Part shown: in pieces, positions 1 through 35,772 of the stretch | Numbering within the stretch: position 1 is the first letter of the stretch | Layout: each line of letters begins with the position of its first letter | From: a phage | Reading direction: 5' to 3' (one strand) | Length of the DNA stretch: 35,772 nucleotides | NCBI GenBank assembly: GCA_019566835.1 | Contig: GCA_019566835.1_3045.2 | Made by a program: the position numbers and the translations under genes | The notes under the pieces: model-generated | Database searches by the model: none | What the model was told of the DNA's origin: nothing | What the model saw: only the letters and a program-made list of their open reading frames with translations

Positions 1-81
1 CCTGCGTCTCAACCTTCTCACGTTCCGCGATTTGATCAAATCGTAATTAAGGATTCTGTTCAAGATTTCGGCTATTATTAA
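1..81 (+). CDS. 3' end of the upstream late gene, probably tail-fibre gene 36 (partial)
   Basis: Frame 1 is open from the window edge to TAA at 79-81, which overlaps the AAGAGGA Shine-Dalgarno of gene 37. Identity is by position only. Confidence 0.3.
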   Translation, partial: PASQPSHVPRFDQIVIKDSVQDFGYY

Positions 82-89
82 GAGGACTT

Positions 90-3000
90 ATGGCTACTTT
101 AAAACAAATACAATTTAAAAGAAGCAAAACCGCAGGCGCGCGTCCTGCTGCTTCAGTATTAGCCGAAGGTGAATTGGCTATAAACTTAAAAGATAGAACA
201 ATTTTTACTAAAGATGATTCAGGAAATATCATTGACTTGAGCATTTCCACTGGCGGCAATATCAGTGGAAATATCACTCAAACTGGTGATTATTTACAAA
301 ACGGCACGTATAATCTTAATGGAAACCAGTTTGTTTATGCAGGAAAATACATTGAATTTTTACCTAAAACCGCTGGTAATGGTGCGTGGGCAAATCAACA
401 CCTCAATAAAGCTCCTATCTTTACAGATTTAAGTTCAACTACTTCTGTTTCAGAATATCATCCACTCATTAAGCAGCGTTATAAAGATGGGACTTTTTCT
501 GTTGGTACGTTAGTAAACGAAGGAAGTTTTAAAATTCATTATATTAATGAATCGGGAACTTCAAAATATTGGACATTTCGTAGAGATGGTGGATTTGTTG
601 TTGATACAGGAAGTTTGACAGTAACAGATGGAAATATTTCTGCCTCTGGTAATATTAATTCAGCTACTGGGGTAGTTTCTGCTCCGCAGATTAATACAAA
701 GACTATAGTTTTTGATACAAAAGCGTTCGGACAATATGATTCGCAGTCATTAGTTCAATATGTTTATCCTGGAACAGGTGAAGCAAACGGAATCAATTAC
801 CTTCGCAAATTCCGTGCTAAATCTGGTGGTACAATTTATCATGAATTAGCTTCTGCGCAAACCGGAAAAAGTGATGAACTTTCTTGGTGGACTGGTAATA
901 CAGCGGTTAATAAACAAATGGGCCTTCGCAATGATGGGTCTTTAGTACTACGACGTTCACTTGCAATTGGTACAATTACAACAGATGAAAACATCAATAA
1001 CTACGGTTCCACTGGAGCAATGGGCGAATGTTATATAGTTATTGGTGATGCATCAACAGGTTTATCATACAAAAAAACTGGGGTATATGACTTAGTTGCT
1101 AGTGGTCTTTCTGTAGCATCTATTACTCCTGATAGTTTCCGTAGTACGCGCAAAGCGATTTTTGGACGCTCGGAAGACCAAGGCGGTACGTGGCTTCTTC
1201 CTGGTCAAAACTCATCTCTTCTTTCAGTTCGTACTGAAGCTGACCAAAACAATAATGGAGATGGTCAGACACATATTGGCTATAATAGTAATGGTAAATT
1301 TTATCATTATTTTAGAGGCAGAGGAAGAATGGCCATTGGAATGGCCGAAGGACTTATTGTTGAACCAGGAATTTTAGATATTAAAACTGGTTCAAATACA
1401 TTAAGTTTGCGTGCTGATGGTACCGTCGCTTCTGTTCAAACATTAAAGCTTAATAATGGATTATATTTTAATAGCGATGGAACTAACGCTTCTCTAATTT
1501 TTAAAGCAGCTTCAGGTATTGATGGTACTAAACAAATACTTTGGGAAGGTGGTACTCGTGCTGGGCAGAATAAGAGCTATGTAACTGCTAAAGCTTGGGG
1601 AAATTCATTTAATTCATCTGGCGATCGTAATCGTGAAACGGTTTTTGAAGTATCAGATGGACAAGGATATTATTTTTATGCTCAACGCGTAGCTCCTGCA
1701 CCAGGTTCAACAACTGGTGCAGTTCAATTTAGAGTTGCCGGAGCATTATTAACTTCTGGCGGTATTACATCATCTGGTTCTATTGTTACTGAATCTAGCT
1801 TAGTTGCAAATAATGGATTATCTGTAAATGGACAAGCTAAATTTGGTGGAACAGCAAATGCATTAAGAATTTGGAATGCCGAATATGGCGCCATATTCCG
1901 TCGCTCAGAAACAGCATTGCACATTATTCCTACTCTTAAAGACCAAGGAGAAAATGGTGAAATAGGTAATCTTCGTCCATTGAGCATCTCACTTAACAAC
2001 GGTATGGTTCAAATGCGCCATTCTGTCACGTTAGGTGATGATGGTGCAGGCGGTAATATGGTGACGGTTGATAATGATTCTAAAGTTATAGTAATGACGA
2101 CTAATAGCCGTATTAGTCCTAACTTCCGTATGCAAATTGGACAGTCGTCTTATATTGATGTGGAATGTACTGATGCTGTGAGACCTGCTGGAGCCGGTTC
2201 TTTTGCTTCACAGAATAACGAAAACGTTCGCGCTCCGTTCTATATGAATATTGATAGAACAGATACAAGCACTTATGTTCCTATTGTGAAACAAAGATAC
2301 GTGCAAAATAATAGTTGCTATTCTATTGGTACTTTAATTAATGGTGGTAACTTTAGAGTTCATTATCATGAAGGTGGCGATGGCGGTTCTACAGGCGCAA
2401 TTATAAAAGATTTAGGATGGGAATTTAATAAAAACGGTGATTTTTATTCTCCTGGTAAATTAGGCGCTGGAAATATTAGAATAGGTACTGATGGTAATAT
2501 CACGGGTGGTTCTGGTAACTTTGCTAACTTGAATACAACTTTAAACCGTAAAGTTAATTCTGGTTTTATTACTTATGGAGCAACGGCAGGTTGGTACAAG
2601 TTTGCAACAGTAACAATGCCTCAAGCTACATCAACTGTTTCAATTACAGTCACCGGTGGAAATGGATTTAATTCTGGGTCATTTAATCAGTGTGCAATTT
2701 CTGAAATTGTTCTTCGTACAGGAAACAATACTCCTAAAGGATTAAATGCTGTTCTATATAGAAGAGGACTAAATTCATTTAGAGATATTGCTTGGGTTAA
2801 TACATCTGGTGATACATATGACATTTATGTTAATATGGGAACATATGCTAATCAGTTGATATTTAACTATAGTTCTGTTGATAACGCCACAGTTCAAATT
2901 ATTGGCGCATTCAGCTCAGCTCAAAATCCTGTTGATGCATTGCCAGAAACATATGTTAAAGGTCAGGTAGCAGATGTATTGACTAACTTAGTTGATTCTG

Positions 3001-3953
3001 GAAAAACGAAGCGTTTTGTTGCTGAATCTGAAATAGCTGTTAATAATCAAACTGGATTACGTATTACGAGTAACGGTGATAAATCTGGTTCAAATTCAGT
3101 ATTATTCAGAAATGATGGCGGTAGTTTTTATATTCTTTTAACAGATAAAAACGCAGCAGATGGAAATACGACTGCTACAGAAGGAGATTGGAATGGTAAA
3201 CGTCCTTTCCAAATTAATATGACTTCTGGTGAAGTAACATTTGGAAATAATATTAATATTTCTGGAAACGGAAGCATTAATTGGACAAAAGCCGGAGCAA
3301 ACCCTAGAAATATGAGAATATTTCATGCAGGTGATGCTTCTCGTGGTAACCGTATTGAAATCGCAGATGATACTAACTATATTGCTTACTTTGAAAAAAC
3401 TCCAGGTGGAGCTAACCGCTTTGTAGTAAATAATGCTACTGTAGCTGGTGTTAATCAAATGAATTCATTTGGTATTAACATCAATAACGCGCTTGGTGGA
3501 AATAGTATAACATTTGGTGATAGCGATACTGGTATTAAGCAAAATGGCGATGGATTATTAGACATATATGCGAACAACGTACAAGTATTCCGTTTCCAAA
3601 ACGGTGATTTGTACTCATACAAAAATATAAATGCTCCAAACGTTTATATTCGTTCTGATATTCGTTTAAAATCCAACTTCAAACCTATCGAAAATGCGCT
3701 TGATAAAGTTGAAAAACTTAACGGTGTCATTTACGATAAAGCTGAATATATCGGTGGAGAGGCAATTGAAACTGAAGCGGGTATTGTGGCTCAAACGTTA
3801 CAAGACGTTTTACCAGAAGCTGTCCGTGAAACAGAAGACAGTAAGGGTAATAAAATACTCACTGTTTCTTCTCAAGCCCAGATTGCTCTTCTGGTTGAAG
3901 CTGTGAAAACACTTTCTGCTCGTGTAAAAGAACTTGAATCTAAACTTATGTAA
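90..3953 (+). CDS. 37: Long tail fibre distal subunit gp37, T2-type with C-terminal intramolecular chaperone module
   Basis: 1287-aa ORF. N-terminus MATLKQIQFKRSK...LAEGELAINLKDRTIFTKDDSGNIIDL and internal blocks NAEYGAIFRRSE, AECTDAVRPAGAGSFASQNNE and KQRYVQ match the gp37 signature I recall from T4. Last ~99 aa (SDIRLKSNF...GVIYD...) resemble a self-cleaving fibre chaperone domain. Confidence 0.93.
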   Translation: MATLKQIQFKRSKTAGARPAASVLAEGELAINLKDRTIFTKDDSGNIIDLSISTGGNISGNITQTGDYLQNGTYNLNGNQFVYAGKYIEFLPKTAGNGAWANQHLNKAPIFTDLSSTTSVSEYHPLIKQRYKDGTFSVGTLVNEGSFKIHYINESGTSKYWTFRRDGGFVVDTGSLTVTDGNISASGNINSATGVVSAPQINTKTIVFDTKAFGQYDSQSLVQYVYPGTGEANGINYLRKFRAKSGGTIYHELASAQTGKSDELSWWTGNTAVNKQMGLRNDGSLVLRRSLAIGTITTDENINNYGSTGAMGECYIVIGDASTGLSYKKTGVYDLVASGLSVASITPDSFRSTRKAIFGRSEDQGGTWLLPGQNSSLLSVRTEADQNNNGDGQTHIGYNSNGKFYHYFRGRGRMAIGMAEGLIVEPGILDIKTGSNTLSLRADGTVASVQTLKLNNGLYFNSDGTNASLIFKAASGIDGTKQILWEGGTRAGQNKSYVTAKAWGNSFNSSGDRNRETVFEVSDGQGYYFYAQRVAPAPGSTTGAVQFRVAGALLTSGGITSSGSIVTESSLVANNGLSVNGQAKFGGTANALRIWNAEYGAIFRRSETALHIIPTLKDQGENGEIGNLRPLSISLNNGMVQMRHSVTLGDDGAGGNMVTVDNDSKVIVMTTNSRISPNFRMQIGQSSYIDVECTDAVRPAGAGSFASQNNENVRAPFYMNIDRTDTSTYVPIVKQRYVQNNSCYSIGTLINGGNFRVHYHEGGDGGSTGAIIKDLGWEFNKNGDFYSPGKLGAGNIRIGTDGNITGGSGNFANLNTTLNRKVNSGFITYGATAGWYKFATVTMPQATSTVSITVTGGNGFNSGSFNQCAISEIVLRTGNNTPKGLNAVLYRRGLNSFRDIAWVNTSGDTYDIYVNMGTYANQLIFNYSSVDNATVQIIGAFSSAQNPVDALPETYVKGQVADVLTNLVDSGKTKRFVAESEIAVNNQTGLRITSNGDKSGSNSVLFRNDGGSFYILLTDKNAADGNTTATEGDWNGKRPFQINMTSGEVTFGNNINISGNGSINWTKAGANPRNMRIFHAGDASRGNRIEIADDTNYIAYFEKTPGGANRFVVNNATVAGVNQMNSFGININNALGGNSITFGDSDTGIKQNGDGLLDIYANNVQVFRFQNGDLYSYKNINAPNVYIRSDIRLKSNFKPIENALDKVEKLNGVIYDKAEYIGGEAIETEAGIVAQTLQDVLPEAVRETEDSKGNKILTVSSQAQIALLVEAVKTLSARVKELESKLM

Positions 3954-3954
3954 A

Positions 3955-3972
3955 AGAGGGCTTCGGCCCTCT
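3955..3972 (+). promoter_or_regulatory. C(UUCG)G tetraloop stem-loop in the 37-38 intergenic spacer
   Basis: AGAGGGC-TTCG-GCCCTCT gives a 7-bp stem with a UUCG loop, immediately after the gene 37 stop and before the gene 38 SD. No clean U-tract follows. Confidence 0.45.
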
Positions 3973-3983
3973 AAGGATTTTTA

Positions 3984-4661
3984 ATGGCAATTGTAGGTGT
4001 TCCTGGCTGGATTGGTGAATCTGCCGTGAATGAAACTGGACAACGCTGGATGGATGCTGCAATGAAAGCAGTTCGCGTTTCAGTTCCTGGCTGGATGAGT
4101 TCAATGGCTGGACAATCTAAAGAAGTATATTATAGTGTTGGTGCTAGTAATTCTTATAATAAAGACACACTAATAAATTGGATAAAAGCTCAAGGCAGTA
4201 CTCCTGTTGTTATTACTATTACAGGAAATATTGTTTCTCAATCTACTGGTGTTCCATGCTTAGATTTTCCTAGCTCATTAACTAATGCGTATGTTACCTT
4301 AAATATTAATAGCGGGGTTCATGTATTAGGTCGGGGAGGAAATGGCGGAAGTAACTCTGCTGGTGGAGCAGGAGGAACTGCAATAAATAACGGAATTGGA
4401 ACTCGTTTAAGAATAAACAATAACGGTATTATTGGTGGCGGTGGCGGTGGCGGCGCTGGTGCTAGATACCATCCTTTCCCTCAAATGGATATGATATTTG
4501 GTGGCGGCGGAGGTCGTCCATTTGGCGCTGCTGGCAAATCTTCATATATTCAAGGTGGTACTGGAGGAACTGTTCACTCGGGTGGTGCTGCGGGTAAAGC
4601 TGTTACTGGTAATGCTCCAACTTGGACTAAAGTTGGTACAATATACGGTTCAAGAGTATAA
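3984..4661 (+). CDS. 38: gp38 tail-fibre adhesin, glycine-rich-motif type
   Basis: 225-aa ORF directly downstream of gene 37 with SD AAGGA. C-terminal half holds several glycine-rich motifs (GRGGNGGSNSAGGAGG, GGGGGGGAGA, GGGGGRPFGAAG, GGTGGT, GGAAG) typical of T2/T6-type gp38 adhesins. Confidence 0.8.
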   Translation: MAIVGVPGWIGESAVNETGQRWMDAAMKAVRVSVPGWMSSMAGQSKEVYYSVGASNSYNKDTLINWIKAQGSTPVVITITGNIVSQSTGVPCLDFPSSLTNAYVTLNINSGVHVLGRGGNGGSNSAGGAGGTAINNGIGTRLRINNNGIIGGGGGGGAGARYHPFPQMDMIFGGGGGRPFGAAGKSSYIQGGTGGTVHSGGAAGKAVTGNAPTWTKVGTIYGSRV

Positions 4662-4668
4662 TTTTTGA

Positions 4669-4678
4669 ATAAATATCC
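4669..4678 (+). promoter_or_regulatory. Possible late promoter for t (imperfect TATAAATA)
   Basis: GAATAAATAT lies about 20 nt upstream of the holin start; it matches the T4 late -10 consensus except at the first position. Confidence 0.25.
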
Positions 4679-4693
4679 TTAAAAGGAGGGTCT

Positions 4694-5350
4694 ATGGCAG
4701 CACCTAGAATATCATTTTCGCCCTCTGATATTCTATTTGGTGTTCTAGATCGCTTGTTCAAAGATAACGCTACCGGGAAAGTTCTTGCTTCCCGGGTAGC
4801 TGTCGTAATTCTTTTATTTATGATGGCGATTGTTTGGTATAGGGGAGATAGTTTCTTTGAGTACTATAAGCAATCAAAGTATGAAACATACAGTGAAATT
4901 ATTGAAAAGGAAAGAAATGCACGCTTTGAATCTGTCGCCCTGGAACAACTCCAGATAGTTCATATATCATCTGAGGCAGACTTTAGTGCGGTGTATTCTT
5001 TCCGCCCTAAAAACTTAAACTATTTTGTTGATATTATAGCATACGAAGGAAGATTACCTTCGACAATAACAGAAAAATCACTTGGAGGATATCCTGTTGA
5101 TAAAACTATGGATGAATATACAGTTCATTTAAATGGACGTCATTATTATTCCGATTCAAAATTTGCTTTTTTACCAACTAAAAAGCCTACTCCCGAAATA
5201 AACTACATGTACAGTTGTCCATATTTTAATTTGGATAATATCTATGCTGGAACGATAACCATGTACTGGTATAGAAATGATCATATAAGTAATGACCGCC
5301 TTGAATCAATATGTGCTCAGGCGGCCAGAATATTAGGAAGGGCTAAATAA
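4694..5350 (+). CDS. t: Holin T
   Basis: 218-aa ORF with strong SD AAGGAGGG. Sequence MAAPRISFSPSDILFGVLDRLFKDN... with one transmembrane segment and a large periplasmic domain matches T4 holin as I recall it, same length. Confidence 0.96.
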   Translation: MAAPRISFSPSDILFGVLDRLFKDNATGKVLASRVAVVILLFMMAIVWYRGDSFFEYYKQSKYETYSEIIEKERNARFESVALEQLQIVHISSEADFSAVYSFRPKNLNYFVDIIAYEGRLPSTITEKSLGGYPVDKTMDEYTVHLNGRHYYSDSKFAFLPTKKPTPEINYMYSCPYFNLDNIYAGTITMYWYRNDHISNDRLESICAQAARILGRAK

Positions 5351-5623
5351 TTATTTGTTCGTATACATCTCTAGATATCGATATACACCCTCAAAACCCT
5401 CGTTGAATTCGTCGATGAGGGTTTTCTTATCTTCTTGAGTTAATTCAGAAACAATTTTACGGAATGAATTCTGATTTAATTTTCTACCTTCATGCGTTAC
5501 TCCAATCTCATTCAGAAATGCAATAAAATTAGCACGATTCTCAACAATATCTTCTCTGGAAAATTTAATCAAAATAGACGCAACAGTAATAATTTCACGA
5601 ACTGTATCAATGTTTTTATTCAT
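5351..5623 (-). CDS. asiA: Anti-sigma-70 factor AsiA
   Basis: 90-aa ORF, MNKNIDTVREIITVASILIKFSREDIVENRANFIAFLNEIGVTHEGRKL..., convergent with t; length and sequence match T4 AsiA. Confidence 0.95.
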   Translation of the reverse strand: MNKNIDTVREIITVASILIKFSREDIVENRANFIAFLNEIGVTHEGRKLNQNSFRKIVSELTQEDKKTLIDEFNEGFEGVYRYLEMYTNK

Positions 5624-5635
5624 TAACTATACCAC

Positions 5636-5788
5636 TCAATTAGTTGACTTTGCTATAATATCATCAGACGCTTGATTTGTAAACTGGTCTGTGGTATTTT
5701 CTTCAAAAATTTTTTCTACGAATTCCTTGAACGACTCGCGTTCCTGAGCTACATTATGCTCGATTACCTTTTCAAGATTATGACTCAT
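5636..5788 (-). CDS. Small acidic ORF (50 aa) between arn and asiA
   Basis: ATG overlaps the arn stop (ATGA). Its 3' half contains the asiA early promoter, so coding status is uncertain. Confidence 0.3.
   Translation of the reverse strand: MSHNLEKVIEHNVAQERESFKEFVEKIFEENTTDQFTNQASDDIIAKSTN
5655..5684 (-). promoter_or_regulatory. T4-type early promoter upstream of asiA
   Basis: Minus strand reads GTTTAC, 18-nt spacer, TATTAT, with an AT-rich upstream region. Confidence 0.6.
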
Positions 5789-6063
5789 TCGAAATAATCT
5801 TCAATTTCATAATCATGGACATAAATCATTATAGTTTTTAATACATCATCAATACTTTTTCCTGGAGCTGGAATTACGTAAAAATATCCTGCTTTTGAGA
5901 GGTCTTTATAAGTTCCAATCAAGAAATCATTATTCTCAAGATGTAGTTCTTCAACTAATTCATTAACAATTGAATGGTATAGGTTTGGTAGAAACTTATA
6001 TAGCTTTTCTAGAATATCAATTTTGATTGTGTATTGAACCACGGATTGAGAATCAATAATCAT
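5785..6063 (-). CDS. arn: Anti-restriction nuclease Arn (anti-McrBC)
   Basis: 92-aa acidic ORF in the T4 arn position next to asiA; size matches. Confidence 0.8.
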   Translation of the reverse strand: MIIDSQSVVQYTIKIDILEKLYKFLPNLYHSIVNELVEELHLENNDFLIGTYKDLSKAGYFYVIPAPGKSIDDVLKTIMIYVHDYEIEDYFE

Positions 6064-6349
6064 AGACCTTCCCCTTATGTTTCTGTTTGCGATTAGATTC
6101 TTTAAACGCTTTCTTCTTATCCATATGAACAGAAGCTTTATTAAAATTATGTTTTGCGACTAAATTGTTCATAGTGCTGAATTACCTCTCTCAAACATTT
6201 GCATGTGAATGAAAACTTTTTAGCTACACCACATTCAAATATATGTTCTCTTAAATCGTGTGTATCCGTATAATCCCATCTCAACAATAAAATGCCGTAT
6301 TAGATTTTTATCTTTATCATTGAGAGAATTAAAATAATCAGATTTTGAA

Positions 6350-6646
6350 TTAATTTCCCTGGCCAAATTGAATCACCTTCAGTTGACGTTTTAGCTCTTT
6401 TATCATCTCTTCGTTCATCGCAATATAAAGATCGCGTAAAGCAGGTTTTAGCATGTCATTTATTATAGAACTAAATGGACATACATAATCTTTTCCTACA
6501 AGCTTTTTAGTAAATTCCATATCACAGAACTTAAATCCCGGCTCATTGGTATAAATTCCCCAATTAGTTGACATCATTTTATTAGCGTATTCCAGTGCCT
6601 GGATTTGATTCATAATTCCATCAATTTGAAACTTTTTAATATTCAT
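6350..6646 (-). CDS. Hypothetical protein (arn.x-position ORF)
   Basis: 98-aa ORF, tiled end to end with neighbouring minus-strand genes. Confidence 0.6.
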   Translation of the reverse strand: MNIKKFQIDGIMNQIQALEYANKMMSTNWGIYTNEPGFKFCDMEFTKKLVGKDYVCPFSSIINDMLKPALRDLYIAMNEEMIKELKRQLKVIQFGQGN

Positions 6647-7107
6647 TAGTAAAGGTCCTCAGAGTAAAGTTCTTTTTCACTACCACCGCGTTCAATACGC
6701 ACCTGCCCAGCATAAGTTGCAATAATCATTGCTTCTTCACGTGTCCAATAATTACTATATTGGTCAATAAACCCTTGGTCATCATCACAAACTTGTTGAG
6801 TAACTAACTGTGGTTTAACTATATCTAAAACTTCTGCCATGTCCTTAGAATAATGACGAGCGCCTGGAATAATAAGAGTTCGTCCATCTTTTAATTTAAA
6901 ACGGTTGGCTGCGCAGACAATTCGTCGTTGATACTTTTGATTTTCATCCCAATATGCAGTCTGCCAACAGATTTCAGGAACTTCTTTCAGAATATCTTCT
7001 TCTGTGCATTTATAACCATGCGCTTTAAATTTTTGAACAAGACTCTCCGGAGTCTCACGAGATAAAGGAACATTCAGCATTTTTAAACGATTGATAAATG
7101 GGTTCAT
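6646..7107 (-). CDS. Hypothetical protein (arn.x-position ORF)
   Basis: 153-aa ORF; its stop overlaps the downstream start. Confidence 0.65.
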
Positions 7108-7433
7108 TTAAACCATCCTTTAATACGCTGCCACAAAGTTTTCTGCTGAGTTTTGTTAACACCAATTGAGCGAATAACTGGTTGAGATTCCTGGAATTCT
7201 TTATAATCAGCAAGGTAAATTTCGTAAGCTGCATCCGTAAATGAACTTATCGCTGCCATAAAATTATTGCGAATACCTATTGGAGCATCTTTACTGTCAC
7301 GAATAATCATGTATTTACCAGTCTTAATCTTTACAATAGTTCCAAGATAAGCTCCATGGTACCAAATGTCCCACCCCTCTTGAGTGGGTTCTGCACAACG
7401 ACGAAGTTCATTGATAATTTCTAACTTGTTCAT
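7104..7433 (-). CDS. Hypothetical protein (arn.x-position ORF)
   Basis: 109-aa ORF; 4-nt overlap with the next gene. Confidence 0.65.
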
Positions 7434-7443
7434 TATTTATTCC

Positions 7444-8079
7444 TCACAGTTCAGATGCTACAGTGATTACTGCTTCAATGTTTTCTGCCGAGCGTTTAAT
7501 GTCAAGATACACATTACCGTTTTTAGCGATTTTACAAGACATTCCGATATCAGTAAATTTCTGAATATGATGTTCCATCATTTTGTATCCAAAAATTCGC
7601 ATATTTCCATTATTGTTAATTTCAAAATTGCGAATTCCGTGGGTGCGTTTTTCTAAAATAGCGAGATAGTTACTGCGATAAGTTTCAACCTTTTTAAGAA
7701 CAAATCCATTTTCATCTAAAAGTTTTAACATAAAGTCTTTATCTTCTTCCATATCAGAAGTAATCTCGCGAGCTTTACGAGTTGCTCGTTTTTTCAGCAG
7801 TTCAGGAGCGTTTTCCTGTGCATATAAAGTTGCTGCGTTTGAAATAATATCTTGCGCTTCGCCTGTGATGATTAATCCATCACCTGATTTCTCTACCAGG
7901 CCTTTTTTAATCAATACCCCAATATTACTATTAACTACTGCGTTACCTAAATCTGGATGCACCTCACGAACTTCTGCGGCTGTAATGAAATCTTTCTTAG
8001 CAATAGTAATTAAAATCGCAGCAGTTTTTTCATTCAGAACATCGTTAGAAGCTTTGATGATGTAAGTTACTTTAGACAT
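7444..8079 (-). CDS. motA: Middle transcription activator MotA
   Basis: 211-aa ORF, MSKVTYIIKASNDVLNEKTAAILITIAKKDFITAAEVREV...; length and sequence match T4 MotA. Confidence 0.95.
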   Translation of the reverse strand: MSKVTYIIKASNDVLNEKTAAILITIAKKDFITAAEVREVHPDLGNAVVNSNIGVLIKKGLVEKSGDGLIITGEAQDIISNAATLYAQENAPELLKKRATRKAREITSDMEEDKDFMLKLLDENGFVLKKVETYRSNYLAILEKRTHGIRNFEINNNGNMRIFGYKMMEHHIQKFTDIGMSCKIAKNGNVYLDIKRSAENIEAVITVASEL

Positions 8080-8120
8080 TTTCTAATCTCCGTAATTCTG
8101 TATCAGTAGTTGATAGTTGT

Positions 8121-8150
8121 ATAGTACCACAGTATGCTTTGGTTGTAAAC
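8121..8150 (-). promoter_or_regulatory. T4-type early promoter upstream of motA
   Basis: Minus strand reads GTTTAC, 18 nt, GTGG-TACTAT, with AT-rich UP region 8151-8180. Confidence 0.65.
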
Positions 8151-8174
8151 CGTTTTGTGAAAAAAATTTTTGAA

Positions 8175-8203
8175 ATAAAAAAGGGAGAGCCGAGGCTCTC
8201 CCT
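8175..8203 (-). terminator. Rho-independent terminator
   Basis: Perfect 9-bp GC-rich inverted repeat GGGAGAGCC/GGCTCTCCC followed on the minus strand by a 6-U tract, just downstream of the 49-aa ORF. Confidence 0.7.
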
Positions 8204-8207
8204 AAAA

Positions 8208-8357
8208 TTACTGCATGACTGTGATAACTGTCATAATAACACGTTGAATTCCGAACGCAAGAAGACCTCCTGCTACGGCTGGAACAACACCTAAACCCGC
8301 CAGTAAAATGCTACCGGATACTAATGCAGCGCTTGTAATACCTATGAATGGACTCAT
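8208..8357 (-). CDS. Small hydrophobic membrane peptide (49 aa)
   Basis: MSPFIGITSAALVSGSILLAGLGVVPAVAGGLLAFGIQRVIMTVITVMQ. ATG overlaps the gene 52 stop (ATGA) and SD GAGGAA sits inside the 3' end of gene 52. Confidence 0.5.
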   Translation of the reverse strand: MSPFIGITSAALVSGSILLAGLGVVPAVAGGLLAFGIQRVIMTVITVMQ

Positions 8358-9682
8358 TTGATTTCCTCTAAATCTTTAGTGTATTCGGTAACTACATCAG
8401 TAGTTTTCCAATATTCGTTTTCTTCTTTCTTAGCTTTAGCTTCTTCAGCAAGTTTCTTTGCTTCGTCGGAAGTCATATGAAAAATATTCATTCCGACTAG
8501 TTTATCAACATAAGAAGAATACATCTCAATTTTAGAAAGTTCTTCGGTCAGTTCTTTACGAGTTTTACCCTGCACATCAATTTCACCTGAAATTACTTTC
8601 TTAATAAAATGTGCCTTGGCAAAGGCTAAACGAAATGCTGATTCAGTTTCTTTGATTTTGTTATCAATTCGTTTTTGGACATAAGTTTTACGAACTTCAA
8701 CAAAGTCTTTAATTAAATCAACTACGTTATCGTAAACTTGCAGCTTTCCTTTCTCATTAATAACCGTAATATTCTGAGAACGACGCTCAATCAACCCGAA
8801 GTCTTTCATAATTTTTGCATGGCGTTCTTCTTCATTATCGCTCAAAGAATATTCTTTACGGAATTTAACTTTAAAGCCAAAACCATGCTCACCACAAGCA
8901 TCATCCCATGTAATGAAGCCTTTATCTTCAAGTGGGTCTAAGATTTTACTCACATAAGTTTCACGATCATACTTATACGGAATCTCAGTGATATGCATTT
9001 GAGTTCGTGAAGTAAACTTATATGTTCCACGAATTTCATATTGCCCATCAATTTCAACGACTTCACCACGAAATTCTGGGAATTCTACCTTCGGTTTAGT
9101 TACTTTCTTTCCTTGAAGAGCTTGTAGTACAGCTTTCTTGACAGAAGAAACACTATGAGGAAGAATGTAAGTTGCATAACCAGTTGCAATACCGGAAACA
9201 CCATTAAGAAGAACAGTAGGAATAATAGGCAAATAGAAAGCAGGCGGAATGTGTTCTTTATCTTGATGTACCGGAGCATATTCAGTATCTTTATATACGT
9301 TATAGAAATTTTTACTTACGCGAGCAAAAATATAACGACTTGCTGCTGCTTTTTGAACGGTACGAGAACCAAAGTTTCCTTGACCGTCTAACAGAGGAAA
9401 GTTATTATTCCAAGTGTTAGCCATCAAAGCCCCCGCATCTTGTGCAGAGTTTTCACCATGATGATATCCAAGGTCAGCTACACCACCTGCAATAGAAGCT
9501 AGTTTGTGAAACTTATCTTTATTTCCCCGTGCCAAATCAAGAGCTCGAGCAATAACAAATCGTTGAACTGGCTTAAATCCATCAATCATATTTGGAATAG
9601 CACGATTTTCAACCGTGTACATAGCATAAGCCAATGCTTCATTATCAATGATACTTTTTAAATCGCGATTATTCAGTTGCAT
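8354..9682 (-). CDS. 52: DNA topoisomerase II medium subunit (GyrA-like) gp52
   Basis: 442-aa ORF, MQLNNRDLKSIIDNEALAYAMYTVENRAIPNMIDGFKPVQRFV... (GyrA N-terminal breakage-reunion motif); T4 gene 52 position and size. Confidence 0.93.
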   Translation of the reverse strand: MQLNNRDLKSIIDNEALAYAMYTVENRAIPNMIDGFKPVQRFVIARALDLARGNKDKFHKLASIAGGVADLGYHHGENSAQDAGALMANTWNNNFPLLDGQGNFGSRTVQKAAASRYIFARVSKNFYNVYKDTEYAPVHQDKEHIPPAFYLPIIPTVLLNGVSGIATGYATYILPHSVSSVKKAVLQALQGKKVTKPKVEFPEFRGEVVEIDGQYEIRGTYKFTSRTQMHITEIPYKYDRETYVSKILDPLEDKGFITWDDACGEHGFGFKVKFRKEYSLSDNEEERHAKIMKDFGLIERRSQNITVINEKGKLQVYDNVVDLIKDFVEVRKTYVQKRIDNKIKETESAFRLAFAKAHFIKKVISGEIDVQGKTRKELTEELSKIEMYSSYVDKLVGMNIFHMTSDEAKKLAEEAKAKKEENEYWKTTDVVTEYTKDLEEIK

Positions 9683-9686
9683 AAAT

Positions 9687-9827
9687 TTACCATACTAGTG
9701 AATGTAGTGCCATAATAACATCAGAAATGAAAAGCACGACTTGAATTAATCCAAACATTACTCCATAATATAGTGCTATTAATAAAATAGCAAGGGCTAA
9801 TGAATAGCCCAAGATTTTCTTAATCAT
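9687..9827 (-). CDS. Small hydrophobic peptide (46 aa)
   Basis: MIKKILGYSLALAILLIALYYGVMFGLIQVVLFISDVIMALHSLVW, read from the sequence; its start overlaps the stop of the ORF upstream. Confidence 0.35.
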   Translation of the reverse strand: MIKKILGYSLALAILLIALYYGVMFGLIQVVLFISDVIMALHSLVW

Positions 9828-9978
9828 TAGTAGATAACAACACAAATGTTAAATATGCACACATACCCTGAGCTAAAGCTTGCGAAAACACACTGCTGGC
9901 ATCAATACAGATAGTTAAAACACATGCTACTATCCAACAAATAAATGAAATAACTCCTAATAATTTTGCAATATTCAT
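9820..9978 (-). CDS. Small hydrophobic peptide (52 aa), paralog of the 51-aa peptide
   Basis: Start taken at MNIAKLL with SD GAGGAG. Shares the motif SSVFSQALAQG with the neighbouring peptide (SVFLQASAQG). Confidence 0.45.
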   Translation of the reverse strand: MNIAKLLGVISFICWIVACVLTICIDASSVFSQALAQGMCAYLTFVLLSTND

Positions 9979-9988
9979 AATATTCTCC

Positions 9989-10144
9989 TCAACTATTTTT
10001 AGAACCAATGTACGCGAATAATGATAAAATCGCTAATACGCCCTGAGCTGATGCTTGCAAAAATACTGAAGTTTCTCCAGTTATTACTGTTCCGATGCAT
10101 AAAAAGAACCAACAGAAAAAGGCTATACCGTGAACAAATTTCAT
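9989..10144 (-). CDS. Small membrane peptide (51 aa), possibly Ac
   Basis: MKFVHGIAFFCWFFLCIGTVITGETSVFLQASAQGVLAILSLFAYIGSKNS with SD GAGGAAAAT; lies between stp and gene 52 where T4 carries ac. Confidence 0.45.
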   Translation of the reverse strand: MKFVHGIAFFCWFFLCIGTVITGETSVFLQASAQGVLAILSLFAYIGSKNS

Positions 10145-10151
10145 ATTTTCC

Positions 10152-10232
10152 TCACTGGCGTCCGAAGACGCCTTTGGTTTTAAGATTGTTACGATAGAAC
10201 TGCATCACGTGTTCGTTGTGGAAATTACTCAT
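10152..10232 (-). CDS. stp: Stp peptide (suppressor of pseT; 26 aa)
   Basis: Translation [26 protein letters not shown] matches the T4 Stp peptide as I recall it. The start overlaps the ndd stop (TAATG). Confidence 0.9.
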
Positions 10233-10690
10233 TAATATGCCTGCAAAACGAATTTAAAGTTATCAGCCAACATACGGTTCATTTCTTCAAGTGTTTGATA
10301 CTCAGAATGATGATTACGAGTAAACGCCAAAGCTAACTGACCTTTACCAAATCCTGTCGTCAGAGGTTTCATCTTAGAAGCAGGCAGATAAAATACTGTG
10401 TATGGAACATTGTTATTTGCAATAGTACGTGCAAGCTGAGACCGACGTTGACGAATATGACTTAGAACTGCACTGAATCCTTGCTTAGAACGCTGATTAC
10501 CTACATAAAATCGTGCAGACACGCATGGATTACTAAATGGACGACCATCTAATTTACTTACTAAAAAGTAAAATCCAGGTTTAGATAAAATATCTTTATG
10601 CGGAGTTCCCAAAAACCATTCACCACCCTTGATTGTACCAATAACAGTAGCACCTGCGTTGTTCAGATCAGTAACAGTCATATATTTCAT
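10232..10690 (-). CDS. ndd: Nucleoid disruption protein Ndd
   Basis: Start taken at [33 protein letters not shown] (SD GAGGAA), giving 152 aa; T4 Ndd sequence and position. Confidence 0.85.
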
Positions 10691-10750
10691 ATTAATTTCC
10701 TCTAAATTATTTTCTACTCCAAGGCCGCATGAATACACACGGCCGATAAA

Positions 10751-10966
10751 TTAATCGTCGCAGTCGACGCTCAATTCCCAAAACTCTTCTACAGTATAAG
10801 TTTCAGTATCATTTTCAATACAGAAACGTTCATTACTGTTATTTGCTAAAGTAGCATTAACTGTCGGTTTCTCGCTAGTGCTCTTAAGAGGTGAAATACG
10901 AATTAACTGATCACCGTTATCTAAACAGAAAATTTCACCAACTTTTACATCTTTAAAACTTTTCAT
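10751..10966 (-). CDS. Hypothetical protein (ndd.x-position ORF)
   Basis: 71-aa acidic ORF with SD GAGGTG. Confidence 0.6.
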   Translation of the reverse strand: MKSFKDVKVGEIFCLDNGDQLIRISPLKSTSEKPTVNATLANNSNERFCIENDTETYTVEEFWELSVDCDD

Positions 10967-10974
10967 AATTCACC

Positions 10975-11082
10975 TCAAGGAGTATAAAATCCAAATGCAG
11001 TTGTTGACCATCCCATCCAATACGGAAAATTTGCACCAATGTAAAACATAAGAATATAAAACCAAATGTTTAGTAAATTCAT
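10975..11082 (-). CDS. Tiny hydrophobic peptide (35 aa)
   Basis: MNLLNIWFYILMFYIGANFPYWMGWSTTAFGFYTP. ATG overlaps the stop of the 65-aa ORF (TGATG). Confidence 0.35.
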   Translation of the reverse strand: MNLLNIWFYILMFYIGANFPYWMGWSTTAFGFYTP

Positions 11083-11279
11083 CATTTTACACCATTCCAA
11101 ATTGTTTCAACTACGGATTTTAAACCATTTTGATGAATATCCATTCCGACTACCGCCATCAAATAGATTCCAACTACAACTGAACCTAAGGCAAAAATCA
11201 GCATGAAAATGAATAAAGCCGGAAAAATATTATCGAAAAACCATTCAATAAATGTAAAAGCATTGCGTTTACGCTTCAT
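11082..11279 (-). CDS. Small membrane protein (65 aa)
   Basis: Start taken at MKRKRNAF with SD GAGGAAAAT; one predicted transmembrane helix. Confidence 0.55.
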   Translation of the reverse strand: MKRKRNAFTFIEWFFDNIFPALFIFMLIFALGSVVVGIYLMAVVGMDIHQNGLKSVVETIWNGVK

Positions 11280-11286
11280 ATTTTCC

Positions 11287-11400
11287 TCACATAAATCCAA
11301 AGTAAACGTTTAATACATCAATCATTAAAACGATTGGGAATATACTCAAAACTATTAGTATTATAACTACATTCCATATAGCTTTAATAATCTTTTTCAT
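11287..11400 (-). CDS. Tiny membrane peptide (37 aa)
   Basis: MKKIIKAIWNVVIILIVLSIFPIVLMIDVLNVYFGFM with SD GGAGGAA; sits directly downstream of an early promoter. Confidence 0.5.
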   Translation of the reverse strand: MKKIIKAIWNVVIILIVLSIFPIVLMIDVLNVYFGFM

Positions 11401-11428
11401 TTTCTGTTCCTCCGTAGTTGATAGGGTA

Positions 11429-11458
11429 ATAGTACCACGGAAGAACAGTCTTGTAAAC
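11429..11458 (-). promoter_or_regulatory. T4-type early promoter
   Basis: Minus strand reads GTTTAC, 18 nt, GTGG-TACTAT. Confidence 0.6.
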
Positions 11459-11465
11459 AACTTTT

Positions 11466-11564
11466 TTAAAAATATTCGTAATAAATGTGAATACCAACTA
11501 CTACCGCTGAAACCTGTGCAACCCACCATGCACAAGCAATAAGTACAGAATTTAAAATTTTCAT
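11466..11564 (-). CDS. Tiny hydrophobic peptide (32 aa), candidate
   Basis: MKILNSVLIACAWWVAQVSAVVVGIHIYYEYF with SD GAGGT; overlaps the promoter UP region. Confidence 0.25.
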   Translation of the reverse strand: MKILNSVLIACAWWVAQVSAVVVGIHIYYEYF

Positions 11565-11647
11565 AATAACCTCATTACAAAAGTAAATGTTAAACAAATT
11601 ACTGGAATACTAATTAACCAAACAAAACACCACCATAGTGAACTCAT
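11561..11647 (-). CDS. Tiny hydrophobic peptide (28 aa), candidate
   Basis: MSSLWWCFVWLISIPVICLTFTFVMRLL; ATGA overlaps at both ends. Confidence 0.25.
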   Translation of the reverse strand: MSSLWWCFVWLISIPVICLTFTFVMRLL

Positions 11648-11907
11648 AGCTCAATCTCAGCGATTTTCATTTCATTACTATTAATAGCCGCTTTAAGACT
11701 ATCTGAAAGAATTACATTCCAGTGGTCATTCATATGACCATTAACTAAGCGTGTAATTTCTTCAGGAGTTGAAAAATAAGGCTGATCAGACTCCCAATGC
11801 GATAATCCTAAGCGAGTATAAATCATGCCTTCATCATCGCTAGAATATTCAACTGACACAAACTCATCAGTTATTTTATGTTTAGCGTAATAAAATTTAA
11901 ATTTCAT
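11644..11907 (-). CDS. Hypothetical protein (87 aa)
   Basis: Start taken at MKFKFYYAKHK with SD GGAGAA, directly downstream of an early promoter. Confidence 0.6.
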   Translation of the reverse strand: MKFKFYYAKHKITDEFVSVEYSSDDEGMIYTRLGLSHWESDQPYFSTPEEITRLVNGHMNDHWNVILSDSLKAAINSNEMKIAEIEL

Positions 11908-11941
11908 TTTATTCTCCAAATCCGTATCAGTTGATAGTTGT

Positions 11942-11971
11942 ATAGTACCACGGTCCTTGTGGCATGTAAAC
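11942..11971 (-). promoter_or_regulatory. T4-type early promoter
   Basis: Minus strand reads GTTTAC, 18 nt, GTGG-TACTAT; overlaps the 3' end of denB. Confidence 0.6.
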
Positions 11972-11987
11972 CATTTTATGAAATTTT

Positions 11988-12545
11988 TTAAATGGAAAGA
12001 TACCATCCGTTGTAGTTGCTTTTTCTTACAACCTTACGAAGGTCTTCTCTATCACCGATGAACTTCGGAGTGTACTGGATGACACCTGGATGAATTTCTT
12101 TAGTGTTGAATATAATTATACAGTCAGCGACTTGATGATTTAGAATGGGCCCTAGATTTATTCCAGAACCGTATGGATACTCTCCGCTGTATCCTGTCGT
12201 TACTGAAATCCATCGAGAGTCAGTTTGGTGTGTTTTAACTTCTACCCGAAGCCCGCAGTATTTTGGATGTGCTAAAACATCCCATGCATATGTATACGGA
12301 TCATCGACGTCTTCTTGACCTTTATTAACATACCCACTTAACCAATCTGCTACAACATACTCAGCATACACTGCGATACGGCATCTTTCGATAACTTCTG
12401 CTTTATCCTGGTTCGGGTTTTGTTTTAAAGAGTATCTTGCTGTATCAGCAATTTTGACCTTCATTTCACTAGTCAAGTCACTGTTCGATAGGGTAAATGT
12501 CGGAATCTGAAATAGTCTCTGTAAACCCGGATTCGTTTTCTGCAT
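11988..12545 (-). CDS. denB: Endonuclease IV DenB
   Basis: 185-aa ORF in the T4 denB position between ndd and rIIB, same length; SD AAGGAAAG. Confidence 0.75.
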   Translation of the reverse strand: MQKTNPGLQRLFQIPTFTLSNSDLTSEMKVKIADTARYSLKQNPNQDKAEVIERCRIAVYAEYVVADWLSGYVNKGQEDVDDPYTYAWDVLAHPKYCGLRVEVKTHQTDSRWISVTTGYSGEYPYGSGINLGPILNHQVADCIIIFNTKEIHPGVIQYTPKFIGDREDLRKVVRKSNYNGWYLSI

Positions 12546-12587
12546 TTAAACTTTCCTTTATGTCGGAATCATAATTTCTCTTAAAAC

Positions 12588-12607
12588 AAAAGGGCCGAAG
12601 CCCTTAT
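12588..12607 (-). terminator. C(UUCG)G tetraloop hairpin, weak terminator or mRNA stabiliser
   Basis: Minus strand reads AAGGGC-UUCG-GCCCUU followed by UUGUUUUAAG. Confidence 0.45.
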
Positions 12608-12608
12608 T

Positions 12609-12803
12609 TTATTTGAATTGTGCGATTCTTTTCTCTAGACACTCAGCATAAGATTTCATTGAGATGAATTGTGAAAGCAGCAGTTCTTGCTCAACTGCAC
12701 TAACTGTTAGAAACTTTGCGCTTTCTAAAAATTTGCTCAGTGCATTAATTTTGAGCATTAATTGATCGTATTCTTCTTTTACTCGTGCTTGATAACCTAA
12801 CAT
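12609..12803 (-). CDS. Hypothetical protein (64 aa; denB.1 position)
   Basis: Coiled-coil-like ORF with SD AAGGAAAATT. Confidence 0.6.
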   Translation of the reverse strand: MLGYQARVKEEYDQLMLKINALSKFLESAKFLTVSAVEQELLLSQFISMKSYAECLEKRIAQFK

Positions 12804-12821
12804 AATTTTCCTTAATATGAT

Positions 12822-12837
12822 AAGGGCCGAAGCCCTT
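12822..12837 (-). promoter_or_regulatory. C(UUCG)G tetraloop hairpin at the rIIB stop
   Basis: AAGGGC-UUCG-GCCCUU overlaps the rIIB stop codon. Confidence 0.4.
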
Positions 12838-13774
12838 ATTTAAATTGTTCAGTAACGTCTTCAACCACTTCGTATTGGCAGGTACGCATTTTAGCATCAT
12901 TGTAATCAATCGGAATTGATACTACATCACGTGGATGTACTTTAACTTTTACAACTCGACTGGTTGAACTGCCAAAGTGACGAATATAAGATTTAGAACA
13001 TACATGCAGACCACGAGAACAAGTTTGTGTATCATCGTCATTCACACGAGTACGCGGCATTTTAACTACTTTACCAGGACTGTTATCAAAGGTGTTTGAG
13101 TGACAGTCAAAGTAGTTGTCACGAACTACTTTCCAAGCATAGAAGTAACCATCTTCGGTGATTTCAATATCGTTTGCTACCAAGAAATCAAAGAGTCGAG
13201 ATACCGCTTTTTGGCTTGGGTTTTCCAGCAGATTTTCCAAGAACGGAAAATAAAATTCAAAATTTTCGCCTTTTTCCATCGAGTCAAGAATACGATCAAC
13301 CAGACCAGACCGTAATTCGATATTTTGATAGAACAAGCTTCCGCCTTCAATTCGAACATCACCGGAAATATATTTTTCAACAGCGCGACGAACATTAATT
13401 TTTTGTGCAGCTTCTTCCAGCTTATCCGCTACAAGCAGATTAAGAATTTCCTGGAAGTTTGAATGAGTATTAGGAGTTGCGTTATAAGTTACACCGTCAA
13501 CAGTAATTGAAATGAATTTTTTAGATGCATTCCAAATAATGTCAGATTTAGCAACTGGAGCAATAACTTCATCGCTATTAACTTTAACTGTAATATCACC
13601 GCTAATAGTAACTTTAGGGCGTTTAGCTTCTTCAGCATTTTTCAAAACACGACGAATTGTGTCAACCGATACACCTTGCCAATCAGCCAATTCCTGTTGG
13701 GTGTAATTACCACTTGAATACAGTTTAACAATTTCAGCTTGTTCGTTTTTGGTCAGGCATTTAATATTGTACAT
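12836..13774 (-). CDS. rIIB: rIIB protein
   Basis: 312-aa ORF, MYNIKCLTKNEQAEIVKLYSSGNYTQQELADWQGVSVDTIRRVL...; T4 rIIB length and position. Confidence 0.9.
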   Translation of the reverse strand: MYNIKCLTKNEQAEIVKLYSSGNYTQQELADWQGVSVDTIRRVLKNAEEAKRPKVTISGDITVKVNSDEVIAPVAKSDIIWNASKKFISITVDGVTYNATPNTHSNFQEILNLLVADKLEEAAQKINVRRAVEKYISGDVRIEGGSLFYQNIELRSGLVDRILDSMEKGENFEFYFPFLENLLENPSQKAVSRLFDFLVANDIEITEDGYFYAWKVVRDNYFDCHSNTFDNSPGKVVKMPRTRVNDDDTQTCSRGLHVCSKSYIRHFGSSTSRVVKVKVHPRDVVSIPIDYNDAKMRTCQYEVVEDVTEQFK

Positions 13775-13785
13775 AATTTTCCTTA

Positions 13786-15963
13786 TTAGGCCGCAAGGGC
13801 CTTCATAGTTTTAGCGATTTGAGAAACTTCATCATCACTTAAAGAGTTGCGATATCCGATGAAGTCGGAAACAATACGGAATTTCTTGGTAAACTCAGCA
13901 ACCATTTTATCACTGTTTTTTGAAGCATTATTTGATAATACATCAAAAAGATTAGTTACTGTCCAGATGTCATGACCGATGGTATCTTTTCCACCATTAA
14001 AATATACACCGCGCAATGAACTAACTATATTAGCGAGTCGTGTATATTCTTCAGAAACTTCATCTGTACTGAAGTACTTCATCATAAAATCTAGTTCAGG
14101 ATACTTGATAATTTTATCAATATATCGTTGAGCTGAACTTGAATAACCTACATACTTATCATAATCTACATCATCAAAAGCATCTACATATAAATCACGC
14201 AAAGCTTCAAAAATACATTGGCACTGACCGAGTTCTTTTACCTTTTTCTGTAAAAGCGGACGAATAACATAAAATTCATTAATGCCAATAAGATTAGCCA
14301 TACGAATCAAAATATTCATAGATGGATGACAAAGTGATGTAGTACCATCCATAGAGAAAATATCAGAACGATGCATATACGCTACATAACCAGTAATTTC
14401 ATCTGCTTCTGACGTAAGTGTAAATAATTCCTCTTTTTCCCAACGCCCATCTTTAATTTCAAACTTAAATGCTGTAGCAGCTTTAGGACGAGGAGCTTTA
14501 CTTTTAACTACCTTTGGAATATAGCTTTTAACTAAAGCTTCAATTTCTGACAAATAATGAATGTTAACTTCATCACTTTCAAACATTGCCATAATATCAG
14601 GTAGTAAATCAATCTGCGATTCTACTTCTGGATTAATAAACAGAAGACGCTCATTATGATGAATATTTAAGGTGTTATTAAATTCGCTATCATCTAATGC
14701 ACGTGCTAATCCACGGACAATATTAACGCGATTTTTAATATTATCAATAACAATATTAATTTTTGTCGTATTAATACCAAACAGACGATAGCTTGATGCA
14801 ACGGCTGAAGTTTCATGACTTTGCTTAATGCGTTTCAGTCGAGGGTCAAGATTTACTTCATACACAACTCCTGCATTGCATAACTTACTGTCAGGTTCAA
14901 ACATGCTCTGCATCTTTTTATATGACAGATTTTTAGTCGTGAATTTGACCGAATTACTAATCATATAATCTCGAGCAGAATACCCCATCTTCATTAATTC
15001 GCGATATGTATGACGAGGAGATGTAGATTCTTTAAATCGTTTTACATCTTCATTAAATGCTTTCTCACTGAGTTCTTTAACTCGTTCAATAATATTTTTA
15101 CGAGTGCGATCATCTAGTGAAAGAGCCTCGCGAGATGGAGCAATATCAAGTGAACCCATTGGAAACTTAATGTAATTCACTTCATTGCGAATGCTTAGCC
15201 AGTTACGCTCTCTAATAACACCATCGATAGGATAAACAATACCACCATAGATAGCATATAATCCACCACGATCAGGCCAGTATCTTTCTGGATTTACACC
15301 GTAATAGTCATCAAAATCCGGAAAATAATCAATTTCGCGGTCAAGACCATTAATGATAGCCAAATCTTTGAACGGTCGCATGATATAAGAAACTTCATAA
15401 GCAAAGTTTCTAAAGTCTTTTTCTTCAACTGGAACTACGATTTCAATACCAGTTTTATCATCTGGACCCATTTCTTTCACGAATGTAGGTTTAATTTGTG
15501 GACCATCGCCATCCATGTAAGCTACATAACCACGAATTTCACCTTTATGATACGAAGTAATACTAAATGTATCAGTATAACTAAACGGAGATTTAGAACC
15601 TAAACCAAATCCGCCAATGAAATCGTTAGATTCAGCCTTAGATGAACTGAAGTATGAATTATACAAACCAGGAGAATTATCATCACCCTGAATATCAAAA
15701 TCACTCATACCCGGACCAAAATCTCGGCAAACAAATCGTGGATCTAAACGTCCAGGAACTTGAATGATAAATTTTTCAGGATTTCCATTGAGAGCATGGG
15801 CATCAATCATGTTGGTAATCAATTCACGGACTACTGCGCGAATCTTGTTTGTATACAAATCAGACGACAGAATTTTAAATACTTTAGGAGATGCTGTGAT
15901 GCTAAATGCTTTCGATTTAGAACCATTACCAAGAATTGTTTCTTTTTCAGTGGTGATAATCAT
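13786..15963 (-). CDS. rIIA: rIIA protein
   Basis: 725-aa ORF adjacent to rIIB; T4 rIIA length and position. Confidence 0.9.
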
Positions 15964-15973
15964 AATTTCCTCA

Positions 15974-16177
15974 TTAATTCATATTACGCTTAATAACTTC
16001 AGCAACTTCTAGTAGTTCATCTTTAGTTGCGGTGTCGGATTGAATTTTATCTCTAATATCTTTAAAGCGGTTTTTAAATTCTTCGGCTTCTCCCATATCG
16101 AAAAAGCGTTGAATGATTCTATATTCTCGATGAACTGCTTTATCAAAAAGTTCTAAATTTACTTTATATGATTTCAT
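15974..16177 (-). CDS. Hypothetical protein (rIIA.1 position)
   Basis: 67-aa ORF with SD GAGGAT, directly downstream of an early promoter. Confidence 0.65.
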
Positions 16178-16202
16178 TTCAATATCCTCATTTACCCAAT
16201 TA

Positions 16203-16232
16203 ATTATACCACATCCTTGTGGTAAAGTAAAC
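16203..16232 (-). promoter_or_regulatory. T4-type early promoter for the rIIA.1-rIIA-rIIB unit
   Basis: Minus strand reads GTTTAC, 18 nt, GTGG-TATAAT; the -35 element overlaps the gene 39 stop codon. Confidence 0.65.
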
Positions 16233-18049
16233 TACTGGCTCATCCATTCTTTACGAAGGTCAGCATTATCTCCCATGAGCATTTCAAAAAGCTCTTTCCA
16301 GTTCTCAGGAAGTTTAACAACATCATATACTGGATTTTGAATCATTTCACGATATTCAGATTTTTCCAAAGAGCCAAGTCCTTTAATATAACGGATGCTA
16401 TGTTTAGGTAGAGCATCTTTGGCACTCTCATATTCAGCGACTGTATAAAACCATTCTTGTTTTTTACCGACCTGAGCGATGATTACAGGAGTTTTGACAA
16501 AGCGAATTCGTCCTTGCTCAAACAATTCTGGCCAATTACTAAAAAATCCGAGCAGAGAAGGATAAATGCTTCCTAGACCATCATGGTCAGCATCAGTCAT
16601 AATAGCAATATTGCGATAATTCATGTTTTCAGCTTTTTCACCAAGAACTAATCCAGTGATTGCGCAAATATCAAATAGTTCTTTGTTTTTAAGCATATCT
16701 GCATAAGACATACCCCAACTGTTGAGAACTTTACCACGCAATGGATAACCACCATGAAGTTCTTTATCACGAACATCAATAAGATATCCGATAGCAGAAT
16801 CACCCTCAGTCAAGAAAAGAGTAGTATCAGCATCTTTACCGCACAGATTAGCTTTAATATGTTTATGAACCTTTGCCTTAGAAGCCTTTTTAGCTGCTTT
16901 AGTTTCAGCTGCTTTTTCTGCTGCCAATTTACGAGCTAGTGCAGCTTCAATAATTGGCATTAAAATTGCTTCATTATTTAAAATAGCGCGTGAAATCTTT
17001 TTAGCGTCAAGTTGAATATGACTACGGATTTCACCAAATGGAGAAGTCAAACGCTCTTTAGTTTGAGAATCAAATCGCATGTTTTTCATATCACGAACAA
17101 ACATAACGATAGTCAAACATTCTTTAACGCGTGCTTTAGTTACATCAATTTTGAACTTACGTTTGATTTGTGGAATAAGGTCTTCACAAATATCATCCAT
17201 AACACAGTCAATGTGATGGCCACCATTCTTAGTATGAATGTTATTGACGTATGTTAATTGACGAAATCCATCCGGTGAACGACCAACCGCAATAGAACAA
17301 TTTTCTTGTTCTTGAACAATAGCATGTTCATCATACTGTAGTGCATATTTCTTAAAATTGCCCTGAACCTTTTTACCATTAAAGGTAAATTGAATATCAG
17401 GATAAACAACAGCAAGTGTCTGGAGACGATCTAGTGTAATGTCAAGATAAACTTGGGACAGCTCATTAGTTTCAAATGACATAAAATCTGGAATGAAAGT
17501 AACACGAGTTCCTTTCCATTTTCCAGGAATAGTTTCCCAGGATTTATTTTCCATGCCATTTGAACAACGAACTACAATATTATTTTGACCATCGCCAGTT
17601 TCACCGACAAACATCACAGAAAAAATGTTAGTTAAACTAGAACCAACACCATTCATACCACCGGTGACACGTTCTTTATCATCACCAAAGTTACCACCCG
17701 CTTTTGGAATAGTCCAAGCAGCAACTGGACCAGGAATTTCTTCACCGGTAGGTGTTTTAACCATCGCTTGTGGAATACCACGACCGTTATCTTCAACTGT
17801 TACTTGATTGTTTTTAATAGTAACATTAATTTTATTTGCGAATTTAAACTTAGTACGAATACCTTCATCTACTGAGTTATCGATAATTTCATCAATAAGC
17901 TTAACAAGACCAGGTACATACTGAACACTTTCCCATTTACCAAACAGAAAGCGCTCATGCATTTCATTAGCAGAAGAGCCAATGTACATGCCACTACGCT
18001 TTTTGATATGTTCAATATCGCTCAGAATTTTAATTTCATTCTTAATCAT
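16232..18049 (-). CDS. 39: DNA topoisomerase II large subunit (GyrB-like) gp39, uninterrupted
   Basis: 605 aa from the ATG at 18049 (SD GAGGATAAG; the ORF-track start at 18052 is GTG). N-terminal GHKL ATPase motifs (DEIIDNSVDEG, EDNGRGIP) and a C-terminal Toprim-like region sit in one frame. Confidence 0.92.
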   Translation of the reverse strand: MIKNEIKILSDIEHIKKRSGMYIGSSANEMHERFLFGKWESVQYVPGLVKLIDEIIDNSVDEGIRTKFKFANKINVTIKNNQVTVEDNGRGIPQAMVKTPTGEEIPGPVAAWTIPKAGGNFGDDKERVTGGMNGVGSSLTNIFSVMFVGETGDGQNNIVVRCSNGMENKSWETIPGKWKGTRVTFIPDFMSFETNELSQVYLDITLDRLQTLAVVYPDIQFTFNGKKVQGNFKKYALQYDEHAIVQEQENCSIAVGRSPDGFRQLTYVNNIHTKNGGHHIDCVMDDICEDLIPQIKRKFKIDVTKARVKECLTIVMFVRDMKNMRFDSQTKERLTSPFGEIRSHIQLDAKKISRAILNNEAILMPIIEAALARKLAAEKAAETKAAKKASKAKVHKHIKANLCGKDADTTLFLTEGDSAIGYLIDVRDKELHGGYPLRGKVLNSWGMSYADMLKNKELFDICAITGLVLGEKAENMNYRNIAIMTDADHDGLGSIYPSLLGFFSNWPELFEQGRIRFVKTPVIIAQVGKKQEWFYTVAEYESAKDALPKHSIRYIKGLGSLEKSEYREMIQNPVYDVVKLPENWKELFEMLMGDNADLRKEWMSQ

Positions 18050-18076
18050 CACTTATCCTCGTTTGGTTTCGGGAAT

Positions 18077-18101
18077 ATTATACTCCGGTAATCATAAAGC
18101 T
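18077..18101 (-). promoter_or_regulatory. Middle-type promoter upstream of gene 39
   Basis: Minus strand reads TTTAGCTTTA, 12 nt, TATAAT; one mismatch to the MotA box TGCTTtA. Confidence 0.4.
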
Positions 18102-18119
18102 AAAGGCCCGAAGGCCTTT
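18102..18119 (-). terminator. C(UUCG)G tetraloop hairpin terminator
   Basis: AAAGGCC-UUCG-GGCCUUU overlaps the stop of the lipoprotein gene. Confidence 0.45.
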
Positions 18120-18388
18120 TATTTAAAACGAATAGTTGAATCCTTAAAGAACAGCCCAGAACATACTGTTCCTTCTACTTTCTGCCCGGTAGGTCCAATA
18201 GCACGAAATCCAGTATGTTGGAAATCATTTTCAGAGCAACCGAACCAGTTATATCCAGTGATTTCAATATTCGTAAAACCACTTGATGATAAAATTTTAG
18301 TTGCATTATCAGCATCAGTACATCCTACTAAAGATACTGCTAATACTAATGCTGCGATAGAACGATTAATATATTTCATAATTTTCAC
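18119..18388 (-). CDS. Putative lipoprotein (89 aa)
   Basis: N-terminal signal peptide ending in lipobox LVGC (SIAALVLAVSLVGC). Confidence 0.65.
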   Translation of the reverse strand: MKIMKYINRSIAALVLAVSLVGCTDADNATKILSSSGFTNIEITGYNWFGCSENDFQHTGFRAIGPTGQKVEGTVCSGLFFKDSTIRFK

Positions 18389-18756
18389 TTAAATTTAATA
18401 GCTTGAAGAAGACTAATAATTCTCAAGCGACTTCTTTCATCTTTAACTGTAAAGGAAAGAGGGTCGCCAGATTTCATGGTAATAGTGCATTCAAAATCAA
18501 AATCTTCTGTGACTTCTTCGAAGAAGTCAAATTCTTCAGCATAAATTAGAACATTACTCTGAAAACTGTGAAGAATTTTTCCGTTATTTCCAGACGCTGT
18601 ACTAATCATCGTAACATTATGACCTTTCATATCTTCAACGATAAATTCGCTTGTAGATATTACAGCATTAATAGAACCATTCCTATAAATAGCAGACATT
18701 AGATATTTCTTTTCTTCGCCTTCGCGAATACGATATTTCTTACCGATTTTAAACAT
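18385..18756 (-). CDS. Hypothetical protein (123 aa)
   Basis: ORF with SD AAAGGA; ATGA overlap with the downstream gene. Confidence 0.65.
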   Translation of the reverse strand: MFKIGKKYRIREGEEKKYLMSAIYRNGSINAVISTSEFIVEDMKGHNVTMISTASGNNGKILHSFQSNVLIYAEEFDFFEEVTEDFDFECTITMKSGDPLSFTVKDERSRLRIISLLQAIKFK

Positions 18757-18758
18757 AA

Positions 18759-18935
18759 TTATCCTTTAAGTAAGTCGTAAAATCCGCCATTCACATGCTT
18801 AGGAGCAGAAGGCCGACGAGTAGACAAACGATGACATTTAGGGCAAACATCATTTTCTCGTTCAGAAATCTTTTTAATTTTTTCATATTCATGCCCGCAA
18901 TCTTCGGATTGGCATTTATAATCATACATTGGCAT
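18759..18935 (-). CDS. Zinc-ribbon protein (58 aa), FmdB-like
   Basis: MPMYDYKCQSEDCGHEYEKIKKISERENDVCPKCHRLSTRR... has two CxxC pairs and the M-P-x-Y-x-Y-x-C start typical of FmdB-type zinc ribbons; SD AAGGAA. Confidence 0.5.
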   Translation of the reverse strand: MPMYDYKCQSEDCGHEYEKIKKISERENDVCPKCHRLSTRRPSAPKHVNGGFYDLLKG

Positions 18936-18937
18936 AA

Positions 18938-19363
18938 TTATTCCTTAAAGTGTGCTTTCAGCATTTGATACAAGGACCATGCCTGTTCATTATTTTCAAT
19001 AGTAACTTTCATGACAGGAAATTCTGTGAAATCTTCTATTTGTTCTTGCTCTTTCTCTTCCTGCTCTTGCTCTTCAGCTGCCTGATATGGATTTTCCACT
19101 TCATCAAAGAACTCGGCTTCGTTAGTAGAGAGCCAGATAAAGTTTTCGTCAAGGATATCACCATGTGTTGCATATCCAATTGTGCCAGTAAATGACATAA
19201 TTTTAGTAGGACGACCAAGATGGTCAACATCTAAAATTTTAAAAGGATGCATACCTAAACGTCGTGCATAAATTCCGTTATCAGTATGGTCTTTAATAAA
19301 AGCTTCTTGAGCTTGTTTATTTTTAAATTGATACCATTTATTAACTTCAAATCTAATAGCCAT
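18938..19363 (-). CDS. Hypothetical protein (141 aa)
   Basis: Start taken at [11 protein letters not shown] with SD GGAAGGA; acidic E/Q-rich linker. Confidence 0.65.
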
Positions 19364-19578
19364 TAATAAATTTCCTTCCAATAAGTTGTACCATCTTCAG
19401 TAATTTCGCGAAATACACCGTAAATTGGTTGTTTATCACCAACCTTTTCATACACATAAACCGAAGTCAAGTGAGTAAACTTAACGGTATGTTCTTTTTG
19501 AACTACTACCAAATCTGGATCGAATAATACATCTTCAAATTCGTCATTAGTGCAATTCTGAACAATTTTACGTTTCAT
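19363..19578 (-). CDS. Hypothetical protein (71 aa)
   Basis: ORF tiled between neighbouring minus-strand genes. Confidence 0.6.
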
Positions 19579-19591
19579 TACAATTTCCTCA

Positions 19592-19861
19592 TTAATTGAA
19601 CAGTGGAGCGATGCGTTTCAGAAGAGTAGCAGCACCTTTAGCGAATTTTACATCATGAAAAACAGTTTCTTCTTCTGTAACAACTCGAACTTTAATATTT
19701 TCACAATCCCAATTTTTACGAACAATCTTCAAAAGCTGCAGTAAATCTTTACATTCAGCAATATCGATAACACATCCACGAGAATCTTCCATTATCGCAC
19801 GATAACCGTAAGCCATACCATAATCATTGAAAGATTGCTCGATGATAATTAAGTTTTCCAT
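19592..19861 (-). CDS. Hypothetical protein (89 aa)
   Basis: Start taken at MENLIIIEQ with SD GGAGAATAAA. Confidence 0.6.
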   Translation of the reverse strand: MENLIIIEQSFNDYGMAYGYRAIMEDSRGCVIDIAECKDLLQLLKIVRKNWDCENIKVRVVTEEETVFHDVKFAKGAATLLKRIAPLFN

Positions 19862-19885
19862 TTTATTCTCCAAGTTGTTTTCTGT

Positions 19886-19928
19886 ATCAGTAGTTGATAT
19901 TGATATAGTACCATAATCAACTACTGAT
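19886..19928 (-). promoter_or_regulatory. Promoter-like element with extended -10 inside a 13-bp inverted repeat
   Basis: Minus strand reads TGG-TACTAT with no GTTTAC at -35; the -10 is bracketed by ATCAGTAGTTGAT and ATCAACTACTGAT. Confidence 0.35.
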
Positions 19929-19968
19929 GTATATAGTTTTATGAAAAAAATTTAAACTTTATGCAAAT

Positions 19969-20388
19969 TTATGCTAAAGCTGCTTCGCACCATTTTTTAA
20001 TTTGGAATTCAGGAACTACCATGAACTGGCCTGCAAAAACAATATTGTAGAGCTTGACACCATCTTCTACCCAACGGTCCGAAATAAAACCAGCGACTTG
20101 ATTCGTTGTCCATGGAGTTCCATCTGTTGCCGCCGCAATTGTGAATTTATGGTCTTTTACAACTAAAACTGAAGAACAAAGTTTCCATTTAAATGCGCTT
20201 TCTTCTGGCTCAATGAACTGACTTGAGACATAACCAATGTTACCATCAGCGTCACGAACTTTAACCTCGTTACGACCAAAAACTGGATCACTTACAGAAA
20301 GAACTTCAACCAGCTTTCCTGCAACTTTAGAACGAGAAGCAACGGATACATATACGTAATCACCAGTAGAGAGATTTGCAATATTCAT
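19969..20388 (-). CDS. Hypothetical protein, paralog family member A (139 aa)
   Basis: SD AAGGA. Shares the N-terminal SRSK-AG-LVEV block and the C-terminal GF-TD-W-EDG-KLYNIVF module with the next gene. Confidence 0.7.
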   Translation of the reverse strand: MNIANLSTGDYVYVSVASRSKVAGKLVEVLSVSDPVFGRNEVKVRDADGNIGYVSSQFIEPEESAFKWKLCSSVLVVKDHKFTIAAATDGTPWTTNQVAGFISDRWVEDGVKLYNIVFAGQFMVVPEFQIKKWCEAALA

Positions 20389-20397
20389 AATAATTCC

Positions 20398-20871
20398 TTA
20401 AGCTTTACGAGGAGAAGCATAACGAGTGATTTCAGATTCTTCAACAACCCGGAAGTCACCTAAGAATACGATATTGTAGAGCTTTTCACCATCTTCAACC
20501 CATTGGTCTGTGATGAAGCCACACATCCTATCAGTTTTACTTGGACCAGCGAAATCATCAATATAATCGAATTCTTCATCAGTTACAAATTCAACGCCTT
20601 TACACAACGCCCATTTAAATTGTGTATTAGACTCAGTGGATTCAACTTCTTCAACAGAAGCAAAATGAGAGCTAACACGAGTTTCCAGAAATTTAGGACT
20701 TACGTAAGCGTACTGAGTTTCAGTTTTTCCAGAACCAGGAATGATTCGAACTTTAACTTCTTTAACACGACCAGTACCATTAGTACGAAGTCCTACCACT
20801 TCAACTAGACGACCTGCAGCTTTAGAACGAGATGCAGACGATACACGCTTAATTTCACCGATAGTAATCAT
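20398..20871 (-). CDS. Hypothetical protein, paralog family member B (157 aa)
   Basis: Start taken at MITIGEIKRV, because the longer in-frame ATG lies inside the upstream promoter. Same conserved N- and C-terminal blocks as member A. Confidence 0.7.
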   Translation of the reverse strand: MITIGEIKRVSSASRSKAAGRLVEVVGLRTNGTGRVKEVKVRIIPGSGKTETQYAYVSPKFLETRVSSHFASVEEVESTESNTQFKWALCKGVEFVTDEEFDYIDDFAGPSKTDRMCGFITDQWVEDGEKLYNIVFLGDFRVVEESEITRYASPRKA

Positions 20872-20914
20872 AATTTTTCTCTCTTTGTTGTTAAGATTTA
20901 TACTCCGCAGGACC

Positions 20915-20944
20915 ATTATACTCTGGTCCCAAGAGTTTGTAAAC
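20915..20944 (-). promoter_or_regulatory. T4-type early promoter
   Basis: Minus strand reads GTTTAC, 18 nt, TATAAT, with a second GAGTATAAAT about 20 nt downstream. Confidence 0.55.
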
Positions 20945-21381
20945 TAGCTTACACGAACATTAATCACTGCGCTGCGAGGAACTACAGAGTACTCTCCAGC
21001 ATGAACTACGTTCAGAAGTTCAACACCATCTTCAATCCACTGATCAGTCACCCATCCACCCACAGGATTCGCGAATGGACGACGAATATAAACTGCCTTA
21101 CACAGCAGATCAGTTGGATCTTCAGGTTTTTCAATTTCTGTCAATAGACTAAAATCTTTTTCATAAATAATAAGCGGTGATACCATTCCATAATAGTTTC
21201 TAATTTCAATATACATCATACCGATAAGAATTCCGCTATTAACACTAATAACAGTAAAAGGATATCCGCCAGTTAAACCAAGAAGTTCACAAAACTTATT
21301 ATGAGCTGTATTAGACAGTACCGAAAAATTCTTAATTTCATCAAATTTTTTCAATTGATAAACAGCATTATTTTTAATCAT
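20944..21381 (-). CDS. Hypothetical protein, paralog family member C (145 aa)
   Basis: C-terminal GWVTDQWIEDGVELLNVVHAGEYSVVP matches the shared module of members A and B; the N-terminus is unrelated. Confidence 0.7.
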   Translation of the reverse strand: MIKNNAVYQLKKFDEIKNFSVLSNTAHNKFCELLGLTGGYPFTVISVNSGILIGMMYIEIRNYYGMVSPLIIYEKDFSLLTEIEKPEDPTDLLCKAVYIRRPFANPVGGWVTDQWIEDGVELLNVVHAGEYSVVPRSAVINVRVS

Positions 21382-21391
21382 AATTTTCTCT

Positions 21392-21895
21392 TTAATCTAA
21401 GGTAATAAAGCCTTTTAATTCGGCATGTGACTTGCGGAACATTACTTGATGCCCACCAATGATAACTTTATCTTCAGGTACTTCGTATACAGCGAGATAA
21501 AATCCTTTAGAAGCTAATTCTTCACGCTCTTCTCGTGTGAACCATCTCATCATATCATATTCACTAGCAAAAGCAAAATGATAAAGAGCTATAAACCATC
21601 CTGGAATATAGTGATCTACGCCTACATATTCTTCTTTCTCAAAATTAGTATTAATTGCTATATTAGCATTTTTAACTAATAGTTTGTCTTCGTGCGGAAG
21701 AGGAATTCTTTTATTATCATTACTATGATGCATAAAATTAGGTCTGTCATAACCTACGTGTAATAACCACTCTTCGCTCCATGAATCCATTATACTCCTG
21801 TACGGCGTTATTTGAACACAAAGATCTCGACGTATTGTTATAGCATCTTCATAATTAAGAATACTAAATGATGATTCAACACGATAAATTTTCAT
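21392..21895 (-). CDS. Hypothetical protein (167 aa)
   Basis: Start taken at MKIYRVESS with SD GAGGATAAT, directly downstream of an early promoter. Confidence 0.65.
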   Translation of the reverse strand: MKIYRVESSFSILNYEDAITIRRDLCVQITPYRSIMDSWSEEWLLHVGYDRPNFMHHSNDNKRIPLPHEDKLLVKNANIAINTNFEKEEYVGVDHYIPGWFIALYHFAFASEYDMMRWFTREEREELASKGFYLAVYEVPEDKVIIGGHQVMFRKSHAELKGFITLD

Positions 21896-21922
21896 TTTAT
21901 TATCCTCAGTAGCTATGGTGTT

Positions 21923-21952
21923 ATAATACCACAACTAACCGAGGAAGTAAAC
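21923..21952 (-). promoter_or_regulatory. T4-type early promoter
   Basis: Minus strand reads GTTTAC, 18 nt, GTGG-TATTAT. Confidence 0.6.
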
Positions 21953-21958
21953 AACTTT

Positions 21959-22642
21959 TTATCGTTTTGTTGGAAGAGTCAGAGGATCGCAATCTTCCTC
22001 TGACGGAGCATCTTCAAGACCCATAGCGTATCGCAAAGCATACTTCATCATCAGGATGTCTTTCGCACAGTCATGAATAGAATCATGTGCAACGAATCCA
22101 TCTAAAGTTCCCTTTGGAAGAGGACACGTGGTCATATCACGAACAAGCAGAAGTGCTTCAATTCTGGTACGAATATCACGCTGATTCCAGAATTTACATG
22201 GTTCTAACTTAAATGTATCAAGCTCATTCTCGGAAACGCCATTAAGACGTTGAATATCGCGAATGAGATCGACTAAAATTGGAAAATCAAACGACATTCC
22301 ACGGCACCAGCCTTGAGATTTCCAAGGATCGATATTATGTGCATTGATGTAATCGTTGAATTTTGCAATACCATCAATGGTGCTTACATCTTCATCGGAT
22401 GGTGCAATATTTTTTCGAGCTTCAGGAGACTGATTTTTCCACCATTCGATAGTGCTTTTAGTAAAAAGACGATGTCCTTTTTGGCTTTTTAAATCAAATT
22501 TGATTTTAATGCCACGTGAAACTAGTTCATCGAATGATTCAACTACTTCTGGGTTAGGGTCAAAAGCAATTACAGCCAAATCAATAACAGCTGCTTTTTC
22601 ACCGCTTCCCATTGTTTCAAAATCTATAATAAAATCAAACAT
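21959..22642 (-). CDS. dexA: Exonuclease A DexA (DnaQ-like 3'-5' exonuclease)
   Basis: 227-aa ORF; N-terminal IIDFETMG is the exonuclease Exo I acidic motif; T4 dexA length and position. Confidence 0.85.
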   Translation of the reverse strand: MFDFIIDFETMGSGEKAAVIDLAVIAFDPNPEVVESFDELVSRGIKIKFDLKSQKGHRLFTKSTIEWWKNQSPEARKNIAPSDEDVSTIDGIAKFNDYINAHNIDPWKSQGWCRGMSFDFPILVDLIRDIQRLNGVSENELDTFKLEPCKFWNQRDIRTRIEALLLVRDMTTCPLPKGTLDGFVAHDSIHDCAKDILMMKYALRYAMGLEDAPSEEDCDPLTLPTKR

Positions 22643-22884
22643 TAAATTTTCCTCGCTAAATCACGAATTTGGCCTACAGTATAGTCTTGAATATAAACTT
22701 TATTAATAGGCTCATCAATAAATTTTGCCATAGATTCAATATCTTTTTGTATCTCTTCAAGACTGTATACTATCTTTAAAGCTTTTTCGCGAATAGTAAC
22801 ATTATCAGGTCCTGAATTTTCTTGAATGACAGCTTTAACATTTGCCATAAGAGATTTAAACTGGTACCAACTTAATTCAATCAT
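22642..22884 (-). CDS. Hypothetical protein (dexA.x position), paralog pair member
   Basis: Start taken at MIELSWYQF with SD GAGG (the ORF track extends to 22899). Aligns along its length with the next ORF. Confidence 0.55.
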   Translation of the reverse strand: MIELSWYQFKSLMANVKAVIQENSGPDNVTIREKALKIVYSLEEIQKDIESMAKFIDEPINKVYIQDYTVGQIRDLARKI

Positions 22885-23122
22885 TAATAATCGCCTCATA
22901 AAGATAGCTAATTTCGCCTAAAACGTAATCATTGATTGTAACAGTTTTCACTTCACCACAAAAGAATTCTAACGCAATTAAATCTCGTTCAATTTCTTCT
23001 AATTGAAGCATCAACTTACTAGATTCAATTTTTACAGTTTCACGATTTTTACCATGAGCAATTTCATAAATTTCGCTAACTTTATCCTGAAGAAGATAAA
23101 ACTGATCTTTAGTTATTTCCAC
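22877..23122 (-). CDS. Hypothetical protein (dexA.x position), paralog pair member
   Basis: Probable GTG start (VEITKDQF) with SD GAGGAAG 7 nt upstream; the ORF-track start at 23137 is TTG with no SD. Confidence 0.5.
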   Translation of the reverse strand: MEITKDQFYLLQDKVSEIYEIAHGKNRETVKIESSKLMLQLEEIERDLIALEFFCGEVKTVTINDYVLGEISYLYEAIIND

Positions 23123-23369
23123 GAATAGCTTCCTCAAATTTAATTAGTAATTTACAGACACTTTCATCTAGTGTAATTACCGTATCTGTATTACTGTGAT
23201 ATGATTGTTTTTCAATTCGTTTAATTGCTAATATAGTATCACTTATAAGATAAAGCTTATGAAGGAGCTCAGCTCCTGTTACCATAACATCGAGATTATC
23301 TTGCTTATTAGTATGCTTCCTTATACCATCTATTAGACGATTTAAATATTTTGAATTGATGTTAATCAT
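23109..23369 (-). CDS. Hypothetical protein (86 aa)
   Basis: ORF with SD GAGG, immediately downstream of dda. Confidence 0.6.
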   Translation of the reverse strand: MININSKYLNRLIDGIRKHTNKQDNLDVMVTGAELLHKLYLISDTILAIKRIEKQSYHSNTDTVITLDESVCKLLIKFEEAIRGNN

Positions 23370-23375
23370 ATAGCC

Positions 23376-24695
23376 TCACACATAAAACACATCATAACGA
23401 CCGCGGGTGACACCAACATAAAGAAGTTGTTGAGCTAGTTCAGCATCTGCATAATGAATACAAGGCGTATAAATGAAAGCACGGTCTACAGACATACCCT
23501 GAGCTTTATGGAATGTTGATGCAGGAAGTGCTTTCACTTTACTGAACTGTGATTTAGCATCCCAAAAATCACTCCATGGAGCTTTTCCGCCTTTGTTCCA
23601 ATTTTTATAAGTTTCTGCCGTTTTACCTAAAAACAGGTTAAACTTATATAGCTCTTCATCAGATGAAATTATTTTAATCTTTTCACGATAATATTCATCA
23701 TCGCCGTAAGTTTCTACTGTTAAATCCCAATGACGAATTAAGTATTCTCCAGGAACACCACGAGCTTTAACAAACGTCGATGTATACTCTGCTTCTATAA
23801 TACGAACTAATTGCCCATTATTAAAAATAATTTCTGATACAGGCTTTCCATCAATTTTATATGTTTTAATTAATGGTTCCTGCATTACAATAATTTCACC
23901 GACAATAAAATCTTTATCAGTTTCAAAAATCTTTTTACGAATAATGCTATTTAACTTATCAACAGATTTATTCGTAAATGCCATCACACGATTTTCAAAC
24001 AAATCATCTAATGATTTAACAATTGAAAAATAATTTACCATAAAATCGCGTAAAGCGGTATCACCAGTAAATCCACGTACTCCATGCCCGTCAACAACTT
24101 TATCATAAATCCACTTACCGTTACGAACGTCAGTAGCTACATCAATAATAGGAGCATTACTGCGTTTAACTTCAGTGAGTTCACACTGATAAAAATCTTT
24201 ATGTGTAAAGAATGGACTGATATAAGCAGTATTTTCTCCTGGGTCAACAGGTCTAATTTGCTTATTATCCCCTATTCCAATTATAGTACACCACGGCGGG
24301 ATAGTTGAAAGCAGAATTTTAAATAGCTTTCTATCATACATTGACACTTCATCGCAGATTAATACCCTGCATTTAGCTAAATCTGGTACTTCTTTTTGTT
24401 CAAAAAGAACGTTTTCTTCATATGTTACCGGGTTAATTTTAAGAATACTGTGAATAGTACTCGCTTCTTTCCCCGACAGTTTTGAAAGAATCTTTTTAGC
24501 TGCATGAGTAGGAGCTGCTAAAATAATACCAGTTTCACCCGTAGATATTAAAGCTTCAATGATGAACTTAGTAAGAGTAGTCTTACCAGTACCAGCAGGT
24601 CCATTAATAGTTACATGATGTTTCTTTTCTTTAATAGCCCTCATAACAATGTTAAAGGCATTTTTCTGGCCTTCGGTCAAATCATCAAATGTCAT
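23376..24695 (-). CDS. dda: Dda DNA helicase (SF1B)
   Basis: 439-aa ORF with Walker A GPAGTGKT and DE box LICDEVSM; T4 Dda length and position. Confidence 0.93.
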   Translation of the reverse strand: MTFDDLTEGQKNAFNIVMRAIKEKKHHVTINGPAGTGKTTLTKFIIEALISTGETGIILAAPTHAAKKILSKLSGKEASTIHSILKINPVTYEENVLFEQKEVPDLAKCRVLICDEVSMYDRKLFKILLSTIPPWCTIIGIGDNKQIRPVDPGENTAYISPFFTHKDFYQCELTEVKRSNAPIIDVATDVRNGKWIYDKVVDGHGVRGFTGDTALRDFMVNYFSIVKSLDDLFENRVMAFTNKSVDKLNSIIRKKIFETDKDFIVGEIIVMQEPLIKTYKIDGKPVSEIIFNNGQLVRIIEAEYTSTFVKARGVPGEYLIRHWDLTVETYGDDEYYREKIKIISSDEELYKFNLFLGKTAETYKNWNKGGKAPWSDFWDAKSQFSKVKALPASTFHKAQGMSVDRAFIYTPCIHYADAELAQQLLYVGVTRGRYDVFYV

Positions 24696-25003
24696 CGTAA
24701 ATTCCCTGCAATTGGTATACTAACAATACGCCCAGTATCTAAAATTCGCTGATATAATCTTTGTGTGTCTACATCAGGCTTAACATGTTTAACTTCTATT
24801 TTATTAAACCAAAATTTACGTGGAGTCTCAACTAATCTTGGAATTCCCATACCTAAAGCTAGTTTATATTGGTCTTTGAGAGTAGTAAAAACTCTATCAG
24901 CAATCTCTCTTTCAAAAAACACAGCAGGACGATGTTCATCAAGTGGAACTGGCGCCGTAAATCCGTCTTTGTCTCGGTAAACTATCGCATATACATAAAC
25001 CAT
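24692..25003 (-). CDS. Hypothetical protein (dda.1 position)
   Basis: 103-aa ORF with a 4-nt overlap onto dda. Confidence 0.65.
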   Translation of the reverse strand: MVYVYAIVYRDKDGFTAPVPLDEHRPAVFFEREIADRVFTTLKDQYKLALGMGIPRLVETPRKFWFNKIEVKHVKPDVDTQRLYQRILDTGRIVSIPIAGNLR

Positions 25004-25004
25004 A

Positions 25005-25760
25005 TTATCCTCGGATAAGTTTAAAAATTGAACAATTTAGCGGGTATCCTCTTTTCAGTTTAAGTTTATCAATAAAAGACAAGTTTTGATACCGCTCTAC
25101 ACCTTGAATAATTTTATCACACATATCATATTGCATTTCTGCTTCTGACAACTTTTTCACAATTTTCCAATCCGAGCCTTTAAGAAGAACGTTCAGTTTA
25201 ACAACTTCAGCGCCTTCTGCTATGCGAGAACCATCAATACGAGCTTTAAGTGCTATAATCCTTAGCTTAATGTCAGAGGTCTGTTTTGATTTAGAAAGCT
25301 GAGAAATGTGTTCAATTCGGTTTTCACGTTTTTTCTGTATAGCTTTAATTTGATTATAAGTCTTTTTGATTTTAGCCCATTTCTTTTCATCTAAATTTAG
25401 TTTATGAACTTTTTTCGCAGATGAACGACCAATTCGCAAAGCAAATAAATCCCGTTTTTCAATCAACTCTTCTAAAGTATAATCAGAACGAAATGTATTA
25501 TACTTTTTCTTTACTGCAATAACATTCCCTTTAATGTATCCAATGTTATTATCAAAACGTTCTAATGATAATTTCTCTCCTTCAATACGATTATCAAAAG
25601 GTTCTCCCGAGTAAGCGCAAACTTTTTGGTCTAAAATGTTCTTAATGTAATTGAAGTCTAAGTTAAAATCTTTAGAACGTCTTTTTGCAGATGCCTGAGT
25701 GTGCTCTAAACGACGTTTAATTTTACGAATTTGATTATTAGACATATTATGCAGTTTCAT
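25005..25760 (-). CDS. srd: Srd-like protein (similarity to rpoD)
   Basis: 251-aa basic ORF between dda.1 and modA, where T4 carries srd; assignment is by position and size. Confidence 0.55.
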   Translation of the reverse strand: MKLHNMSNNQIRKIKRRLEHTQASAKRRSKDFNLDFNYIKNILDQKVCAYSGEPFDNRIEGEKLSLERFDNNIGYIKGNVIAVKKKYNTFRSDYTLEELIEKRDLFALRIGRSSAKKVHKLNLDEKKWAKIKKTYNQIKAIQKKRENRIEHISQLSKSKQTSDIKLRIIALKARIDGSRIAEGAEVVKLNVLLKGSDWKIVKKLSEAEMQYDMCDKIIQGVERYQNLSFIDKLKLKRGYPLNCSIFKLIRG

Positions 25761-25795
25761 ATTTTTCTCACATCTTACGGACGATTGACTACTAT

Positions 25796-25825
25796 ACTAT
25801 AACATTTTTACCTTGGCTTGTAAAC
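25796..25825 (-). promoter_or_regulatory. T4-type early promoter upstream of srd
   Basis: Minus strand reads GTTTAC, 18 nt, TATAGT. Confidence 0.55.
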
Positions 25826-25837
25826 AATTTTATGAAA

Positions 25838-25864
25838 AATGCTTCAAAAATTTCATGGTATAAT
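25838..25864 (+). promoter_or_regulatory. Consensus MotA-dependent middle promoter on the plus strand, antisense to modA
   Basis: Plus strand reads AATGCTTCA (MotA box), 12 nt, TGG-TATAAT (extended -10), pointing into the 3' end of modA. Confidence 0.4.
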
Positions 25865-25881
25865 GAATCTAAGTCCTTCCA

Positions 25882-26484
25882 TTATAGATTAAATCCTTCA
25901 AAATCAAGAGTATAGATAGTGTATGTTGAATACTTTTTATACTCATATCTATCTGCAATTCTAAATACACTTCCAGCTGGTATCATTACTTCCTGTTCAT
26001 CTGAAACTAATTCCATATTACGATAGCGATGGCTATCTGGAAATTTAAAACTCGGACTATATTCTTTACAACGTAGAGCTTTTATAGCATACTCCTGGAA
26101 ATTGAATACCATAGGAGCTTTGAATTCAAAAATAACTTGTGTGTTATACTCTAAACCGGAAGCAAAATGTAGAGCTATATTTTTATCATATGAAGCTGAT
26201 ACGACTTTATCAAATGTAATAATATCAATTCCTTGATTTAACACCTGCTTAGTCTCAGCTGGAACACCTCTCCAAAGAGGTTTATCGTTTGGAACCAAAC
26301 GAGATTTGATTATTTCATTTAACCAAGTATGGTCATCTGGTTTGTTGGTAATACAATGAATTAAAAGTTCAATTTCAGATAAATTAAACCCTTCAGAAAG
26401 TAATTCTTCACGAATAGAAGCACGCACCGATGCATCCATTGATTTTATTTTAAAATCTTTTAGTTGCATTACTGAGTATTTCAT
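25882..26484 (-). CDS. modA: ADP-ribosyltransferase ModA
   Basis: 200-aa ORF with an ADP-ribosyltransferase layout (LWRG, SAS, EQEVMIP catalytic block), in tandem with a 207-aa paralog. The modA versus modB label follows my recalled T4 lengths. Confidence 0.65.
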   Translation of the reverse strand: MKYSVMQLKDFKIKSMDASVRASIREELLSEGFNLSEIELLIHCITNKPDDHTWLNEIIKSRLVPNDKPLWRGVPAETKQVLNQGIDIITFDKVVSASYDKNIALHFASGLEYNTQVIFEFKAPMVFNFQEYAIKALRCKEYSPSFKFPDSHRYRNMELVSDEQEVMIPAGSVFRIADRYEYKKYSTYTIYTLDFEGFNL

Positions 26485-27104
26485 TCAACTACCTCAATAT
26501 CATAAACTTTAAATGTTCCAAATGAATCGTGTAATTTTTCTTTTGAAATAGAAGTTATTCTATACTTTCCAATTGGAATCATCCATTCTTGTTCATGCAC
26601 AATCATCATTAAGTTATCAGTACGCTCTGAATCTAGCCCATCAGTATCTTCATACGTGTACTTAAACTCAGTATTAGGAGAAGAAAGTATAATATCGCTG
26701 ATATGGTCAGAGTAATTAAAAGCTTTATCAGTTTTTAAACGAAGTATTGTTTCAGTGAAATATTCAGCATAAGAAAAAGAACACGCTGTATGCAAACTAG
26801 TAGTAAATGAATCTACCCTGTTCGTTGAAAACACTTCTCCAACTTGTAAATCTTTAATAAGTTCTTTTGTCGATTTTGATATACCACGATATAACTGATA
26901 AGGCGATTTAGTTAAATGCTTTTTAATGATTTTATTCAACTGTCTGTGAAGAGCTTCATTCTTTTTGGCTTCCATACATTGCCAAAGAACAGACTGCTCA
27001 AAGTCAGTAAATTTTTCACAGACTTTTTTATACATATCATATTGAAAATCAACGCTTTCAGCTTTTATAGATAACTGTTCAACATCTGCAGGATTAATAA
27101 TCAT
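26481..27104 (-). CDS. modB: ADP-ribosyltransferase ModB
   Basis: 207-aa ORF with LYRG, STN and EQEWMIP motifs; paralog of the adjacent gene. Confidence 0.65.
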   Translation of the reverse strand: MIINPADVEQLSIKAESVDFQYDMYKKVCEKFTDFEQSVLWQCMEAKKNEALHRQLNKIIKKHLTKSPYQLYRGISKSTKELIKDLQVGEVFSTNRVDSFTTSLHTACSFSYAEYFTETILRLKTDKAFNYSDHISDIILSSPNTEFKYTYEDTDGLDSERTDNLMMIVHEQEWMIPIGKYRITSISKEKLHDSFGTFKVYDIEVVE

Positions 27105-27130
27105 GATAGCCTCCGTATACTTCAGAAGCT

Positions 27131-27160
27131 ATCATATCATCGTTAGAAAGGAAAGTAAAC
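27131..27160 (-). promoter_or_regulatory. T4-type early promoter upstream of modB
   Basis: Minus strand reads GTTTAC, 18 nt, TATGAT, then SD GGAGG. Confidence 0.55.
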
Positions 27161-27171
27161 AACTTTTTGAA

Positions 27172-27354
27172 TTATTTTGCCCAGGGAGCCCAAGGCGGAG
27201 GGTCAAGATGGTATGAAGCTAGTTCTTCTAGAAGAGCATCTGGGGCTTCAATTCCATAATTCTGTAATACTATACGGTACTCTTTCTTATAATCACTAGA
27301 ATCATTCTGGTTATTCGTAGAATGATTATCTTCTAACATCTCAAATAAATCCAT
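27172..27354 (-). CDS. Hypothetical protein (60 aa)
   Basis: Acidic ORF ending PPPWAPWAK. Confidence 0.5.
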   Translation of the reverse strand: MDLFEMLEDNHSTNNQNDSSDYKKEYRIVLQNYGIEAPDALLEELASYHLDPPPWAPWAK

Positions 27355-27362
27355 ATTAATTC

Positions 27363-27833
27363 CTAGCGATAAAAACCAAAGTGACGATTAGCTTCAATGA
27401 TCTTTCTTTCTTCTTCGGACATTCTCCAGCGTAGTCCAACATCAAAATGAGCCCAGACCATCCTAACAAATGCATTTATATCTTTAATATCTTCAATAAT
27501 GAATGTTTTACTTTTAGAAGGTTGACTCGCTAATTTAACTTTATCGTCTTCAAACATGTCAAAAAGACCATATTCATGAGCTCTTTTATAGCCTTTAATA
27601 GTTAAAGCTTCAGAAGAAGAAAATGGTGAATCTGTATTCTGCAAAATATCTTCAGTATGCTTTATAATTAGAATAACATTTTCTGGATATTTTCTTTCTT
27701 TTATATCTTTAATTAAAATATCCGGATTTTCTGCTAAAGGAATAATTAACGAGCATTTTTTATCAAGTGTATTTACTGATTTACCTTCTTTAGACATAAA
27801 TTCTATTGAATATAATTTTGCTACTTCAATCAT
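27363..27833 (-). CDS. Hypothetical protein (156 aa)
   Basis: ORF tiled with neighbouring genes. Confidence 0.65.
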   Translation of the reverse strand: MIEVAKLYSIEFMSKEGKSVNTLDKKCSLIIPLAENPDILIKDIKERKYPENVILIIKHTEDILQNTDSPFSSSEALTIKGYKRAHEYGLFDMFEDDKVKLASQPSKSKTFIIEDIKDINAFVRMVWAHFDVGLRWRMSEEERKIIEANRHFGFYR

Positions 27834-27834
27834 G

Positions 27835-27990
27835 TTATTTCCTTTTGCCTACTAATGGACCGTCAGGAATTTTGTTTTCCTGAATGTATTTCTCATTTTC
27901 TTCCATCATTTTACTACCGATTTTAAGAAGCAAATCCATTGCTTCATTTGCTTTAGCCTTTGCCTCTTCTAACGTCATATCTTTGGTCAT
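27835..27990 (-). CDS. Small hypothetical protein (51 aa)
   Basis: [51 protein letters not shown]; ATGA overlap with the upstream stop. Confidence 0.4.
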
Positions 27991-28190
27991 GATTTATCAC
28001 CATAGATGTCTCTCATCAATTTAAGCGCTGAGCGTTCTAATTTCTTTTCTTTCTCAGCACTAATCATTGATTTCATCCATTCTTCTGACTCGTTCTGCAT
28101 TTCTTTATTTGCCTGTTCAACCCAACCATCATCAATATACATTGAGTTTGGTCTATTGAACCATTCAAGCATTTTCTTCAGAACTTTCAT
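27987..28190 (-). CDS. Hypothetical protein (67 aa)
   Basis: ORF with a weak SD; overlaps the upstream gene by 26 nt. Confidence 0.45.
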
Positions 28191-28650
28191 TTGTTTTACC
28201 TAAAACGATAGTATGGACAGCGTCAAATTCATGAATTTTTAGCAAATTAGGATTTAAATTATTCCATAAAGAGGTAATAAAATATGATAGCGCACTTTCG
28301 TCCGTAATTATAAATTTATTTCCTTTATCTATTTTCCAATCATATATTGAATCGTATGAATAGAAGGATAACGGTTTATTATTATAGTATGCTTCAGCAA
28401 CATCAATATAGTTAGATTTAGTAAATGCTTGAATTGCCATAAATGGAGAATTTTGTACAGTTTCAATAATTCCGATCTTTTTAAGTTTTATTTCAACATC
28501 TTCTGGAACTGGCATTGAAATAAAATCTTCTACTAGATACATGTCATTGTCATATCTTTTATCAATCATTACTGCTACTGTAATTGGAACATCCTTGACA
28601 AACGCCATACTAATACTATTGATAGACATTTCAAACAAAATCGCTTCCAT
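28165..28650 (-). CDS. Hypothetical protein (161 aa)
   Basis: Start taken at [10 protein letters not shown] with SD GAGGAAAATT. Confidence 0.65.
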
Positions 28651-28658
28651 AATTTTCC

Positions 28659-29000
28659 TCAATCACAAGATGTAGATGAACAACTAGAATCACAAGAACT
28701 TCCACATGAATCGCCCGTCCATACATGAACAGGAACATTGGTGTCATATGAATCAGAACTAGACTGTGTATTCTGTGCATTAGATGATGTAGTAGGTACT
28801 GACCAGCGCCAAGGATTTTTATAATATTCTTGGGCTTCTTCATAAGTCATAGTAACTGCTTCTACTGTTCCATCTCCCATATAAACATACTCAACTACAG
28901 TTAAAGGAAGGTAGTCATTTGAAATAGGAACTACACCTTCTCCCGGAGTTGTAGAGAAAAAATCTGTAAAGAAATTTTTAAACCAATTAAATATAAACAT
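28659..29000 (-). CDS. Hypothetical protein with cysteine/serine-rich C-terminal tail (113 aa)
   Basis: N-terminal aromatic hydrophobic segment [15 protein letters not shown]; C-terminus [18 protein letters not shown]. Confidence 0.6.
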
Positions 29001-29206
29001 TACAAAAAGCCTCTTTTGAATTCGACTTGCTTATCGCCATAATCATATCGAATCTCTGCATTAAATTCGACAGAACCATCTGCGTACATCATAAATGAAT
29101 GCACAACAACTTCTGTGGACCATGGCTGCAGTTCATATTTCTTCATTACATGCCGTGAAATGATAATATCTAAATCTTCATTTGGTTTAATCCAACGATT
29201 TAACAT
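29000..29206 (-). CDS. Hypothetical protein (68 aa)
   Basis: SD GAGGAG, directly downstream of an early promoter. Confidence 0.6.
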   Translation of the reverse strand: MLNRWIKPNEDLDIIISRHVMKKYELQPWSTEVVVHSFMMYADGSVEFNAEIRYDYGDKQVEFKRGFL

Positions 29207-29232
29207 AGTGCTCTCCTCTATAAGATAGTTCT

Positions 29233-29262
29233 ATTATACCACACTCATTTTGATATGTAAAC
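29233..29262 (-). promoter_or_regulatory. T4-type early promoter
   Basis: Minus strand reads GTTTAC, 18 nt, GTGG-TATAAT. Confidence 0.6.
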
Positions 29263-29264
29263 TG

Positions 29265-29298
29265 CAAAAACGAAAAAAGGAACCCCGAAGGATTCCTT
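29265..29298 (-). terminator. Rho-independent terminator downstream of soc
   Basis: Minus strand reads AAGGAAUCC-UUCG-GGGUUCCUU (9-bp stem, UUCG loop) followed by UUUUUUCGUUUUU. Confidence 0.7.
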
Positions 29299-29303
29299 AA
29301 ATT

Positions 29304-29561
29304 TTAACCACCAATACCTGGAGTTGGCGTAACAGTCCAAAGACCTTCATTAGCAGTGATCCATTCAGTACGCTGATTTTCTTCATATACTGTAGAATAT
29401 GCTGCTTTTTCAGAAGGGAATGTCTGATAATGAGCACCAGAAATTTTGTGAACATCAGAATAAAGAGGGAAAGCTACAGAAATTTCTTTACCCTGAATTG
29501 TACCACCATCAACTGCTTGGTCAAATGTTTTAATATTAACATAACCGCGAGTACTAGCCAT
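29304..29561 (-). CDS. soc: Small outer capsid protein Soc
   Basis: 85-aa ORF, MASTRGYVNIKTF...GKEISVAFPLYSDVHKISGAHYQTFPSEKAAYSTVYEENQRTEWI...; matches T4 Soc as I recall it, with a slightly longer C-terminus. Confidence 0.92.
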   Translation of the reverse strand: MASTRGYVNIKTFDQAVDGGTIQGKEISVAFPLYSDVHKISGAHYQTFPSEKAAYSTVYEENQRTEWITANEGLWTVTPTPGIGG

Positions 29562-29577
29562 GTAATTCTCCTTTTAT

Positions 29578-29787
29578 TTAAATTACATGATTATTTATAA
29601 TAAATTCTCGCGGAACGTTAAAATATCCGATTTTAGTTAATATAACAACATCACCGTTAATAATTACCGGAGAATAATCTTCTGGAGTGTTAAATTTCCA
29701 ATGGGATCTAATATTATATCCATCAGAACCAAATGCTCGAGTAGCCGGTCTCCCGGCTTTTTGCCACGCGTAGAAATCAAATTTCAT
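29578..29787 (-). CDS. Hypothetical protein (69 aa; soc.1-type ORF)
   Basis: Small ORF between soc and gene 56. Confidence 0.55.
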   Translation of the reverse strand: MKFDFYAWQKAGRPATRAFGSDGYNIRSHWKFNTPEDYSPVIINGDVVILTKIGYFNVPREFIINNHVI

Positions 29788-29978
29788 TTTGAATGCTCTA
29801 TAATTAATTTTAAAGCTTCTTCACTGACAAAAATTTCGTCAGGACCTTCTATAACTTCAACCATACGAAGTTGATTAGTTAAGAGCTCACATACGAGCTC
29901 CTTGTTATAATCTTTAAATAGCTGGTCAATACGTTTCTTATGGGCTTTCTTAAGCTGACGCTTATTTAAACGAGCCAT
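29784..29978 (-). CDS. Hypothetical protein (64 aa; soc.2-type ORF)
   Basis: Small basic ORF overlapping both neighbours by 1-4 nt. Confidence 0.55.
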   Translation of the reverse strand: MARLNKRQLKKAHKKRIDQLFKDYNKELVCELLTNQLRMVEVIEGPDEIFVSEEALKLIIEHSK

Positions 29979-30496
29979 TAATAACCTCGGTCTTGACGAG
30001 CGAAGTTTTCAGCATTTTTCAGGTAATAAAGTTTAAAGATTTCTTCAGCCGACATTCCAAGAGCAATAAATTTATTCATGAAAAAGTGAAATTGGTCAAT
30101 CAGTTCAAATTTAATTTCAAGCTGATCTTCAGGAGATAAGTCTTGAATTTTCTTGGATTGCATTTCAGAATAACGTTTCTTCCAAGGTTTCCATACAGCA
30201 GAAGCTTCTTTTTCACCATTACTCATACCACCAAGAGAAGTATATAGCTCGCGAGTTTCGTCTGCGATATAATCGTCTTGGTTTCGCAGCCAAGCAAGAA
30301 CTTCTCCTGCAGTTTCAAGTGAATCAGGATGACGATTTGTTTCTGGTTTATCATTAGCCAAACGAATCTGTAAATGCCGCTGCATGTCAAGCATAACCTG
30401 CAATGGGTCAATACTGTGCATAATATACTCAGCATATGCACGATTTGCTTTATCAACACCTTCGATCAAATGAGCACATTCATTAAAGTGAGCCAT
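29978..30496 (-). CDS. 56: dCTP pyrophosphatase gp56 (MazG-like)
   Basis: Start taken at MAHFNECAHL with SD AAAGGAAAAATA, giving 172 aa; the ORF-track N-terminal extension is hydrophobic and lacks an SD. Confidence 0.8.
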   Translation of the reverse strand: MAHFNECAHLIEGVDKANRAYAEYIMHSIDPLQVMLDMQRHLQIRLANDKPETNRHPDSLETAGEVLAWLRNQDDYIADETRELYTSLGGMSNGEKEASAVWKPWKKRYSEMQSKKIQDLSPEDQLEIKFELIDQFHFFMNKFIALGMSAEEIFKLYYLKNAENFARQDRGY

Positions 30497-30530
30497 TATT
30501 TTTCCTTTCAATTCATGGGTTAGTAGATTA

Positions 30531-30556
30531 ATTATACAATAAATATATAAAGCAAT
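30531..30556 (-). promoter_or_regulatory. MotA-dependent middle promoter for gene 56
   Basis: Minus strand reads ATTGCTTTA (perfect MotA box), 11 nt, TATAAT, about 30 nt upstream of the gene 56 start. Confidence 0.55.
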
Positions 30557-30567
30557 AAGGAGGACAT

Positions 30568-30768
30568 ATGGTACAAAAATTAATGGCACTTGTTAATGCC
30601 ATAAAAGGTAATAAAAAACGTATAGCTTTTACTATTTCTGCTATGGTAGGAATTTTACTCTGGAACTTTATTTTATCACCAATTGCAATTGCGCATGGTG
30701 TTAATATTCCAGTAGTTACTCTTGATACATTTGTAGATTTAGCATTTGCTTTAGTTGGGTTGATTTAA
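30568..30768 (+). CDS. Plus-strand small membrane protein (66 aa) in the 56-61 gap
   Basis: Consensus SD AAGGAGG 4 nt before the ATG; hydrophobic product; fills the gap exactly, with its stop overlapping the gene 61 stop. Confidence 0.5.
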   Translation: MVQKLMALVNAIKGNKKRIAFTISAMVGILLWNFILSPIAIAHGVNIPVVTLDTFVDLAFALVGLI

Positions 30769-31793
30769 ATCTTAGCATATTTAGATAGCCGCATTTTAGC
30801 CATCAACCCCTGGGCAATATTATTTTTCATATATTCCATAATTTGTTCAGGGGTTGCACCTTCCTTTCTAATCATATCATTAACATCTTTAGATTTCCAG
30901 GGAGATTTATCCCAAAACATAATCCTTTCTCCTGCATCAACTAATTTAGTCATTCGTTTGATAGTGTCAGGGTGACGAGGTTCATTATCTAAAACCCACA
31001 CTCGTCTATCTTTAAATGGAACAACTTCTAGGTCTAATTGACCACCCGTAATAGCTATACCATTTTCAATAAAAAGTGAATCTATAGGTCCTTCTAGAAC
31101 ATATACATCACCATCTTTAACTCGTTCAACACCGTAAATTTTTGTTGCCTCAGGATAAGCTTTAATGGTGATATATTTTTGAGGAGCATCTTTCTTTAAT
31201 GCACGTCCTTGAAAAGACTCAGCTTTTCCATTAGCATTATAAATTGGAATAACAAGACGAGGCTCAGAAATTTCCTTTTTGTATGTTCCCGGTGCTATAC
31301 TATTAACTAATTTAGGCCATTCGGTTGTAAACCAAAGATATTTCCATTTATCCTTTGGAATACAACGAGCTTTTACATATTTTATAATTGGATGGTCTTC
31401 CGCCAGTTTATCTAATCTAACACATGACGGAAGAGATTTAATTATTTTCTTCTCAGGTTGCTTAGGAAGTTCTTTAGGTTTTTCTACTGGACGACTTTTA
31501 CCTTTTTCTTTTCTTATTTCAAAGATATACTCACGATATAAATCAGGTTCAAACTCCTTTAAATATATTCCGATTGGTGCATGATAATTACAGTTATAAC
31601 AATGAATATTTCCTTCATTATTATCACCATAATACCATCCACGAGCTTTATTCTGGTCGGTTTTTGAATCTCCACAAACTGGACATCTAAACCGCAATTT
31701 AAAAGTTGAACTATTATTTACTTGTGTGAATTTAGGTAAATGAGCTAATGCACGGTATGCAAACTCATTATCAATCCAAGGTATTGATGACAT
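30765..31793 (-). CDS. 61: DNA primase gp61
   Basis: 342-aa ORF with N-terminal zinc ribbon (CPVCGDSK...CYNCNYHAP) and a Toprim-like core; T4 gene 61 length. Confidence 0.93.
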   Translation of the reverse strand: MSSIPWIDNEFAYRALAHLPKFTQVNNSSTFKLRFRCPVCGDSKTDQNKARGWYYGDNNEGNIHCYNCNYHAPIGIYLKEFEPDLYREYIFEIRKEKGKSRPVEKPKELPKQPEKKIIKSLPSCVRLDKLAEDHPIIKYVKARCIPKDKWKYLWFTTEWPKLVNSIAPGTYKKEISEPRLVIPIYNANGKAESFQGRALKKDAPQKYITIKAYPEATKIYGVERVKDGDVYVLEGPIDSLFIENGIAITGGQLDLEVVPFKDRRVWVLDNEPRHPDTIKRMTKLVDAGERIMFWDKSPWKSKDVNDMIRKEGATPEQIMEYMKNNIAQGLMAKMRLSKYAKI

Positions 31794-31795
31794 TT

Positions 31796-31960
31796 TTACT
31801 CTTCTTTTTCTTTAGATTCCTCTTTTTTCTTTTTAGGAATCTGCTCAGGACCTTTATTTACTACAGCGCCTGACGTTGTTCCAGTAGAGATATTTTCAGG
31901 ATTACCACCTGAATCTCCAGCGACCATATCTTCTTTAATAAATTCTTTATATGTTTTCAT
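31796..31960 (-). CDS. Small hypothetical protein (54 aa; 61.1 position)
   Basis: MKTYKEFIKEDMVAGDSGGNPENISTGTTSGAVVNKGPEQIPKKKKEESKEKEE; stop 2 nt before the gene 61 ATG. Confidence 0.45.
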   Translation of the reverse strand: MKTYKEFIKEDMVAGDSGGNPENISTGTTSGAVVNKGPEQIPKKKKEESKEKEE

Positions 31961-32005
31961 ATTAACCTCTATTCATAAAAGCATTAAAAATTTGGTCATC
32001 AATAG
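31958..32005. repeat. Direct repeat copy 1 (gene-junction cassette, about 48 bp)
   Basis: CATATTAACCTCTATTCATAAAAGCATTAAAAATTTGGTCATCAATAGA is about 92 percent identical to the copy at 32316-32363. Confidence 0.8.
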
Positions 32006-32318
32006 ATGGCGCAGTAATATTTTCTGCATCATTTAGTAAATCATTAATTTCATCAGATAGCATAACACATGTACCTTTATTTCCTGTAATTGTTACTGCA
32101 CAATTACGAACGTTTTCTTTATCAAATTTTAGGTTAATATTTTCGTAGTGAAAATCCTTTAATGCCGAATATATCTTTAAAATGAAATTGTCTTTTACTA
32201 CAATAAACCCAACCTCACTATTAAAACGCGGTTCATGGAAACTGTAATAAACCTTTTCATCTATAAAATCGTATGAAATTTTTTCCATTTTTAAATATGA
32301 AAATTCAGAACTATACAT
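31962..32318 (-). CDS. Hypothetical protein (118 aa; 61.x position)
   Basis: C-terminal 14 aa SIDDQIFNAFMNRG are shared with the upstream 210-aa gene. Confidence 0.6.
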   Translation of the reverse strand: MYSSEFSYLKMEKISYDFIDEKVYYSFHEPRFNSEVGFIVVKDNFILKIYSALKDFHYENINLKFDKENVRNCAVTITGNKGTCVMLSDEINDLLNDAENITAPSIDDQIFNAFMNRG

Positions 32319-32363
32319 ATTAACCTTTATTCATAAAAGCATTAAAAATTTGATCGTCAATAG
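32316..32363. repeat. Direct repeat copy 2 (gene-junction cassette)
   Basis: CATATTAACCTTTATTCATAAAAGCATTAAAAATTTGATCGTCAATAGA. Confidence 0.8.
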
Positions 32364-32952
32364 AAACTTTTACTTTAGGCTGTTCTTCAAACGGTAATTC
32401 ATATCCACATATTACAATTTTGTGATCGATACCAAAATACACAGAAGCAATATTATTAATATTATTTTCAGTGAAATCTAAATCAACATCAATATCTTTT
32501 TGACTAACGCTCAAAGGATAATTAATACGAATAATTCGATTATCTTTAACAAAGATTCCACCGACATACTCTGTGCTGCGTTTAAAGTTTACACGTTTCC
32601 TAAATGAAAAATATTCAGGTTCTTTATGGGCTCGACTCATAGGGCTTAAAGTGTATTCCGAATATGAAATATCAAATCCTACACCTTCAATATGAGCCAA
32701 AGTGTCATGATTAAACCAATTATAATCGTATGCCAAATCCATTAAATTGTAATATGTGAAAGGCACCGGATTAACATCATATGTTGTACCTTTAAAATCT
32801 GCCCAGGCAACGATTTCGTTATCTTTAACAATTACAAAAATTGTGCCAATAAGATATCCACGGTTATTTTCATCAGGCGTTATATTATAACATTGTGCAT
32901 CAGGAAATTTACCGTATTTAAACGGTGGATTTTTGTGCATATAATAAATCAT
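32320..32952 (-). CDS. Hypothetical protein (210 aa; 61.2-position ORF)
   Basis: ORF ending SIDDQIFNAFMNKG. Confidence 0.7.
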   Translation of the reverse strand: MIYYMHKNPPFKYGKFPDAQCYNITPDENNRGYLIGTIFVIVKDNEIVAWADFKGTTYDVNPVPFTYYNLMDLAYDYNWFNHDTLAHIEGVGFDISYSEYTLSPMSRAHKEPEYFSFRKRVNFKRSTEYVGGIFVKDNRIIRINYPLSVSQKDIDVDLDFTENNINNIASVYFGIDHKIVICGYELPFEEQPKVKVSIDDQIFNAFMNKG

Positions 32953-32953
32953 A

Positions 32954-33247
32954 TTATTCGCCTGTGATTTCGGTTACGATATTTTTGTTATTAAAGTTTT
33001 TATCGCAATACAGAACATAATTATACTGCATTACACCACCAGACTTAAGTTGTTTTTGCACTTCAGCTTTCATTTCAGGACGATCGCGCTCAACGATATT
33101 CATAATATCCGCTTCAATTTGAGTTTCAACTTCAGTCTGATCTGCAGTCATAGACCATTCACACAAATCTTTATCATATCCTGCCATAGCAGGCTGAGTA
33201 GCACAAGAAGCCAAAGTAAAAATTGTAGCAAAAATAAATTTTTTCAT
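32954..33247 (-). CDS. sp: Spackle periplasmic protein Sp
   Basis: 97-aa ORF with a cleavable signal peptide (MKKFIFATIFTLASCATQPAMA); T4 sp size and 61.3 position; SD GAGGAG. Confidence 0.7.
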   Translation of the reverse strand: MKKFIFATIFTLASCATQPAMAGYDKDLCEWSMTADQTEVETQIEADIMNIVERDRPEMKAEVQKQLKSGGVMQYNYVLYCDKNFNNKNIVTEITGE

Positions 33248-33275
33248 GATAATCTCCTCAGTAGTTTATGTTTAT

Positions 33276-33305
33276 ATAGTATCTCAATTTCCAACAAAAG
33301 TAAAC
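33276..33305 (-). promoter_or_regulatory. T4-type early promoter upstream of sp
   Basis: Minus strand reads GTTTAC, 18 nt, TACTAT. Confidence 0.6.
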
Positions 33306-33307
33306 AG

Positions 33308-33565
33308 CTATTTTAAAACTTCTGCGTAATCACATGTTACAAACTGTTTCTCTAGCTTAACGATTTTACGAAAATACCTTTTATACTGACGAATCTGCCT
33401 CTTCGTAGGACGTACAGCAAACTTAATAAATTCCACTCGACCAAATGGAGGACTTTCTTCTGCTGGAATATCTAACACCAATTCCCACGTATCCGCAATA
33501 AGTGCTTTGAATTGCGTATTTTTCCTGACGTTATACGGAGTAGGTTTAAATAAAACAATATGCAT
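33308..33565 (-). CDS. Hypothetical protein (85 aa; 61.4 position)
   Basis: Start taken at MHIVLFKP with SD GAGGAT, which removes the overlap with dmd. Confidence 0.6.
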   Translation of the reverse strand: MHIVLFKPTPYNVRKNTQFKALIADTWELVLDIPAEESPPFGRVEFIKFAVRPTKRQIRQYKRYFRKIVKLEKQFVTCDYAEVLK

Positions 33566-33566
33566 A

Positions 33567-33749
33567 TTATCCTCGGCAATCCACTTCGCACACTTTCTTG
33601 TCATCAATGAAAGCTTTAACTAATGCTTTATTAACTTCAGCATATTGAGTAGTAGCCCATTGAACGTCATCTTTCATCATTGTGATTTCTTTAGTAAACA
33701 TGCTTTCATTCTTAAACCACCCCATAAAAACTACTTTTACCAATTCCAT
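33567..33749 (-). CDS. dmd: Dmd antitoxin (inhibitor of RnlA/LsoA)
   Basis: 60-aa ORF with SD GAGGAG behind an early promoter, between the 61.x ORFs and gene 41; matches T4 Dmd in length and position. Confidence 0.7.
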   Translation of the reverse strand: MELVKVVFMGWFKNESMFTKEITMMKDDVQWATTQYAEVNKALVKAFIDDKKVCEVDCRG

Positions 33750-33778
33750 AACAATCTCCTCATTTAACCAACAAGACT

Positions 33779-33808
33779 ACTATACCATAGTCTTGTCAGC
33801 TTGTAAAC
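33779..33808 (-). promoter_or_regulatory. T4-type early promoter upstream of dmd
   Basis: Minus strand reads GTTTAC, 18 nt, TATAGT; the -10 sits inside a 9-bp inverted repeat (ACAAGACTA/TAGTCTTGT) and the -35 overlaps the gene 41 stop. Confidence 0.6.
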
Positions 33809-35235
33809 TAAAATTTTAATTCATTTGCCAAAGCATCTAACTGAGCTCGAGCTGATTCGTTTCTTTGATAGCGATTCTGTTCAGCCTGAATCTGTTGTGA
33901 ACCTGCTACTTCACTCACTTCGGTTGGAGTAGAATCTTGTTCAATTTCTACCCATTTTTGATTTCCTTTTTGAACACCCATCAAAAACTTATTCCACTTA
34001 TTCTTATCACCATATCGTGATTTGATTTGCTTAATAAGTTGTTGTTCAGCAGCTGCTAGCTCCTCAGTTTCAATGACCGCAAGCATAAAATCAGCTGTTG
34101 CTGGAAGACCAGCAGATTCTGCAATATCGCTCATGTTAACATCGGAAGAGTCCCAAGCTTGTTTACCGACCTGTGCTGCAGTCCAAAGAACAGTTTCGGT
34201 TTCAACAGCCAGAGCACGCAATTCCTCTGCGATAGCTTTAACAGTTGTGTAACTATTTTCTGAATAAACTCGGATGCGACAAGATTTACAAATACCCAGA
34301 TAGTCGACAATAATGATTGTTGGAACAAAATTCTTTTTGAGCTTCAATTCATTCAAGAGAGACCTGAATGTGTTAGCGTCTGCTCCACCAGTAGGATATT
34401 GCTTAACGATTAAACGACCAAGGGTAGATTTCTCACGCCATTTTTCCATTTTTCCTTTATATTCAGCGTAAGAAATATGCCCATCATCAATGTCATCAAG
34501 AGAAACATCAAGCATGTTAGCGTCAATACGCTTAGCACAGACTTCTTCTGCCATTTCCATGGAAATGTAAAGAACATTATGACCGAGCTGCAAATAATCT
34601 GCCGCTAATGAACACAATCCTAATGATTTACCAACGTTAACGCCAGCCATTAAAACGTTCAGTGTTCCAGTCTCAGCTCCGCCTTTAGTAATTTTGTTTA
34701 GAATTCTGAGTTTAAATGGAACCTTACGAGCTTTATTCATATAAGATAGCCAACGCGCTTCATAGTCATCCATCCAATCATGACCAACGTAGCTATCAAA
34801 TGAAATTGATAATGCTTGGCGCATGATGTCAGGAATAGCACCTACATCTGGCATTTTCTTATTTCGTTTTTCCGGAGGAAGCTCAGCATTAGTTTGAATT
34901 TCGATTATTTTAGACGTAGCATTAAACATCGCCCTTTGCTGAACATATTTTTCTGTTTCTTTTACTAACCAGCTGTGGTCTTCTGGAGAATCAGCCAGTT
35001 TTGAAATAAGTGTTTTTACACCAGAATATTCTGTTTCAGTAAATGAACTATTTTCTAATGCAACATTTAACGCATTAATAGATGGAACGCTATGATACTC
35101 ATTAACATGAGATTTAATTAATTTGAACGTATTTTTAGCTGGACCACTTTCAAAATATTCTGAATCCATATATGGCCAAACTTTTGAAAAATAAGCTTGA
35201 TCAAATATAAGATGAGAAAGAATAATTTCTACCAC
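33808..35235 (-). CDS. 41: Replicative DNA helicase gp41 (DnaB family)
   Basis: 475-aa ORF with Walker A GVNVGKS and DnaB-like motifs; T4 gene 41 length. Confidence 0.95.
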   Translation of the reverse strand: MVEIILSHLIFDQAYFSKVWPYMDSEYFESGPAKNTFKLIKSHVNEYHSVPSINALNVALENSSFTETEYSGVKTLISKLADSPEDHSWLVKETEKYVQQRAMFNATSKIIEIQTNAELPPEKRNKKMPDVGAIPDIMRQALSISFDSYVGHDWMDDYEARWLSYMNKARKVPFKLRILNKITKGGAETGTLNVLMAGVNVGKSLGLCSLAADYLQLGHNVLYISMEMAEEVCAKRIDANMLDVSLDDIDDGHISYAEYKGKMEKWREKSTLGRLIVKQYPTGGADANTFRSLLNELKLKKNFVPTIIIVDYLGICKSCRIRVYSENSYTTVKAIAEELRALAVETETVLWTAAQVGKQAWDSSDVNMSDIAESAGLPATADFMLAVIETEELAAAEQQLIKQIKSRYGDKNKWNKFLMGVQKGNQKWVEIEQDSTPTEVSEVAGSQQIQAEQNRYQRNESARAQLDALANELKF

Positions 35236-35244
35236 ACTTACTCC

Positions 35245-35589
35245 TTAAAAGAATTTAAACTTTTTCTTTGATCTTTTATTAAATGCATCTTGTAGTTGCA
35301 TTGTAATACATTTTTCTACATGAGGAGCTAACTCAGCTTTTCTTTCTTGGTCAAGAACAGCAAAGTCCATTACGACTTTTCCATCAACCCAATCTAATTT
35401 TGTCACATACACAATGTGTGTAGAACCATCTTCTAGTTTAATGACAATCTCCTGGATAACATTTTCCATGGCAGATTTAATTATCTTAAGAGATTCATTA
35501 AAAAGACGTTCTTTTCTTTCTTCTTCCCCCTCCGAAGAGGGGGATTCATCGATAATTTCTAGATCTAAATCTAAATCATCTTTATTCAT
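35245..35589 (-). CDS. 40: gp40-position protein (114 aa)
   Basis: Start taken at MNKDDLDLDL (the ORF-track start at 35607 is GTG); lies between uvsX and gene 41 as in T4. Confidence 0.55.
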   Translation of the reverse strand: MNKDDLDLDLEIIDESPSSEGEEERKERLFNESLKIIKSAMENVIQEIVIKLEDGSTHIVYVTKLDWVDGKVVMDFAVLDQERKAELAPHVEKCITMQLQDAFNKRSKKKFKFF

Positions 35590-35772
35590 TAAATTCTTCC
35601 ATATCACTTAGCTGATCTAGGTCAGTTTCTAAATCAGCAGCTGATTTACTTTTACTTTCTGGAGATTTAAATTTTTCAACTTTTGAGTTAATTAATTCAT
35701 CAACTTCCGCTTCAACAATTTCATTACTATCAATAGCACCTAACTGATAAGCACGCTTAATAGCATCACGGA
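35582..35772 (-). CDS. uvsX: 3' end of uvsX (RecA-like recombinase), partial
   Basis: Frame open from the window edge; translates to ...RDAIKRAYQLGAIDSNEIVEAEVDELINSKVEKFKSPESKSKSAADLETDLDQLSDMEEFNE, an acidic tail. Identity is by position upstream of genes 40 and 41. Confidence 0.55.
   Translation of the reverse strand, partial: RDAIKRAYQLGAIDSNEIVEAEVDELINSKVEKFKSPESKSKSAADLETDLDQLSDMEEFNE

Follow-up and report, generated by a model that had tools for sequence, protein, structure and literature searches.

Gene 38 in the window, a 35,772-nucleotide stretch of phage DNA (contig GCA_019566835.1_3045.2), encodes a receptor-recognising protein that lacks 38 internal residues, and this deletion, overlooked by the preliminary description of the locus, is the real peculiarity of gp38. 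Altogether, the data make it very probable that the 225-aa protein is a T2/T6-type adhesin allele which descended from a Tsx-class parent by a recent, in-frame, repeat-mediated deletion. In other respects gp38 is an ordinary member of its family with a sequence already public and annotated at NCBI, and its novelty is limited to this one deletion allele. In most T-even phages, host range is determined chiefly by gp38 adhesins, which are also targeted in receptor prediction and in engineering.

Family assignment and domain organisation of gp38

The gp38 sequence matched the Pfam family GP38 ('Phage tail fibre adhesin', PF05268, E=1.8e-59) and, with residues 1-42, Gp38_N (PF21721, E=5.7e-18); no Pfam family beyond these two was found for gp38, even at E<=10. 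The best PHROG was phrog_2056 ('tail fiber protein; host specificity', E=1.1e-89), and the PHROG matches were adhesin and host-specificity families. Only two solved structures were matched by the sequence, gp38 of phage S16 (6f45_D, E=1.7e-41) and the receptor-binding domain of PP01 gp38 (9v85, E=1.2e-25). Both were also retrieved when an AlphaFold2 (AF2) model of the 225-aa protein (mean pLDDT 88, pTM 0.83, 106 homologues) was compared with the PDB by Foldseek (6f45_D, E=8.8e-18, TMq 0.74; 9v85, E=5.9e-15), and this search gave no further match below E=1. By these relationships gp38 is a T2/T6-type adhesin, a monomer predicted to cap the trimeric gp37 of a Tequatrovirus; its presence in the virion and a role in adsorption would be expected from the family.

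T4 gp38 shares the gene name and the place downstream of g37, but it is an unrelated protein, to which no similarity of the window gp38 was detected (Pfam, E<=10). It is a tail fibre assembly chaperone and no virion component (PMC6851490). If gp38 of the window were a chaperone of this type, it would be absent from the virion, and some of its relatives are indeed annotated as 'distal long tail fiber assembly catalyst' or 'tail assembly protein'. These annotations are, however, legacy names carried over from T4. The chaperone reading is excluded by the Pfam matches, which comprise two adhesin families and nothing else, and by the agreement of both sequence and fold with the virion-bound adhesins of S16 and PP01; moreover, gp37 brings its own intramolecular chaperone domain. 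We give this reading practically no credence.

The N-terminal attachment domain was modelled by AF2 as three short helices (H10-18, H23-29 and H38-41), and the three conserved tryptophans of this domain dock on gp37 (PMC6851490). The central beta-helix fold of the solved adhesins was recovered with high confidence (pLDDT 92-97 at residues 41-120 and 97-98 at residues 131-150). S16 gp38 (PDB 6F45) and PP01 gp38 (PDB 9V85) have the same three-domain fold, consisting of attachment domain, beta-helix and polyglycine-II sandwich; their receptor is OmpC, and their sequence identity to the window gp38 is 37-40%. The specificity domain is incomplete in the 225-aa protein: the full domain has five GRMs and four HVSs (ten PGII helices, five distal loops), and four GRMs and three HVSs were found. 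The GP38 and PHROG matches were each split in two stretches, the best Pfam stretch covering profile positions 1-147 of 218. The assignment to the adhesin family stands despite the missing modules, because the remainder of the protein is identical to a bona fide member.

Nucleotides 4329-4628 correspond exactly to codons 116-215 of g38 (GRGGNGGSNSAGGAGGTAINNGIGTRLRINNNGIIGGGGGGGAGARYHPFPQMDMIFGGGGGRPFGAAGKSSYIQGGTGGTVHSGGAAGKAVTGNAPTWT). Glycine accounts for 35% of these residues (46% Gly+Ala) versus 9.6% of residues 1-115, and it is concentrated in the runs GGNGG (118-122), GGAGG (127-131), GGGGGGGAG (151-159), GGGGG (173-177) and GGTGG (191-195), plus GGAAG (200-204). These runs are not due to chance, because they are aligned with glycine-rich motifs that are conserved in Pfam GP38 and 6f45_D. 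The preliminary description had proposed an adhesin of the T2/T6 type with at least five glycine-rich runs in its C-terminal half, and on both points it is borne out, by the codon mapping for the runs and by the Pfam, PHROG, sequence and fold matches together with the gene order g37-g38-t for the protein type. Alignment to characterised gp38 adhesins and structure prediction were both carried out: the glycine motifs align with those of the solved adhesins, and a T4 chaperone match was not found. It had further held that the variable segments between the runs determine receptor specificity in T2/T6-type phages, and a role of these segments in receptor choice has been established by published work (PMC3157838, PMC12032242, PMC12892980, bioRxiv 10.64898/2026.04.02.716166).

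Table 1. Features of the gene 38 locus and positions of the PP01 distal loops on the parent protein
Feature	Position	Strand	Basis, or state in the window
Gene 37, long tail fibre distal subunit, 1287 aa; trimeric shaft predicted to be capped by gp38	90..3953	+	ORF; Pfam Gp34_trimer and Peptidase_S74; annotation of relatives
gp37 C-terminal intramolecular chaperone domain, aa 1189-1246	3654..3827	+	Pfam PF13884 Peptidase_S74, E=3.5e-15
GC-rich 7-bp hairpin with UUCG tetraloop, then AAGGATTTTT; between g37 stop and g38 ribosome-binding site	3955..3972	+	Terminator-like site; RNA fold -13.4 kcal/mol, z = -1.85
Gene 38, adhesin-type receptor-recognising protein, 225 aa	3984..4661	+	ATG ORF; NCBI EHY1459917.1
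N-terminal attachment domain, aa 1-42, with W9, W22 and W37	3984..4109	+	Gp38_N match
GRGGNGG-SNS-AGGAGG, first glycine hairpin (putative PGII helices 1-2) with distal loop A	4329..4376	+	Sequence; alignment to PP01 loop-A W119-I124
GGGGGGGAG - ARYHPFPQMDMIF - GGGGGRPFG: GRM2, HVS2 (putative loop B, T6-like PFPQM motif), GRM3	4434..4526	+	Alignment; T6 HVS2 Q167/M168 (PMC3157838)
Deletion junction, single GCTGCTGGC copy (Ala-Ala-Gly)	4527..4535	+	DNA alignment; repeat positions
KSSYIQGGTGGTVHS (HVS4, putative loop E), then GGAAGKAV (GRM5)	4536..4604	+	Alignment to PP01 loop-E N225-S231; AF2 confidence low, 58-67
Gene t, holin, 218 aa; canonical downstream neighbour of g38	4694..5350	+	Pfam Phage_holin_T, E=1.1e-116
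PP01 loop-B (by alignment)	Parent residues about 162-171		Retained in window
PP01 loop-C (by alignment)	Parent residues 185-190		Deleted in window
PP01 loop-D (by alignment)	Parent residues 206-210		Deleted in window
PP01 loop-E (by alignment)	Parent residues 228-234		Retained in window

The 114-bp deletion and its parent allele

In a DNA alignment, g38 was identical at 678 of 678 nt to the gp38 gene of phage JLBYU24, which encodes 263 aa, with one gap of 114 nt. The block missing from the window is bounded in the 792-nt parent gene by two copies of GCTGCTGGC, a 9-bp direct repeat at gene positions 544-552 and 658-666. This repeat is exact over 9 nt and 13/15 identical when extended, and the spacing of the repeat family to which it belongs (D7) is exactly 114 nt. 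A single copy of the two is kept in the window. At the protein level the loss amounts to 38 aa, parent residues 182-219 (AAGAAGGGAAAASAGTISAPGKGTVSGVHYGGNGGDLG) or, equivalently, 185-222. Since both repeat copies lie in the same codon phase, the in-frame outcome was automatic and gives no evidence of selection. The absence of any substitution relative to the parent means that the deletion is very recent and that there was no time for compensatory change. The 114 bp would most likely have been lost between the two GCTGCTGGC copies by replication slippage or by microhomology-mediated recombination. Deletions between short direct repeats are well documented in T4, where they were reportedly described by Pribnow et al. 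in 1981 and by Singer and Westlye in 1988.

The preliminary description had looked for novelty in the inter-glycine segments, and here it does not hold: the retained DNA is 100% identical to that of JLBYU24 and the retained protein to the specificity domain of phages AV109, AV114 and AV115. Novel hypervariable segments were rejected as a source of the peculiarity, every retained residue being equal to that of JLBYU24.

When positions 3700-4900 of the window were compared by megablast, JLBYU24 (99.8%) and Kha5h (99.4%) each matched in two pieces, spanning 1315 nt for a query of 1201 nt, and two pieces were seen in all matches listed. A tblastn search against 50,697 phage records gave at least 80% query coverage in 38 of them, all spanning 768-789 nt (255-262 codons) at 72-84% identity; spans of this size at this identity therefore represent gapped alignments. 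The exact match of the g38 protein at NCBI, EHY1459917.1 ('receptor-recognizing protein [Escherichia coli]'), belongs to a 90% cluster of 81 members, in which the 225-aa protein comes from one contig only; besides this form, the 15 cluster members listed comprised 13 proteins of 261-263 aa and one fragment of 65 aa. The deletion was found neither in the 38 listed phage records nor in the other cluster members read (40/81 read), and a megablast of the 3' part of g38 did not find the deleted allele in complete E. coli genomes, where only matches of about 60 nt on plasmids of 107-121 kb appeared. A 26-mer across the junction had no match in viral, metagenome or genome collections, of which the viral negative is weak because the parent junction was likewise absent from the viral collection.

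Homologues retrieved by a homologue search were mostly 253-280 aa long, which makes 225 aa abnormally short. The spacing between GGRPFG and GGAAGxAV was 18 aa in the window protein versus 36-63 aa (mostly 52-63 aa) in 87 other homologues with both motifs in this order, to be taken as a rough outlier check, since the motif regex was crude, failing on 40/134 sequences, giving the reversed order in 6 more and possibly misplacing the C-terminal motif in the '36 aa' group.

The parent allele is found in several phages. Kha5h gp38 (ANZ51625.1) differs from the JLBYU24 protein (UGO55595.1) by one residue, G128R, and gp38 of AV109/AV114/AV115 (WPK33670.1) differs from it only at residues 48, 49 and 52, being identical from residue 100 to the end (100-263). 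Experiments have shown that AV114 and AV115 require Tsx (PMC10844046). Additionally, T6 and the parent share the HVS2 core PFPQM and the HVS3 pattern TIS.PG.G.V.G. The parent allele is a Tsx-class adhesin, because AV114 and AV115 depend on this receptor and because the T6 motifs are shared; the deleted allele very probably derives directly from the Tsx-specific adhesin of JLBYU24, Kha5h and AV109/114/115.

In these five phages g38 occupies the same genomic position, between g37 and t. They carry residues 182-219 (HVS3 and GRM4), which the window gp38 lacks, and the genome around the window gene is a different mosaic, with a gp37 at most 93% identical to that of any phage record. T6 gp38, on which the model of five GRMs and four HVSs was built (Trojet et al. 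2011, PMC3157838), belongs to the same family with the same domain order, and Tsx is the receptor assigned to both T6 and the parent. Its identity to the window gp38 is, however, only about 50-57%, and it has all five GRMs and four HVSs, whereas HVS3 and GRM4 are missing together from the window allele.

Two further observations concern the distribution of this allele. One gp38 specificity domain occurs in two genera, Mosigvirus (AV109/114/115) and Tequatrovirus (JLBYU24, Kha5h), an example of the horizontal exchange already known for this adhesin module. A near-identical gp38 is present in the BASEL phage TadeuszReichstein.

Extent of the deletion in the specificity domain and its consequences

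The lost residues were placed on the domain by two schemes. In the classical scheme, based on the T6 positions of HVS2 (Q167/M168) and HVS3 (G208) from PMC3157838 plus protein alignment, residues 182-219 comprise HVS3, GRM4 and the first three residues of HVS4. In the structural scheme the parent was aligned to PP01 gp38 with HMMER, the chain offset of 199 being verified on the loop-A residues WAAGAI, and the loop definitions of PMC12892980 were applied (Table 1). S16 gp38 has ten PGII helices, and its five distal loops join the pairs 1-2, 3-4, 5-6, 7-8 and 9-10 (PMC6851490). Judged from these alignments, the deletion would take roughly PGII helices 5-8, about four of the ten, and would link helix 9 to the proximal turn that follows helix 4. 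Besides its attachment domain and beta-helix, the 225-aa gp38 would keep loops A, B and E and about six PGII helices, whereas S16 and PP01 gp38 have ten helices and loops A to E. The direction of the chain is presumably preserved, because an even number of antiparallel elements is lost.

Does such a shortened adhesin work? Assembly of the phage contig, which comes from a bacterial isolate, gave the deleted allele as the consensus, and this implies that the population was replicating. In T6, amber mutants of gp38 form normal-looking virions that do not adsorb and make no plaques (PMC3157838), and because such virions cannot adsorb, a dead allele should not become the consensus. There is not quite an even chance, in our estimate, that the protein is functional with loops A, B and E on a PGII core of six helices, its specificity either retained (Tsx) or altered, the latter making the deletion a host-range mutation; the phage would then have multiplied on the very E. 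coli isolate with which it was sequenced. Functionality is also favoured by the even count of antiparallel PGII elements lost by alignment, which keeps the chain direction, and by the attachment and beta-helix domains, which are intact and modelled with pLDDT 87-98. Receptor switching through small changes in HVSs is known; in RB51/RB68, one substitution in HVS3 (Q206L) is enough to change the receptor between OmpF and OmpW (bioRxiv 10.64898/2026.04.02.716166).

Mutational data on related adhesins point in the other direction. No T6 phage was ever recovered in which HVS1, 2 or 3, or GRM2, 3 or 4, had been deleted singly (PMC3157838), so that deletions of HVS3 only or GRM4 only, the two modules missing here together, are non-viable. 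In PP01, point mutations in loop D likewise abolish infectivity, Tyr209 of this loop being essential (PMC12892980). The HVS3 substitution Q206L of RB51/RB68 is counted on this side too. The model is also less certain where the chain has been rejoined: AF2 confidence over residues 161-200 was 77, 74, 58 and 67 in the deleted form versus 87-97 across the equivalent region of a full-length relative (58-74 versus 90-97 when residues 171-200 are considered), AF2 thus being unsure over residues 181-200, and the fit to the crystal structures became worse, from an rmsd of 3.3 A to 7.0 A for 6f45_D and from 2.2-2.6 A to 6.8-7.0 A for 9v85. The complete lack of compensatory substitutions, which marks the event as very recent, weighs against a functional protein as well, as does the failure to find a second independent occurrence in the phage records, the cluster members read and the 26-mer collections. 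Other public gp38 ORFs have gaps bounded by glycine motifs, some of which lose beta-helix strands and are unlikely to be functional. It is accordingly quite possible, at somewhat less than even odds, that the deletion is real but inactivating, the contig representing a defective allele from a single burst, phenotypic mixing with wild-type, or contaminant DNA that does not replicate. This reading has to contend with the expectation that a phage unable to adsorb should not become the consensus of a culture, and with the rest of the window, where the ORF layout is as expected for a T-even genome segment.

That the true gene encodes 263 aa, and that the gap arose as an artefact of assembly or sequencing or through the assembler's choice of a minority variant, appears improbable. 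The deletion is carried by a single contig, from a draft E. coli isolate assembly, the DNA of the glycine motifs is internally repetitive (12 repeat families), and similar gapped gp38s occur in automated assemblies. The flanking repeat is, however, exact over 9 nt only, and no exact repeat of the parent gene is longer than 14 nt, both lengths being far below assembler k-mer sizes; an artefact is unlikely because a repeat of this length should be too short for a k-mer assembler to collapse. Furthermore, a gap of exactly one repeat spacing that stays in frame would be the signature of a biological slippage deletion.

If the shortened gp38 works, the Ala-Ala-Gly repeat would be a natural joining point that permits the loss of two loops along with four PGII helices, a property that could inform the design of smaller or re-targeted adhesins, and slippage at glycine-motif repeats would yield length variants besides the module swaps already described. 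We propose with more reserve than the readings of a functional or an inactivated protein given above, and only tentatively, that the 225-aa form is a naturally occurring functional minimal gp38 that, having lost four of ten helices and two of five receptor loops in a single slippage event, still folds and caps gp37, with its receptor specificity retained or changed. The sandwich would then be modular at the level of helix-hairpin pairs, and the view that no GRM or HVS is dispensable, drawn from deletion analysis of T6, would need qualification. Should the protein be dead, the locus would simply hold a defective allele in a draft assembly.

The tail-fibre locus and other gp38 genes

The locus has the canonical T-even gene order g37-g38-t, with 30 nt between the g37 stop and g38 and 32 nt between g38 and gene t. 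The first 25 kb of the window were 94-96% identical, over 89-96% of the query, to Tequatrovirus genomes, e.g. Sf24 and teqsoen (megablast). For gp37, the best phage records covered 88-98% at only 86-93% identity, and coverage of at least 80% was reached in 6 of 709 matching records. In sequence identity it is gp37, rather than gp38, that diverges most within the tail-fibre locus. The Peptidase_S74 domain of gp37 presumably cleaves itself off before gp38 caps the fibre, as expected for its family. The hairpin between g37 and g38 may serve to stabilise the mRNA or act as a weak terminator.

Internal gaps starting and ending in glycine-rich motifs were also observed in several public gp38 ORFs of 167-234 aa (P0047, P0055, P0058, P0088, P0102/P0105, P0109 and P0111). 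They suggest recurrent motif-to-motif deletions in the gp38 family, or assembly errors, the source being unvalidated automated assemblies. One of them, the 212-aa P0102, lies on a Logan SRR25052219 contig and is gapped relative to relatives of 260 aa. Directly after it follows a second ORF, of 170 aa, which also matches the Gp38_N attachment domain, suggesting two tandem gp38-like genes at 3001-4168 of this contig. Finally, the 107-121 kb plasmids were found in 16 complete E. coli genomes (e.g. NZ_CP117972.1 and NZ_CP010153.1), where they carry a 'receptor-recognizing protein' gene that is 90-95% identical to the last ~60 nt of g38 only; these plasmids may be phage-plasmids with a gp38-like C-terminus.

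Follow-up and report, generated by a model that had tools for sequence, protein, structure and literature searches.

The window, the whole 35,772-nt stretch of DNA analyzed here, derives from a T4-like coliphage (Tequatrovirus) with about 97% identity to several sequenced phages, and the genome is 65% A+T. T4-like early promoters recruit host RNA polymerase straight after infection. In the window, candidate early promoters lie on the minus strand from asiA to dmd, several of them within or beside predicted RNA hairpins (Table 1).

Table 1. Candidate early promoters in the window and the hairpins and terminators associated with them. ATG, distance from the promoter to the start codon.
Feature	Position	Strand	Elements or structure	ATG (nt)	T4 ortholog	RB69 counterpart
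asiA promoter	5655-5684	-	GTTTACA, TGA, TATTAT	31	161182-161211	Pe:160217
motA promoter	8121-8150	-	GTTTACA, GTGG, TACTAT; Shine-Dalgarno GGAG	41	163644-163673	
ndd.4 promoter	11429-11458	-	GTTTACA, GTGG, TACTAT	28	166778-166807	
Promoter of 87-aa ORF (11644-11907)	11942-11971	-	GTTTACA, GTGG, TACTAT	34	167057-167086 (upstream of ndd.6)	
rIIA.1 promoter	16203-16232	-	GTTTACT, GTGG, TATAAT	25	2429-2458	
13th candidate promoter	19905-19934	-	ATATACA replacing GTTTACA, ATGG, TACTAT	43		Pe:6863 (-35 ATGTAC)
motB promoter	20915-20944	-	GTTTACA, AGAG without TGn, TATAAT; leader GGAG	43	7186-7215	Pe:8387
motB.2 promoter	21923-21952	-	GTTTACT, GTGG, TATTAT	27	8189-8218	Pe:7443
srd promoter	25796-25825	-	GTTTACA, ATGT, TATAGT	35	11822-11851	Pe:12088
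modB promoter	27131-27160	-	GTTTACT, ATGA, TATGAT	26	13157-13186 (identical)	Pe:13466
mrh.2 promoter	29233-29262	-	GTTTACA, GTGG, TATAAT	26	15259-15288	Pe:14950
sp promoter	33276-33305	-	GTTTACT, GAGA without TGn, TACTAT	28	20080-20109	Pe:19020
dmd promoter	33779-33808	-	GTTTACA, ATGG, TATAGT	29	20583-20612	Pe:20971 (directly after gene 41)
Intrinsic terminator upstream of motA promoter	8182-8203	-	9 bp then TTTTTT; z = -2.81			
ndd.4 hairpin	11404-11448	-	15 bp; -22.7 kcal/mol; z = -4.31; 0/200 shuffles fold as well			
13th-promoter hairpin	19886-19928	-	-20.2 kcal/mol; z = -5.25; 0/200 shuffles			
motB hairpin	20902-20936	-	flanks -10, GGGACC...GGUCC; z = -2.12; 7/200 shuffles as good (weak)			
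motB.2 hairpin	21903-21945	-	17 bp; -23.7 kcal/mol; z = -5.99; 0/200 shuffles			
modB hairpin	27096-27141	-	z = -3.98; 0/200 shuffles			
Intrinsic terminator between soc and mrh.2 promoter	29277-29298	-	9 bp, UUCG loop, T-run			
dmd hairpin	33766-33801	-	around -10, CAAGACUA-UGGUA-UAGUCUUG, extended; z = -4.04; 0/200 shuffles			

Motif, architecture and gene context of the promoter sites

The initial annotation had proposed at least twelve near-identical early promoters here. All 12 of its coordinates carry an exact GTTTAC-N18-TAnnnT on the minus strand, against 0.51 matches expected (standard deviation = 0.70, maximum 3 in 100 shuffles), and the plus strand of the window contains no match to this motif. 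GTTTAC by itself was barely enriched (27 observed vs. 18.5 expected) and generic sigma-70 consensus scans were not above chance (59 vs. 62.6 and 84 vs. 71.0, observed vs. expected), indicating that the signal lies in the combined, spaced motif. The term near-identical was too strong, as mean pairwise identity is 0.58 over the 30-nt cores (range 0.43-0.73) and 0.32 in the variable spacer.

Read as sigma-70 hexamers, the sites have A/T-rich sequence upstream of a TTTAC(A/T) -35, from which a 17-bp spacer leads to a -10 extended by TGn. The AT-rich sequence noted upstream is indeed present, with 60-90% A+T in the 20 nt preceding the sites. The spacer had been described as usually ending in GTGG, which holds exactly at six of the 12; the conserved feature is rather TG at -15/-14, found at 10 sites and missing from 20915 and 33276. 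A purine lies about 7 nt downstream of the -10, the expected start, at 12 of 13 sites. This architecture agrees with the published T4 early-promoter consensus: GTTTAC from -36 to -31, preceded by A-rich sequence at -40 to -44, then GT-rich sequence 5' of -12 and the bases T-12, A-11 and T-7 (Nolan et al. 2006, PMC1524935); the UP/-35/TGn/-10 "uber" promoters of Hinton 2010 (PMC2988021); and the PST/T4 consensus TTTACW-N17-TAYWAT for promoter-associated stem-loops (PeSLs), which fits nine of the 12 sites exactly (Comeau et al. 2014, PMC4122927).

Each of the 12 sites is followed by a Shine-Dalgarno sequence and the ATG of a real ORF, 25-43 nt from the end of the -10; the proposed range of 20-40 nt covers 10 of them and is exceeded at motA and motB. 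Overlap of the -35 with the stop codon of the upstream gene (TAGTTTAC), suggested for several sites, occurs at three of the 12. At 16203 and 33779, the G of the -35 doubles as the final base of a TAG stop codon, that of the topoisomerase large-subunit gene and that of gene 41, respectively, and at 20915 the -35 shares bases with the TAG stop of the ORF upstream. The asiA site lies wholly within the asiA.1 reading frame (5636-5788), and its upstream tract is less A/T-rich. Behind the 11942 site, the 87-aa ORF comes first, followed by ndd.6 and ndd.5.

A position-weight-matrix scan bore out the wording "at least" by adding a 13th site, absent from the initial list, before an 89-aa ORF upstream of cef. 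It scored 36.8 against a null maximum of 17 and is also present in T4 and GiZh; given its poor -35 (ATATAC), this candidate promoter may be weak. Two relaxed scans of the window gave no sites beyond these 13.

Conservation and identity of the promoters

All 12 sites align to T4 sites located before the same genes, which are known to be early, with 88-99% identity over 130 nt for 11 of them and 77% for the motB region. Where the window and T4 differ, the changes are confined to the spacer and to degenerate -10 positions, leaving GTTTAC, TG and TA...T untouched. Each T4 ortholog is presumably a listed and mapped early promoter (Pe); catalogues of these promoters are credited to Liebig & Rueger 1989, Wilkens & Rueger 1994 and Miller et al. 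2003, with summaries in Hinton 2010 (PMC2988021) and Nolan et al. 2006 (PMC1524935). For ten of the 13 sites, the positions match those of early promoters independently predicted in RB69 by Nolan et al. (PMC1524935). In 12 relatives with MotA identities of 52-100%, the GTTTAC, TGn, -10 and GGAG Shine-Dalgarno before motA are retained while the spacer diverges, and at motB.2 the promoter elements likewise persist in four genera while the spacer diverges. The T4 position of the motB.2 promoter fits that of promoter P8.1 (cited in Hinton 2010), with which, judging from the map-position name, it is probably identical. In T4, a primer-extension stop of the motB promoter was reported at 3 min, and motB mRNA is cleaved by RegB (Durand et al. 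2006, PMC1702504); motA and asiA transcripts were seen at 1 min of infection, and the early proteins include ModA, ModB, MotB and Dmd (PMC9697503).

The possibility that the matches arose by chance could draw on the 65% A+T of the genome and on the generic sigma-70 scan, which gives as many matches as shuffled sequence. It is refuted by the count of 12, reached in none of 100 shuffles, and by the restriction of the sites to one strand, their placement just upstream of ORF starts in every case and their conservation in T4 throughout and mostly in RB69, and we regard its probability as negligible. It is also very improbable that these are middle promoters dependent on MotA/AsiA and not early ones. 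T4 middle promoters lie within the same genome block and share the sigma-70 -10, with TGn in about half; however, a MotA box at -30, (a/t)(a/t)(a/t)TGCTTtA, replaces their -35 at 12 +/- 1 bp from the -10 (PMC2988021). None of the 13 sites has this box, whereas all 13 have a -35 at 17 bp, and the matches to the MotA-box pattern elsewhere in the window (13904-13927 and 30531-30554) are counterparts of the middle promoters of T4 rIIB and gene 56.

The motif, its statistics, strand and position relative to genes, the T4 orthology and the conservation in relatives established in this analysis support the early-promoter interpretation of the initial annotation, including its assignment to the T4 type. 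Based on these sequence comparisons, the 12 listed sites and the 13th are very probably T4-type early promoters (Pe) of a Tequatrovirus. Because they occupy the positions of their phage T4 counterparts, the finding is correct but ordinary: the set represents known biology, the usual strong early promoters that a T4-like phage carries.

The mechanism proposed here takes from published T4 work how polymerase contacts the promoters, when and where transcription starts, its stimulation by Alt and the cleavage of GGAG leaders by RegB. E. coli sigma-70 RNA polymerase, unmodified or Alt-modified, would bind the sites right after DNA injection without any phage-made protein. Its alpha C-terminal domains would touch the upstream A/T-rich tract and sigma region 4 would contact the TTTAC(A/T) -35 with the conserved G preceding it, while beyond the canonical 17-bp spacer sigma region 3 would contact the TGn extended -10 and sigma region 2 the TA(Y)(W)AT. 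Transcription would start about 7 nt downstream of the -10 and run leftwards, producing transcripts that begin with an 18-36 nt leader carrying a strong GGAG/GAGG ribosome-binding site. The early host-takeover genes served would be asiA, motA, ndd.x, motB, motB.2, srd, modB, mrh.2, sp and dmd.

Hairpins and terminators at the promoters

Six of the 13 promoters lie within strong RNA hairpins, and two more follow terminator hairpins. An equivalent of the hairpin upstream of the motA promoter is found in two diverged relatives (L015 and L016); for the one upstream of mrh.2, GiZh has an annotated terminator at the equivalent place and the RB69 arrangement is alike. The hairpin of the 13th promoter spans the -10, with its 5' arm in the spacer and its 3' arm over +1 to +13. 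The palindrome type at dmd (TAGGACTA-TGnTA-TAGTCCTA) recurs in at least nine RB69 early promoters. At ndd.4, motB.2 and modB, the Shine-Dalgarno or ribosome-binding site lies within the 3' arm. The promoter spacer forms the 5' arm and the leader with the Shine-Dalgarno the 3' arm at ndd.4 (CUGUUCUUCCGUGGU and ACUACGGAGGAACAG) and motB.2 (UCCUCGGU.UAGUUGUGGU and ACCAUAGCUACUGAGGA), and at modB the Shine-Dalgarno (GGAGG) and AUG are paired with the -10 hexamer and discriminator.

These three hairpins suggest an additional reading, compatible with early promoters. The promoter DNA may encode the 5' arm of a hairpin whose 3' arm is the gene's own Shine-Dalgarno/AUG, a proposal from RNA folding to which we give somewhat less than an even chance. 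With a likelihood again just short of even, read-through RNA from upstream would fold and be poorly translated, while RNA from the local promoter, without the 5' arm, would be translated. If true, synthesis of the ndd.4, motB.2 and modB proteins would be coupled to the short period in which their own early promoters are active. The z-scores of the three hairpins lie between -4.0 and -6.0, with none of 200 shuffles as good, and the initiation region is predicted to be unpaired with a probability of 0.16-0.32 in the long RNA and of 0.63-0.77 in the promoter-initiated RNA (0.24 and 0.77 at ndd.4, 0.16 and 0.67 at modB). No U-tract follows these hairpins and no terminator precedes them, and motA and mrh.2, whose promoters stand behind true terminators, have no such hairpins. 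The motB.2 pairing is formed by different sequences in four genera: TCCTCGGT/ACTGAGGA in Tequatrovirus, TTCTCCTCTGGTT/AACCAGAGGAGAA in RB69, TTCTCCTCATG/CATGAGGAGAA in Dhakavirus and TATGATGACCTC/GGAGGTCATCATG in Kosakonia phage 305. The modB pairing is kept in RB69 by a compensating change (AGGC/GUCU vs. AGC/GCU). Among 52 predicted RB69 early promoters, five showed a spacer-to-own-leader duplex beyond the first percentile of chimeric pairings (0.5 expected, permutation p = 0.007). However, accessibility of the initiation region in RB69 showed no class-wide effect (0.496 with own vs. 0.493 with chimeric upstream sequence, p = 0.57), and RB69 Pe:73274 has an ndd.4-type spacer but no complementary leader. 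Durand et al. (PMC1702504) mention a stable structure in modB RNA, yet RegB cuts this RNA in vivo despite it. Promoter-associated stem-loops have also been read as terminators or attenuators, which was shown for one (Arbiol et al. 2010, PMC2839356).

Rather unlikely, in our view, is that the promoter-plus-leader units double as PeSL-type mobile regulatory cassettes, in which homologous recombination at short, conserved stretches comprising A/T tract, promoter, stem-loop and ribosome-binding site exchanges or removes the intervening small ORFs. Such recombination would explain unrelated ORFs carrying one cassette, and the cassettes at 11942 and 19905 have a common promoter, leader and ribosome-binding site (TTTCATAAAA...TGGTACTATA...TATCAACT...TTGGAGAATAAAATG) with unrelated ORFs behind them. 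Site 8121 is also 82% identical over 98 nt to the T4 ndd.6 promoter region. Mobile cassettes have been described in the PST/T4 pair, with the ndd.4/ndd.5 locus named as an example (PMC4122927), and have an experimental basis in RB49/phi1 (PMC2839356). On the other hand, the two indels between the window and T4 that abut cassettes (11677-11901 and 19654-19853) reflect deletions within ORFs of T4, that on the ndd.6 side being flanked by short ATGAAA repeats, and the remaining eight indels abut no promoter. Identity between cassettes is only 45% on average over 80 nt.

Comparison with known systems

As T4-type early promoters, the sites share with T4 Pe the GTTTAC at -36 to -31, the upstream A-rich tract, the GT-rich stretch or TGn before the -10 and TAnnnT, together with identical downstream genes and genomic positions. 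Nothing of substance separates the two sets, which come from different isolates and differ by a handful of substitutions in the spacers and by one in a -10, that of motB.2 (TATTAT vs. TACTAT). Strong E. coli and phage sigma-70 promoters with UP, -35, extended -10 and -10 elements, such as T7 A1 and lambda PL (comparators in PMC2988021), have the polymerase and these four recognition elements in common with the window sites, and the spacer is the canonical 17 bp if the -35 is read as TTTACA, not GTTTAC. In contrast to them, the window sites carry T, not G, as the third base of the -35 (TTTACA vs. TTGACA), a conserved G at -36 and, at several sites, additional conservation around +1 (CTATCAACTAC).

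PeSLs are already described, and resemble the window units in combining an A/T tract, an early promoter, a stem-loop that lies between the -35 and -10 or overlaps them, a Shine-Dalgarno and an ATG (PMC2839356, PMC4122927). Their published role is that of terminator or attenuator and recombination linker, whereas three window hairpins have the ribosome-binding site as 3' arm and no U-tract, and the indels beside window cassettes are not cassette exchanges. In T4 e, soc, 49 and I-TevI (Uzan & Miller 2010, PMC3014915), the Shine-Dalgarno/AUG likewise pairs with a segment upstream of the proximal start, so that only promoter-proximal transcripts would be accessible to ribosomes. Those genes use late promoters (TATAAATA) and their translation is delayed; for the window hairpins the proximal promoter is early, and translation would be confined to the first minutes.

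Architecture of the predicted early promoters in the minus-strand block

Megablast assigned the window to the genus Tequatrovirus (T4-like coliphages); its segments are approximately 97-98% identical to, among others, GiZh, KMB22 and G4507, with matches in hundreds of T-even genomes. Genes were named by alignment to T4 (AF158101) and from the GiZh annotation. Following gp37, gp38 and the holin gene t on the plus strand, only the minus strand is used from position 5351 onward. This block opens with asiA, arn, motA, gene 52, ndd, denB, rIIB, rIIA, rIIA.1 and an unsplit topoisomerase large-subunit gene, continues with goF, cef, motB, motB.2, dexA, dda, srd, modA and modB, and ends with mrh, soc, 56, 61, sp, dmd, 41 and 40. 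Whereas the topoisomerase II large subunit of T4 is split into genes 39 and 60, that of the window is encoded by a single uninterrupted gene of 606 codons, which lacks both the translational-bypass region of gene 60 and the T4 mobA insertion. Between rIIB and denB lies a GC-rich hairpin with T-runs on either side, resembling a bidirectional terminator, and the GiZh annotation places terminators at the equivalent position. No Rfam family reached its gathering score in the window.

The initial annotation had proposed at least twelve near-identical T4-type early promoters in this block. Each of the twelve proved to contain an exact GTTTAC-N18-TAnnnT motif on the minus strand, against 0.51 matches expected and a maximum of 3 in 100 dinucleotide-preserving shuffles; the plus strand of the window contained none. 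The observation is real and far above chance. Because GTTTAC by itself was barely enriched (27 versus 18.5 expected) and a generic sigma-70 scan of the window gave no excess over shuffled sequence (59 versus 62.6 and 84 versus 71.0), the signal is specific to the combined motif; with a genome this rich in A/T, the generic scan has no discriminating power.

We next derived a position-weight matrix from these twelve. Scanned over the window, it scored them at 29-58 and recovered one further minus-strand site, upstream of cef, at 36.8, with the next best match at 7.0 and a null maximum of 17. This thirteenth site had been missed because its -35 element is ATATAC (ATATACA over seven bases) in place of GTTTAC. 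It carries an A/T tract like the others, ATGG-TACTAT, the +1 region ATCAACTAC and a GGAG ribosome-binding site followed by an 89-codon ORF. The same site is present in T4 and GiZh, and its counterpart in phage RB69, Pe:6863 (-35 ATGTAC), is an early promoter predicted by Nolan et al. Relaxing the motif (GTTTAC with one mismatch, gap of 17-19 nt) yielded 35 matches versus 33 expected and nothing beyond the twelve, and a scan independent of GTTTAC, in which TGn, a -10 and a weak -35 were required together with a Shine-Dalgarno sequence and ATG, returned known sites only. We therefore take the set to be thirteen, in keeping with the "at least twelve" originally proposed.

Candidate early promoters, promoter-spanning hairpins and other features of the window. 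Sites are named after the downstream gene; hairpin z-scores are relative to 200 shuffles.
Feature	Window position (strand)	T4 position (AF158101)	Spanning hairpin (strand)	z-score	Shuffles folding as well
asiA site	5655-5684 (-)	161182-161211			
motA site	8121-8150 (-)	163644-163673			
ndd.4 site	11429-11458 (-)	166778-166807	11404-11448 (-)	-4.3	0/200
ndd.6 site	11942-11971 (-)	167057-167086			
rIIA.1 site	16203-16232 (-)	2429-2458			
Thirteenth site	19905-19934 (-)		19886-19928 (-)	-5.3	0/200
motB site	20915-20944 (-)	7186-7215	20902-20936 (-)	-2.1	7/200
motB.2 site	21923-21952 (-)	8189-8218	21903-21945 (-)	-6.0	0/200
srd site	25796-25825 (-)	11822-11851			
modB site	27131-27160 (-)	13157-13186	27096-27141 (-)	-4.0	0/200
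mrh.2 site	29233-29262 (-)	15259-15288			
sp site	33276-33305 (-)	20080-20109			
dmd site	33779-33808 (-)	20583-20612	33766-33801 (-)	-4.0	0/200
gp37, gp38, holin t	90-5350 (+)				
87-codon ORF after ndd.6 site	11644-11907 (-)				
Terminator-like hairpin, rIIB/denB	12590-12605 (both)				
Middle-promoter match inside rIIA	13904-13927 (-)				
Topoisomerase II large subunit	16232-18052 (-)				
89-codon ORF after thirteenth site	19592-19861 (-)				
Antisense MotA-box-like match	25840-25864 (+)				
Late promoter before soc	29592-29599 (-)				
Middle-promoter match before gene 56	30531-30554 (-)				

At all twelve listed sites GTTTAC is exact at -36 to -31, and the seventh base is always A or T. Taking TTTAC(A/T) instead of GTTTAC as the -35 makes the spacer the canonical 17 bp and turns the "GTGG" at its end into a TGn extended -10. 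The 17-bp spacing from TTTACW to TAnnnT (T-12, A-11, T-7) holds at 13 of 13 sites, and nine of the twelve listed sites have a strict TAYWAT, the exceptions being TATAGT (two sites) and TATGAT (one). The spacer had been described as usually ending in GTGG; this is exact at 6 of 12, and the conserved part is TG at -15/-14 (10 of 12, or 11 of 13 with the thirteenth site). The 20 nt upstream are 60-90% A+T, as in an A/T-rich UP-like tract at approximately -40 to -60, with AAAAAGTT immediately 5' of GTTTAC at three sites; the tract is weakest at the asiA and rIIA.1 sites (both 60%), where it overlaps coding sequence. The overall layout is thus an A/T-rich upstream tract, G-TTTACW, 17 bp, TGn and TA(Y)(W)AT. 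"Near-identical" overstated the likeness: the 30-nt cores average 58% identity and the variable spacer 32%, close to background, and similarity is confined to the functional elements. The initial annotation is accordingly corrected to thirteen sites, TGn and a canonical 17-bp spacer.

Downstream of every site, 25-43 nt past the -10, an ORF of 37-251 codons begins with ATG preceded by a Shine-Dalgarno sequence; the 20-40 nt originally given to the start codon suits most sites but not motA (41) and motB (43). Overlap of the -35 with the stop codon of the upstream gene (TAGTTTAC), attributed to several sites, occurs at three (rIIA.1, motB and dmd), and the asiA site lies wholly inside asiA.1.

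This architecture is that published for T4 early promoters. Nolan et al. (2006) described GTTTAC at -36 to -31, an A-rich stretch at -40 to -44, GT-rich sequence 5' of -12 and T-12/A-11/T-7 (PMC1524935), Hinton (2010) described "uber" promoters composed of UP, -35, TGn and -10 elements (PMC2988021), and the strict early-promoter form of Comeau et al. (PMC4122927) fits 9 of the 12 listed sites. We also considered whether the sites could be T4 middle promoters, which have a MotA box, (a/t)(a/t)(a/t)TGCTTtA, centred at -30 and 12 +/- 1 bp from the -10, but no -35. The box occurs at 0 of 13 sites, which carry a -35 instead, and this reading is very unlikely. Good matches to the middle-promoter pattern were found elsewhere, inside rIIA (for rIIB) and before gene 56, and these correspond to the middle promoters that T4 has for rIIB and gene 56. 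The UP region of the srd promoter shares the modA-srd intergenic region with an antisense MotA-box-like TGCTTCA, which is followed by TGGTATAAT; this may be a chance occurrence (4 pattern matches in the window versus 1.2 expected).

Conservation, leaders and expected transcription

Each listed site has an aligned T4 counterpart preceding the same gene, and the differences between the window and T4 are restricted to the spacer or to degenerate -10 positions; the T4 GenBank record AF158101 contains no promoter features. In RB69, 10 of 13 sites have positional counterparts among the 58 early promoters predicted by Nolan et al. with an HMM, located upstream of asiA, motA, cef, motB, motB.2, srd, modB, mrh.2, sp and the gene after 41. 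Upstream of motA in twelve IMG/VR relatives (MotA 52-100% identical), GTTTAC, TGn, the -10 and the GGAG ribosome-binding site are kept, while the spacer varies in sequence and is 17 or 18 long. In diverged relatives this spacer contains GCTT(T/C)AA, approximately 60-90 nt before motA and similar to the MotA-box core TGCTTtA. The element, absent from the window and T4, is too near the -10 for a middle promoter and could be a site for MotA autoregulation.

Taken together, the motif, spacer, TGn, A/T tract, orientation and T4-orthologous positions support the reading of the thirteen sites as T4-type early promoters, which are already known biology. Indirect support for activity right after infection comes from published work on T4: motA and asiA RNA can be seen at 1 min, and the early proteins include ModA, ModB, MotB and Dmd (PMC9697503). 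A primer-extension stop was mapped at the T4 motB promoter, and RegB cleaves the motB, motA, modB and motB.2 leaders (PMC1702504). The promoter P8.1, on which Alt stimulation was studied by mutational analysis, takes its name from its map position of 8.1 kb (PMC2988021); the name suggests that it is the motB.2 site.

By analogy with T4 and Escherichia coli (PMC2988021, PMC3014915), the host sigma-70 holoenzyme would bind these promoters right after injection, with the alpha C-terminal domain contacting the UP element and sigma regions 4, 3 and 2 contacting the -35, TGn and -10, respectively. Injected Alt may stimulate some of them. Transcription would start approximately 7 nt past the -10, where a purine is found at 12 of 13 sites. 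The short leaders contain GGAG in 9 of 13 and GGAU in 2 more, mostly as the Shine-Dalgarno sequence, and these motifs are targeted by RegB, the early-mRNA endonuclease. In the motA leader, GGAGATTAGAA closely resembles the consensus for strong sites, GGAGRAYARAA.

The analysis thus re-discovers from raw sequence the T4-like early-promoter class, among the best-studied promoter sets in biology. Its main value is correct annotation, namely 13 early transcription units in the host-takeover block.

Predicted hairpins spanning early promoters

To characterize RNA structure, we folded minus-strand RNA across each of the 13 promoters. Strong hairpins span six of them, with the 5' arm in the -35/-10 spacer or the -10 and the 3' arm in the leader. 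The motA and mrh.2 promoters have true intrinsic terminators directly upstream and no spanning hairpin, and five sites have neither. Stem-loops between or overlapping the -35 and -10 of early promoters have already been described as PeSLs (promoter-early stem-loop cassettes), with roles as terminators or attenuators and as recombination linkers (PMC2839356, PMC4122927). The six spanning hairpins, five of which were unmatched by any shuffle, and the two upstream terminators agree with that description.

The 3' arm includes the Shine-Dalgarno sequence only at ndd.4, motB.2 and modB, and at modB it includes the AUG as well. For these three, the initiation region is predicted to be unpaired with a probability of 0.16-0.32 in read-through RNA and of 0.63-0.77 in RNA started at the local promoter. 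Read-through transcripts would be expected to be translated poorly. Four genera preserve the motB.2 pairing, each with sequences of its own: TCCTCGGT/ACTGAGGA in Tequatrovirus, TTCTCCTCTGGTT/AACCAGAGGAGAA in RB69 (Mosigvirus), TTCTCCTCATG/CATGAGGAGAA in Dhakavirus and TATGATGACCTC/GGAGGTCATCATG in Kosakonia phage 305 (Kanagawavirus). RB69 also retains the modB pairing, with AGGC/GUCU replacing AGC/GCU, and pairing in relatives is thus preserved by compensatory changes. A stable structure in modB RNA was mentioned by Durand et al. (PMC1702504).

Occlusion of the initiation region as a property of all early promoters was rejected: in the RB69 promoters of Nolan et al., used as an independent set, occlusion of the promoter's own initiation region was no greater than in chimeras (p = 0.57). 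Yet for 5 of 52 RB69 promoters the duplex between spacer and own leader fell beyond the 1st percentile of the chimeric pairings, versus 0.5 expected (permutation p = 0.007), which together indicates a property of a subset rather than of the class. The expected hairpin was seen in soc, the positive control, but with a small long-versus-short contrast (0.38 versus 0.44), as the size of the contrast varies with where exactly late transcription starts. This hairpin, CAUGUAAUU/AAUUACAUG, lies over the soc start codon as expected, and the late promoter TATAAATA precedes the gene.

A tentative and rather doubtful reading of these folds is that a subset of early promoters (ndd.4, motB.2 and modB; approximately 10% of those in RB69) doubles as a 5' arm that hides the ribosome-binding site, so that only locally started transcripts would be translated. 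Were this true, translation of these immediate-early host-takeover proteins would end when the early promoters shut off, although the region would still be transcribed by read-through and in middle mode. As a side observation the hairpin layer is of modest interest; it suggests a simple, testable way to confine toxic early proteins (ModB, MotB.2) to the first minutes, and it has a bearing on the shut-off of early gene expression.

The dmd, thirteenth-site and motB hairpins are inverted repeats centred on the -10 that do not involve the ribosome-binding site. Similarly, a palindrome, TAGGACTA-TGnTA-TAGTCCTA, occurs in at least 9 of the 58 predicted early promoters of RB69. Possible roles of such repeats are as an RNA stem or as a DNA operator for some factor.

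Promoter cassettes and comparison with known systems

The ndd.6 and thirteenth-site cassettes have promoter, leader and ribosome-binding site in common and are followed by unrelated ORFs, which fits the cassette concept; comparison of the two ORFs led us to reject paralogy. We also compared the indels relative to T4 with the cassettes, which might mark indel boundaries. Two of approximately 10 indels adjoin a cassette, both of them plain internal ORF deletions in T4, and the other eight are not beside promoters. The 87-codon ORF after the ndd.6 site is intact in the window, and its T4 remnant has a 225-nt internal deletion between short ATGAAA repeats that leaves an 8-codon mini-ORF before ndd.6. 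The 89-codon ORF after the thirteenth site is also intact, and its T4 remnant has an internal deletion of approximately 200 nt. Separately, the ndd.4-type spacer CTGTTCTTCCGTGGTACTAT recurs at an unrelated RB69 locus, the promoter Pe:73274, without a complementary leader, suggesting that promoter modules move between loci independently of leaders.

An early-promoter version of ribosome-binding-site occlusion was not found in the accessible literature, whose reviews give such logic for late promoters only, and its novelty is uncertain. Occlusion relieved by a proximal promoter is itself textbook knowledge for the late promoters of T4 e, soc, 49 and I-TevI (PMC3014915), whereas in the arrangement considered here the proximal promoter would be early.

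Follow-up and report, generated by a model that had tools for sequence, protein, structure and literature searches.

The sequence that recurs downstream of several early promoters in this phage DNA is probably the start-site and initially transcribed consensus of T4-type early promoters, that is, a block that acts at the level of DNA, is kept by selection and is shuffled by recombination between promoter cassettes. The class of element is already known: each site is a T4-type early promoter of the ordinary kind, with its SD/RegB site. The window (the whole stretch of DNA that was analysed, 35,772 nt) belongs to a Tequatrovirus, with 95–97% identity to phages Aplg8, ECML-134, Sf24 and others by megablast. 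It is collinear with T4 through gene 37, t, asiA, motA, 52, ndd, denB, rIIB, rIIA, 39, dda, modA and 41 to approximately uvsX, and its early genes are on the minus strand.

Promoter cassettes in the window

A sequence-only reading of the window had reported that a leader of about 25 bp follows the −10 almost verbatim at four early promoters. The recurrence is real and the coordinates given for it are correct, on the minus strand: at four early promoters (Table 1) the −10 TACTAT is followed by (N4–6)CTATCAACTAC(TGATAC), for which the chance expectation is approximately zero. Positions 8100–8126 read exactly TACTATACAACTATCAACTACTGATAC. The stretch 19884–19910 is the same 27-mer with three mismatches, and 11924–11947 is the same sequence minus 3 nt, lost between CAACT and GATAC. 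At 11414–11434 the sequence is TACTAT-TACCCTATCAACTAC, with GGAGG immediately after it; TGATAC is gone and four of the five bases following the −10 are changed. The description fits the sites near 8100, 11921 and 19881, but is overstated for that near 11411. Two matches to the 27-mer are found in the window at up to three mismatches, compared to 0.00 expected from shuffles. The 10-mer TATCAACTAC has 10 matches at up to one mismatch (3.0 ± 1.8 expected), and its three exact matches in the window are all at the six cassette promoters.

Table 1. Promoter cassettes and related features of the window. SD, Shine-Dalgarno sequence.
Feature	Coordinates	Strand	Details
motA promoter	8121–8178	−	−35 TTTACA 8144–8149; 17-bp spacer ending TGG; −10 TACTAT 8121–8126; A/T-rich UP region; sequence following −10 acaaCTATCAACTACtgatacagaattacGGAGattagaaaATG
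motA conserved block	8100–8120	−	acaaCTATCAACTACTGATAC; spans −6 to +15; presumed +1 is A at 8114
motA SD/RegB site and ATG	8077–8091	−	GGAGATTAGAAA; ATG 8079–8077
Terminator-like hairpin	8182–8203	−	AGGGAGAGCC-tc-GGCTCTCCCT, then T-run; directly upstream of motA early promoter
ndd.4-homologue cassette	11398–11457	−	−35 TTTACA 11452–11457; 17-bp spacer; −10 TACTAT 11429–11434; block taccCTATCAACTAC 11414–11428; GGAGGAACAG 11404–11413; ATG 11400; sequence following −10 taccCTATCAACTACGGAGGaacagaaaATG
Cassette downstream of denB	11905–11970	−	drives 87-aa ORF; −35 TTTACA 11965–11970; 17-bp spacer; −10 TACTAT 11942–11947; acaaCTATCAACT(−3 nt)GATAC 11924–11941; GGAGAATAAAA 11907–11917; ATG 11907; sequence following −10 acaaCTATCAACTgatacggatttGGAGAATAAAATG
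89-aa ORF cassette	19859–19933	−	−35 TATACA 19928–19933; 17-bp spacer; −10 TACTAT 19905–19910; block atcaatATCAACTACTGATAC 19884–19904; GGAGAATAAAA 19861–19871; sequence following −10 atcaatATCAACTACtgatacagaaaacaacttGGAGAATAAAATG
Short version, motB.2 homologue	21893–21928	−	−35 TTTACT; 17-bp spacer; −10 TATTAT 21923–21928; aacaccatagCTACTGAGGAtaataaa; ATG 21895
Short version, sp/spackle homologue	33245–33281	−	−35 TTTACT; 17-bp spacer; −10 TACTAT 33276–33281; ataaacataaaCTACTGAGGAGattatc; ATG 33247
Regions differing from T4	16567–16632, 29599–30015, 30536–30557, 9991–10140, 18381–18754, 23144–23376, 32006–32316

A shorter version had been placed near 21900 and 33250, and is indeed present: it is CTACTGAGGA, shortly 5′ of the ATG at two promoters with −10 hexamers ending at 21923 and 33276 (promoters are named below by this end coordinate). 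When the six promoter regions are aligned with MAFFT, identity runs from the −10 to about +12. The conservation thus reaches into the 5′ UTR, as had been claimed, and is not confined to the −35 and −10 hexamers in otherwise AT-rich sequence.

The −10 is extended at all four main sites (gTGgTACTAT or aTGgTACTAT). The −35 at 19933, TATACA, is a 4/6 match. The UP region is A/T-rich and of the type aaaaattttttcacaaaac, with 0.86–1.00 identity to its T4 orthologues. The sites thus have the −35, the TGn-extended TAnnnT −10, the UP element, and the placement and orientation with early genes of T4-type early promoters. They are syntenic with T4 early promoters (Pe), the four main copies being positional orthologues of those at motA, ndd.4, ndd.6 and the cef region, while the short versions correspond to those at motB.2 and sp. 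For the motA promoter, the T4 counterpart at the orthologous position has a −10 ending at 163644. Between window and T4 orthologues, identity is 0.86–1.00 over the UP element, spacer and core; the 3′ leaders match fully, except that the 11942 copy lacks 3 nt.

Some smaller features of the motA promoter were also seen. The motA block at 8100–8126 is internally reiterated (tACTATaca-ACTATca-ACTACtg, with ACTAY in 8- and 7-nt steps), and the form shorter by 3 nt (11942, and T4 55355) has one ACT of ACTACT removed, which is consistent with slippage. The spacer of the motA promoter contains a word resembling a MotA box (8134–8143, plus strand, TATGCTTTGG). The form of this word in other genera is TGCTT(T/C)AAAC, located 7 nt 5′ of the −10; T4 and the window have it on the opposite strand. 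Its spacing is unfit for a middle promoter. It may be a site of MotA autoregulation.

Occurrence and position of the block in T4

In the T4 reference genome (NC_000866, 169 kb) there are seven exact copies of CTATCAACTAC, each 4 nt past a TACTAT −10 with a GTTTAC −35. Two copies with one mismatch are at two more promoters, and the block is therefore present at no fewer than nine T4 early promoters. The genes driven include motA, ndd.6, ndd.4, imm.1, e.8, trna.4, denV, nrdC.8, nrdC.10 and a remnant upstream of cef. Within Tequatrovirus the element is kept genus-wide: a 34-mer search matched 507 phage records, of which 495 had at least 99% identity, with about two seeded places per record; all were enterobacterial T4-like phages.

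Promoters were aligned on the −10, and +1 was taken to be the seventh nucleotide past the hexamer, which is the A of ctATCAAC and would fall at 8114, 11422, 11935 and 19898 in the four main window copies. The T4 promoter name Pe133295, for which the −10 ends at 133302, implies a start 7 nt past the −10, and the same distance separates −10 and start at 45 of the 52 T4 middle promoters that have been mapped. In the 10-member T4 family, positions −2 to +7 are invariant, while spacer positions −29 to −19 carry just 0.06–0.8 bit. The other T4 early promoters (n = 27) have a weaker c-T-A-T-C, with G at −4 to −1 in 0, 0, 1 and 1 of 27; the promoter sets were chosen by our own scans and the sequences are phylogenetically related, so that these and the other promoter counts are not independent samples.

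The distance from the −10 to the block is constant in the members compared from T4 and the window, whereas that from the block to GGAG is 0, 1, 3, 12, 14 or 18 nt depending on the member. The fixed first distance and the variable second one imply that the block belongs with the promoter and its start site rather than with the ribosome-binding site. A function at the 5′ end of the RNA would likewise be anchored to the start site, and position by itself would not separate a DNA role from an RNA role.

Conservation in other genera and among promoter classes

Comparison with related phages placed the block at the T4 orthologues and its core, CTATCAA (−2 to +5), also at early promoters of Mosig-, Dhaka-, Karam- and Gaprivervirus. 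RB69 early promoters have (C/T)TATCAA at the same position, including CTATCAACTAC at imm.1, while CTATCAACTAA and CTATCAACTAC are found in Dhakavirus and Gaprivervirus. A comparison of motA promoters covered 23 distinct sequences, taken from Mosig-, Dhaka-, Jiaoda-, Karam- and Tulanevirus-like phages in which MotA is approximately 41–100% identical. There is an A at +1 in all 23 and a T at +2 in 22; positions +3 to +9 are nearly all A or C, and there is no G at −4 to −1. Typical forms of the motA promoter in other genera are agaCCTATCAAAACAAAT and tacCTCATACCAAACAAAT. Genera in which MotA is just 50–70% identical still carry the core.

The 52 mapped T4 middle promoters contain no block of the CTATCAA type: T is found at +2 in 12/52, C at +3 in 10/52, and G at background frequency, although many of these promoters are inside coding sequence, which weakens the contrast between early and middle promoters.

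Aeromonas phage 50AhydR13PP (Tulanevirus) has its own repeated leader after the −10, agcYACAAGTTAAACAAA, at early promoters at 4438 and 8948. This suggests that such leaders may be variants of a single G-poor start block, each homogenised within its own lineage.

Leader RNA, SD and RegB site

The sequence-only reading had suggested a shared RNA-level signal. As a structural signal this finds no support: the six leaders fold with minimum free energies of 0 to −4.7 kcal/mol and z-scores of −0.25 to +0.87 against dinucleotide shuffles, none of them significant, and an Rfam scan of the whole window gave no family. A 5′ mini-stem, AUCA-N5-UGAU, amounts to −0.6 kcal/mol and is gone where GGAGG directly follows the block. 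A signal linked to the SD is not supported either, given the distance of 0–18 nt between block and SD compared to the fixed distance from the −10, and the conservation of the untranscribed positions −3 to −1.

The 3′ part of the leader is readily recognised. The RegB/S1 target consensus is GGAGRAYARAA (PMC3014915; PMC1702504), and GGAGAATAAAA at 11907–11917 and 19861–19871 equals it, while the sites in the motA and 11429 cassettes are one to three positions off. GGAG is thus followed by RAYARAA in unstructured leaders. RegB/S1 requires the GGA to be single-stranded, and sequences 5′ of GGAG boost cleavage non-specifically (PMC1702504); according to Durand et al. (2006), no specific sequence information is required upstream of GGAG (PMC1702504). 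Translation initiation, together with the inactivation of early mRNAs by RegB, accounts for the 3′ third of the cassette but not for the block.

Mosaic cassettes and inverted repeats

The cassettes are mosaics. In flagged non-orthologous pairs among 14 T4 and window cassettes, the core (−14 to +9) is 78–100% identical and most spacers only 31–44%. The T4 imm.1 cassette shares its spacer with ndd.4 (0.94), its 3′ leader with ndd.6 (0.95) and its UP element with e.8 (0.95). In the T4 cassette at 146846, the UP element matches that of motA (1.00), the spacer matches that of nrdC.10 (1.00) and the leader, which diverges at +4, is unique, and the e.8 and cef-upstream cassettes have a 3′ leader in common (0.95) but not a spacer (0.44). 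These incongruent identities of the UP, spacer, core and 3′ leader segments imply crossovers that fell in the −35 and −10/core blocks which the cassettes have in common, in agreement with the PeSL-mediated shuffling described for RB49/phi1 (PMC2839356). Very short homologies suffice for recombination in T4 (PMC9391042). The suggestion of recent promoter-cassette recombination in the sequence-only reading is thus half right: the mosaic segments speak for recombination, but it was not recent, and recent duplication is rejected because the spacers of most paralogues have approximately random identity and every one of the four window copies has a T4 orthologue.

At 5 of the 13 early promoters in the window (11429, 19905, 21923, 20915 and 33779) the −10 lies between the arms of an inverted repeat, and there the duplex between spacer and leader has −16.6 to −23.3 kcal/mol and z = −3.1 to −6.2; the value at 21923 is −23.1 kcal/mol (z = −6.0). 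At 19905 the core is a near-palindrome of 43 bp (19886–19928) centred in TACTAT, and there is a second, inverted copy of the block in the spacer. At 11429 a 15-nt inverted repeat (11404–11418 and 11434–11448) surrounds the −10 and includes the SD. At both 11429 and 21923 the SD is inside the 3′ arm, and consequently the SD would be masked in read-through RNA from upstream but not in transcripts initiated at the promoter itself. No bracketing stem was found at 8121 (which has only the upstream terminator hairpin), 11942 or 33276.

Proposed function and alternatives

Each cassette comprises, in order, an UP element, a GTTTACA −35, a 17-bp spacer, a TGn-extended −10 TACTAT, the start block, an optional filler and the SD. 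The start block, (N4)CTATCAACTAC, extends from about −6 to +9, and the transcript presumably begins pppAUCAAC. The filler, TGATAC and what follows it, is optional, and the SD doubles as the RegB/S1 cleavage site GGAGAATAAAA. We propose that the block most likely acts as part of the promoter DNA. It would supply the host sigma70 RNA polymerase with an optimal T(−1)A(+1) start, in agreement with the general preference for a pyrimidine at −1 and a purine at +1, and with a G-free, A/C-rich initially transcribed sequence that might ease escape. Fixing of the start site and promoter escape are plausibly limiting here, because these promoters hold polymerase very tightly. The core would be kept near-verbatim by purifying selection, and paralogous cassettes would recombine or undergo gene conversion with crossovers in the shared −35 and −10/core blocks. 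Selection is indicated by the conservation across genera, by the restriction of the block to early promoters and by its continuity with the conserved untranscribed positions −3 to −1. The anatomy of the cassettes, the anchoring of the block to the −10, its conservation across genera and restriction to early promoters, and the mosaic structure are observed; the position of +1 and the biochemical role of the block (start-site choice, escape) are what we infer. Known base-specific contacts of RNA polymerase end at about +2, and the conservation out to +9 is therefore not explained by such contacts. A stronger claim, that the start-anchored G-free block (−3 to +12, core CTATCAA) is a distinct cis element, serving either as a handle for selective early shut-off or as an escape-optimised initial sequence required for promoter strength on glucosyl-hmC DNA, we consider quite improbable.

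Several other explanations were weighed against a start-site consensus. Chance likeness in AT-rich intergenic DNA beside real −35 and −10 hexamers is refuted: the region is indeed AT-rich, and generic sigma70 promoter-pattern scans of the window give counts near shuffle level and are uninformative alone, but no 27-mer matches are expected from shuffles, all seven exact T4 11-mers are at promoters, and the conservation crosses genera. A function at the RNA 5′ end, in which an unstructured, G-poor and A/C-rich first 10–15 nt frees the SD/RegB site, recruits ribosomal protein S1 or turns the triphosphate end into a poor target for enzymes of RNA decay, so that the translation and half-life of early mRNAs are set by the start of the leader, would fit leaders that are essentially without structure, a block that starts at the presumed +1, and the need of RegB/S1 for single-stranded GGA with non-specific stimulation from 5′ sequences (PMC1702504). 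We nevertheless think it unlikely, in that the conservation is continuous with the −10 and the untranscribed −3 to −1, the distance to the SD/AUG ranges over 0–18 nt, no specific information is needed 5′ of GGAG (Durand et al., PMC1702504), the block is missing from middle-promoter transcripts, and there is neither a significant fold nor an Rfam family.

The mosaic cassettes could also be read as pure history, with duplication and gene conversion of cassettes (shuffling like that of the PeSLs described below) and a downstream block that has no function. T4 recombination at very short homologies (PMC9391042), the recombination of RB49/phi1 PeSL cassettes between −10 and ATG (PMC2839356) and the two window-versus-T4 indel breakpoints at a cassette ATG are all compatible with this. 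It is improbable, given that most non-orthologous spacers are nearly random beside a well-conserved core, that the core is kept at orthologous motA promoters where MotA is only about 50% identical and at RB69 paralogues, and that the four copies were already present before the window phage and T4 diverged. Alternatively the block, which is partly palindromic (TATCA-N5-TGATA), might be a DNA operator that binds a phage or host protein, such as a factor that silences early promoters a few minutes into the infection. It is confined to the early class and covers the start site, promoter 19905 has its second inverted copy, and early shut-off needs neither AsiA nor ModA (PMC2988021). The TGATA half is, however, missing at window 11429, at T4 53914 and 65385 and in other genera, leaving only the asymmetric CTATCAA core as general, and MotB, the one early DNA-binding protein considered, is without sequence specificity (PMC6070864); an operator is thus very improbable. 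Three further candidates did not fit the block. For an IHF site (consensus WATCAANNNNTTR, compared by eye) only the ATCAA part fits, and the TTR part fails in T4-type and RB69-type blocks. The block matches neither the start-site preference of NAD capping nor the sigma70-dependent pause element, a −10-like hexamer in the transcribed region.

Relation to known elements

There is no essential difference between the window copies and the T4 Pe ('uber' UP/-35/TGn/-10 sigma70 promoters), of which they are direct orthologues: they have the same GTTTAC(A/T) −35, 17-bp spacer, TGn, TAnnnT −10 and UP region. The legend to Figure 2 of Hinton (2010) describes the T4 early promoter consensus only up to the start site (PMC2988021). 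Nolan et al. (2006) found a preference for C at −3 to −1, in logos that end at the start site, position 0 (PMC1524935). Judged on this legend and these logos, the block at −3 to +9 is under-described rather than new. Full-text literature searches for the sequence strings of the block gave irrelevant matches only, and a search for T4 start-site maps or leader studies gave nothing usable.

The PeSLs of RB49 and phi1 are repeated cassettes of about 100 bp, with an early promoter, a stem-loop and SD plus ATG, in plastic early regions with modular shuffling (PMC2839356). The window resembles them in part, in that stem-loops overlap or bracket the −10 at 5/13 promoters but not in the motA, 11942 and 33276 cassettes. 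It differs in having GTTTAC-type −35 sequences and AT-richer stems, in place of the sigma70-consensus TTGACA and GGGG/CCCC stems of RB49, and the two are not homologous. Arbiol et al. (2010) likewise describe the T-even elements as analogues of PeSLs and not homologues (PMC2839356).

At the 3′ ends of the cassettes, 11907–11917 and 19861–19871 are exactly the RegB/S1 target GGAGAAUAAAA, and the motA sequence GGAGAUUAGAA is a known good substrate, motA RNA being documented as such (PMC1702504). This target accounts for the SD-proximal part only, and not for the CTATCAACTAC block.

The T5 early promoters offer a further likeness. At very strong sigma70 phage promoters the initially transcribed sequence has an effect (T5 N25 compared to N25anti), information downstream of +1 is conserved, as in T5 early promoters, and escape is probably limiting. 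By analogy, conserved information past +1 may be a shared property, although the sequences differ from the T4 block.

The leader is therefore ordinary and not a new RNA signal, because it consists of the start-site part of the standard T4 early-promoter cassette and the usual SD/RegB site. For annotation, the cassette sites should be treated as ordinary T4-type early promoters, with no new RNA element. What remains of value is that conservation of the promoter continues to about +9, is a property specific to early promoters, and has a long history, being found in several genera of Tevenvirinae. If the block governs start-site choice, escape or shut-off, it would help to explain how the phage out-competes host promoters and then silences its own early genes. 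Through its 20–25 bp of identity, the shared core can also mediate the shuffling of accessory ORFs.

Gene context

Two of the cassettes drive ORFs that T4 retains only as remnants. The 87-aa ORF (MKFKFYYAKHK..., 11644–11907, minus strand) corresponds to an 8-codon T4 remnant, MKIAEIEL, and the 89-aa ORF (MENLIIIEQSF..., 19592–19861, minus strand) to one of 11 codons, MENSLKVLILF. In both, the breakpoint of the T4 remnant is at the ATG of the driving cassette, and the T4 deletion junctions resemble ATGAAA microhomology. Homologues of the 87-aa ORF sit after denB in Mosigvirus and Dhakavirus, which implies that T4 has lost it.

There are other differences from T4 (Table 1). The gene 60/mobA insertion is missing, so that 60 and 39 form a fused topoisomerase subunit, and dam is also missing. 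About 416 nt are present in place of segF. The window has several insertions of 150–370 nt, one of which is a 51-aa ORF (9989–10144) near stp/ac.

Follow-up and report, generated by a model that had tools for sequence, protein, structure and literature searches.

Small hydrophobic genes in the gene 52 operon

The window, a 35,772-nucleotide stretch of phage DNA, is a segment of a Tequatrovirus (T4-like) genome, and Tequatrovirus Aplg8 matches it at 98.4% identity across 3.4 kb. In the region investigated, all genes lie on the minus strand and follow the coding-strand order ndd-stp-acB-ac-52.1-52-motA.1-terminator, which constitutes one early operon. An earlier note, made from the sequence alone, had pointed to four ORFs of this region as a cluster of small hydrophobic peptides. 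We found all four at the positions given there, each beginning with ATG on the minus strand, with lengths of 49, 46, 52, and 51 codons (8208-8357, 9687-9827, 9820-9978, and 9989-10144, respectively). The features of the operon, in coding order, are as follows.

10232..10690, minus strand: ndd, with which the large genes of the unit begin; stop overlapping the start of stp (TAATG)
10152..10232, minus strand: stp, encoding the 26-aa activator of the host PrrC anticodon nuclease; identical to T4 Stp
10140..10156, minus strand: upstream ribosome-binding-site repeat AGTGAGGAAAATATGAA; holds the stp stop, a Shine-Dalgarno sequence, and the acB start
9989..10144, minus strand: acB, a 51-aa second Ac-family gene; Ac paralogue (E 6e-10; phrog_2501) that T4 lacks
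9974..9994, minus strand: downstream ribosome-binding-site repeat AGTTGAGGAGAATATTATGAA; holds the acB stop, the ac Shine-Dalgarno sequence, and the ac start
9820..9978, minus strand: ac, the 52-aa Ac protein of the T4 type, in its known +Thr variant (T4 Ac plus one Thr; phrog_2501)
9687..9827, minus strand: 52.1, a 46-aa hydrophobic peptide of DUF7396; two substitutions relative to T4 gp52.1
8354..9682, minus strand: gene 52, encoding the 442-aa medium subunit of DNA topoisomerase II; large gene to which the peptides are coupled
8208..8357, minus strand: motA.1, a 49-aa glycine-rich hydrophobic peptide; identical to T4 NP_049874
8182..8203, minus strand: intrinsic terminator closing the gene 52 transcription unit; 9-bp stem with 6 GC pairs, then TTTTTTATTT, 5 nt past the motA.1 stop

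The hydrophobic character and the translation signals ascribed to the four ORFs were both confirmed. Their GRAVY values range from 1.15 to 1.80, while Stp is hydrophilic and stands outside this set. The start of motA.1 shares the letters ATGA with the stop of gene 52 and is served by the Shine-Dalgarno sequence GAGGAA. The 52.1 gene starts 8 nt inside the 3' end of ac (AATGATTAA), without a Shine-Dalgarno sequence, and stops 4 nt ahead of the gene 52 ATG. The remaining two have Shine-Dalgarno sequences of their own, GAGGAG for ac and GAGGAA for acB. The terminator is annotated at the same element in phage Aplg8, and Stp was recognized by Pfam PF08133 with an E of 2e-21 (75.3 bits, cut-off 25).

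Nine ATG-started ORFs of 40-60 aa with a GRAVY of at least 1.1 were counted in the window, compared to a chance expectation of 0.7 +/- 0.7 from 100 Markov-1 simulations. Among these nine, only motA.1, 52.1, ac, and acB are neither embedded in nor antisense to larger genes. The dN/dS values were 0.17 for the Ac family, 0.15 for gp52.1, and 0.07 for MotA.1, compared to 0.9-2.2 in shifted frames; all four ORFs are under purifying selection. The reading frames are kept across Tequatrovirus, Mosigvirus, Gaprivervirus, Jiaodavirus, and further loci. Conservation of the frames in related phages, on which the earlier note had made the reality of these ORFs depend, is thus observed together with selection to maintain the proteins.

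In published T4 RNA-seq data, motA.1, 52.1, ac, and stp are classed as early transcripts (PMC9697503, Table S2). MotA.1, gp52.1, Ac, and Stp were all undetected in T4 proteomics, although such methods routinely miss tiny hydrophobic peptides. A regular-expression scan found no MotA-box middle promoters upstream, and a generic sigma-70 scan returned 21 matches, barely higher than the 17 expected from shuffled sequence; any promoter assignment for the unit is one that we infer.

Two members of the Ac family in tandem

The suggestion that one of the ORFs might be the Ac membrane protein proved right. The ORF at 9820-9978 is T4 Ac (NP_049877; phrog_2501; PF26944) with one additional Thr near the C-terminus; in phage PP01, this form of the protein has been reported to work (doi 10.1101/2025.06.30.662393). 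The neighboring ORF at 9989-10144, which we refer to as acB, is its paralogue, as had been proposed: the two proteins share 17/40 identities (43%, E 6e-10) and the same PHROG. Both match phrog_2501 over the full 50-position profile, Ac with an E of 3.7e-25 and acB with an E of 4.9e-26. A Pfam profile scan of Ac and acB gave no match for either, and homologues of acB carry the precomputed Pfam assignment PF26944. In phage Aplg8 and others, acB is annotated as 'acridine resistance protein'.

The motif SVFxQAxAQG is common to both paralogues, as the earlier note had seen, and it is also invariant across the Ac-family alignment. In acB numbering, the invariant positions of this stretch are S26, V27, F28, Q30, A33, Q34, and G35, and G35 aligns with G38 of Ac. 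Every invariant residue of the family is retained in acB. Both genes sit in the slot typical of the family, which lies upstream of gene 52 and has stp or ndd on one side and 52.1 on the other. The two paralogues do not flank stp, contrary to what had been described; they adjoin each other, both immediately downstream of it.

We compared acB with T4 Ac and with the Ac-like genes of other phages. It resembles T4 Ac in family profile, length, two-helix prediction, its place in the stp/52.1 slot, and the invariant W, SVF, Q, AQG, and A, but differs from it in being 43% identical and in having the loop TGET, compared to IDAS in T4 Ac. Much closer, at 71-77% identity, are the genes named 'ac' in RB51, RB68, RB32, and RB33 and the Ac-like genes of Mosigvirus, Gaprivervirus, and Jiaodavirus, all of which have the same TGETSVFxQAxAQG core and the same position as acB. 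A search of the Ac-family profile for remote homologues beyond the T-even phages, against 1.84 billion representatives, returned only eight matches, six of them 48-52 aa long.

A small family of paralogues exists, as claimed, although it is limited to two of the four ORFs. MotA.1 and gp52.1 are separate families; hhalign linked neither of them to Ac, nor the one to the other (probability < 2%). The possibility that all four peptides form one family was also evaluated through an all-against-all hhalign comparison of the nine small-ORF families found in the slot, and was rejected, with probabilities below 6%.

The acB cassette and its distribution

Together with a 10-nt spacer, acB makes up a 166-bp cassette (9979-10144) that is missing from T4. 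Nucleotide alignment with T4, RB51, and RB32 showed that the insert is flanked by the repeats TGAGGAAAATATGAA and TGAGGAGAATATTATGAA. In T4, the sequence of the upstream repeat (10140..10156) runs straight into ac. T4 has a single Ac-family gene, whereas the window has two in tandem. In RB51, RB68, RB32, RB33, and the Mosigvirus, Gaprivervirus, and Jiaodavirus phages compared above, an acB-type gene is the sole Ac-family member and its stop overlaps the 52.1 start; in the window, acB is followed by a T4-type ac, which has taken over that overlap.

Across phage records, DNA of the T4-type ac was found in 460, the acB type in 77, and the tandem junction in 51. The tandem acB-ac pair is present in ~10% of Tequatrovirus records, and in RB51, RB32, RB68, and BECP11 the ac slot holds a gene of the acB type alone. 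The tandem would represent either an old duplication or the recombinational stacking of two alleles, delimited by the repeated ribosome-binding sites. T4 may have retained one Ac type alone, and RB51 and RB32 the other.

Predicted helices and membrane topology

All four peptides had been described as single-helix. This agrees with the AlphaFold2 model of gp52.1, which consists of one helix spanning residues 2-45 (pLDDT 96.7), but not with the models of the Ac pair, for which two helices are predicted. For acB, AlphaFold2 placed a helix at residues 2-22, a loop at 23-26 (TGET), and a second helix at 27-50, at moderate confidence (pLDDT 75.8, pTM 0.40; built on a 9-sequence alignment). A published ESMFold model of Ac also has two helices (doi 10.1101/2025.06.30.662393). 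The Ac family comprises proteins of ~50 residues with two predicted hydrophobic helices joined by a short acidic loop. The two members in the window may each be inserted in the inner membrane as a hairpin whose N- and C-termini both face the cytoplasm.

Given the hydropathy and the predicted helices, membrane targeting of the peptides is plausible; we found no localization data for the four peptides. When the four peptides were scanned against the Pfam, PHROGs, and NCBIfam profiles, every match was to a family of unknown function or was sub-threshold noise. The PHROG matches among them were phrog_3487, phrog_3595, and phrog_2501.

Activity of Ac and its likely extension to acB

Expression of Ac sensitizes cells to acriflavine by 3 logs and is not toxic alone (bioRxiv 10.1101/2025.06.30.662393). 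In the same study, ac deletion mutants and a G38R mutant were acriflavine-resistant, viable counts barely shifted when Ac was expressed (1.5e9 vs 2.3e9 CFU/ml), and T4 without ac plated normally when the dye was absent. Older work interpreted the Ac phenotype as increased uptake. Blockage of AcrAB-TolC by Ac was proposed in 10.1101/2025.06.30.662393, and the proposal is repeated in PMC13250531. The gene ac is the classical acriflavine-sensitivity gene: in cells that are infected, or that express it, its product causes acridines to accumulate and makes the cells sensitive to them. On the mechanism currently proposed, Ac may do so by interfering with AcrAB-TolC efflux. Given that acB keeps every invariant residue, including the glycine altered in G38R, its function is most likely equivalent in kind to that of Ac.

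Ac may be compared with AcrZ of E. coli, a small membrane protein of 49 aa that tunes efflux by binding to AcrB (PMC7267776). AcrZ and Ac are similar in size, and action on the same pump through intramembrane contacts has been proposed for Ac; the likeness is an analogy in manner of working only. AcrZ is a single helix and enhances resistance to some drugs, whereas Ac has two predicted helices and reduces resistance. No likeness to AcrZ was found by sequence, as the Ac-family profile had no relative at E <= 10 among PDB chains, a set that includes AcrZ entries, or by fold, as a Foldseek search of the acB model against the PDB gave 0 matches.

gp52.1 and MotA.1 at the two ends of gene 52

Both gp52.1 and MotA.1 correspond to named T4 proteins. 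T4 gp52.1 (DUF7396, PF24129) is the same gene in the same position, with the same gene 52 overlaps and two substitutions, and the peptide of the window matches the Pfam family at 80.1 bits (cut-off 27) over positions 1-46 of 46. T4 MotA.1 (PF26886, phrog_3487) is likewise the same gene, with the same position and gene 52 overlap and 0 substitutions; the match to phrog_3487 has an E of 2.2e-31, and homologues carry the precomputed Pfam assignment PF26886. Among the related loci, 38 have 52.1, and in each of them gene 52 follows it directly. In a 12-sequence alignment, 23 of its 46 positions are invariant, including the terminal W46. An RNA element for gene 52 translation was considered as the reason for the invariant 3' half of 52.1 and rejected: synonymous change there was 0.23, compared to 0.26 elsewhere. 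Equal synonymous change in the conserved half and elsewhere indicates that the constraint acts on the protein.

Phage with the GT7-like deletion, which takes out ac and shortens 52.1, is viable (PMC9712115), and these two genes are dispensable in the laboratory. A literature search covering motA.1, gp52.1, 'acridine resistance protein', and T4 ribosome profiling found nothing on function or on the tandem copy. The two peptides belong to unrelated families that appear to be translationally coupled to the start and the stop of gene 52, and they are probably small inner-membrane accessory proteins. In other genera, unrelated small hydrophobic ORFs occupy both slots around gene 52.

Weighing of alternative explanations

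We consider it likely that the four ORFs are genuine early T4-type genes, namely an Ac pair and the unrelated gp52.1 and MotA.1, co-transcribed with gene 52. An unlikely alternative for the latter two is that 52.1 and motA.1 act as leader and trailer devices for the translational coupling of gene 52, such that being translated matters and the peptide does not. This would fit the layout, in which the gene 52 ATG lacks a good Shine-Dalgarno sequence and follows the 52.1 stop by 4 nt, 52.1 itself starts inside ac without one, and the motA.1 start overlaps the gene 52 stop. It would also fit the unrelated small ORFs at both positions in other genera, as if position outweighed sequence. These replacing ORFs are all hydrophobic, however, which pure coupling would not need, and the selection on gp52.1 and MotA.1 (dN/dS 0.15 and 0.07) is strong. 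The half of gp52.1 positions that are invariant, with synonymous change even along the gene, and the viability of phage in which the GT7-like deletion truncates 52.1 also argue against a role in coupling alone.

For acB, we evaluated whether it could be a redundant, decaying ac duplicate without a function of its own that has merely not yet been deleted. It is missing in T4 and about 410 other records, the short repeats bounding the cassette make its loss easy, and in BCH953P4 the acB match falls into two pieces, which suggests a frameshift. Nevertheless, an intact ORF with 95% identity or more occurs in 48 records at the protein level and 50 at the DNA level, acB has a strong Shine-Dalgarno sequence of its own, and all invariant residues are kept in a family with a dN/dS of 0.17. 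RB51, RB32, RB68, and BECP11 have no gene in the ac slot other than one of the acB type, and this type is also the one that other genera carry. The acB type is therefore the more widespread of the two rather than a degenerate copy, and we regard decay as improbable.

The earlier note had further raised the possibility of host-takeover or superinfection peptides. A broader version of this idea, in which the peptides are membrane-damaging or exclusion factors (superinfection exclusion, holin-like proteins, or depolarizing toxins) acting in host takeover, appears very improbable. The peptides are small, hydrophobic, and early, the region is rich in host-directed genes (ndd, stp, denB), and the glycine-richness of MotA.1 might be compared to that of some pore-forming peptides. 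Against this, Ac expression hardly alters viable counts, T4 without ac plates normally without dye, and the Pfam, PHROGs, and NCBIfam scans linked none of the four peptides to an annotated family of holins, exclusion proteins, or toxins, with no support in the literature searched. Host takeover fits only loosely, in that Ac raises the acriflavine sensitivity of the host while not being toxic alone. As for superinfection, nothing in this analysis or in the literature searched ties any of the four peptides to exclusion. In the closest record, the annotation of sp, the known exclusion gene of T4, lies outside this region, at ~32650-32940 in window terms.

Significance

Reading the four ORFs as an Ac pair with the unrelated gp52.1 and MotA.1 makes the finding real but ordinary, as they amount to already catalogued T4-type genes plus a second copy of the ac family. 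As a discovery the cluster carries little weight, because each of the four genes already has an annotation in public phage records and three have T4 gene names. The ac gene serves as a selectable and counter-selectable marker through acriflavine resistance. If acB is redundant with ac, a single knockout in phages with the tandem may not give resistance, and spontaneous resistant mutants should be far rarer than in T4. If the Ac family truly blocks AcrAB-TolC, the alleles of T4, acB and the RB phages, Mosigvirus, and Jiaodavirus would provide a ready set of efflux-inhibiting peptides, which could bear on phage-antibiotic synergy.

A more far-reaching joint proposal is that the Ac family serves to inhibit transporters in the host inner membrane, for instance RND efflux pumps, by means of two-helix proteins whose divergent types (T4-type and acB-type) differ in their targets or hosts, and that the unrelated small membrane peptides coupled to both ends of gene 52 across Tevenvirinae genera reflect a functional requirement, such as membrane tethering of the topoisomerase or replication complex, and more than a place where small genes gather. 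We hold this combination to be rather unlikely. If it were true, a phage with the tandem would put two pumps out of action or be equipped for two host backgrounds. That unrelated small membrane peptides keep to the same positions around gene 52 is in itself a modest comparative-genomics observation.

Locus layout and chance expectation

Many Tequatrovirus (T4-like) genomes match the 3.4 kb of sequence spanning the small ORFs at 96-98% identity, with phage Aplg8 as the top match (98.4%). Comparison with the T4 and Aplg8 annotations gave the following gene order:

10232-10690, minus: ndd
10152-10232, minus: stp
9989-10144, minus: acB, the extra Ac-family ORF
9820-9978, minus: ac
9687-9827, minus: 52.1
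8354-9682, minus: gene 52
8208-8357, minus: motA.1
8203-8182, minus: strong terminator
7444-8079, minus: motA

The four hydrophobic ORFs described in the earlier note (motA.1, 52.1, ac and acB) lie where it placed them; all start with ATG, encode 49, 46, 52 and 51 residues, and have GRAVY values of 1.15-1.80. Their translation signals are also as described: the motA.1 start and the gene 52 stop overlap in ATGA, motA.1 has the Shine-Dalgarno sequence GAGGAA, ac and acB are preceded by GAGGAG and GAGGAA, and 52.1 starts 8 nt inside ac without a Shine-Dalgarno. The two paralogues do not, as had been proposed, flank stp; they are adjacent, and both lie downstream of it.

The window has nine ATG ORFs that are 40-60 aa long and reach GRAVY >= 1.1, compared with 0.7 +/- 0.7 in Markov-1 simulations. 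Only the four have slots of their own, since the other five (42-59 codons each) lie within larger genes or antisense to them and are most likely by-products of AT-rich composition rather than genes:

9100-9279, minus: inside gene 52
13489-13638, minus: rIIB region
16648-16776, minus: inside gene 39
27884-28024, plus: in another frame within a large gene, or antisense to one
28541-28675, plus: in another frame within a large gene, or antisense to one

Identities and predicted structure

MotA.1 is identical to T4 NP_049874, gp52.1 carries two substitutions relative to T4 and matches Pfam DUF7396 (80 bits), and 9820-9978 is, as had been suspected, T4 Ac carrying an additional Thr, three codons ahead of the stop. 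The same variant in phage PP01 is reported to be fully acriflavine-sensitive (bioRxiv 10.1101/2025.06.30.662393). Every feature that defines membership in Ac, DUF7396 or MotA.1 and could be tested was found, and precomputed Pfam labels on database homologues (PF26886, PF24129, PF26944) indicate that the MotA.1, gp52.1 and Ac families are already catalogued. The finding is real, but its genes are already annotated in public records.

The ac and acB products are paralogous (17/40 identities, E 6e-10), and both span phrog_2501 end to end (E ~1e-25). Profile-profile comparison found no relation among the Ac, gp52.1 and MotA.1 families, so the small family suggested earlier is limited to the Ac pair. 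No holin, exclusion or toxin family match was found among the four peptides.

The description of the peptides as single-helix holds for gp52.1, predicted as one continuous helix (residues 2-45; pLDDT 96.7), and fails for the Ac pair. In the AlphaFold2 model of acB, helix 2-22 and helix 27-50 are joined by a TGET loop (pLDDT 75.8), and a published ESMFold model of Ac has two helices joined at D26-A27 (bioRxiv 10.1101/2025.06.30.662393). Because both proteins have Lys near the two termini and Glu or Asp in the loop, their sequences suggest a hairpin with both ends cytoplasmic.

Several annotation errors in public records for this region have been passed on through gene names: MotA.1 homologues are called "transcriptional regulator" in Aplg8 and "flagellar motor protein MotA" in a record from Shigella flexneri, several phages have Ndd down as "naphthalene 1,2-dioxygenase", and the intact stp ORF is left without annotation in Aplg8 and others.

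Selection, expression and dispensability

The earlier note named a lack of reading-frame conservation in related phages among the results that would refute it; the frames are kept across genera. Pairwise Nei-Gojobori dN/dS at moderate divergence was 0.17 (Ac), 0.15 (gp52.1) and 0.07 (MotA.1), against 0.9-2.2 in a shifted-frame control on the same alignment columns. An RNA element behind the near-invariant 3' half of 52.1 was rejected, as synonymous change there is on par with the 5' half (0.23 vs 0.26); the constraint thus acts on the peptide. In T4, RNA-seq places the motA.1, 52.1, ac and stp transcripts in the early class, and shotgun proteomics detected none of the predicted products MotA.1, gp52.1, Ac and Stp (PMC9697503, Table S2), as might be expected of peptides so small and hydrophobic. 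With a re-created GT7-like deletion (T4 165,257-168,510), in which ac and stp are lost and 52.1 is cut short, the phage is viable (PMC9712115).

Ac and acriflavine

The acriflavine phenotype of Ac is established: on acriflavine, wild-type T4 fails to plate, while deletion, frameshift and G38R mutants do plate (bioRxiv 10.1101/2025.06.30.662393). Expressed in E. coli, Ac is not toxic alone (1.5e9 vs 2.3e9 CFU/ml), lowers acriflavine survival by three logs, and also reduces ampicillin tolerance (same preprint). Its authors propose that Ac inserts into the inner membrane and that AcrAB-TolC is thereby blocked, a blockage restated as an assumption in a 2026 PNAS paper; older work interpreted the same phenotype as greater dye uptake. 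G38 lies within the AQG of the motif common to both copies and aligns to the invariant G35 of acB, from which we infer that acB would act in the same way. An AcrZ-like mode of action for the pair would be an analogy only: AcrZ differs in helix count and has the opposite effect on resistance, and Ac-type proteins showed no similarity to it by sequence or fold.

The tandem Ac-family genes

In T4, stp is followed directly by ac, without acB between them. Nucleotide alignment with T4, RB51 and RB32 showed that acB and its spacer form a 166-bp cassette. Its insertion point lies immediately downstream of the shared stp-proximal ribosome-binding site, and two near-identical repeats, AGTGAGGAAAATATGAA and AGTTGAGGAGAATATTATGAA, border it. 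The sole gene in the ac slot of RB51, RB32 and BECP11 is of acB type (71-77% identical), as is the single Ac-family gene of Mosigvirus, Gaprivervirus and Jiaodavirus (core TGETSVFxQAxAQG). T4-type Ac is therefore the divergent branch, seen only in Tequatrovirus.

Records by configuration in the phage collection, including GenBank/RefSeq duplicates:

T4-type ac DNA: 460 records
acB-type DNA: 77 records, 50 of them at >= 95% identity
acB-ac tandem junction: 51 records

About one-tenth of Tequatrovirus records therefore carry the tandem, about 26 have the acB type only, and the remainder have the T4 type only. The data fit an old duplication followed by alternative losses via the short repeats, and they also fit two alleles stacked by unequal recombination. 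Discussion of a tandem ac paralogue was not found in the literature searched; dozens of public records contain the paralogue and give it a label, many with both ORFs named "acridine resistance protein".

The minus-strand mRNA at 10157-10172 (GGCGUC-UUCG-GACGCC) forms a C(UUCG)G tetraloop hairpin within the last stp codons, directly before the next gene's Shine-Dalgarno. It is kept in T4, RB51 and RB32 by nucleotide alignment, and our terminator scan also caught it, as a stem-loop on the opposite strand. The hairpin may act by stabilising the mRNA or by modulating how the ac-type gene downstream is translated.

Positional conservation around gene 52

Across 41 loci around gp52 homologues, small hydrophobic ORFs were almost always present both in the ndd-to-52 interval and overlapping the gene 52 stop. 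They belong to at least nine mutually unrelated sequence families (pairwise hhalign probabilities all < 6%), of which gp52.1 is the most widely kept (38 loci). The tight coupling of the gp52.1 and MotA.1 genes to the gene 52 start and stop is conserved. A C-terminal "-ND" is common to Ac-type proteins and one other family, and is imposed by the overlap with the 52.1 start (AATGATTAA). Examples from other Tevenvirinae genera are:

~2400-3000 and 4320-4470 (loci L007-L043), gp52 on plus: slots holding unrelated small hydrophobic ORFs
slot around gene 52: 53-aa MVILVFIELIMAIVCSVCFF... family
directly after ndd: 57-aa family
overlapping the gp52 stop: 34-aa MSLGVEFLLLCIF... family

This positional conservation without homology is the sole aspect that adds slightly to what is already annotated. 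It could have a function, or could simply reflect a tolerant hyperplastic region.

Upstream of ndd, at about 10970-11650 on the minus strand, there is a second series of tiny hydrophobic ORFs, which corresponds to ndd.2 through ndd.5 of Aplg8 and T4, the same sort of small membrane-peptide cluster as that around gene 52. It includes:

11561-11647, minus: MSSLWWCFVWLISIPVICLTFTFVMRLL
11466-11597, minus: tiny hydrophobic ORF

Just upstream of motA, a 109-aa ORF (7104-7433, minus) labelled "anti-restriction nuclease" in Aplg8 stands where T4 has the 68-aa arn.4, making the arn-motA interval unlike T4's. The large topoisomerase subunit is a single unbroken 606-aa ORF (16232-18052, minus) that represents the fused 39+60 form of the gene and lacks the split, gene 60 bypass and mobA insertion of T4; in Aplg8, the closest record, the matching stretch carries no annotated CDS.

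Follow-up and report, generated by a model that had tools for sequence, protein, structure and literature searches.

The stp gene of a T4-like phage carries in its last codons a C(UUCG)G hairpin, selected on the sense strand, which we tentatively interpret as a post-transcriptional punctuation mark or barrier at the junction between stp and the ac gene which follows. The hairpin is found at positions 10157..10172, minus strand, of the window, which is the whole stretch of 35,772 nucleotides of phage DNA that has been analyzed. It extends over codons 21–25 of stp and one further base, the first of codon 26. The 5' arm GGCGUC (10172-10167) and the 3' arm GACGCC (10162-10157) form a perfect stem of six Watson-Crick pairs, while the UUCG loop (10166-10163) is closed by a C:G pair. 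The end of stp on the minus strand reads AAA GGC GUC UUC GGA CGC CAG UGA GGAAAAUAUG, with two nucleotides separating the stem from the UGA stop. A preliminary description of this DNA, which named no strand, had placed a 6-bp GGCGTC-TTCG-GACGCC stem at the end of a 26-codon stp gene, immediately before the SD of the next gene. Both statements agree with the minus strand sequence, the SD being the GAGG at 10153-10150.

The 16-mer alone has a predicted stability of -10.0 kcal/mol, which becomes -12.2 kcal/mol within its local context. In the fold of a 141-nt stretch, the hairpin is the sole element shared by the MFE and centroid structures; the overall structure of this stretch is not unusual (z = -0.6). 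No Rfam family is found at the hairpin site, the only match being a chance-level TarB at 9783-9864 (E = 0.5), and the T4 reference record has no annotation for the hairpin. The 1994 T4 ndd record (X75802) presents AAACGTCT at 2570-2582, where every genome has AAAGGCGTCT. This discrepancy is probably a gel-compression error caused by the stp hairpin.

The window corresponds to a T4-like phage: the 1.1 kb around the hairpin are 94–99% identical to several hundred Tequatrovirus genomes, with phage Aplg8 as the top match (99.4%). All genes around the hairpin are on the minus strand, in the order ndd, stp, two tandem paralogues of the ac family, a 52.1-like ORF, and gene 52. The ndd gene, which codes for the nucleoid disruption protein, is found at 10232..10690, and stp, with 26 codons and a TGA, at 10152..10232. 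The TAA stop of ndd overlaps the ATG of stp (TAATG), which indicates that ndd, stp, and ac make up a tightly packed early transcription unit. The first ac paralogue (9989..10144) codes for a small membrane protein of 51 amino acids and is served by the SD just after the hairpin. The second one is found at 9820..9978; both belong to phrog_2501. The T4 reference has a single ac copy, the extra copy of the window being placed directly after the block formed by the hairpin, the SD, and the ATG. In phage G3F7 (L052, MZ234035), an ATA at about 236-240 replaces the ATG start after the hairpin; the usual start of its ac gene may not be used for translation.

T4 Stp is an inhibitor of type IC restriction and an activator of PrrC. 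The 26 amino acid peptide from the window is 100% identical to the annotated T4 Stp, and the identical peptide is encoded in 423 phage records; stp is also annotated in RB51 and in T4 strain 147. From its size of 26 amino acids, its conserved N-terminal 18 residues, and its place beside ndd, the gene would be a true stp. The N-terminal 18 residues are the conserved part of Stp, and removal of the last eight codons lowers both activities only moderately (Uzan & Miller 2010, PMC3014915).

Class enrichment, codon choice, and comparison across phages, taken together, indicate that the hairpin is more than a chance occurrence. The window contains 21 CTTCGG sequences, compared to 6.95 ± 2.7 in shuffles, and seven CUUCGG sites have a stem of at least six pairs, where about 0.03 would be expected. 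Perfect hairpins with a stem of at least 6 bp and a loop of 4 nt are also abundant (36 in the window, 15.2 ± 4.0 in shuffles); six of them are sense-strand hairpins with a UUCG loop. The genome is AT-rich, and each of the four codons GGC, GTC, TTC, and CGC makes up only a small share of its synonymous set in the window (12%, 8%, 22%, and 15%, respectively). The hairpin uses all four. GVFGRQ has 1536 synonymous codings, and in stability the native coding ranks first, tied with its UUU variant. Codings as stable as the native one have a summed probability of 1.7e-4 under the codon usage of the window.

All seven long-stem (at least 6 bp) CUUCGG hairpins in the window have the sense orientation of the local genes. 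Of the six besides the stp hairpin, five are found at or just after a stop codon, beginning within -8..+1 nt of it: 3955-3972 on the plus strand, and 12590-12605, 12820-12839, 18102-18119, and 29277-29298 on the minus strand. The 5' arm of 12820-12839 holds the stop codon of a 312 amino acid ORF. U-runs are present in two of the six (12590 and 29277), which are terminator-like, and absent from the other four. The sixth hairpin (35525-35544, minus strand) is a second case which is wholly coding: its 8-bp stem, UCCCCCUC-UUCG-GAGGGGGA, encodes SPSSEGE near the N-terminus of a gene 40-like ORF (35245-35607; head vertex assembly chaperone, phrog_999). There is also a hairpin with a CUCG loop, of the UNCG type, at 8182-8203 on the minus strand, between a motA-like ORF and gene 52, with the 9-bp stem AGGGAGAGC-CUCG-GCUCUCCCU.

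Tuerk and coworkers, in 1988, reportedly described the T4 CUUCGG hairpins as intercistronic. The stp hairpin, in contrast, is intragenic, 13 nt from the next AUG. In other respects it resembles the C(UUCG)G hairpins of T4 mRNA: it has a CUUCGG with a C:G closing pair (minus strand, 10167-10162) and a GC-rich complementary stem, and it is placed on the sense strand of a T4-type early unit, directly upstream of the next RBS. As for the unusual thermodynamic stability of the family, the stp hairpin has a predicted -10.0 kcal/mol for the 16-mer. The discovery of these hairpins in T4 mRNA dates back to 1988 (Tuerk et al. 1988, as told in Hall 2015, PMC4371310), and they are now textbook knowledge. 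The stp hairpin is a further example of this known kind, and the sole increment is the quantified dual-coding constraint. In the literature we have searched, no paper ties stp or ndd to a hairpin. T4 also has structured initiation regions, with a split SD in genes 38 and 25 and a sequestered SD in e, soc, and 49 (PMC3014915). Like them, the stp hairpin adjoins an SD in a T4-type mRNA; unlike them, it is placed 5' of the SD and neither bridges SD and AUG nor sequesters either.

In order to compare different phages, stp loci have been gathered from viral contigs, metagenome contigs, and GenBank phages by means of the pattern which codes for the N-terminus, a criterion independent of the hairpin. 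The comparison set includes 23 T-even lineages in which stp has the hairpin and ndd is complete. Across these lineages, all four 4-fold sites of the hairpin are free of transversions, versus 11 of 40 in ndd (Fisher p = 0.010). In fact, the 4-fold sites of ndd are near saturation: the window and JS98 differ at 28 of 49, and 22 of these differences are transversions. At 2-fold sites, the same two sequences have diverged at 5 of 9 in stp codons 1–20 and at 13 of 35 in ndd. This equal divergence argues that stp has not been recently transferred. Two further 4-fold sites in stp, Val9 and Arg14, are likewise invariant. The comparative signal of the hairpin comes from only four 4-fold sites, and its conservation may be partly gene-wide.

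Pairing is complete in all 90 base-pair cells (100%) of the 15 distinct T-even sequences. The stem variants are C3U (JS98 type), A12G (metagenome contig L038), and C16U (RB51 type and contig L027). Each of them gives a G.U pair in the sense RNA; in an antisense RNA or a DNA cruciform, they give A.C mismatches. The RB51-type C16U also makes a UAA stop, which shortens the peptide to 25 amino acids. The loop of the VR7 type is UUUG, equally favourable by Turner parameters. Codon 26 varies freely at its last two positions (CAG, CCU, CUG, UUG, UAA). Compensatory double changes are impossible, since the partner of each synonymous stem position is the second position of a codon. The restriction of stem changes to G.U pairs and the UUCG loop in sense orientation point to the structure of the sense mRNA as the target of selection. 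The preliminary description had proposed that this 16-nt sequence codes for peptide and at the same time forms a stable RNA structure. The rare C-ending codons, the lack of 4-fold transversions, and the presence of only G.U-compatible changes are in accordance with this proposal.

Not all stp alleles have the hairpin. It is absent from the T2-type Tequatroviruses (T2, BCPSen_003, ASO78A, NIC06P2), where the Stp tail is NFGILGSKNS; this allele is found at 459-545 of locus L003 (T2) and in L055, L056, L057, and L030. In L055 and L056, the last 36 nt or so of stp, including a GGAG-type RBS, are the same as the 3' end of the first ac paralogue of the window. The T2-type sequence suggests that a deletion or recombination took out the hairpin together with the first ac paralogue.

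Homologues of stp, mostly unannotated, are also found in many siphophages of 42–56 kb (Kagunavirus, Drexlerviridae, Bas95). One of them is located at 601-678 of locus L006 (K1ind2, GU196280, 40077-40154), others in L017, L019, L020, L022, L029, L032, L033, L044, L054, L058, and L059. The N-terminal core is nearly identical in most of them (Bas95 and P818 are slightly different), while the tails are variable. These homologues indicate that the anti-type-IC peptide is far more widespread than the T-even phages. In Kagunavirus-type siphophages (K1ind2 and several contigs of 43–51 kb), the peptide ends in KGVFGK, coded by GGR GUG UUU GGA AAA UGA, which has no stem. Other tails without a hairpin are GVLGK in Bas95 and GRLGK in P818, and some Drexlerviridae have an unrelated Stp form of 31 amino acids. 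In two Kagunavirus-like contigs, L016 (226-450) and L036, stp is fused in frame with the downstream gene, giving an ORF of 74 amino acids; the cause is a frameshift or else a sequencing error. No match to the stp N-terminal pattern has been detected in the bacterial and archaeal genome contigs scanned.

It had been suggested that related phages be searched for the same peptide coded with synonymous changes which destroy the stem. Such changes are indeed seen outside the T-even phages, where Kagunavirus-type genomes code for GVFG with other codons, but not within the T-even alleles. The recurrence of a G-x-hydrophobic-G-basic tail in phages without the stem argues that these amino acids are conserved for the sake of the peptide itself. 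In the alleles of T4, RB51, JS98, and VR7, an RNA stem is overlaid on this tail through codon choice. Judging from the sequences, the hairpin is an addition made in a single lineage of stp alleles and no requirement of stp.

The hairpin is followed by a compact junction, UGA-GG-AAAAU-AUG, at 10142..10154 on the minus strand. The stop codon (10154-10152) overlaps the GAGG SD (10153-10150) of the first ac paralogue, whose AUG (10144-10142) is 7 nt past the stop. Of the 15 aligned sequences, 14 have TGAGGAAAATATG unchanged, the exception being L027 with one A-to-T change. The whole block, hairpin-NN-UGAGGAAAAUAUG, is almost invariant over four genera (again with one A-to-U in L027). The gene which begins at its AUG belongs to at least two families of membrane proteins of about 50 amino acids. 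In a Mosigvirus which has no stp, a hairpin is found at the equivalent place, between ndd and an ac-like gene. The SD of ac, GAGGAA, does not contain GGAG, the RegB motif, which is present in the next RBS downstream, GAGGAGAA. The initiation region of ac, GGAAAAUAUGAAAUUUGUU (10142-10160, minus strand), is A/U-rich, and we take it to resemble loosely the translational operators of the RegA type.

Several other explanations should be considered. A sense-strand terminator or pause site after stp is very unlikely, even if some GenBank records annotate one: "putative transcriptional terminator, -10.30" appears in MK327937, and similar labels appear in several others. Like an intrinsic terminator, the stp hairpin is a short stem-loop, rich in GC, placed where a gene ends, and the equivalent site in a Mosigvirus has a terminator-like hairpin with a U-run. 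Nevertheless, the 3' flank, AGUGAGGAAAAU, contains a single U in 8 nt in all T4-type sequences, so that the stp hairpin lacks, on the sense strand, the U-tract of a canonical terminator. Furthermore, the consensus scan makes no call on the minus strand, and the next gene begins 13 nt on, with no promoter of its own. The terminator label given by annotation pipelines is unjustified by the sequence, which calls for caution by annotators. In the plus-strand reading, TTTGGTTTTA comes directly after the palindrome, and here the scan does call a terminator, GGCGTCCGAAGACGCC TTTGGTTTTA, with six U within the first 8 nt in T4-type and RB51-type sequences. A terminator for antisense transcription is hardly credible, and we have rejected it. 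The U-rich run is not conserved, being interrupted in the JS98, VR7, L027, and L037-type alleles (4 of 8), and the natural substitutions break the antisense stem as A.C mismatches. Also, the antisense loop, CGAA, has no special stability, no TATAAATA late promoter is found upstream on the plus strand within the window, and all seven long-stem CUUCGG hairpins are oriented in the sense direction. As for the ribosome pausing proposed in the preliminary description, nothing in our analysis points to it. The protection of a 3' end, also put forward there, is plausible and corresponds to the reading that we prefer.

The position of the hairpin next to an SD might also correspond to an element for initiation or coupling of the ac-family gene. 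The hairpin would mark the 5' edge of the RBS and keep the SD free, or bar the backward sliding of post-termination ribosomes, leading to efficient initiation of the next gene. Such an element would account for the overlap of the stp stop with the SD only 7 nt before the AUG, and for a block of hairpin, stop/SD overlap, and AUG which remains constant (TGAGGAAAATATG, 14/15) even if the family of the next gene varies. The CUUCGG hairpins at 3955 and 12820 are also found 11–16 nt upstream of a start, with an SD between. On the other hand, a strong SD with good spacing should be enough unaided. According to partition-function folding of 238 nt, the native accessibility of GAGG..AUG is 0.39, rank 1325 of the 1536 recodings, and strong-hairpin codings have a mean accessibility of 0.38, versus 0.50 for weak ones. 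We consider such a role unlikely. In its form as an RBS insulator we have discarded it, since the native coding of GVFGRQ is predicted to leave GAGG..AUG less accessible than most of the 1536 codings folded.

The same block could be a module boundary at the DNA level, a short homology used to swap or delete small genes 3' of stp. It would resemble the promoter-less half of the PeSL cassettes of T4-type phages, which consist of a stem-loop, an early promoter, an SD, and an ATG (Arbiol 2010; Comeau 2014, PMC4122927) and have been reported to drive such shuffling near ndd (PMC4122927). As in a PeSL, an SD and an ATG come after the stem-loop of stp, the site borders on variable small genes in the region of ndd, and identity stops exactly at the ATG, with at least six different downstream starts. 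The extra ac paralogue of the window is inserted there relative to T4, and the T2-type allele resembles a deletion ending at the next similar RBS. Unlike a PeSL, the stem-loop is coding and no early sigma-70 promoter has been called, there being only 2 nt from the stem to the stop and SD. Homology is sufficient for recombination, with no need of a hairpin, the substitutions of the G.U type speak for selection at the level of RNA pairing and not of DNA, and the boundary could be a consequence of conservation instead of its cause. This explanation seems quite improbable. Finally, the stem might have no function, as a by-product of the peptide GVFGR and shared ancestry. The G-x-hydrophobic-G-K/R tail conserved in siphophages without the stem explains the amino acids without any RNA, T-even phages which have no hairpin are viable, and transitions, the commonest changes, happen to fit the stem in this case. 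There is little chance that this is the whole explanation: the coding by rare codons is the most stable of 1536 (P = 1.7e-4), four 4-fold sites have no transversions despite the saturation of ndd (p = 0.01), and the hairpin belongs to a strongly enriched sense-strand family.

We tentatively prefer a reading in which the selected sense-strand hairpin would act as structural punctuation, post-transcriptionally, on the polycistronic early ndd-stp-ac mRNA. It is encoded by rare C-ending codons in the C-terminal codons 21–26 of stp, which are dispensable for function. The conserved cassette, formed by the hairpin, 2 nt, a UGA overlapping GAGG, 5 nt, and the AUG, joins stp to whatever gene for a membrane protein of about 50 amino acids lies next. 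The intragenic position of the hairpin might be due only to the short gap of 7 nt between stp and ac and to the tolerance of the Stp tail. Each ribosome finishing stp would melt the hairpin, which would refold on ribosome-free RNA. Most probably, it would block 3'-to-5' exonucleases such as PNPase and RNase II, so the ndd-stp segment could outlive a cleavage in the A/U-rich initiation region of ac. This step is taken from general knowledge about mRNA decay in E. coli, where exonucleases stall at stable stem-loops. A point against an exonuclease barrier is that an RNA trimmed to the stem would barely keep the stop codon of stp. For this site, the literature we have searched reports no 3' ends, half-lives, or structure probing, and it contains no T4 set of mapped 3' ends; a review of T4 transcription does not mention it. 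As T2-type phages manage without the hairpin, any benefit must be small.

A related idea is that the hairpin is a translation-sensitive switch which controls the dose of Stp and of the downstream membrane protein, forming only when the stp mRNA is free of ribosomes. The formed hairpin would then fix the 3' end of the mRNA or direct a nearby cleavage. We regard such a switch as doubtful, with a low probability. If it were true, the loss of the hairpin in the T2-type and siphophage alleles would represent an adaptive shift in Stp dosage, and an RNA element would have as large a part as protein function in shaping the tail of an anti-defence peptide.

In summary, a classic T4 CUUCGG hairpin is kept by selection even where it shares its sequence with the tail of a protein-coding gene, and this has now been quantified. 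Beyond being a tidy example its importance is small: the kind of hairpin was already known and is no surprise. The Stp tail is under two constraints, the peptide motif G-x-hydrophobic-G-basic and, in T-even phages, also the RNA stem. Stp both disarms type IC restriction and triggers the suicide nuclease PrrC of the host. If the hairpin were to tune the dosage of Stp, it would bear on the balance of the phage between anti-restriction and the triggering of abortive infection.

Follow-up and report, generated by a model that had tools for sequence, protein, structure and literature searches.

The five short minus-strand ORFs crowded between denB and ndd in this phage correspond to the T4 genes ndd.6, ndd.5, ndd.4, ndd.2a and ndd.2, and their frames are under purifying selection. 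They lie in a window of 35,772 nt (the whole stretch of DNA that was analysed) from the genome of a Tequatrovirus (T4-like). Even in T4, which has been studied more closely than any other large lytic phage, roughly half of the genes are without known function. We consider it almost certain that the five frames are real coding genes equal to ndd.2-ndd.6, and likely that the overall account holds as well, according to which this block encodes early membrane peptides and, more tentatively, these have an accessory role at the host membrane.

All genes of the region are on the minus strand, in the order denB, an 87-aa ORF, ndd.6, ndd.5, ndd.4, ndd.2a, ndd.2, ndd.1 and ndd (Table 1). The five ORFs are co-oriented with the early genes, and the flanks were confirmed by Ndd, gp52 and the GyrB-like gp39. 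The region matched 507 phage records at 80–99%, and the ORF names are given in the annotations of RB51, RB68 and T4. Compared with T4, protein identities range from 91 to 100%, and order, strand, promoters and overlaps are alike. All five proteins matched PHROG or Pfam profiles (E = 1e-17 to 1e-30), including Pfam DUF7248 for ndd.2a with a score of 71.5 bits (cut-off 27), and UniProt holds ndd.2, ndd.2a/ndd.3, ndd.4, ndd.5 and ndd.6 as P39244, P39245, P39249, P39247 and P39248, respectively.

Table 1. Features of the denB-ndd interval (positions refer to the window)
Feature	Coordinates	Strand	Description
T4 early-type sigma-70 promoter (predicted, promoter scan)	11942..11970	-	TTTACA, 17 nt, TG-extended TACTAT
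87-aa soluble ORF	11644..11907	-	RB51ncORF272c / RB69ORF270c family, PHROG 2390; SD before ATG 11907, -6.4 kcal/mol
ndd.6	11561..11647	-	28 aa, MSSLWWCFVWLISIPVICLTFTFVMRLL; PHROG 8851, E = 1.6e-17
ndd.5	11466..11564	-	32 aa; PHROG 5011, E = 3.6e-26; SD GAGG
Second T4 early-type promoter (predicted, promoter scan)	11429..11457	-	TTTACA, 17 nt, TG-extended TACTAT
ndd.4	11287..11400	-	37 aa; PHROG 3098, E = 5e-21; SD GGAGG, strong
ndd.2a, full length	11082..11279	-	65 aa; PHROG 2401, E = 7.5e-30; Pfam DUF7248, E = 5.5e-20
ndd.2	10975..11082	-	35 aa; PHROG 4135, E = 6e-24
ndd.1 (context, not among the five)	10751..10966	-	71-aa acidic soluble protein; PHROG 2183

The initial annotation had listed five ORFs here, and all were recovered exactly as given. 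It had also described them as below or near the usual annotation thresholds, which is true of gene callers: in one T4 assembly, Pyrodigal called neither ndd.4 nor ndd.6 and scored ndd.2 at 3.3. Yet these are not unannotated novelties, because ndd.2-ndd.6 have been catalogued for decades and are found in GenBank, UniProt, PHROGs and Pfam. Their annotation is patchy, and standard gene callers can drop genuine genes of 28–37 codons. The name ndd.6 is used in the annotations of T4, T2 and RB68. In the T4 reference, ndd.2a is split into “ndd.2a” and “ndd.3” due to one missing G that is present in other T4 sequences, whereas our phage and most relatives possess a single ORF of 65 aa.

Sequence variation in the five ORFs was examined among 16 relatives. 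Variable sites were distributed over codon positions 1, 2 and 3 as 15/10/53 (53 of 78 at the third position, p = 6e-10), and in ndd.5 as 1/1/11. There were 50 synonymous vs 28 non-synonymous changes, with 20% synonymous changes expected (p = 4.5e-17), corresponding to a crude dN/dS of ~0.14. Four of the six indels among these relatives are located at or beyond ORF ends; the remaining two are the 1-nt deletion of the T4 reference and a 2-nt insertion at the 3′ end of ndd.6. The frames are intact in ~490 Tequatrovirus genomes. A second in-frame ATG of ndd.2 at position 11085 is replaced by ATA in many relatives, which identifies 11082 as the conserved start. In T2, ndd.2a contains a nonsense codon; hence, at least this gene is dispensable without obvious harm. 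The density of the ORFs, previously judged unlikely to arise by chance, was compared with dinucleotide shuffles. The five ATG-initiated ORFs, each 28 aa or longer, together occupy 96% of the strand, a packing matched by none of the shuffles (0/2000 reached 85% coverage, maximum 81%); five or more ORFs occurred in 14/2000 shuffles and four or more TM-like ORFs in 2/2000.

Searching 50,697 phage genomes by tblastn, we found ndd.6 in 648 records, 154 of them at ~50% identity, including RB69, and ndd.4 in 597 records, including phages of Pectobacterium, Enterobacter and Edwardsiella at ~61% identity. Counts for ndd.2a and ndd.2 were 524 and 519, the latter including 25 Klebsiella phages at ~45% identity. 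All 491 records with ndd.5 were at least 90% identical, so this family is limited to Tequatrovirus. The other four families exist in further T4-like genera at 40–65% protein identity, although the DNA itself can no longer be aligned there. Without exception they occupy the denB-to-ndd interval, as in RB69, PM2, VR25 and a Klebsiella phage. Across genera, residues W6, W10, I14, P15 and I17 of ndd.6 are invariant, as are G52-L-K-S-V56 and I60-W-N-G63 of ndd.2a, whereas ndd.4 and ndd.2 share the conserved motifs IWN...IFP.V..ID and N.PYW.GWS, respectively.

Thus, the check named beforehand for these ORFs, frame conservation across related phages, was passed in the third-position bias, the dN/dS ratio, the Tequatrovirus genomes and the occurrence of four of the five families in other genera. 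The same results bear on the possibility that the block consists of chance ORFs in an AT-rich promoter or spacer region, or of leader ORFs passing ribosomes to ndd.1 and ndd. The ORFs are indeed very short, their Pyrodigal scores are poor or absent, and published T4 data include neither a detected protein nor a knockout phenotype. Such non-genes would not show the observed codon-position bias and dN/dS, nor the packing that shuffled sequence fails to reach, nor motifs that persist where the DNA is unalignable. A scan of the whole window against the known Rfam families yielded none above threshold, which leaves a reading as RNA elements without support. We therefore attach hardly any probability to a non-coding explanation.

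The stop and start codons overlap or abut in the way expected of a coupled operon. ATGA overlaps connect the stop of the 87-aa ORF with the start of ndd.6, and ndd.6 with ndd.5, whereas a TGATG overlap connects the ndd.2a stop with the ndd.2 start. Overlaps of both types among several of the five ORFs had been noticed in the initial annotation. ndd.4 and ndd.2a are separated by 7 nt, with the ndd.2a SD overlapping the ndd.4 stop, and this overlap of the SD with the preceding stop is common to the 7- and 8-nt spacers between cistrons. Four of the five starts are preceded by SDs with duplex energies of -5.2 to -9.5 kcal/mol (-9.5 for ndd.4), against a background mean of -1.7 kcal/mol; of all ATGs, only 7% reach -6. 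This agrees with the earlier view that the frames are SD-preceded. The SD of ndd.6 is weak (-2.7 kcal/mol); translation of this gene therefore probably depends on coupling.

The gene immediately upstream, the 87-aa ORF, is annotated at 264 nt in its RB51 and T6 counterparts. An alternative reading of 120 aa (to position 12006) was rejected as probably over-extended, as PHROG 2390 matches only residues 34–120 and an SD precedes ATG 11907. This ORF is present in our phage, whereas in T4 it is reduced to 8 codons; the remnant, MKIAEIEL, keeps the ATGA junction to ndd.6, which is conserved in T4 and RB69. Like the weak SD of ndd.6, the retention of this remnant hints indirectly at coupling.

Two T4 early-type promoters were predicted. 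The first, which closely follows the denB stop, precedes the 87-aa ORF, ndd.6 and ndd.5. It lines up base for base with the promoter between nrdC.9 and nrdC.8 of T4, of which the -35 (GTTTAC) and -10 (TACTATA) elements are annotated in U76612. T4 carries this same element, too, upstream of ndd.6. The second is located within the 65-nt spacer between ndd.5 and ndd.4 (11401–11465), which is conserved in 16/16 relatives and matches further early intergenic regions of T4 in multiple copies. By this promoter layout, the genes are arranged in two putative polycistronic units, one with the 87-aa ORF, ndd.6 and ndd.5, the other with ndd.4, ndd.2a, ndd.2 and ndd.1, the latter being the next gene after ndd.2 and preceded by the SD GAGGTG (-6.9 kcal/mol). 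What had been described as one coupled chain is hence real with regard to its overlaps, but the promoter spacer splits it in two. In the mechanism we propose, host RNA polymerase would transcribe both units within the first minutes of infection; ribosomes would load at the strong SDs of the 87-aa ORF and ndd.4 and pass on to the downstream cistrons, and ndd.6 would be translated mainly by termination-reinitiation at its ATGA junction.

In T4 itself, transcripts of ndd.2-ndd.6 were assigned to the early class (PMC9697503 Table S2). In the T4 proteome, the protein class of all five is given as NA (Class_P), with no peptide detected by mass spectrometry, and the ndd.1 protein was detected early (PMC9697503). 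Small hydrophobic peptides are poor targets for mass spectrometry. A literature search for T4 ribosome-profiling data returned nothing relevant.

The patterns of presence and absence differ between phages: RB69 has ndd.6 only and PM2 ndd.4 only, VR25 has ndd.6, ndd.4 and ndd.2a, the Klebsiella phage has 4-like and 2-like genes, and L011 has ndd.6, ndd.4, ndd.2 and ndd.2a. Judging from this distribution, the peptides behave as independent modules, of which each genus keeps a different subset. A single hetero-oligomeric membrane complex, such as a channel, a superinfection-exclusion or a lysis-timing device with its stoichiometry set via translational coupling, would account for the co-occurrence of all five genes, tightly linked and partly overlapping, in the ~490 Tequatrovirus genomes. 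Overlapping stop and start codons are typical of stoichiometric complexes, and those found here would fit. Outside Tequatrovirus, however, the families assort independently and ndd.5 is absent, and within the block a promoter splits the chain. We reject the single complex on account of this patchy phyletic distribution and regard it as quite improbable.

Searches for relatives of known function gave none for the five proteins in Pfam, PHROG and NCBIfam, nor for ndd.2a in the PDB. A Pfam family exists only for ndd.2a (a DUF) and for none of the other four, NCBIfam yielded nothing significant, and the PDB sequence search with ndd.2a returned only chance matches to TM segments (E > 5). Motif scans for ndd.2a and ndd.6 in 185,579 bacterial and archaeal species genomes found no confirmed relatives, ruling out, at detectable similarity, that these two are host-derived or host mimics.

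The description of the peptides as hydrophobic and aromatic-rich is borne out by GRAVY values of 0.68–1.88 and F+W+Y contents of 14–33%. Each possesses one hydrophobic helix and mostly a basic N-terminus, and all are within the size range (up to ~65 aa) and single-helix layout of small inner-membrane proteins. Four peptides reach 2.2–3.1 in their best 19-residue hydropathy window, compared with ~1.3 in ndd.2, which has no charges, 33% F+W+Y and a weak hydrophobic core (1.29). ndd.4 combines its helix with the basic N-terminus MKKIIK. In ndd.2a, the N-terminus is likewise basic (MKRKR), the one hydrophobic helix is long, and the C-terminal tail is conserved; a single-sequence AF2 model of this peptide shows one helix from residue 5 to 64 (pLDDT 90). 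Based on hydropathy, the positive-inside rule and this model, the ndd.2-ndd.6 peptides are likely membrane-inserted and single-pass. Each would cross the host cytoplasmic membrane with its single helix, ndd.4, ndd.2a and ndd.5 probably with the N-terminus inside according to the positive-inside rule.

Database labels suggest other locations. “Outer membrane protein” and “periplasmic protein” appear as product names in T4, RB68 and PHROGs, and ndd.5 carries a lipobox-like LIAC at residues 8–11, which would be consistent with secreted, outer-membrane or periplasmic proteins or lipoproteins. However, signal-peptide cleavage of peptides of 28–37 aa would leave nothing for an outer-membrane protein, and the labels resemble the output of old automated predictions of localisation; the propagated label “naphthalene 1,2-dioxygenase” for ndd.2 is plainly wrong. 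With only seven residues before the Cys, ndd.5 lacks room for a lipoprotein signal peptide of normal length, for which reason we reject its lipoprotein reading. No lipobox-like sequence occurs in the other four, and in none of the five does a lipobox [LVI][ASTVI][GAS]C end a signal peptide of normal length. Export beyond the inner membrane is thus highly improbable. A function as holin or antiholin was dismissed in view of the early-type promoters, the early class in T4, neighbours that are denB and ndd instead of an endolysin, and C-terminal flanks with 0–2 charges, whereas holins are expressed late, lie next to the endolysin and carry a charged, hydrophilic C-terminus behind their TM segment(s).

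Within the inner membrane, the peptides could act as “monkey-wrench” toxins that perturb or depolarise the membrane non-specifically early in infection and thereby aid host shut-off. TisB, Hok, Ldr, Ibs and ShoB are short hydrophobic single-helix type I toxins, and the ndd.x peptides resemble them, or pinholins, in size, hydrophobicity and the single helix. Unlike these toxins, the ndd.x peptides are encoded in operons behind early phage promoters and display residue-specific motifs; among the known Rfam families, no antisense-RNA partner is evident. T4 depends on an energised membrane up to lysis, so early depolarisation would work against the phage itself. Kutter et al. report that numerous small immediate-early genes of T4 kill the host upon cloning (PMC6071114), which would suit a toxin. 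Conservation, in contrast, is motif-specific and not merely hydrophobic, as in SIP.IC of ndd.6, IFP.V..ID of ndd.4 and the extramembrane GLKSV..IWNG tail of ndd.2a, which points to specific contacts. A toxic function, suggested by resemblance, appears unlikely.

In T4, the five genes proved dispensable in the laboratory. They were scored as “Not Fit” upon CRISPRi-ART knockdown (PMC11879866) and as “Non-essential” upon HIDEN-SEQ transposon insertion (10.1101/2025.11.20.689424), with no phenotype on K-12, with RexAB, RnlAB, CBASS or DarTG1/2, or in minimal medium (PMC11879866; 10.1101/2025.11.20.689424), and they lie inside the deletable saDelta9 region (PMC6071114). Purifying selection and retention in hundreds of isolates, together with dispensability in the laboratory, form the signature of accessory genes for host range or counter-defence; the peptides would accordingly confer an advantage on natural hosts and none on laboratory strains. 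As the most likely role, put forward tentatively and by analogy with the neighbouring Ac protein, we suggest independent accessory micro-proteins, each binding and modulating an inner-membrane protein of the host or of a prophage. Possible, if rather doubtful, is the more specific version in which every peptide is dedicated to inhibiting or modulating one inner-membrane machine of the host or of a prophage, and one of them is the factor by which the saDelta9 region boosts the synthesis of phosphatidylglycerol in the T4-infected host (PMC6071114). Candidate machines include an efflux pump, a phospholipid-synthesis enzyme and a membrane-embedded abortive-infection effector. If the peptides are such dedicated modulators, the 0.7-kb block would be a compact toolkit of five phage membrane micro-regulators; with specific membrane targets found, they could provide inhibitors of minimal size against bacterial membrane proteins.

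Several known systems illustrate the accessory role. AcrZ, MgrB, MgtS and KdpF are bacterial inner-membrane regulators of 30–65 aa with a single TM helix that exert their effect on a larger membrane protein by binding to it. They resemble the ndd.x peptides in size and helix number, no homology was found, and partner binding by the latter is proposed by analogy. Gp11 of the Staphylococcus aureus phage PhiNM1 is likewise a small phage membrane protein expressed early, and it targets host membrane-associated enzymes, binding MurG and DivIC (PMC11237401); it is growth-inhibitory, belongs to a phage and a host that are unrelated to those considered here, and has no sequence relation to ndd.x. Closer at hand are T4 Ac (acridine sensitivity protein, 51 aa) and gp52.1 (46 aa), neighbours of ndd.x in the same deletable block, which are also small, early, non-essential, hydrophobic predicted inner-membrane proteins. 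Neither has sequence similarity to the ndd.x peptides, and Ac, in contrast to them, has a phenotype, acriflavine sensitivity. According to a published proposal, Ac enters the membrane and there blocks the AcrAB-TolC pump (10.1101/2025.06.30.662393; PMC13250531).

We found 507 phage records matching the 1.3 kb around the five small ORFs at 80-99% identity, nearly all of them Tequatrovirus (T4-like) phages of Escherichia, Shigella or Yersinia. The names ndd.6, ndd.5, ndd.4, ndd.2a and ndd.2 were taken from the annotations of RB51, RB68, T2, T6 and T4; each of the five ORFs matches one PHROGs family (E = 1e-17 to 1e-30), and the Pfam family of ndd.2a is DUF7248. All genes around them lie on the minus strand. 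Their identity and coding status can be regarded as settled with near certainty: they are real genes that were already known from earlier catalogues and hence not new.

Features of the ndd.x region and its neighbours
Feature	Position	Strand	Details
gp52 topoisomerase subunit	8354-9682	-	Pfam
Ndd	10232-10690	-	Pfam, E = 1e-95
ndd.2	10975-11082	-	35 aa
ndd.2a	11082-11279	-	65 aa
ndd.4	11287-11400	-	37 aa
P2, sigma-70-type site	11457-11429	-	TTTACA, 17 nt, TG-extended TACTAT
ndd.5	11466-11564	-	32 aa
ndd.6	11561-11647	-	28 aa
P1, sigma-70-type site	11970-11942	-	TTTACA, 17 nt, TG-extended TACTAT
DenB	11988-12545	-	name from annotated relatives
GyrB-like gp39		-	Pfam; neighbour gene

The initial annotation, which had recognized genes here, was correct and careful; it had placed all five minus-strand ORFs to the nucleotide. 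It had called the peptides very hydrophobic and aromatic-rich, in agreement with GRAVY values of 0.68-1.88 and aromatic contents of 14-33%, and each contains one hydrophobic 19-residue window. The density of frames indeed exceeds chance: none of 2000 dinucleotide-preserving shuffles reached 85% strand coverage (observed, 96%), while 14 of 2000 held at least five ORFs and 2 of 2000 at least four TM-like ORFs. Existing annotation is uneven: neither ndd.4 nor ndd.6 is called in a Pyrodigal-based T4 annotation, where ndd.2 scores 3.3, and many annotated records lack ndd.6 or ndd.2.

The five ORFs are truly coding. When 15 close relatives were aligned to the window, the variable sites within the five ORFs were distributed over codon positions 1, 2 and 3 as 15/10/53 (chi-square p = 6e-10), and distinct codon changes comprised 50 synonymous vs 28 non-synonymous ones, with 20% expected to be synonymous (p = 4.5e-17). 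The crude dN/dS of 0.14 equals that of the soluble neighbour ndd.1. Four of the six indels in the interval lie at or beyond ORF ends; the other two are a 2-nt insertion at the extreme 3' terminus of ndd.6, seen in a single metagenomic contig, and a deletion in the 65-aa ORF (ndd.2a) of the T4 reference. The check set beforehand, frame conservation in related phages, came out positive: with each peptide as query, tblastn gave full-length, uninterrupted matches to 488-495 records of Tequatrovirus. We give next to no credence to the reading of the five as non-genes or leader-only ORFs.

The start-stop overlaps reported initially are present, as ATGA at the junctions of the upstream ORF with ndd.6 and of ndd.6 with ndd.5, and as TGATG between ndd.2a and ndd.2. 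The gap between ndd.4 and ndd.2a measures 7 nt, and the SD of ndd.2a overlaps the stop of ndd.4. For ndd.2, the start chosen at 11082 is the conserved one, because the alternative ATG at 11085 reads ATA in many relatives. The overlaps do not make one coupled string, however: sites P1, past the denB stop, and P2, inside the ndd.5-ndd.4 spacer, divide the chain into two early units, P1-87-aa ORF-ndd.6-ndd.5 and P2-ndd.4-ndd.2a-ndd.2-ndd.1, the second of which probably extends past ndd.1 into ndd. Since no terminator-like site was found between the two units, read-through from P1 into the P2 unit is likely. Each site aligns with the promoter between T4 nrdC.9 and nrdC.8 (U76612: annotated -35 GTTTAC, -10 TACTATA), and the 65-nt ndd.5-ndd.4 spacer also matches several further T4 early intergenic regions. 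The surrounding sequences form two near-identical early promoter cassettes (11395-11475 and 11902-11990, minus strand; GTTTACA...GTGGTACTAT...CTATCAACT), the former, downstream copy running on into ACGGAGGAACAGAAAATG, identical to the T4 nrdC.8 start. Several early genes carry this repeated promoter-plus-RBS module, through which early regions could recombine with one another.

The claim that the frames are preceded by SD sequences holds for four of them, with SD-anti-SD duplex energies of -6.3 (ndd.5), -9.5 (ndd.4), -6.2 (ndd.2a) and -5.2 kcal/mol (ndd.2) against a background mean of -1.7; a value of -6 is attained by only 7% of all ATGs. The SD of ndd.6 is weak (-2.7 kcal/mol). Given this weak SD and the ATGA junction kept by the T4 remnant described below and by RB69, termination-reinitiation is the likely route of ndd.6 translation. 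The junction consists of TTGA with a good SD in VR25 and of a 9-nt spacer with SD in two IMG/VR phages. The upstream gene is probably 87 aa long, because PHROG 2390 matches just residues 34-120 of the mechanically called 120-aa ORF, which spans P1, and the internal ATG at 11907 is preceded by a GGAG SD; the 120-aa length was therefore rejected. The SDs of the 87-aa ORF and ndd.4 are of GGAG type, a motif that T4 RegB cleaves; cleavage there would fit a rapid shut-off of the early messages.

Between denB and ndd.6 lies a variable cassette site (11644-11907, minus strand; 3497-3525 in T4 NC_000866). This phage, RB51, T6 and RB69 carry the 87-aa ORF, T2 and RB27 a different ORF of 68 aa, and G50 both. 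Only an 8-codon remnant, MKIAEIEL, is left in T4, joined at an ATGAAA direct repeat; along with the promoter and SD, it retains the ATGA in which ndd.6 starts.

All five peptides are probably inserted in the membrane as single-pass proteins, judging from their sequences. N-flanks are basic in ndd.4 (MKKIIK...), ndd.2a (MKRKR...) and ndd.5 (MK...) and C-flanks neutral or acidic, for which the positive-inside rule predicts an N-in/C-out topology; ndd.6 has a single Arg near its C-terminus and ndd.2 no charged residues. A single-sequence AF2 model of ndd.2a consists of one helix (residues 5-64, mean pLDDT 90), which fits a TM helix running on into the conserved tail. Databases would place such peptides in the outer membrane or periplasm, a very improbable location: a lipobox-like motif (LIAC, residues 8-11) occurs only in ndd.5, and the 7 residues before it are too short for a canonical signal peptide, so we rejected the lipoprotein and outer-membrane labels. 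The LIAC Cys is invariant across all relatives examined.

Beyond Tequatrovirus, tblastn against phage records recovered 154 more records for ndd.6 (~50% identity; RB69-type Mosigvirus and others), ~100 for ndd.4 (60-80%; Pectobacterium PM2, Enterobacter CIP9, Bp7 and Edwardsiella phages), 30 for ndd.2a (<60%; VR25, CJ20 and Aeromonas phages), 25 Klebsiella phages for ndd.2 (~45%) and none for ndd.5. In each distant genome examined, the homologues sit in the denB-ndd interval. Retained are W6, W10, I14-P15 and I17 in ndd.6, IWN...IFP.V..ID in ndd.4 and N.PYW.GWS in ndd.2; in ndd.2a the extramembrane C-terminal GLKSV..IWNG persists and the TM segment drifts. These patterns point to residue-specific conservation in the four peptides and not to generic hydrophobicity. 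That the five are non-specific membrane toxins seems unlikely to us. Scanning 185,579 bacterial and archaeal species genomes for the motifs of ndd.2a and ndd.6 revealed no relatives of either, and all matches among viral contigs were T4-like genomes or fragments thereof. Each genus retains a different subset (RB69 ndd.6 only, PM2 ndd.4 only, VR25 three), and one IMG/VR contig carries four of the five families in changed order. This argues for independent modules and against one obligate complex, of which the peptides are quite improbable subunits.

Kutter et al. (2018) listed ndd.1-ndd.6 as 'products unknown' inside the saDelta9 deletion, which runs from 52.1 to denB; saDelta9 T4 is viable with ~50% yield, the deletion abolishes infection-induced stimulation of phosphatidylglycerol synthesis, and several genes of the region are thought to be membrane-located (PMC6071114). 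Wolfram-Schauerte et al. (2022) reported early transcripts for T4 ndd.2, 2a, 3, 4, 5 and 6; the corresponding proteins went undetected, unlike Ndd and Ndd.1 (PMC9697503 Table S2). All ndd.x ORFs scored 'Not Fit' in CRISPRi-ART (PMC11879866) and 'Non-essential' in HIDEN-SEQ (TA sites hit 86-100%), with no ndd.x hit under RexAB, RnlAB, CBASS, DarTG1/2 or minimal medium (10.1101/2025.11.20.689424). For neighbouring Ac (51 aa), membrane insertion and a block of AcrAB-TolC have been proposed (10.1101/2025.06.30.662393; PMC13250531), and Gp11, an early small membrane protein of a staphylococcal phage, binds MurG and DivIC (PMC11237401). The five ORFs lie in a block that holds many host-interaction genes (ac, stp, ndd, denB, rIIB/rIIA). 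This setting, together with the motif-specific conservation, near-universal natural retention, dispensability on K-12 and independent assortment between genera, makes independent accessory micro-proteins, each acting on some membrane target of the host or a prophage, the best-fitting reading, which we put forward tentatively. What the five ORFs still offer is the question of function and lessons for annotation.

In codon 2 of the 65-aa ORF (codons 1-2, window 11274-11279), one G is missing from the T4 reference (NC_000866/AF158101), which reads atgaaCGt vs atgaaGCGt in T4T, 'T4 wild' and the recent assembly OZ209023; a reference error or stock mutation is probable. As these three other T4 sequences carry the G, the 26-aa T4 'ndd.3', a singleton in PHROGs, is an artefact read out of frame, and the 40-aa 'ndd.2a' is the product of the one real gene, the 65-aa DUF7248 protein, truncated to an internal Met. 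T2 (NC_054931), a classic laboratory phage, has a nonsense mutation in codon 33 of ndd.2a (…FALG*VVVG…, equivalent to window ~11181-11183), and because of this premature stop the gene appears inactivated. Wrong labels have also propagated: peptides of 28-37 aa are called 'outer membrane protein' or 'periplasmic protein', and several RefSeq records label ndd.2 'naphthalene 1,2-dioxygenase'.

Between ac (~9820-9975) and stp we identified an extra hydrophobic ac-like ORF of 51 aa (9989-10144, minus strand), paralogous to Ac with a common ...SSVF.QA.AQG... core; neither T4 nor RB51 has it, and it is present in ~48 records at ≥95% identity (Sf22, KNP5, phage 132). Finally, a 606-aa ORF (16232-18052, minus strand) with HATPase_c, DNA_gyraseB and TOPRIM_C domains is an undivided large topoisomerase II subunit, whereas in T4 this subunit is encoded by two genes, 39 and 60.

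Follow-up and report, generated by a model that had tools for sequence, protein, structure and literature searches.

The stretch of phage DNA analysed here (35,772 nucleotides; hereafter the window) carries gene 39 on its minus strand at 16232..18049, as an uninterrupted frame of 605 codons plus stop that was recognized from the ORF list, its Pfam domains and its match to T6 gp39. The first-pass annotation had reported a single uninterrupted 605-aa frame with the right coordinates and length, leaving the strand unstated. The gene starts with the ATG at 18049 and ends with the stop codon at 16232-16234. The ORF caller had begun the frame at a GTG (16232..18052, 606 aa); gene 39 of T4, T2 and T6 starts at the ATG that follows one codon later, and from this ATG the frame has 605 aa. 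A Shine-Dalgarno sequence, GAGGA, is located at 18056..18060 (-), 7-11 nt upstream of this ATG (upstream letters ACGAGGATAAGTG). Stop codons occur on the minus strand at a frequency of 0.070 per codon, at which a run of 606 codons without a stop has a probability of ~9e-20; this excludes a chance ORF.

Domain content of gp39 and its gp52 partner

The gp39 chain carries a GHKL ATPase domain, a transducer domain and a TOPRIM domain in one polypeptide. Pfam HATPase_c was matched at residues 47-149 (38.4 bits; cut-off 26.4), and the N-box and G-box motifs of the GHKL ATPase are present as DNSVDE at residue 57 and GGMNGVG at residue 130. The transducer was matched by DNA_gyraseB at residues 246-384 (51.4 bits; cut-off 27) and includes the QTK loop at residue 329, while TOPRIM_C was matched above its curated cut-off at residues 519-604. 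Both parts of the TOPRIM E...DxD motif, EGDSA at residue 415 and DADHDG at residue 486, reside on the single chain. The codon of Glu415 lies at 16805..16807 (-), as placed from the motif, and this residue is the catalytic metal-binding Glu named for T6 (PMC11461880). The six DADHDG codons, 486-491, lie at 16577..16594 (-), as placed by codon alignment with T4 and by motif position, and provide Asp486, Asp488 and Asp490, the acidic residues that accompany Glu415. The metal site of the T6 protein is formed by E415, D486 and D488 of the E...DxD motif (PMC11461880), and the corresponding residues are present in gp39 here.

The GyrA-like breakage-reunion partner is encoded by gene 52 at 8354..9682 (-), a 442-aa frame identified by its match to gp52 of 8YO3 and 8YLU and by synteny with T4. 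It is intact, with residues 1-442 matching the gp52 chains of both structures (E ~5e-296).

We compared gp39 with T6 gp39 (PDB 8YLU) using the protein sequence of the PDB entry. The two align over residues 1-605 with 601/605 identities, the four substitutions being L237R, M476L, R479H and Q526H; the first three positions follow the numbering of the T2 comparison, and position 526 was read by eye from the alignment. Relative to T2, gene 39 shows 96.75% nucleotide identity with 5 of 605 residues different. The claim of a T2/T6-type allele thus held. Codon differences were predominantly synonymous, with synonymous to non-synonymous ratios of 51:5 against T2 and 57:11 against T4. Taken together, the motifs, the domains, the partner gene and the mostly synonymous differences indicate that gene 39 encodes an intact gp39 under purifying selection. 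Judged by its sequence, the 605-aa product is the complete GyrB-like large subunit (gp39) of a type IIA topoisomerase (phage topoisomerase II).

The junction and the search for the cassette

We aligned the window with genes 39, mobA and 60 of the T4 reference (NC_000866, 2458-5328) by blastn, global alignment and codon alignment. Gene nucleotides 1-1418 (window 18049..16632, minus strand) correspond to T4 5328..3911 with 96.0% nucleotide identity, and the last 336 nt of the gene are 99.1% identical to the 3' part of T4 gene 60. Between them lies a 64-nt 'parental' segment (gene nucleotides 1419-1482, codons 473-494; 16568..16631, minus strand), which stands opposite 1117 nt of T4 (3910..2794) and is not colinear with it. 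Within this segment, 48 nt (codons 476-491) show 75% nucleotide identity to the cassette-borne T4 homR copy, and the 9 nt that follow the homR counterpart differ (CTAGGAAGC in the window versus TTAGGTTCT in T4). In the published anatomy of the MobA element, the insertion begins at nucleotide 1419 with deletion of 64 nt (Manning & Atkins, bioRxiv 10.1101/2022.08.31.505936), homR shares 67-81% identity with the parental sequence, and 9 extra homR nucleotides follow the bypass in clade 1 (10.1101/2022.08.31.505936). The boundaries found here reproduce that anatomy.

The same arrangement was seen at the protein level. The T4 gp39-gp60 fusion chain (8YO3) aligned with window gp39 in two blocks by HMMER: window residues 1-473 matched fusion residues 1-473, which are T4 gp39, and window residues 472-605 matched fusion residues 543-676, which are T4 gp60 27-160. 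By codon alignment, window residues 476-605 are colinear with T4 gp60 31-160. A single ORF is therefore colinear with T4 gp39 plus gp60, and the allele is uninterrupted. The first-pass annotation had proposed that one ORF covers the whole GyrB-like subunit and had named a missing gp60 part as the outcome that would overturn this; the frame aligns over its whole length both with T6 gp39 and with T4 gp39 plus gp60, and the gp60 part is there. At the junction itself, the T4 take-off codon Gly46 (GGA) corresponds to Gly491 (GGT) of the window, which is directly followed by Leu492 (CTA, 16574-16576), with no stop and no gap; codons 490-493 read GAT GGT CTA GGA. No mobA or mobA remnant lies between ORFs, and no 50-nt gap with matched GGA codons was found, as a T4-type split of 39 and 60 would have. 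The native 64-nt segment is retained and the extensions and mobA are absent, which identifies the parental allele.

We then searched the whole window for parts of the cassette and for homing endonucleases. The 50-nt bypass sequence had no match in the window with up to 3 mismatches allowed. The MobA query was the protein of phage T4T, where mobA is intact; the reference T4 record has it as a pseudogene. Across MobA, SegF, the gp39 C-terminal extension and the gp60 N-terminal extension, the best tblastn match in the window had E = 0.17, and the best for MobA had E = 6.6. The Pfam scan covered 86 stop-to-stop ORFs, all of those outside eight large well-known genes with a minimum length of 50 aa in the coding direction and of 80 aa in the opposite one, and no GIY-YIG, HNH, LAGLIDADG or other homing-endonuclease family was found among these 86 ORFs at E <= 0.01. 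A crude GIY-YIG regular expression gave one match, inside rIIA, a gene outside the Pfam scan; we took this match for chance. By synteny with T4, each segment of the window is either the orthologue of a non-endonuclease T4 gene or one of a few window-specific stretches. A cassette relocated to another place in the window was ruled out, as the bypass, mobA and both T4 extensions are absent throughout. No structured RNA in the window scored above the Rfam gathering thresholds. These data bear out the earlier statements that the gene has no 39/60 split, no bypass segment and no endonuclease ORF, and the impression by eye that the window lacks GIY-YIG and HNH motifs agrees with the scan of the 86 ORFs.

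The frequency of the uninterrupted state was assessed in a phage collection. T4 cassette DNA was present in 43 records, and a 201-nt query across the window junction was contiguous in 456 records. Another 42 records (541 places minus 499 records) matched the junction query at two separate positions, consistent with the cassette-bearing set. The counts of 456 and 43 make the uninterrupted allele the majority state, in ~91% of close relatives, and T4 the exception. The uninterrupted gene 39 of the window is thus an already known and ordinary form, the ancestral or 'parental' one, and the comparison of parental with split alleles has been published (Manning & Atkins 10.1101/2022.08.31.505936; Nat Commun 2024, PMC11461880). 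The suggestion that the locus is a clean comparator for the T4 insertion is valid as such and at the same time redundant: ~91% of close relatives in the collection share its state, T2, T6, RB14 and hundreds more fill the role, and the boundaries are the same as those published. What the analysis provides is the correct annotation, a complete topoisomerase II large subunit (gp39, '39+60' type) in a genome without the mobA cassette.

Other features of the window

A promoter and terminator consensus scan of 15900-18800 returned 5 promoter-like sites versus 12 in shuffles. The one strong site, a sigma-70-like promoter match, lies at 16203-16231 (-), directly after the gene 39 stop and upstream of rIIA.1, with TTTACT, a 17-nt spacer and TG-TATAAT (10/12). 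On the other side of the gene, a 123-aa ORF at 18385-18756 (-) lies between 39.1 and 39.2; it adds 372 nt relative to T4 and has no Pfam family, and T6 has an ORF of equal size between the same genes, annotated as 'similar to RB69ORF005c'. The motB region is expanded or replaced relative to T4 (847 nt versus 420 nt), with ORFs at 19969-20388, 20398-20916 and 20944-21381 (-). Two adjacent ORFs (139 and 172 aa) match Pfam motB and the next (145 aa) matches weakly, to the motB C-terminus, which suggests tandem paralogues.

Several intervals around genes 56 and 61 also differ from T4. Between soc and gene 56, T4 carries segF (GIY-YIG, 696 nt), whereas the window has 415 nt at 29599-30015; SegF had no tblastn match in the window. 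Two small ORFs occupy the segF place at 29578-29787 and 29784-29978 (-), of 69 aa (Pfam DUF7422) and 64 aa. Gene 56 (29978-30589) is ~75% identical to its T4 counterpart, compared with 96-97% in the flanks. The dam DNA adenine methyltransferase gene is absent: 40 nt (30516-30557) separate genes 56 and 61 where T4 has 919 nt, dam included (16805-17725), and Dam had no tblastn match in the window. An extra 118-aa ORF stands beside the 61.2 orthologue (210 aa), the pair lying at 31962-32318 and 32320-32952 (-), and the extra ORF accounts for 309 nt that T4 is without. Pfam AdfA (anti-DarT factor A) matched two stretches near 61.2, with coordinates given for the 210-aa ORF alone; we infer that the extra ORF is the second AdfA stretch, probably a partial AdfA paralogue.

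At the ac locus, where T4 has a single ac, two adjacent, mutually similar small hydrophobic ORFs are found at 9820-10008 and 9989-10144 (-), with ~145 nt extra relative to T4 (9992-10136); ac appears to have been duplicated in tandem. A 120-aa ORF without a Pfam family lies between the ndd.6 and denB orthologues at 11644-12006 (-), including ~225 nt that T4 is without. The tail-fibre genes (90-3953 and 3984-4661, plus strand) are not of T4 type. The 1287-aa gp37 is 72-84% identical to T4 in patches and its 3' end is unalignable, and the 225-aa gp38 matches Pfam GP38 and Gp38_N, a T2-type adhesin unlike the assembly chaperone gp38 of T4. For window positions 1-25000, the best matches in the phage collection reached 94-96% identity over 88-96% of the query in 5-11 pieces, and the closest records were Shigella phage Sf24 and Escherichia phage teqsoen. 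By these matches, the source is a mosaic Tequatrovirus without a near-identical genome in the collection.

History of the locus and comparison with known systems

We regard the locus as almost certainly a functional, never-split gene 39 of a Tequatrovirus (a T-even phage), a complete topoisomerase subunit in its 'parental' state. The ORF integrity, the domains, the colinearity with gp39 plus gp60, the absence of the cassette, the partner gene and the purifying selection on which this reading draws were all observed directly. On this account the MobA (HNH) cassette, which in T4 splits the gene into 39 and 60 and adds a 50-nt segment for ribosomes to bypass, would never have invaded gene 39 of this phage.

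Another history would leave a similar locus. An ancestor could have held the MobA/bypass cassette until recombination with a cassette-free relative removed it cleanly, making the present gene a secondary revertant. T-even genomes are highly mosaic, and the best database relatives of the window reach only 94-96% over 25 kb in 5-11 pieces. Moreover, the last ~300 nt of gene 39 are near-invariant, with no difference from T2 and 3 from T4, compared with ~4% divergence upstream, and this tract could reflect recent exchange; 'hit and run' histories in other clades are also reported (10.1101/2022.08.31.505936). However, the conserved 3' tract is found in T2 as well and is therefore not a T4-specific footprint. 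The 64-nt segment is of T2 type (3 nt different) rather than homR type (75% identity to T4 homR), and there is no trace of the C-terminal and N-terminal extensions, which published hit-and-run cases retain (10.1101/2022.08.31.505936). Since a clean replacement looks the same as a locus that was never invaded, the revertant history gains no positive support, and we consider it very improbable. That the frame is intact but belongs to a decaying or non-functional copy is scarcely credible, as all catalytic motifs from DNSVDE to DADHDG are in place, the protein is 99.3% identical to the active, structurally solved T6 protein, the synonymous excess is strong, and the ribosome-binding site and partner gene are intact.

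A never-split gene 39 bears on the behaviour of the phage in mixed infections. T2, whose allele served in the original MobA homing experiments, reportedly receives the cassette that MobA copies during mixed infection, and its gene 39 is reported to be nicked by MobA, ~20 nt upstream of the bypass insertion point (10.1101/2022.08.31.505936). We placed the nick approximately, from the review-style wording 'bypass insert, 20 bases downstream', and on this placement the 64-nt segment would contain the MobA nick-site region. From gene nucleotide 1437, 16 nt upstream of the nick position so placed, through to the stop codon, the window sequence does not differ from that of T2, and this stretch includes DADHDG and the Gly-Leu junction. 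The three nucleotide differences from T2 in the segment lie 17-27 nt upstream of the nick position, at codon 476 (ATG in the window, TTG in T2) and codon 479 (CGC in the window, CAT in T2), so that gp39 here carries Met476 and Arg479 in place of the Leu and His of T2 and T6. From the identity to T2 around the nick position, the allele is predicted to be a susceptible MobA homing target in mixed infection with a MobA-positive phage, and this phage would act as recipient, not donor, of the mobA/bypass cassette. Met476 and Arg479 might alter MobA recognition, or the near-invariant 3' tract might be the footprint of a past gene conversion associated with homing, followed by cassette loss; taken jointly these ideas are a long shot, and if either were true the locus would exemplify, in nature, a cassette-free allele that resists the MobA element or has recovered from it.

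Of the known systems, T6 provides the closest match. Its gp39 (YP_010067157.1; PDB 8YLU, 8YO1, 8YO5, 8YO7, 8YOD, 8YON and 9IMJ) has the same length of 605 aa, the same single-chain ATPase-transducer-TOPRIM architecture and the same gp52 partner, and its gene neighbourhood is that of the window, down to the 372-nt ORF, absent from T4, that separates 39.1 from 39.2. Structures of the T6 gp39-gp52 heterotetramer have been solved and its relaxation activity has been measured (PMC11461880). By the 99.3% identity to T6 gp39, gp39 and gp52 of the window would assemble as an A2B2 type IIA topoisomerase. Such an enzyme uses ATP to move one duplex through a double-strand break opened transiently in another, and the ATP-dependent relaxation activity attributed to gp39 on the same grounds would relax DNA during phage replication. 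T2 gene 39 (AP018813.1, 2447-4264) is likewise uninterrupted and encodes 605 aa, but the small ORF between 39.1 and 39.2 is a different one in T2.

T4 shares the flanking genes rIIA.1 and 39.1 with the window locus and differs at gene 39 itself. Its 1117-nt cassette comprises a C-terminal extension that lengthens gp39 by 43 aa, mobA, an N-terminal extension of 30 aa on gp60, homR and the 50-nt bypass, with homR being a diverged, recoded copy of the replaced stretch. The bypass lies between GGA codons with a UAG after the take-off codon, so that programmed ribosomal bypassing is needed, and the T4 enzyme consists of three subunits in which the Glu and DxD motifs sit on separate chains, in contrast to the one chain of the window protein.

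Cellular type IIA topoisomerases have the domain order and catalytic motifs of gp39 in GyrB and ParE and in the N-terminal half of eukaryotic Topo II. In a search of PDB sequences, gp39 matched human TOP2A and TOP2B, yeast Top2 and ParE over its full length (E 1e-48 to 1e-59), and GyrB was matched too. Compared with these enzymes, gp39 belongs to a separate short phage lineage. The 442-aa gp52 is much shorter than GyrA and is without the C-terminal DNA-wrapping domain. The phage enzyme, as is well established, relaxes DNA and does not supercoil it (PMC11461880).

Follow-up and report, generated by a model that had tools for sequence, protein, structure and literature searches.

A C(UUCG)G hairpin running into the orthologue of the T4 middle promoter P39 upstream of gene 39 in a Tequatrovirus genome

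The stretch of phage DNA analysed here, 35,772 nucleotides long and referred to below as the window, carries on its minus strand, upstream of gene 39, an element which by its sequence is the orthologue of the already known MotA-dependent middle promoter P39 of phage T4. This promoter, identical in sequence to its T4 counterpart, is fused to the C(UUCG)G hairpin at the end of the preceding gene 39.1. Probably, transcription of gene 39 is started here by MotA and AsiA, and transcripts that enter from upstream are partly attenuated. As a promoter this is textbook T4 knowledge, and in GenBank the hairpin/promoter overlap has been annotated before, on a sequence identical to this one: the fPS-90 record (LR215723.1), identical over the 96 nt queried, lists a "terminator" and a "predicted middle promoter" which overlap by 8 nt at these bases. 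As a by-product, the gene 39 promoter with its abutting hairpin is found conserved across many MotA-encoding genera, with covarying stems and with the MotA box doubling as U-rich tail. This conservation could be put to use in T4-like genomes, to improve how middle promoters and terminators are annotated automatically.

Layout of the site and identity with T4 P39

The window belongs to the genus Tequatrovirus (among 531 matching phage records the best reaches 99.3%), and its genes include gp37, gp38, t, asiA, motA, 52, rIIB, rIIA and a fused form of 39 and 60. Read along the minus strand, the site begins with the end of a 39.1-like open reading frame of 89 amino acids (18119–18388 in the ORF list), the stop codon of which, TAA, occupies positions 18121–18119. 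The hairpin AAAGGCC-UUCG-GGCCUUU (18102–18119) shares the last base of this stop codon. It was identified from the sequence, by an inverted-repeat check and by folding: the arms AAAGGCC (18119–18113) and GGCCTTT (18108–18102) pair perfectly over 7 bp, 4 of them G-C, and enclose the loop TTCG (18112–18109). The predicted fold has an energy of -10.7 kcal/mol and is the dominant structure of the ensemble. The hairpin is too short for its folding energy to reach significance (z = -1.75), and equal folding was obtained in 13 of 200 shuffled sequences. An Rfam search of positions 17800–18500 with E <= 1 gave no match.

The hairpin runs directly into the MotA box TTTAGCTTTA (18095–18104, minus strand), which matches the consensus (a/t)(a/t)(a/t)TGCTTtA at 9 of 10 positions; the one deviation is an A instead of the first T of TGCTT, and MotA is reported to be tolerant of single changes (Hinton, 2010). 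The first three T's of TTTAGCTTTA belong to the 3' arm of the hairpin, and the same 10-mer forms the terminator-like U-rich tail. A spacer of 12 nt, TGATTACCGGAG (18083–18094), separates the MotA box from the sigma-70 -10 element TATAAT (18077–18082), which thus stands exactly 12 bp past the box. The putative transcription start is the G at 18070, 7 nt past the -10 element. The Shine-Dalgarno sequence GAGGA (18056–18060) and gene 39 (16232–18049, minus strand) follow, so that a stem-loop stands immediately before a promoter, and the promoter before the ribosome binding site and start codon. Gene 39 encodes the large subunit of DNA topoisomerase II in the fused 39+60 form, as assigned from the ORF list, Pfam and the T4 annotation. 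The start codon ATG at 18049 agrees with the T4 annotation; the ORF list begins at GTG 18052. An earlier note on this DNA had described a minus-strand C(UUCG)G hairpin at 18102–18119 which overlaps the upstream stop codon and runs into a promoter, and the sequence bears this out. The same note had placed the beginning of the MotA-type box at 18101. The layout it proposed stands, and the box itself begins further upstream, at 18104 inside the hairpin.

Comparison with T4 provides the assignment of the promoter. The 95 nt before the ATG of gene 39 are identical to T4, from the stop codon of 39.1 to the start codon of gene 39; MotA box, spacer of 12 nt, TATAAT and inferred start are all shared. 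Table 1 of Hinton (2010) lists the T4 middle promoter P39 with the start site 5349, the source being Guild et al. (1988). In T4 coordinates TATAAT lies at 5361–5356, and 5349 is a G seven bases downstream, which corresponds to G18070 of the window. Because of this sequence identity, the element can be assigned to P39 and its start placed at 18070 by transfer of coordinates. This also agrees with two earlier proposals, namely that gene 39 is preceded by a middle-type promoter under MotA control and that a 5' end is to be expected near 18070. The two proteins required in trans are encoded in the window on the minus strand: motA (7444–8079; Pfam MotA_activ 5e-61, MotCF 9e-67), the activator reading the MotA box, and asiA (5351–5623; Pfam AsiA 1e-42), co-activator and anti-sigma factor. 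A sigma-70 promoter scan gave no match at the site, and a sigma-70 -35 hexamer is lacking: the hexamer standing 17 bp upstream of the -10 element is CTTTAG, with 1 of 6 positions matching TTGACA.

Based on this dataset, an RNA polymerase with AsiA-remodelled sigma-70 would be engaged at the site through two contacts, MotA on TTTAGCTTTA at about -30 and sigma region 2 on TATAAT. The gene 39 mRNA would start at G18070 and carry a leader of 21 nt with the Shine-Dalgarno sequence GAGGA, as has been shown in the T4 literature and is transferred here by identity. The hairpin lies upstream of +1 and hence can act only on transcripts that come from upstream; it would be present only in RNA from early promoters further upstream. 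In comparison with T4 P39 the present site belongs to a different Tequatrovirus with an uninterrupted 39+60 gene and a full-length 39.1, and promoter activity is transferred by sequence. The GenBank records of T4 that were examined show no promoter or terminator features at the upstream site of gene 39, and the supplement of a T4 NAD-cap preprint has no entry at 5348–5350.

The window has two occurrences of the strict promoter motif GCTTTA-N11-13-TATAAT, with 0.08 expected, which excludes chance for the motif. A looser pattern, GCTTNA-N11-13-TANNNT, is found 16 times against 8.2 expected, and its matches include the orthologues of T4 PrIIA, PrIIB2 and Pdex.2. The second strict match, at 30531–30553 on the minus strand, consists of ATTGCTTTA, 11 nt and TATAAT and stands some 40 nt before the ORF that begins with MAHFN, a homologue of gene 56. 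By its sequence and position, this is probably a middle promoter of the P56/oriA type.

Conservation of promoter and hairpin across genera

Gene 39 upstream regions were gathered from GenBank phages and from IMG/VR contigs. The architecture described above is shared by three IMG/VR contigs and by members of at least seven genera: Tequatrovirus, Dhakavirus, Mosigvirus, Winklervirus, Kanagawavirus, Roskildevirus and Hadassahvirus, the last comprising Acinetobacter phages. The common order is a stop codon, a G-C hairpin, 4–6 U-rich bases, GCTTT(A/T), 12 nt, TAnnAT, 22–29 nt and ATG. The alignment of the seven genera shows no variation in GCTTT and TA..AT, nor in the spacing of 12 nt between them, and among all orthologues the spacer has this length in every case except one. 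The hairpins stand 1–5 nt in front of GCTTT. The earlier note had suggested that the U-run of the hairpin doubles as the A/T part of the MotA box; these are indeed the same nucleotides, and the overlap between the U-run and the 5' A/T part of the box recurs in the other genera. MotA homologues were found in 1144 phage records, of which 69 are from Acinetobacter.

The hairpins themselves vary. Their stems include GGCC/GGCC, GGGC/GCCC, GGAGC/GCUCC, AGGAGCC/GGCUCCU and AGAGCC/GGCUCU, and their loops UUCG, UACG, UAAC, UUAG, CUAGU, CAUG and GCAA. Stems and loops were listed per sequence by script and from single-sequence folds; a MAFFT/RNAalifold treatment of the hairpins misaligned the longer stems, and its pair counts were left unused. 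Since both stems and loops differ between genera, the hairpin is, judging from these sequences, selected as a structure and not as a sequence.

A hairpin is lacking in Karamvirus PG7, Jiaodavirus and Gaprivervirus VR26, where a gene abuts or is inserted before gene 39; MotA box and -10 element are kept there all the same. These orthologues show that the promoter does not need the hairpin, and the idea that the hairpin is a part of promoter recognition was rejected on the same grounds. In a Krischvirus that lacks MotA, a consensus TTGACA-17-TATGAT takes the place of the MotA-type promoter. Together the genera provide a natural series by which the attenuation of early read-through could be gauged: a strong U-tract in Mosigvirus, a weak U-tract in the T4 type, and no hairpin in Karamvirus.

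The gene upstream of the hairpin varies by genus (39.1, unrelated ORFs or an endolysin); the hairpin/promoter cassette and gene 39 are constant. In the Jiaodavirus Klebsiella phage KP185 (660–740 and 1085–1140), the gene for the 39.1-like lipoprotein has retained a C(UUCG)G hairpin, AUGACC-UUCG-GGUCAU. After this hairpin (hairpin-TTTAG), an early-type promoter, TTAGTTGTTTACA-17-TATTAT, drives an inserted ORF of 122 amino acids, and a separate MotA-type promoter, TTGCTATAA-12-TATAAT, precedes gene 39. The variable upstream genes and the Jiaodavirus insertion fit the idea that such cassettes take part in gene shuffling, and are no proof of it.

Function of the hairpin

A simple terminator scan made no call at the window site, where fewer than 5 of the 8 bases after the maximal stem are T; the label "terminator" is therefore not taken at face value here. 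Behind the G-C core, the T4 type has the tail UUUAGCUUUA, which scores lowest among the orthologues in a d'Aubenton-Carafa-type score (computed with modern energy parameters and serving for the ranking of tails only, with no threshold applied). This tail has three consecutive U's, which are followed by an A-G-C interruption and can pair with the upstream AAA. The U-tract is broken by the A at 18101 on the minus strand; a T at this position would give TTTTGCTTTA. The A in place of T before GCTT thus accounts both for the weak tail UUUAGCUUUA and for the match of the MotA box at only 9 of 10 positions. Most genera have the tail UUUUUGCUUUA or similar, including TTTGCTTTAG; in such orthologues the same scan calls terminator-like sites, and the reported terminator tail is the MotA box itself. 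The likeness to canonical intrinsic terminators of E. coli, namely a G-C-rich hairpin right after a stop codon with a T-rich stretch behind it, is thus incomplete in the T4 type, which unlike them has only UUU before the A-G-C interruption, with U's pairable to the upstream A's.

On this sequence evidence, the best reading is that the hairpin would serve as a partial terminator or attenuator and as a stabiliser of the 3' end of the early goF-39.2-39.1 message, and not as a tight insulator. Attenuation by the hairpin appears plausible; most likely it would occur with the MotA box itself as the U-rich tail. Probably the hairpin has a further role in stabilising the upstream message at its 3' end, and probably read-through still contributes to the expression of gene 39. 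According to the review literature, T4 middle genes are transcribed by two routes, extension of early transcripts and middle promoters. In a T4 RNA time-course, 39, 39.1, 39.2 and goF all fall into the same "early" class, in which gene 39 is not separated from the genes upstream of it and which shows no hint of tight insulation. This shared class also counts against the attenuator reading, as do the weak tail, the mismatch in the MotA box and the orthologues that lack a hairpin. A literature search for T4 3'-end or cappable-seq maps found none, and it yielded no 3' end or termination efficiency for the site.

As an alternative, the hairpin may act without any useful termination: it would protect the 39.1 message from 3' exonucleases, early transcription would read through into gene 39, and P39 would add to it. 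We regard this as possible, if somewhat doubtful. The weak U-tract speaks for it, as do the reports that T4 middle genes are made by both read-through and middle promoters and the placement of all genes of the cluster in one RNA class. Also in its favour, C(UUCG)G hairpins are exceptionally stable and are over-represented in the window, where CTTCGG occurs 21 times against 6.95 expected, that is, about three-fold. However, in most other genera 4–6 U's follow the hairpin and satisfy the terminator scan, and the U-run is always placed after the hairpin, which a pure stabiliser would not need.

In a further alternative, hairpin and promoter would be kept mainly as a recombination cassette of the PmSL kind, which shuffles variable genes upstream of the core gene 39, with regulation being secondary. 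A model for such PeSL/PmSL cassettes has been published, and the site has several features which may suggest it: a cassette and gene 39 that stay unchanged next to an upstream gene that differs between genera; the Jiaodavirus ORF with its early-type promoter, inserted right after hairpin-TTTAG and followed by a second MotA-type promoter before gene 39; and a segment of about 27 nt that is nearly identical in T4 P39 and P47. On the other hand, the unit is short, and the stems differ between genera, which limits homology. Ordinary selection on regulation at the boundary between core and variable genes explains the pattern equally, and the cassette explanation appears unlikely.

The earlier note had proposed that the hairpin insulates gene 39 from upstream early transcription. 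In the full form of this proposal the hairpin would be an efficient terminator, and gene 39 would be expressed essentially only from the MotA-dependent promoter. A hairpin with a U-rich tail directly after a stop codon may indeed suggest as much, and a terminator is annotated at the corresponding place in several records: besides fPS-90, in fPS-2, in Mosigvirus KAW3E185 (before gene 39, predicted by ARNold with -10.6 kcal/mol) and in Acinetobacter phage Melin (before gene 39). Moreover, a PeSL stem-loop of the phages RB49/phi1 cut reporter expression as strongly as rrnB T1. The claim is nevertheless overstated and, in this form, not supported by the remaining data, namely the weak tail of the T4 type and the lack of a call by the terminator scan, the assignment of gene 39 RNA, like that of the genes before it, to the early class, the existence of orthologues without a hairpin, and the emphasis of the review literature on dual routes of expression. 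Tight insulation thus appears quite improbable. A chance palindrome next to a promoter-like string, without function, can practically be dismissed: although the hairpin taken by itself is short and is equalled in folding by 13 of 200 shuffles, the promoter is identical to an experimentally listed T4 promoter with a published start site, its motif is far above expectation, and at least 7 genera keep the architecture with stems that vary, by which chance juxtaposition is refuted.

Beyond the preferred reading of a partial attenuator, it is conceivable, though we hold it to be rather unlikely, that the overlap of MotA box and terminator is functional in itself and not a matter of compaction: WWWTGCTTTA, behind a G-C hairpin, would serve as U-tract, and early RNA polymerases would be released on the very site of the activator. 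If this were true, the middle promoter would be kept free of interference from strong early promoters, and gene 39 would be handed from early to MotA control. It would then be a general design rule of phages that encode MotA, the layout being conserved from Tequatrovirus to the Acinetobacter phages of Hadassahvirus. Such a rule was not found spelled out in the literature examined.

Related units and neighbouring elements

In order to place the layout among known promoters, the 58 T4 middle promoters of the table in Hinton (2010) were examined. A strong C(UUCG)G hairpin with its 3' arm ending at -31 to -33 is present at 3 of the 58, namely P39, P47 and PmobB, and at P43 a GGGGC(UUCG)GCCCC hairpin includes the GCTT of the Mot box (T4 segments 36626–36576 for P47, 38734–38682 for PmobB and 29969–29933 for P43). 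In the window, the hairpin/MotA-box unit is present in one copy. Hairpins near a MotA box, within a zone of 25 nt, were observed 3 times against 1.08 expected (P = 0.09, with strong hairpin ends at a background density of 0.75 per kb); a P of about 3e-4 is reached only with a register of 3 nt chosen post hoc. Since the enrichment is mild and the sharper figure is post hoc, the layout of a hairpin running into a MotA box is a recurrent minority design (3–4 of 58) and not a rule.

Two known systems resemble the site. Tuerk and co-workers reportedly described C(UUCG)G hairpins in intercistronic regions of T4 mRNA in 1988. The present hairpin shares with these the tetraloop on a short G-C stem between cistrons of early mRNA; the class is defined by stability and has no single function, and here the hairpin is in addition joined to a MotA box. 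It was in T4 mRNA that C(UUCG)G hairpins first drew attention, and their stability is exceptional (Hall, 2015, PMC4371310). The second system comprises the PeSLs, composite stem-loop/promoter cassettes of T4-type phages, whose stem-loops terminate transcription and have been proposed as upstream attenuators, and the PmSLs of the vibriophage nt-1, which carry a TGCTT Mot box and a -10 element (Arbiol, 2010, PMC2839356; Comeau, 2014, PMC4122927). Common to these cassettes and the site are the stem-loop just before a promoter, the Shine-Dalgarno sequence and start codon behind it, and the location at the edge of a variable region. PeSLs use early promoters and PmSLs come from vibriophage nt-1, whereas the gene 39 unit is of the MotA type in a T4-type Tequatrovirus; it was not found among the cassettes of the same two papers. 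By analogy, the gene 39 unit is to be seen as one instance of composite cassettes of the PeSL/PmSL type.

Another hairpin of this kind, AAGGAAUCC(UUCG)GGGUUCCUU, stands at 29277–29298 on the minus strand and is followed by UUUUCGUUUUUGCA and by GTTTACA-17-TATAAT; as a hairpin with an early-type promoter, it is, by its sequence, a PeSL-like unit.

Within the promoter spacer ccGGAGUAUAAUA, a GGAG is present at 18083–18086 (minus strand), which would be found only in read-through RNA and is absent from mRNA initiated at P39. It is partly like the RegB consensus GGAGRAYARAA, and one may speculate that RegB could cut the read-through RNA selectively. The spacer of T4 P47 likewise carries GGAG. On the plus strand (18102–18130), the hairpin palindrome leads into UUUUAUUUAAAA, which makes a better U-tract than the minus strand has, and scans of the orthologues reported terminator-like sites for both strands. 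From its sequence, the palindrome could also stop antisense transcription along the plus strand.

The 39.1-like protein has a lipoprotein-like signal, MKYINRSIAALVLAVSLVGC, ending in LVGC, and its homologues in related phages are annotated as gp39.1 or "lipoprotein", the latter also in Klebsiella phage KP185. In T4, the N-terminal part of 39.1 (5398–5660) is broken by stop codons and 65 amino acids are annotated; the ORF of the window is of full length, with 89 amino acids. Gene 39 (16232–18049) is uninterrupted in the window, with 605/606 amino acids, and is without the T4 mobA/60.1 insertion and the gene 60 bypass region. Between 39.2 and 39.1 lies an ORF of 123 amino acids (18385–18756, minus strand), which has no Pfam match and no T4 counterpart at this place. 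In related phages it is annotated as RB32ORF005c/ar1_005, and it represents an indel, located in the variable DNA immediately before the hairpin/promoter unit. Finally, an intergenic inverted repeat, CAGTAGTTGAT...ATCAACTACTG, is present at 19900–19945 on the minus strand, upstream of an ORF at 19592–19873 and near a T/A-rich, promoter-like stretch.
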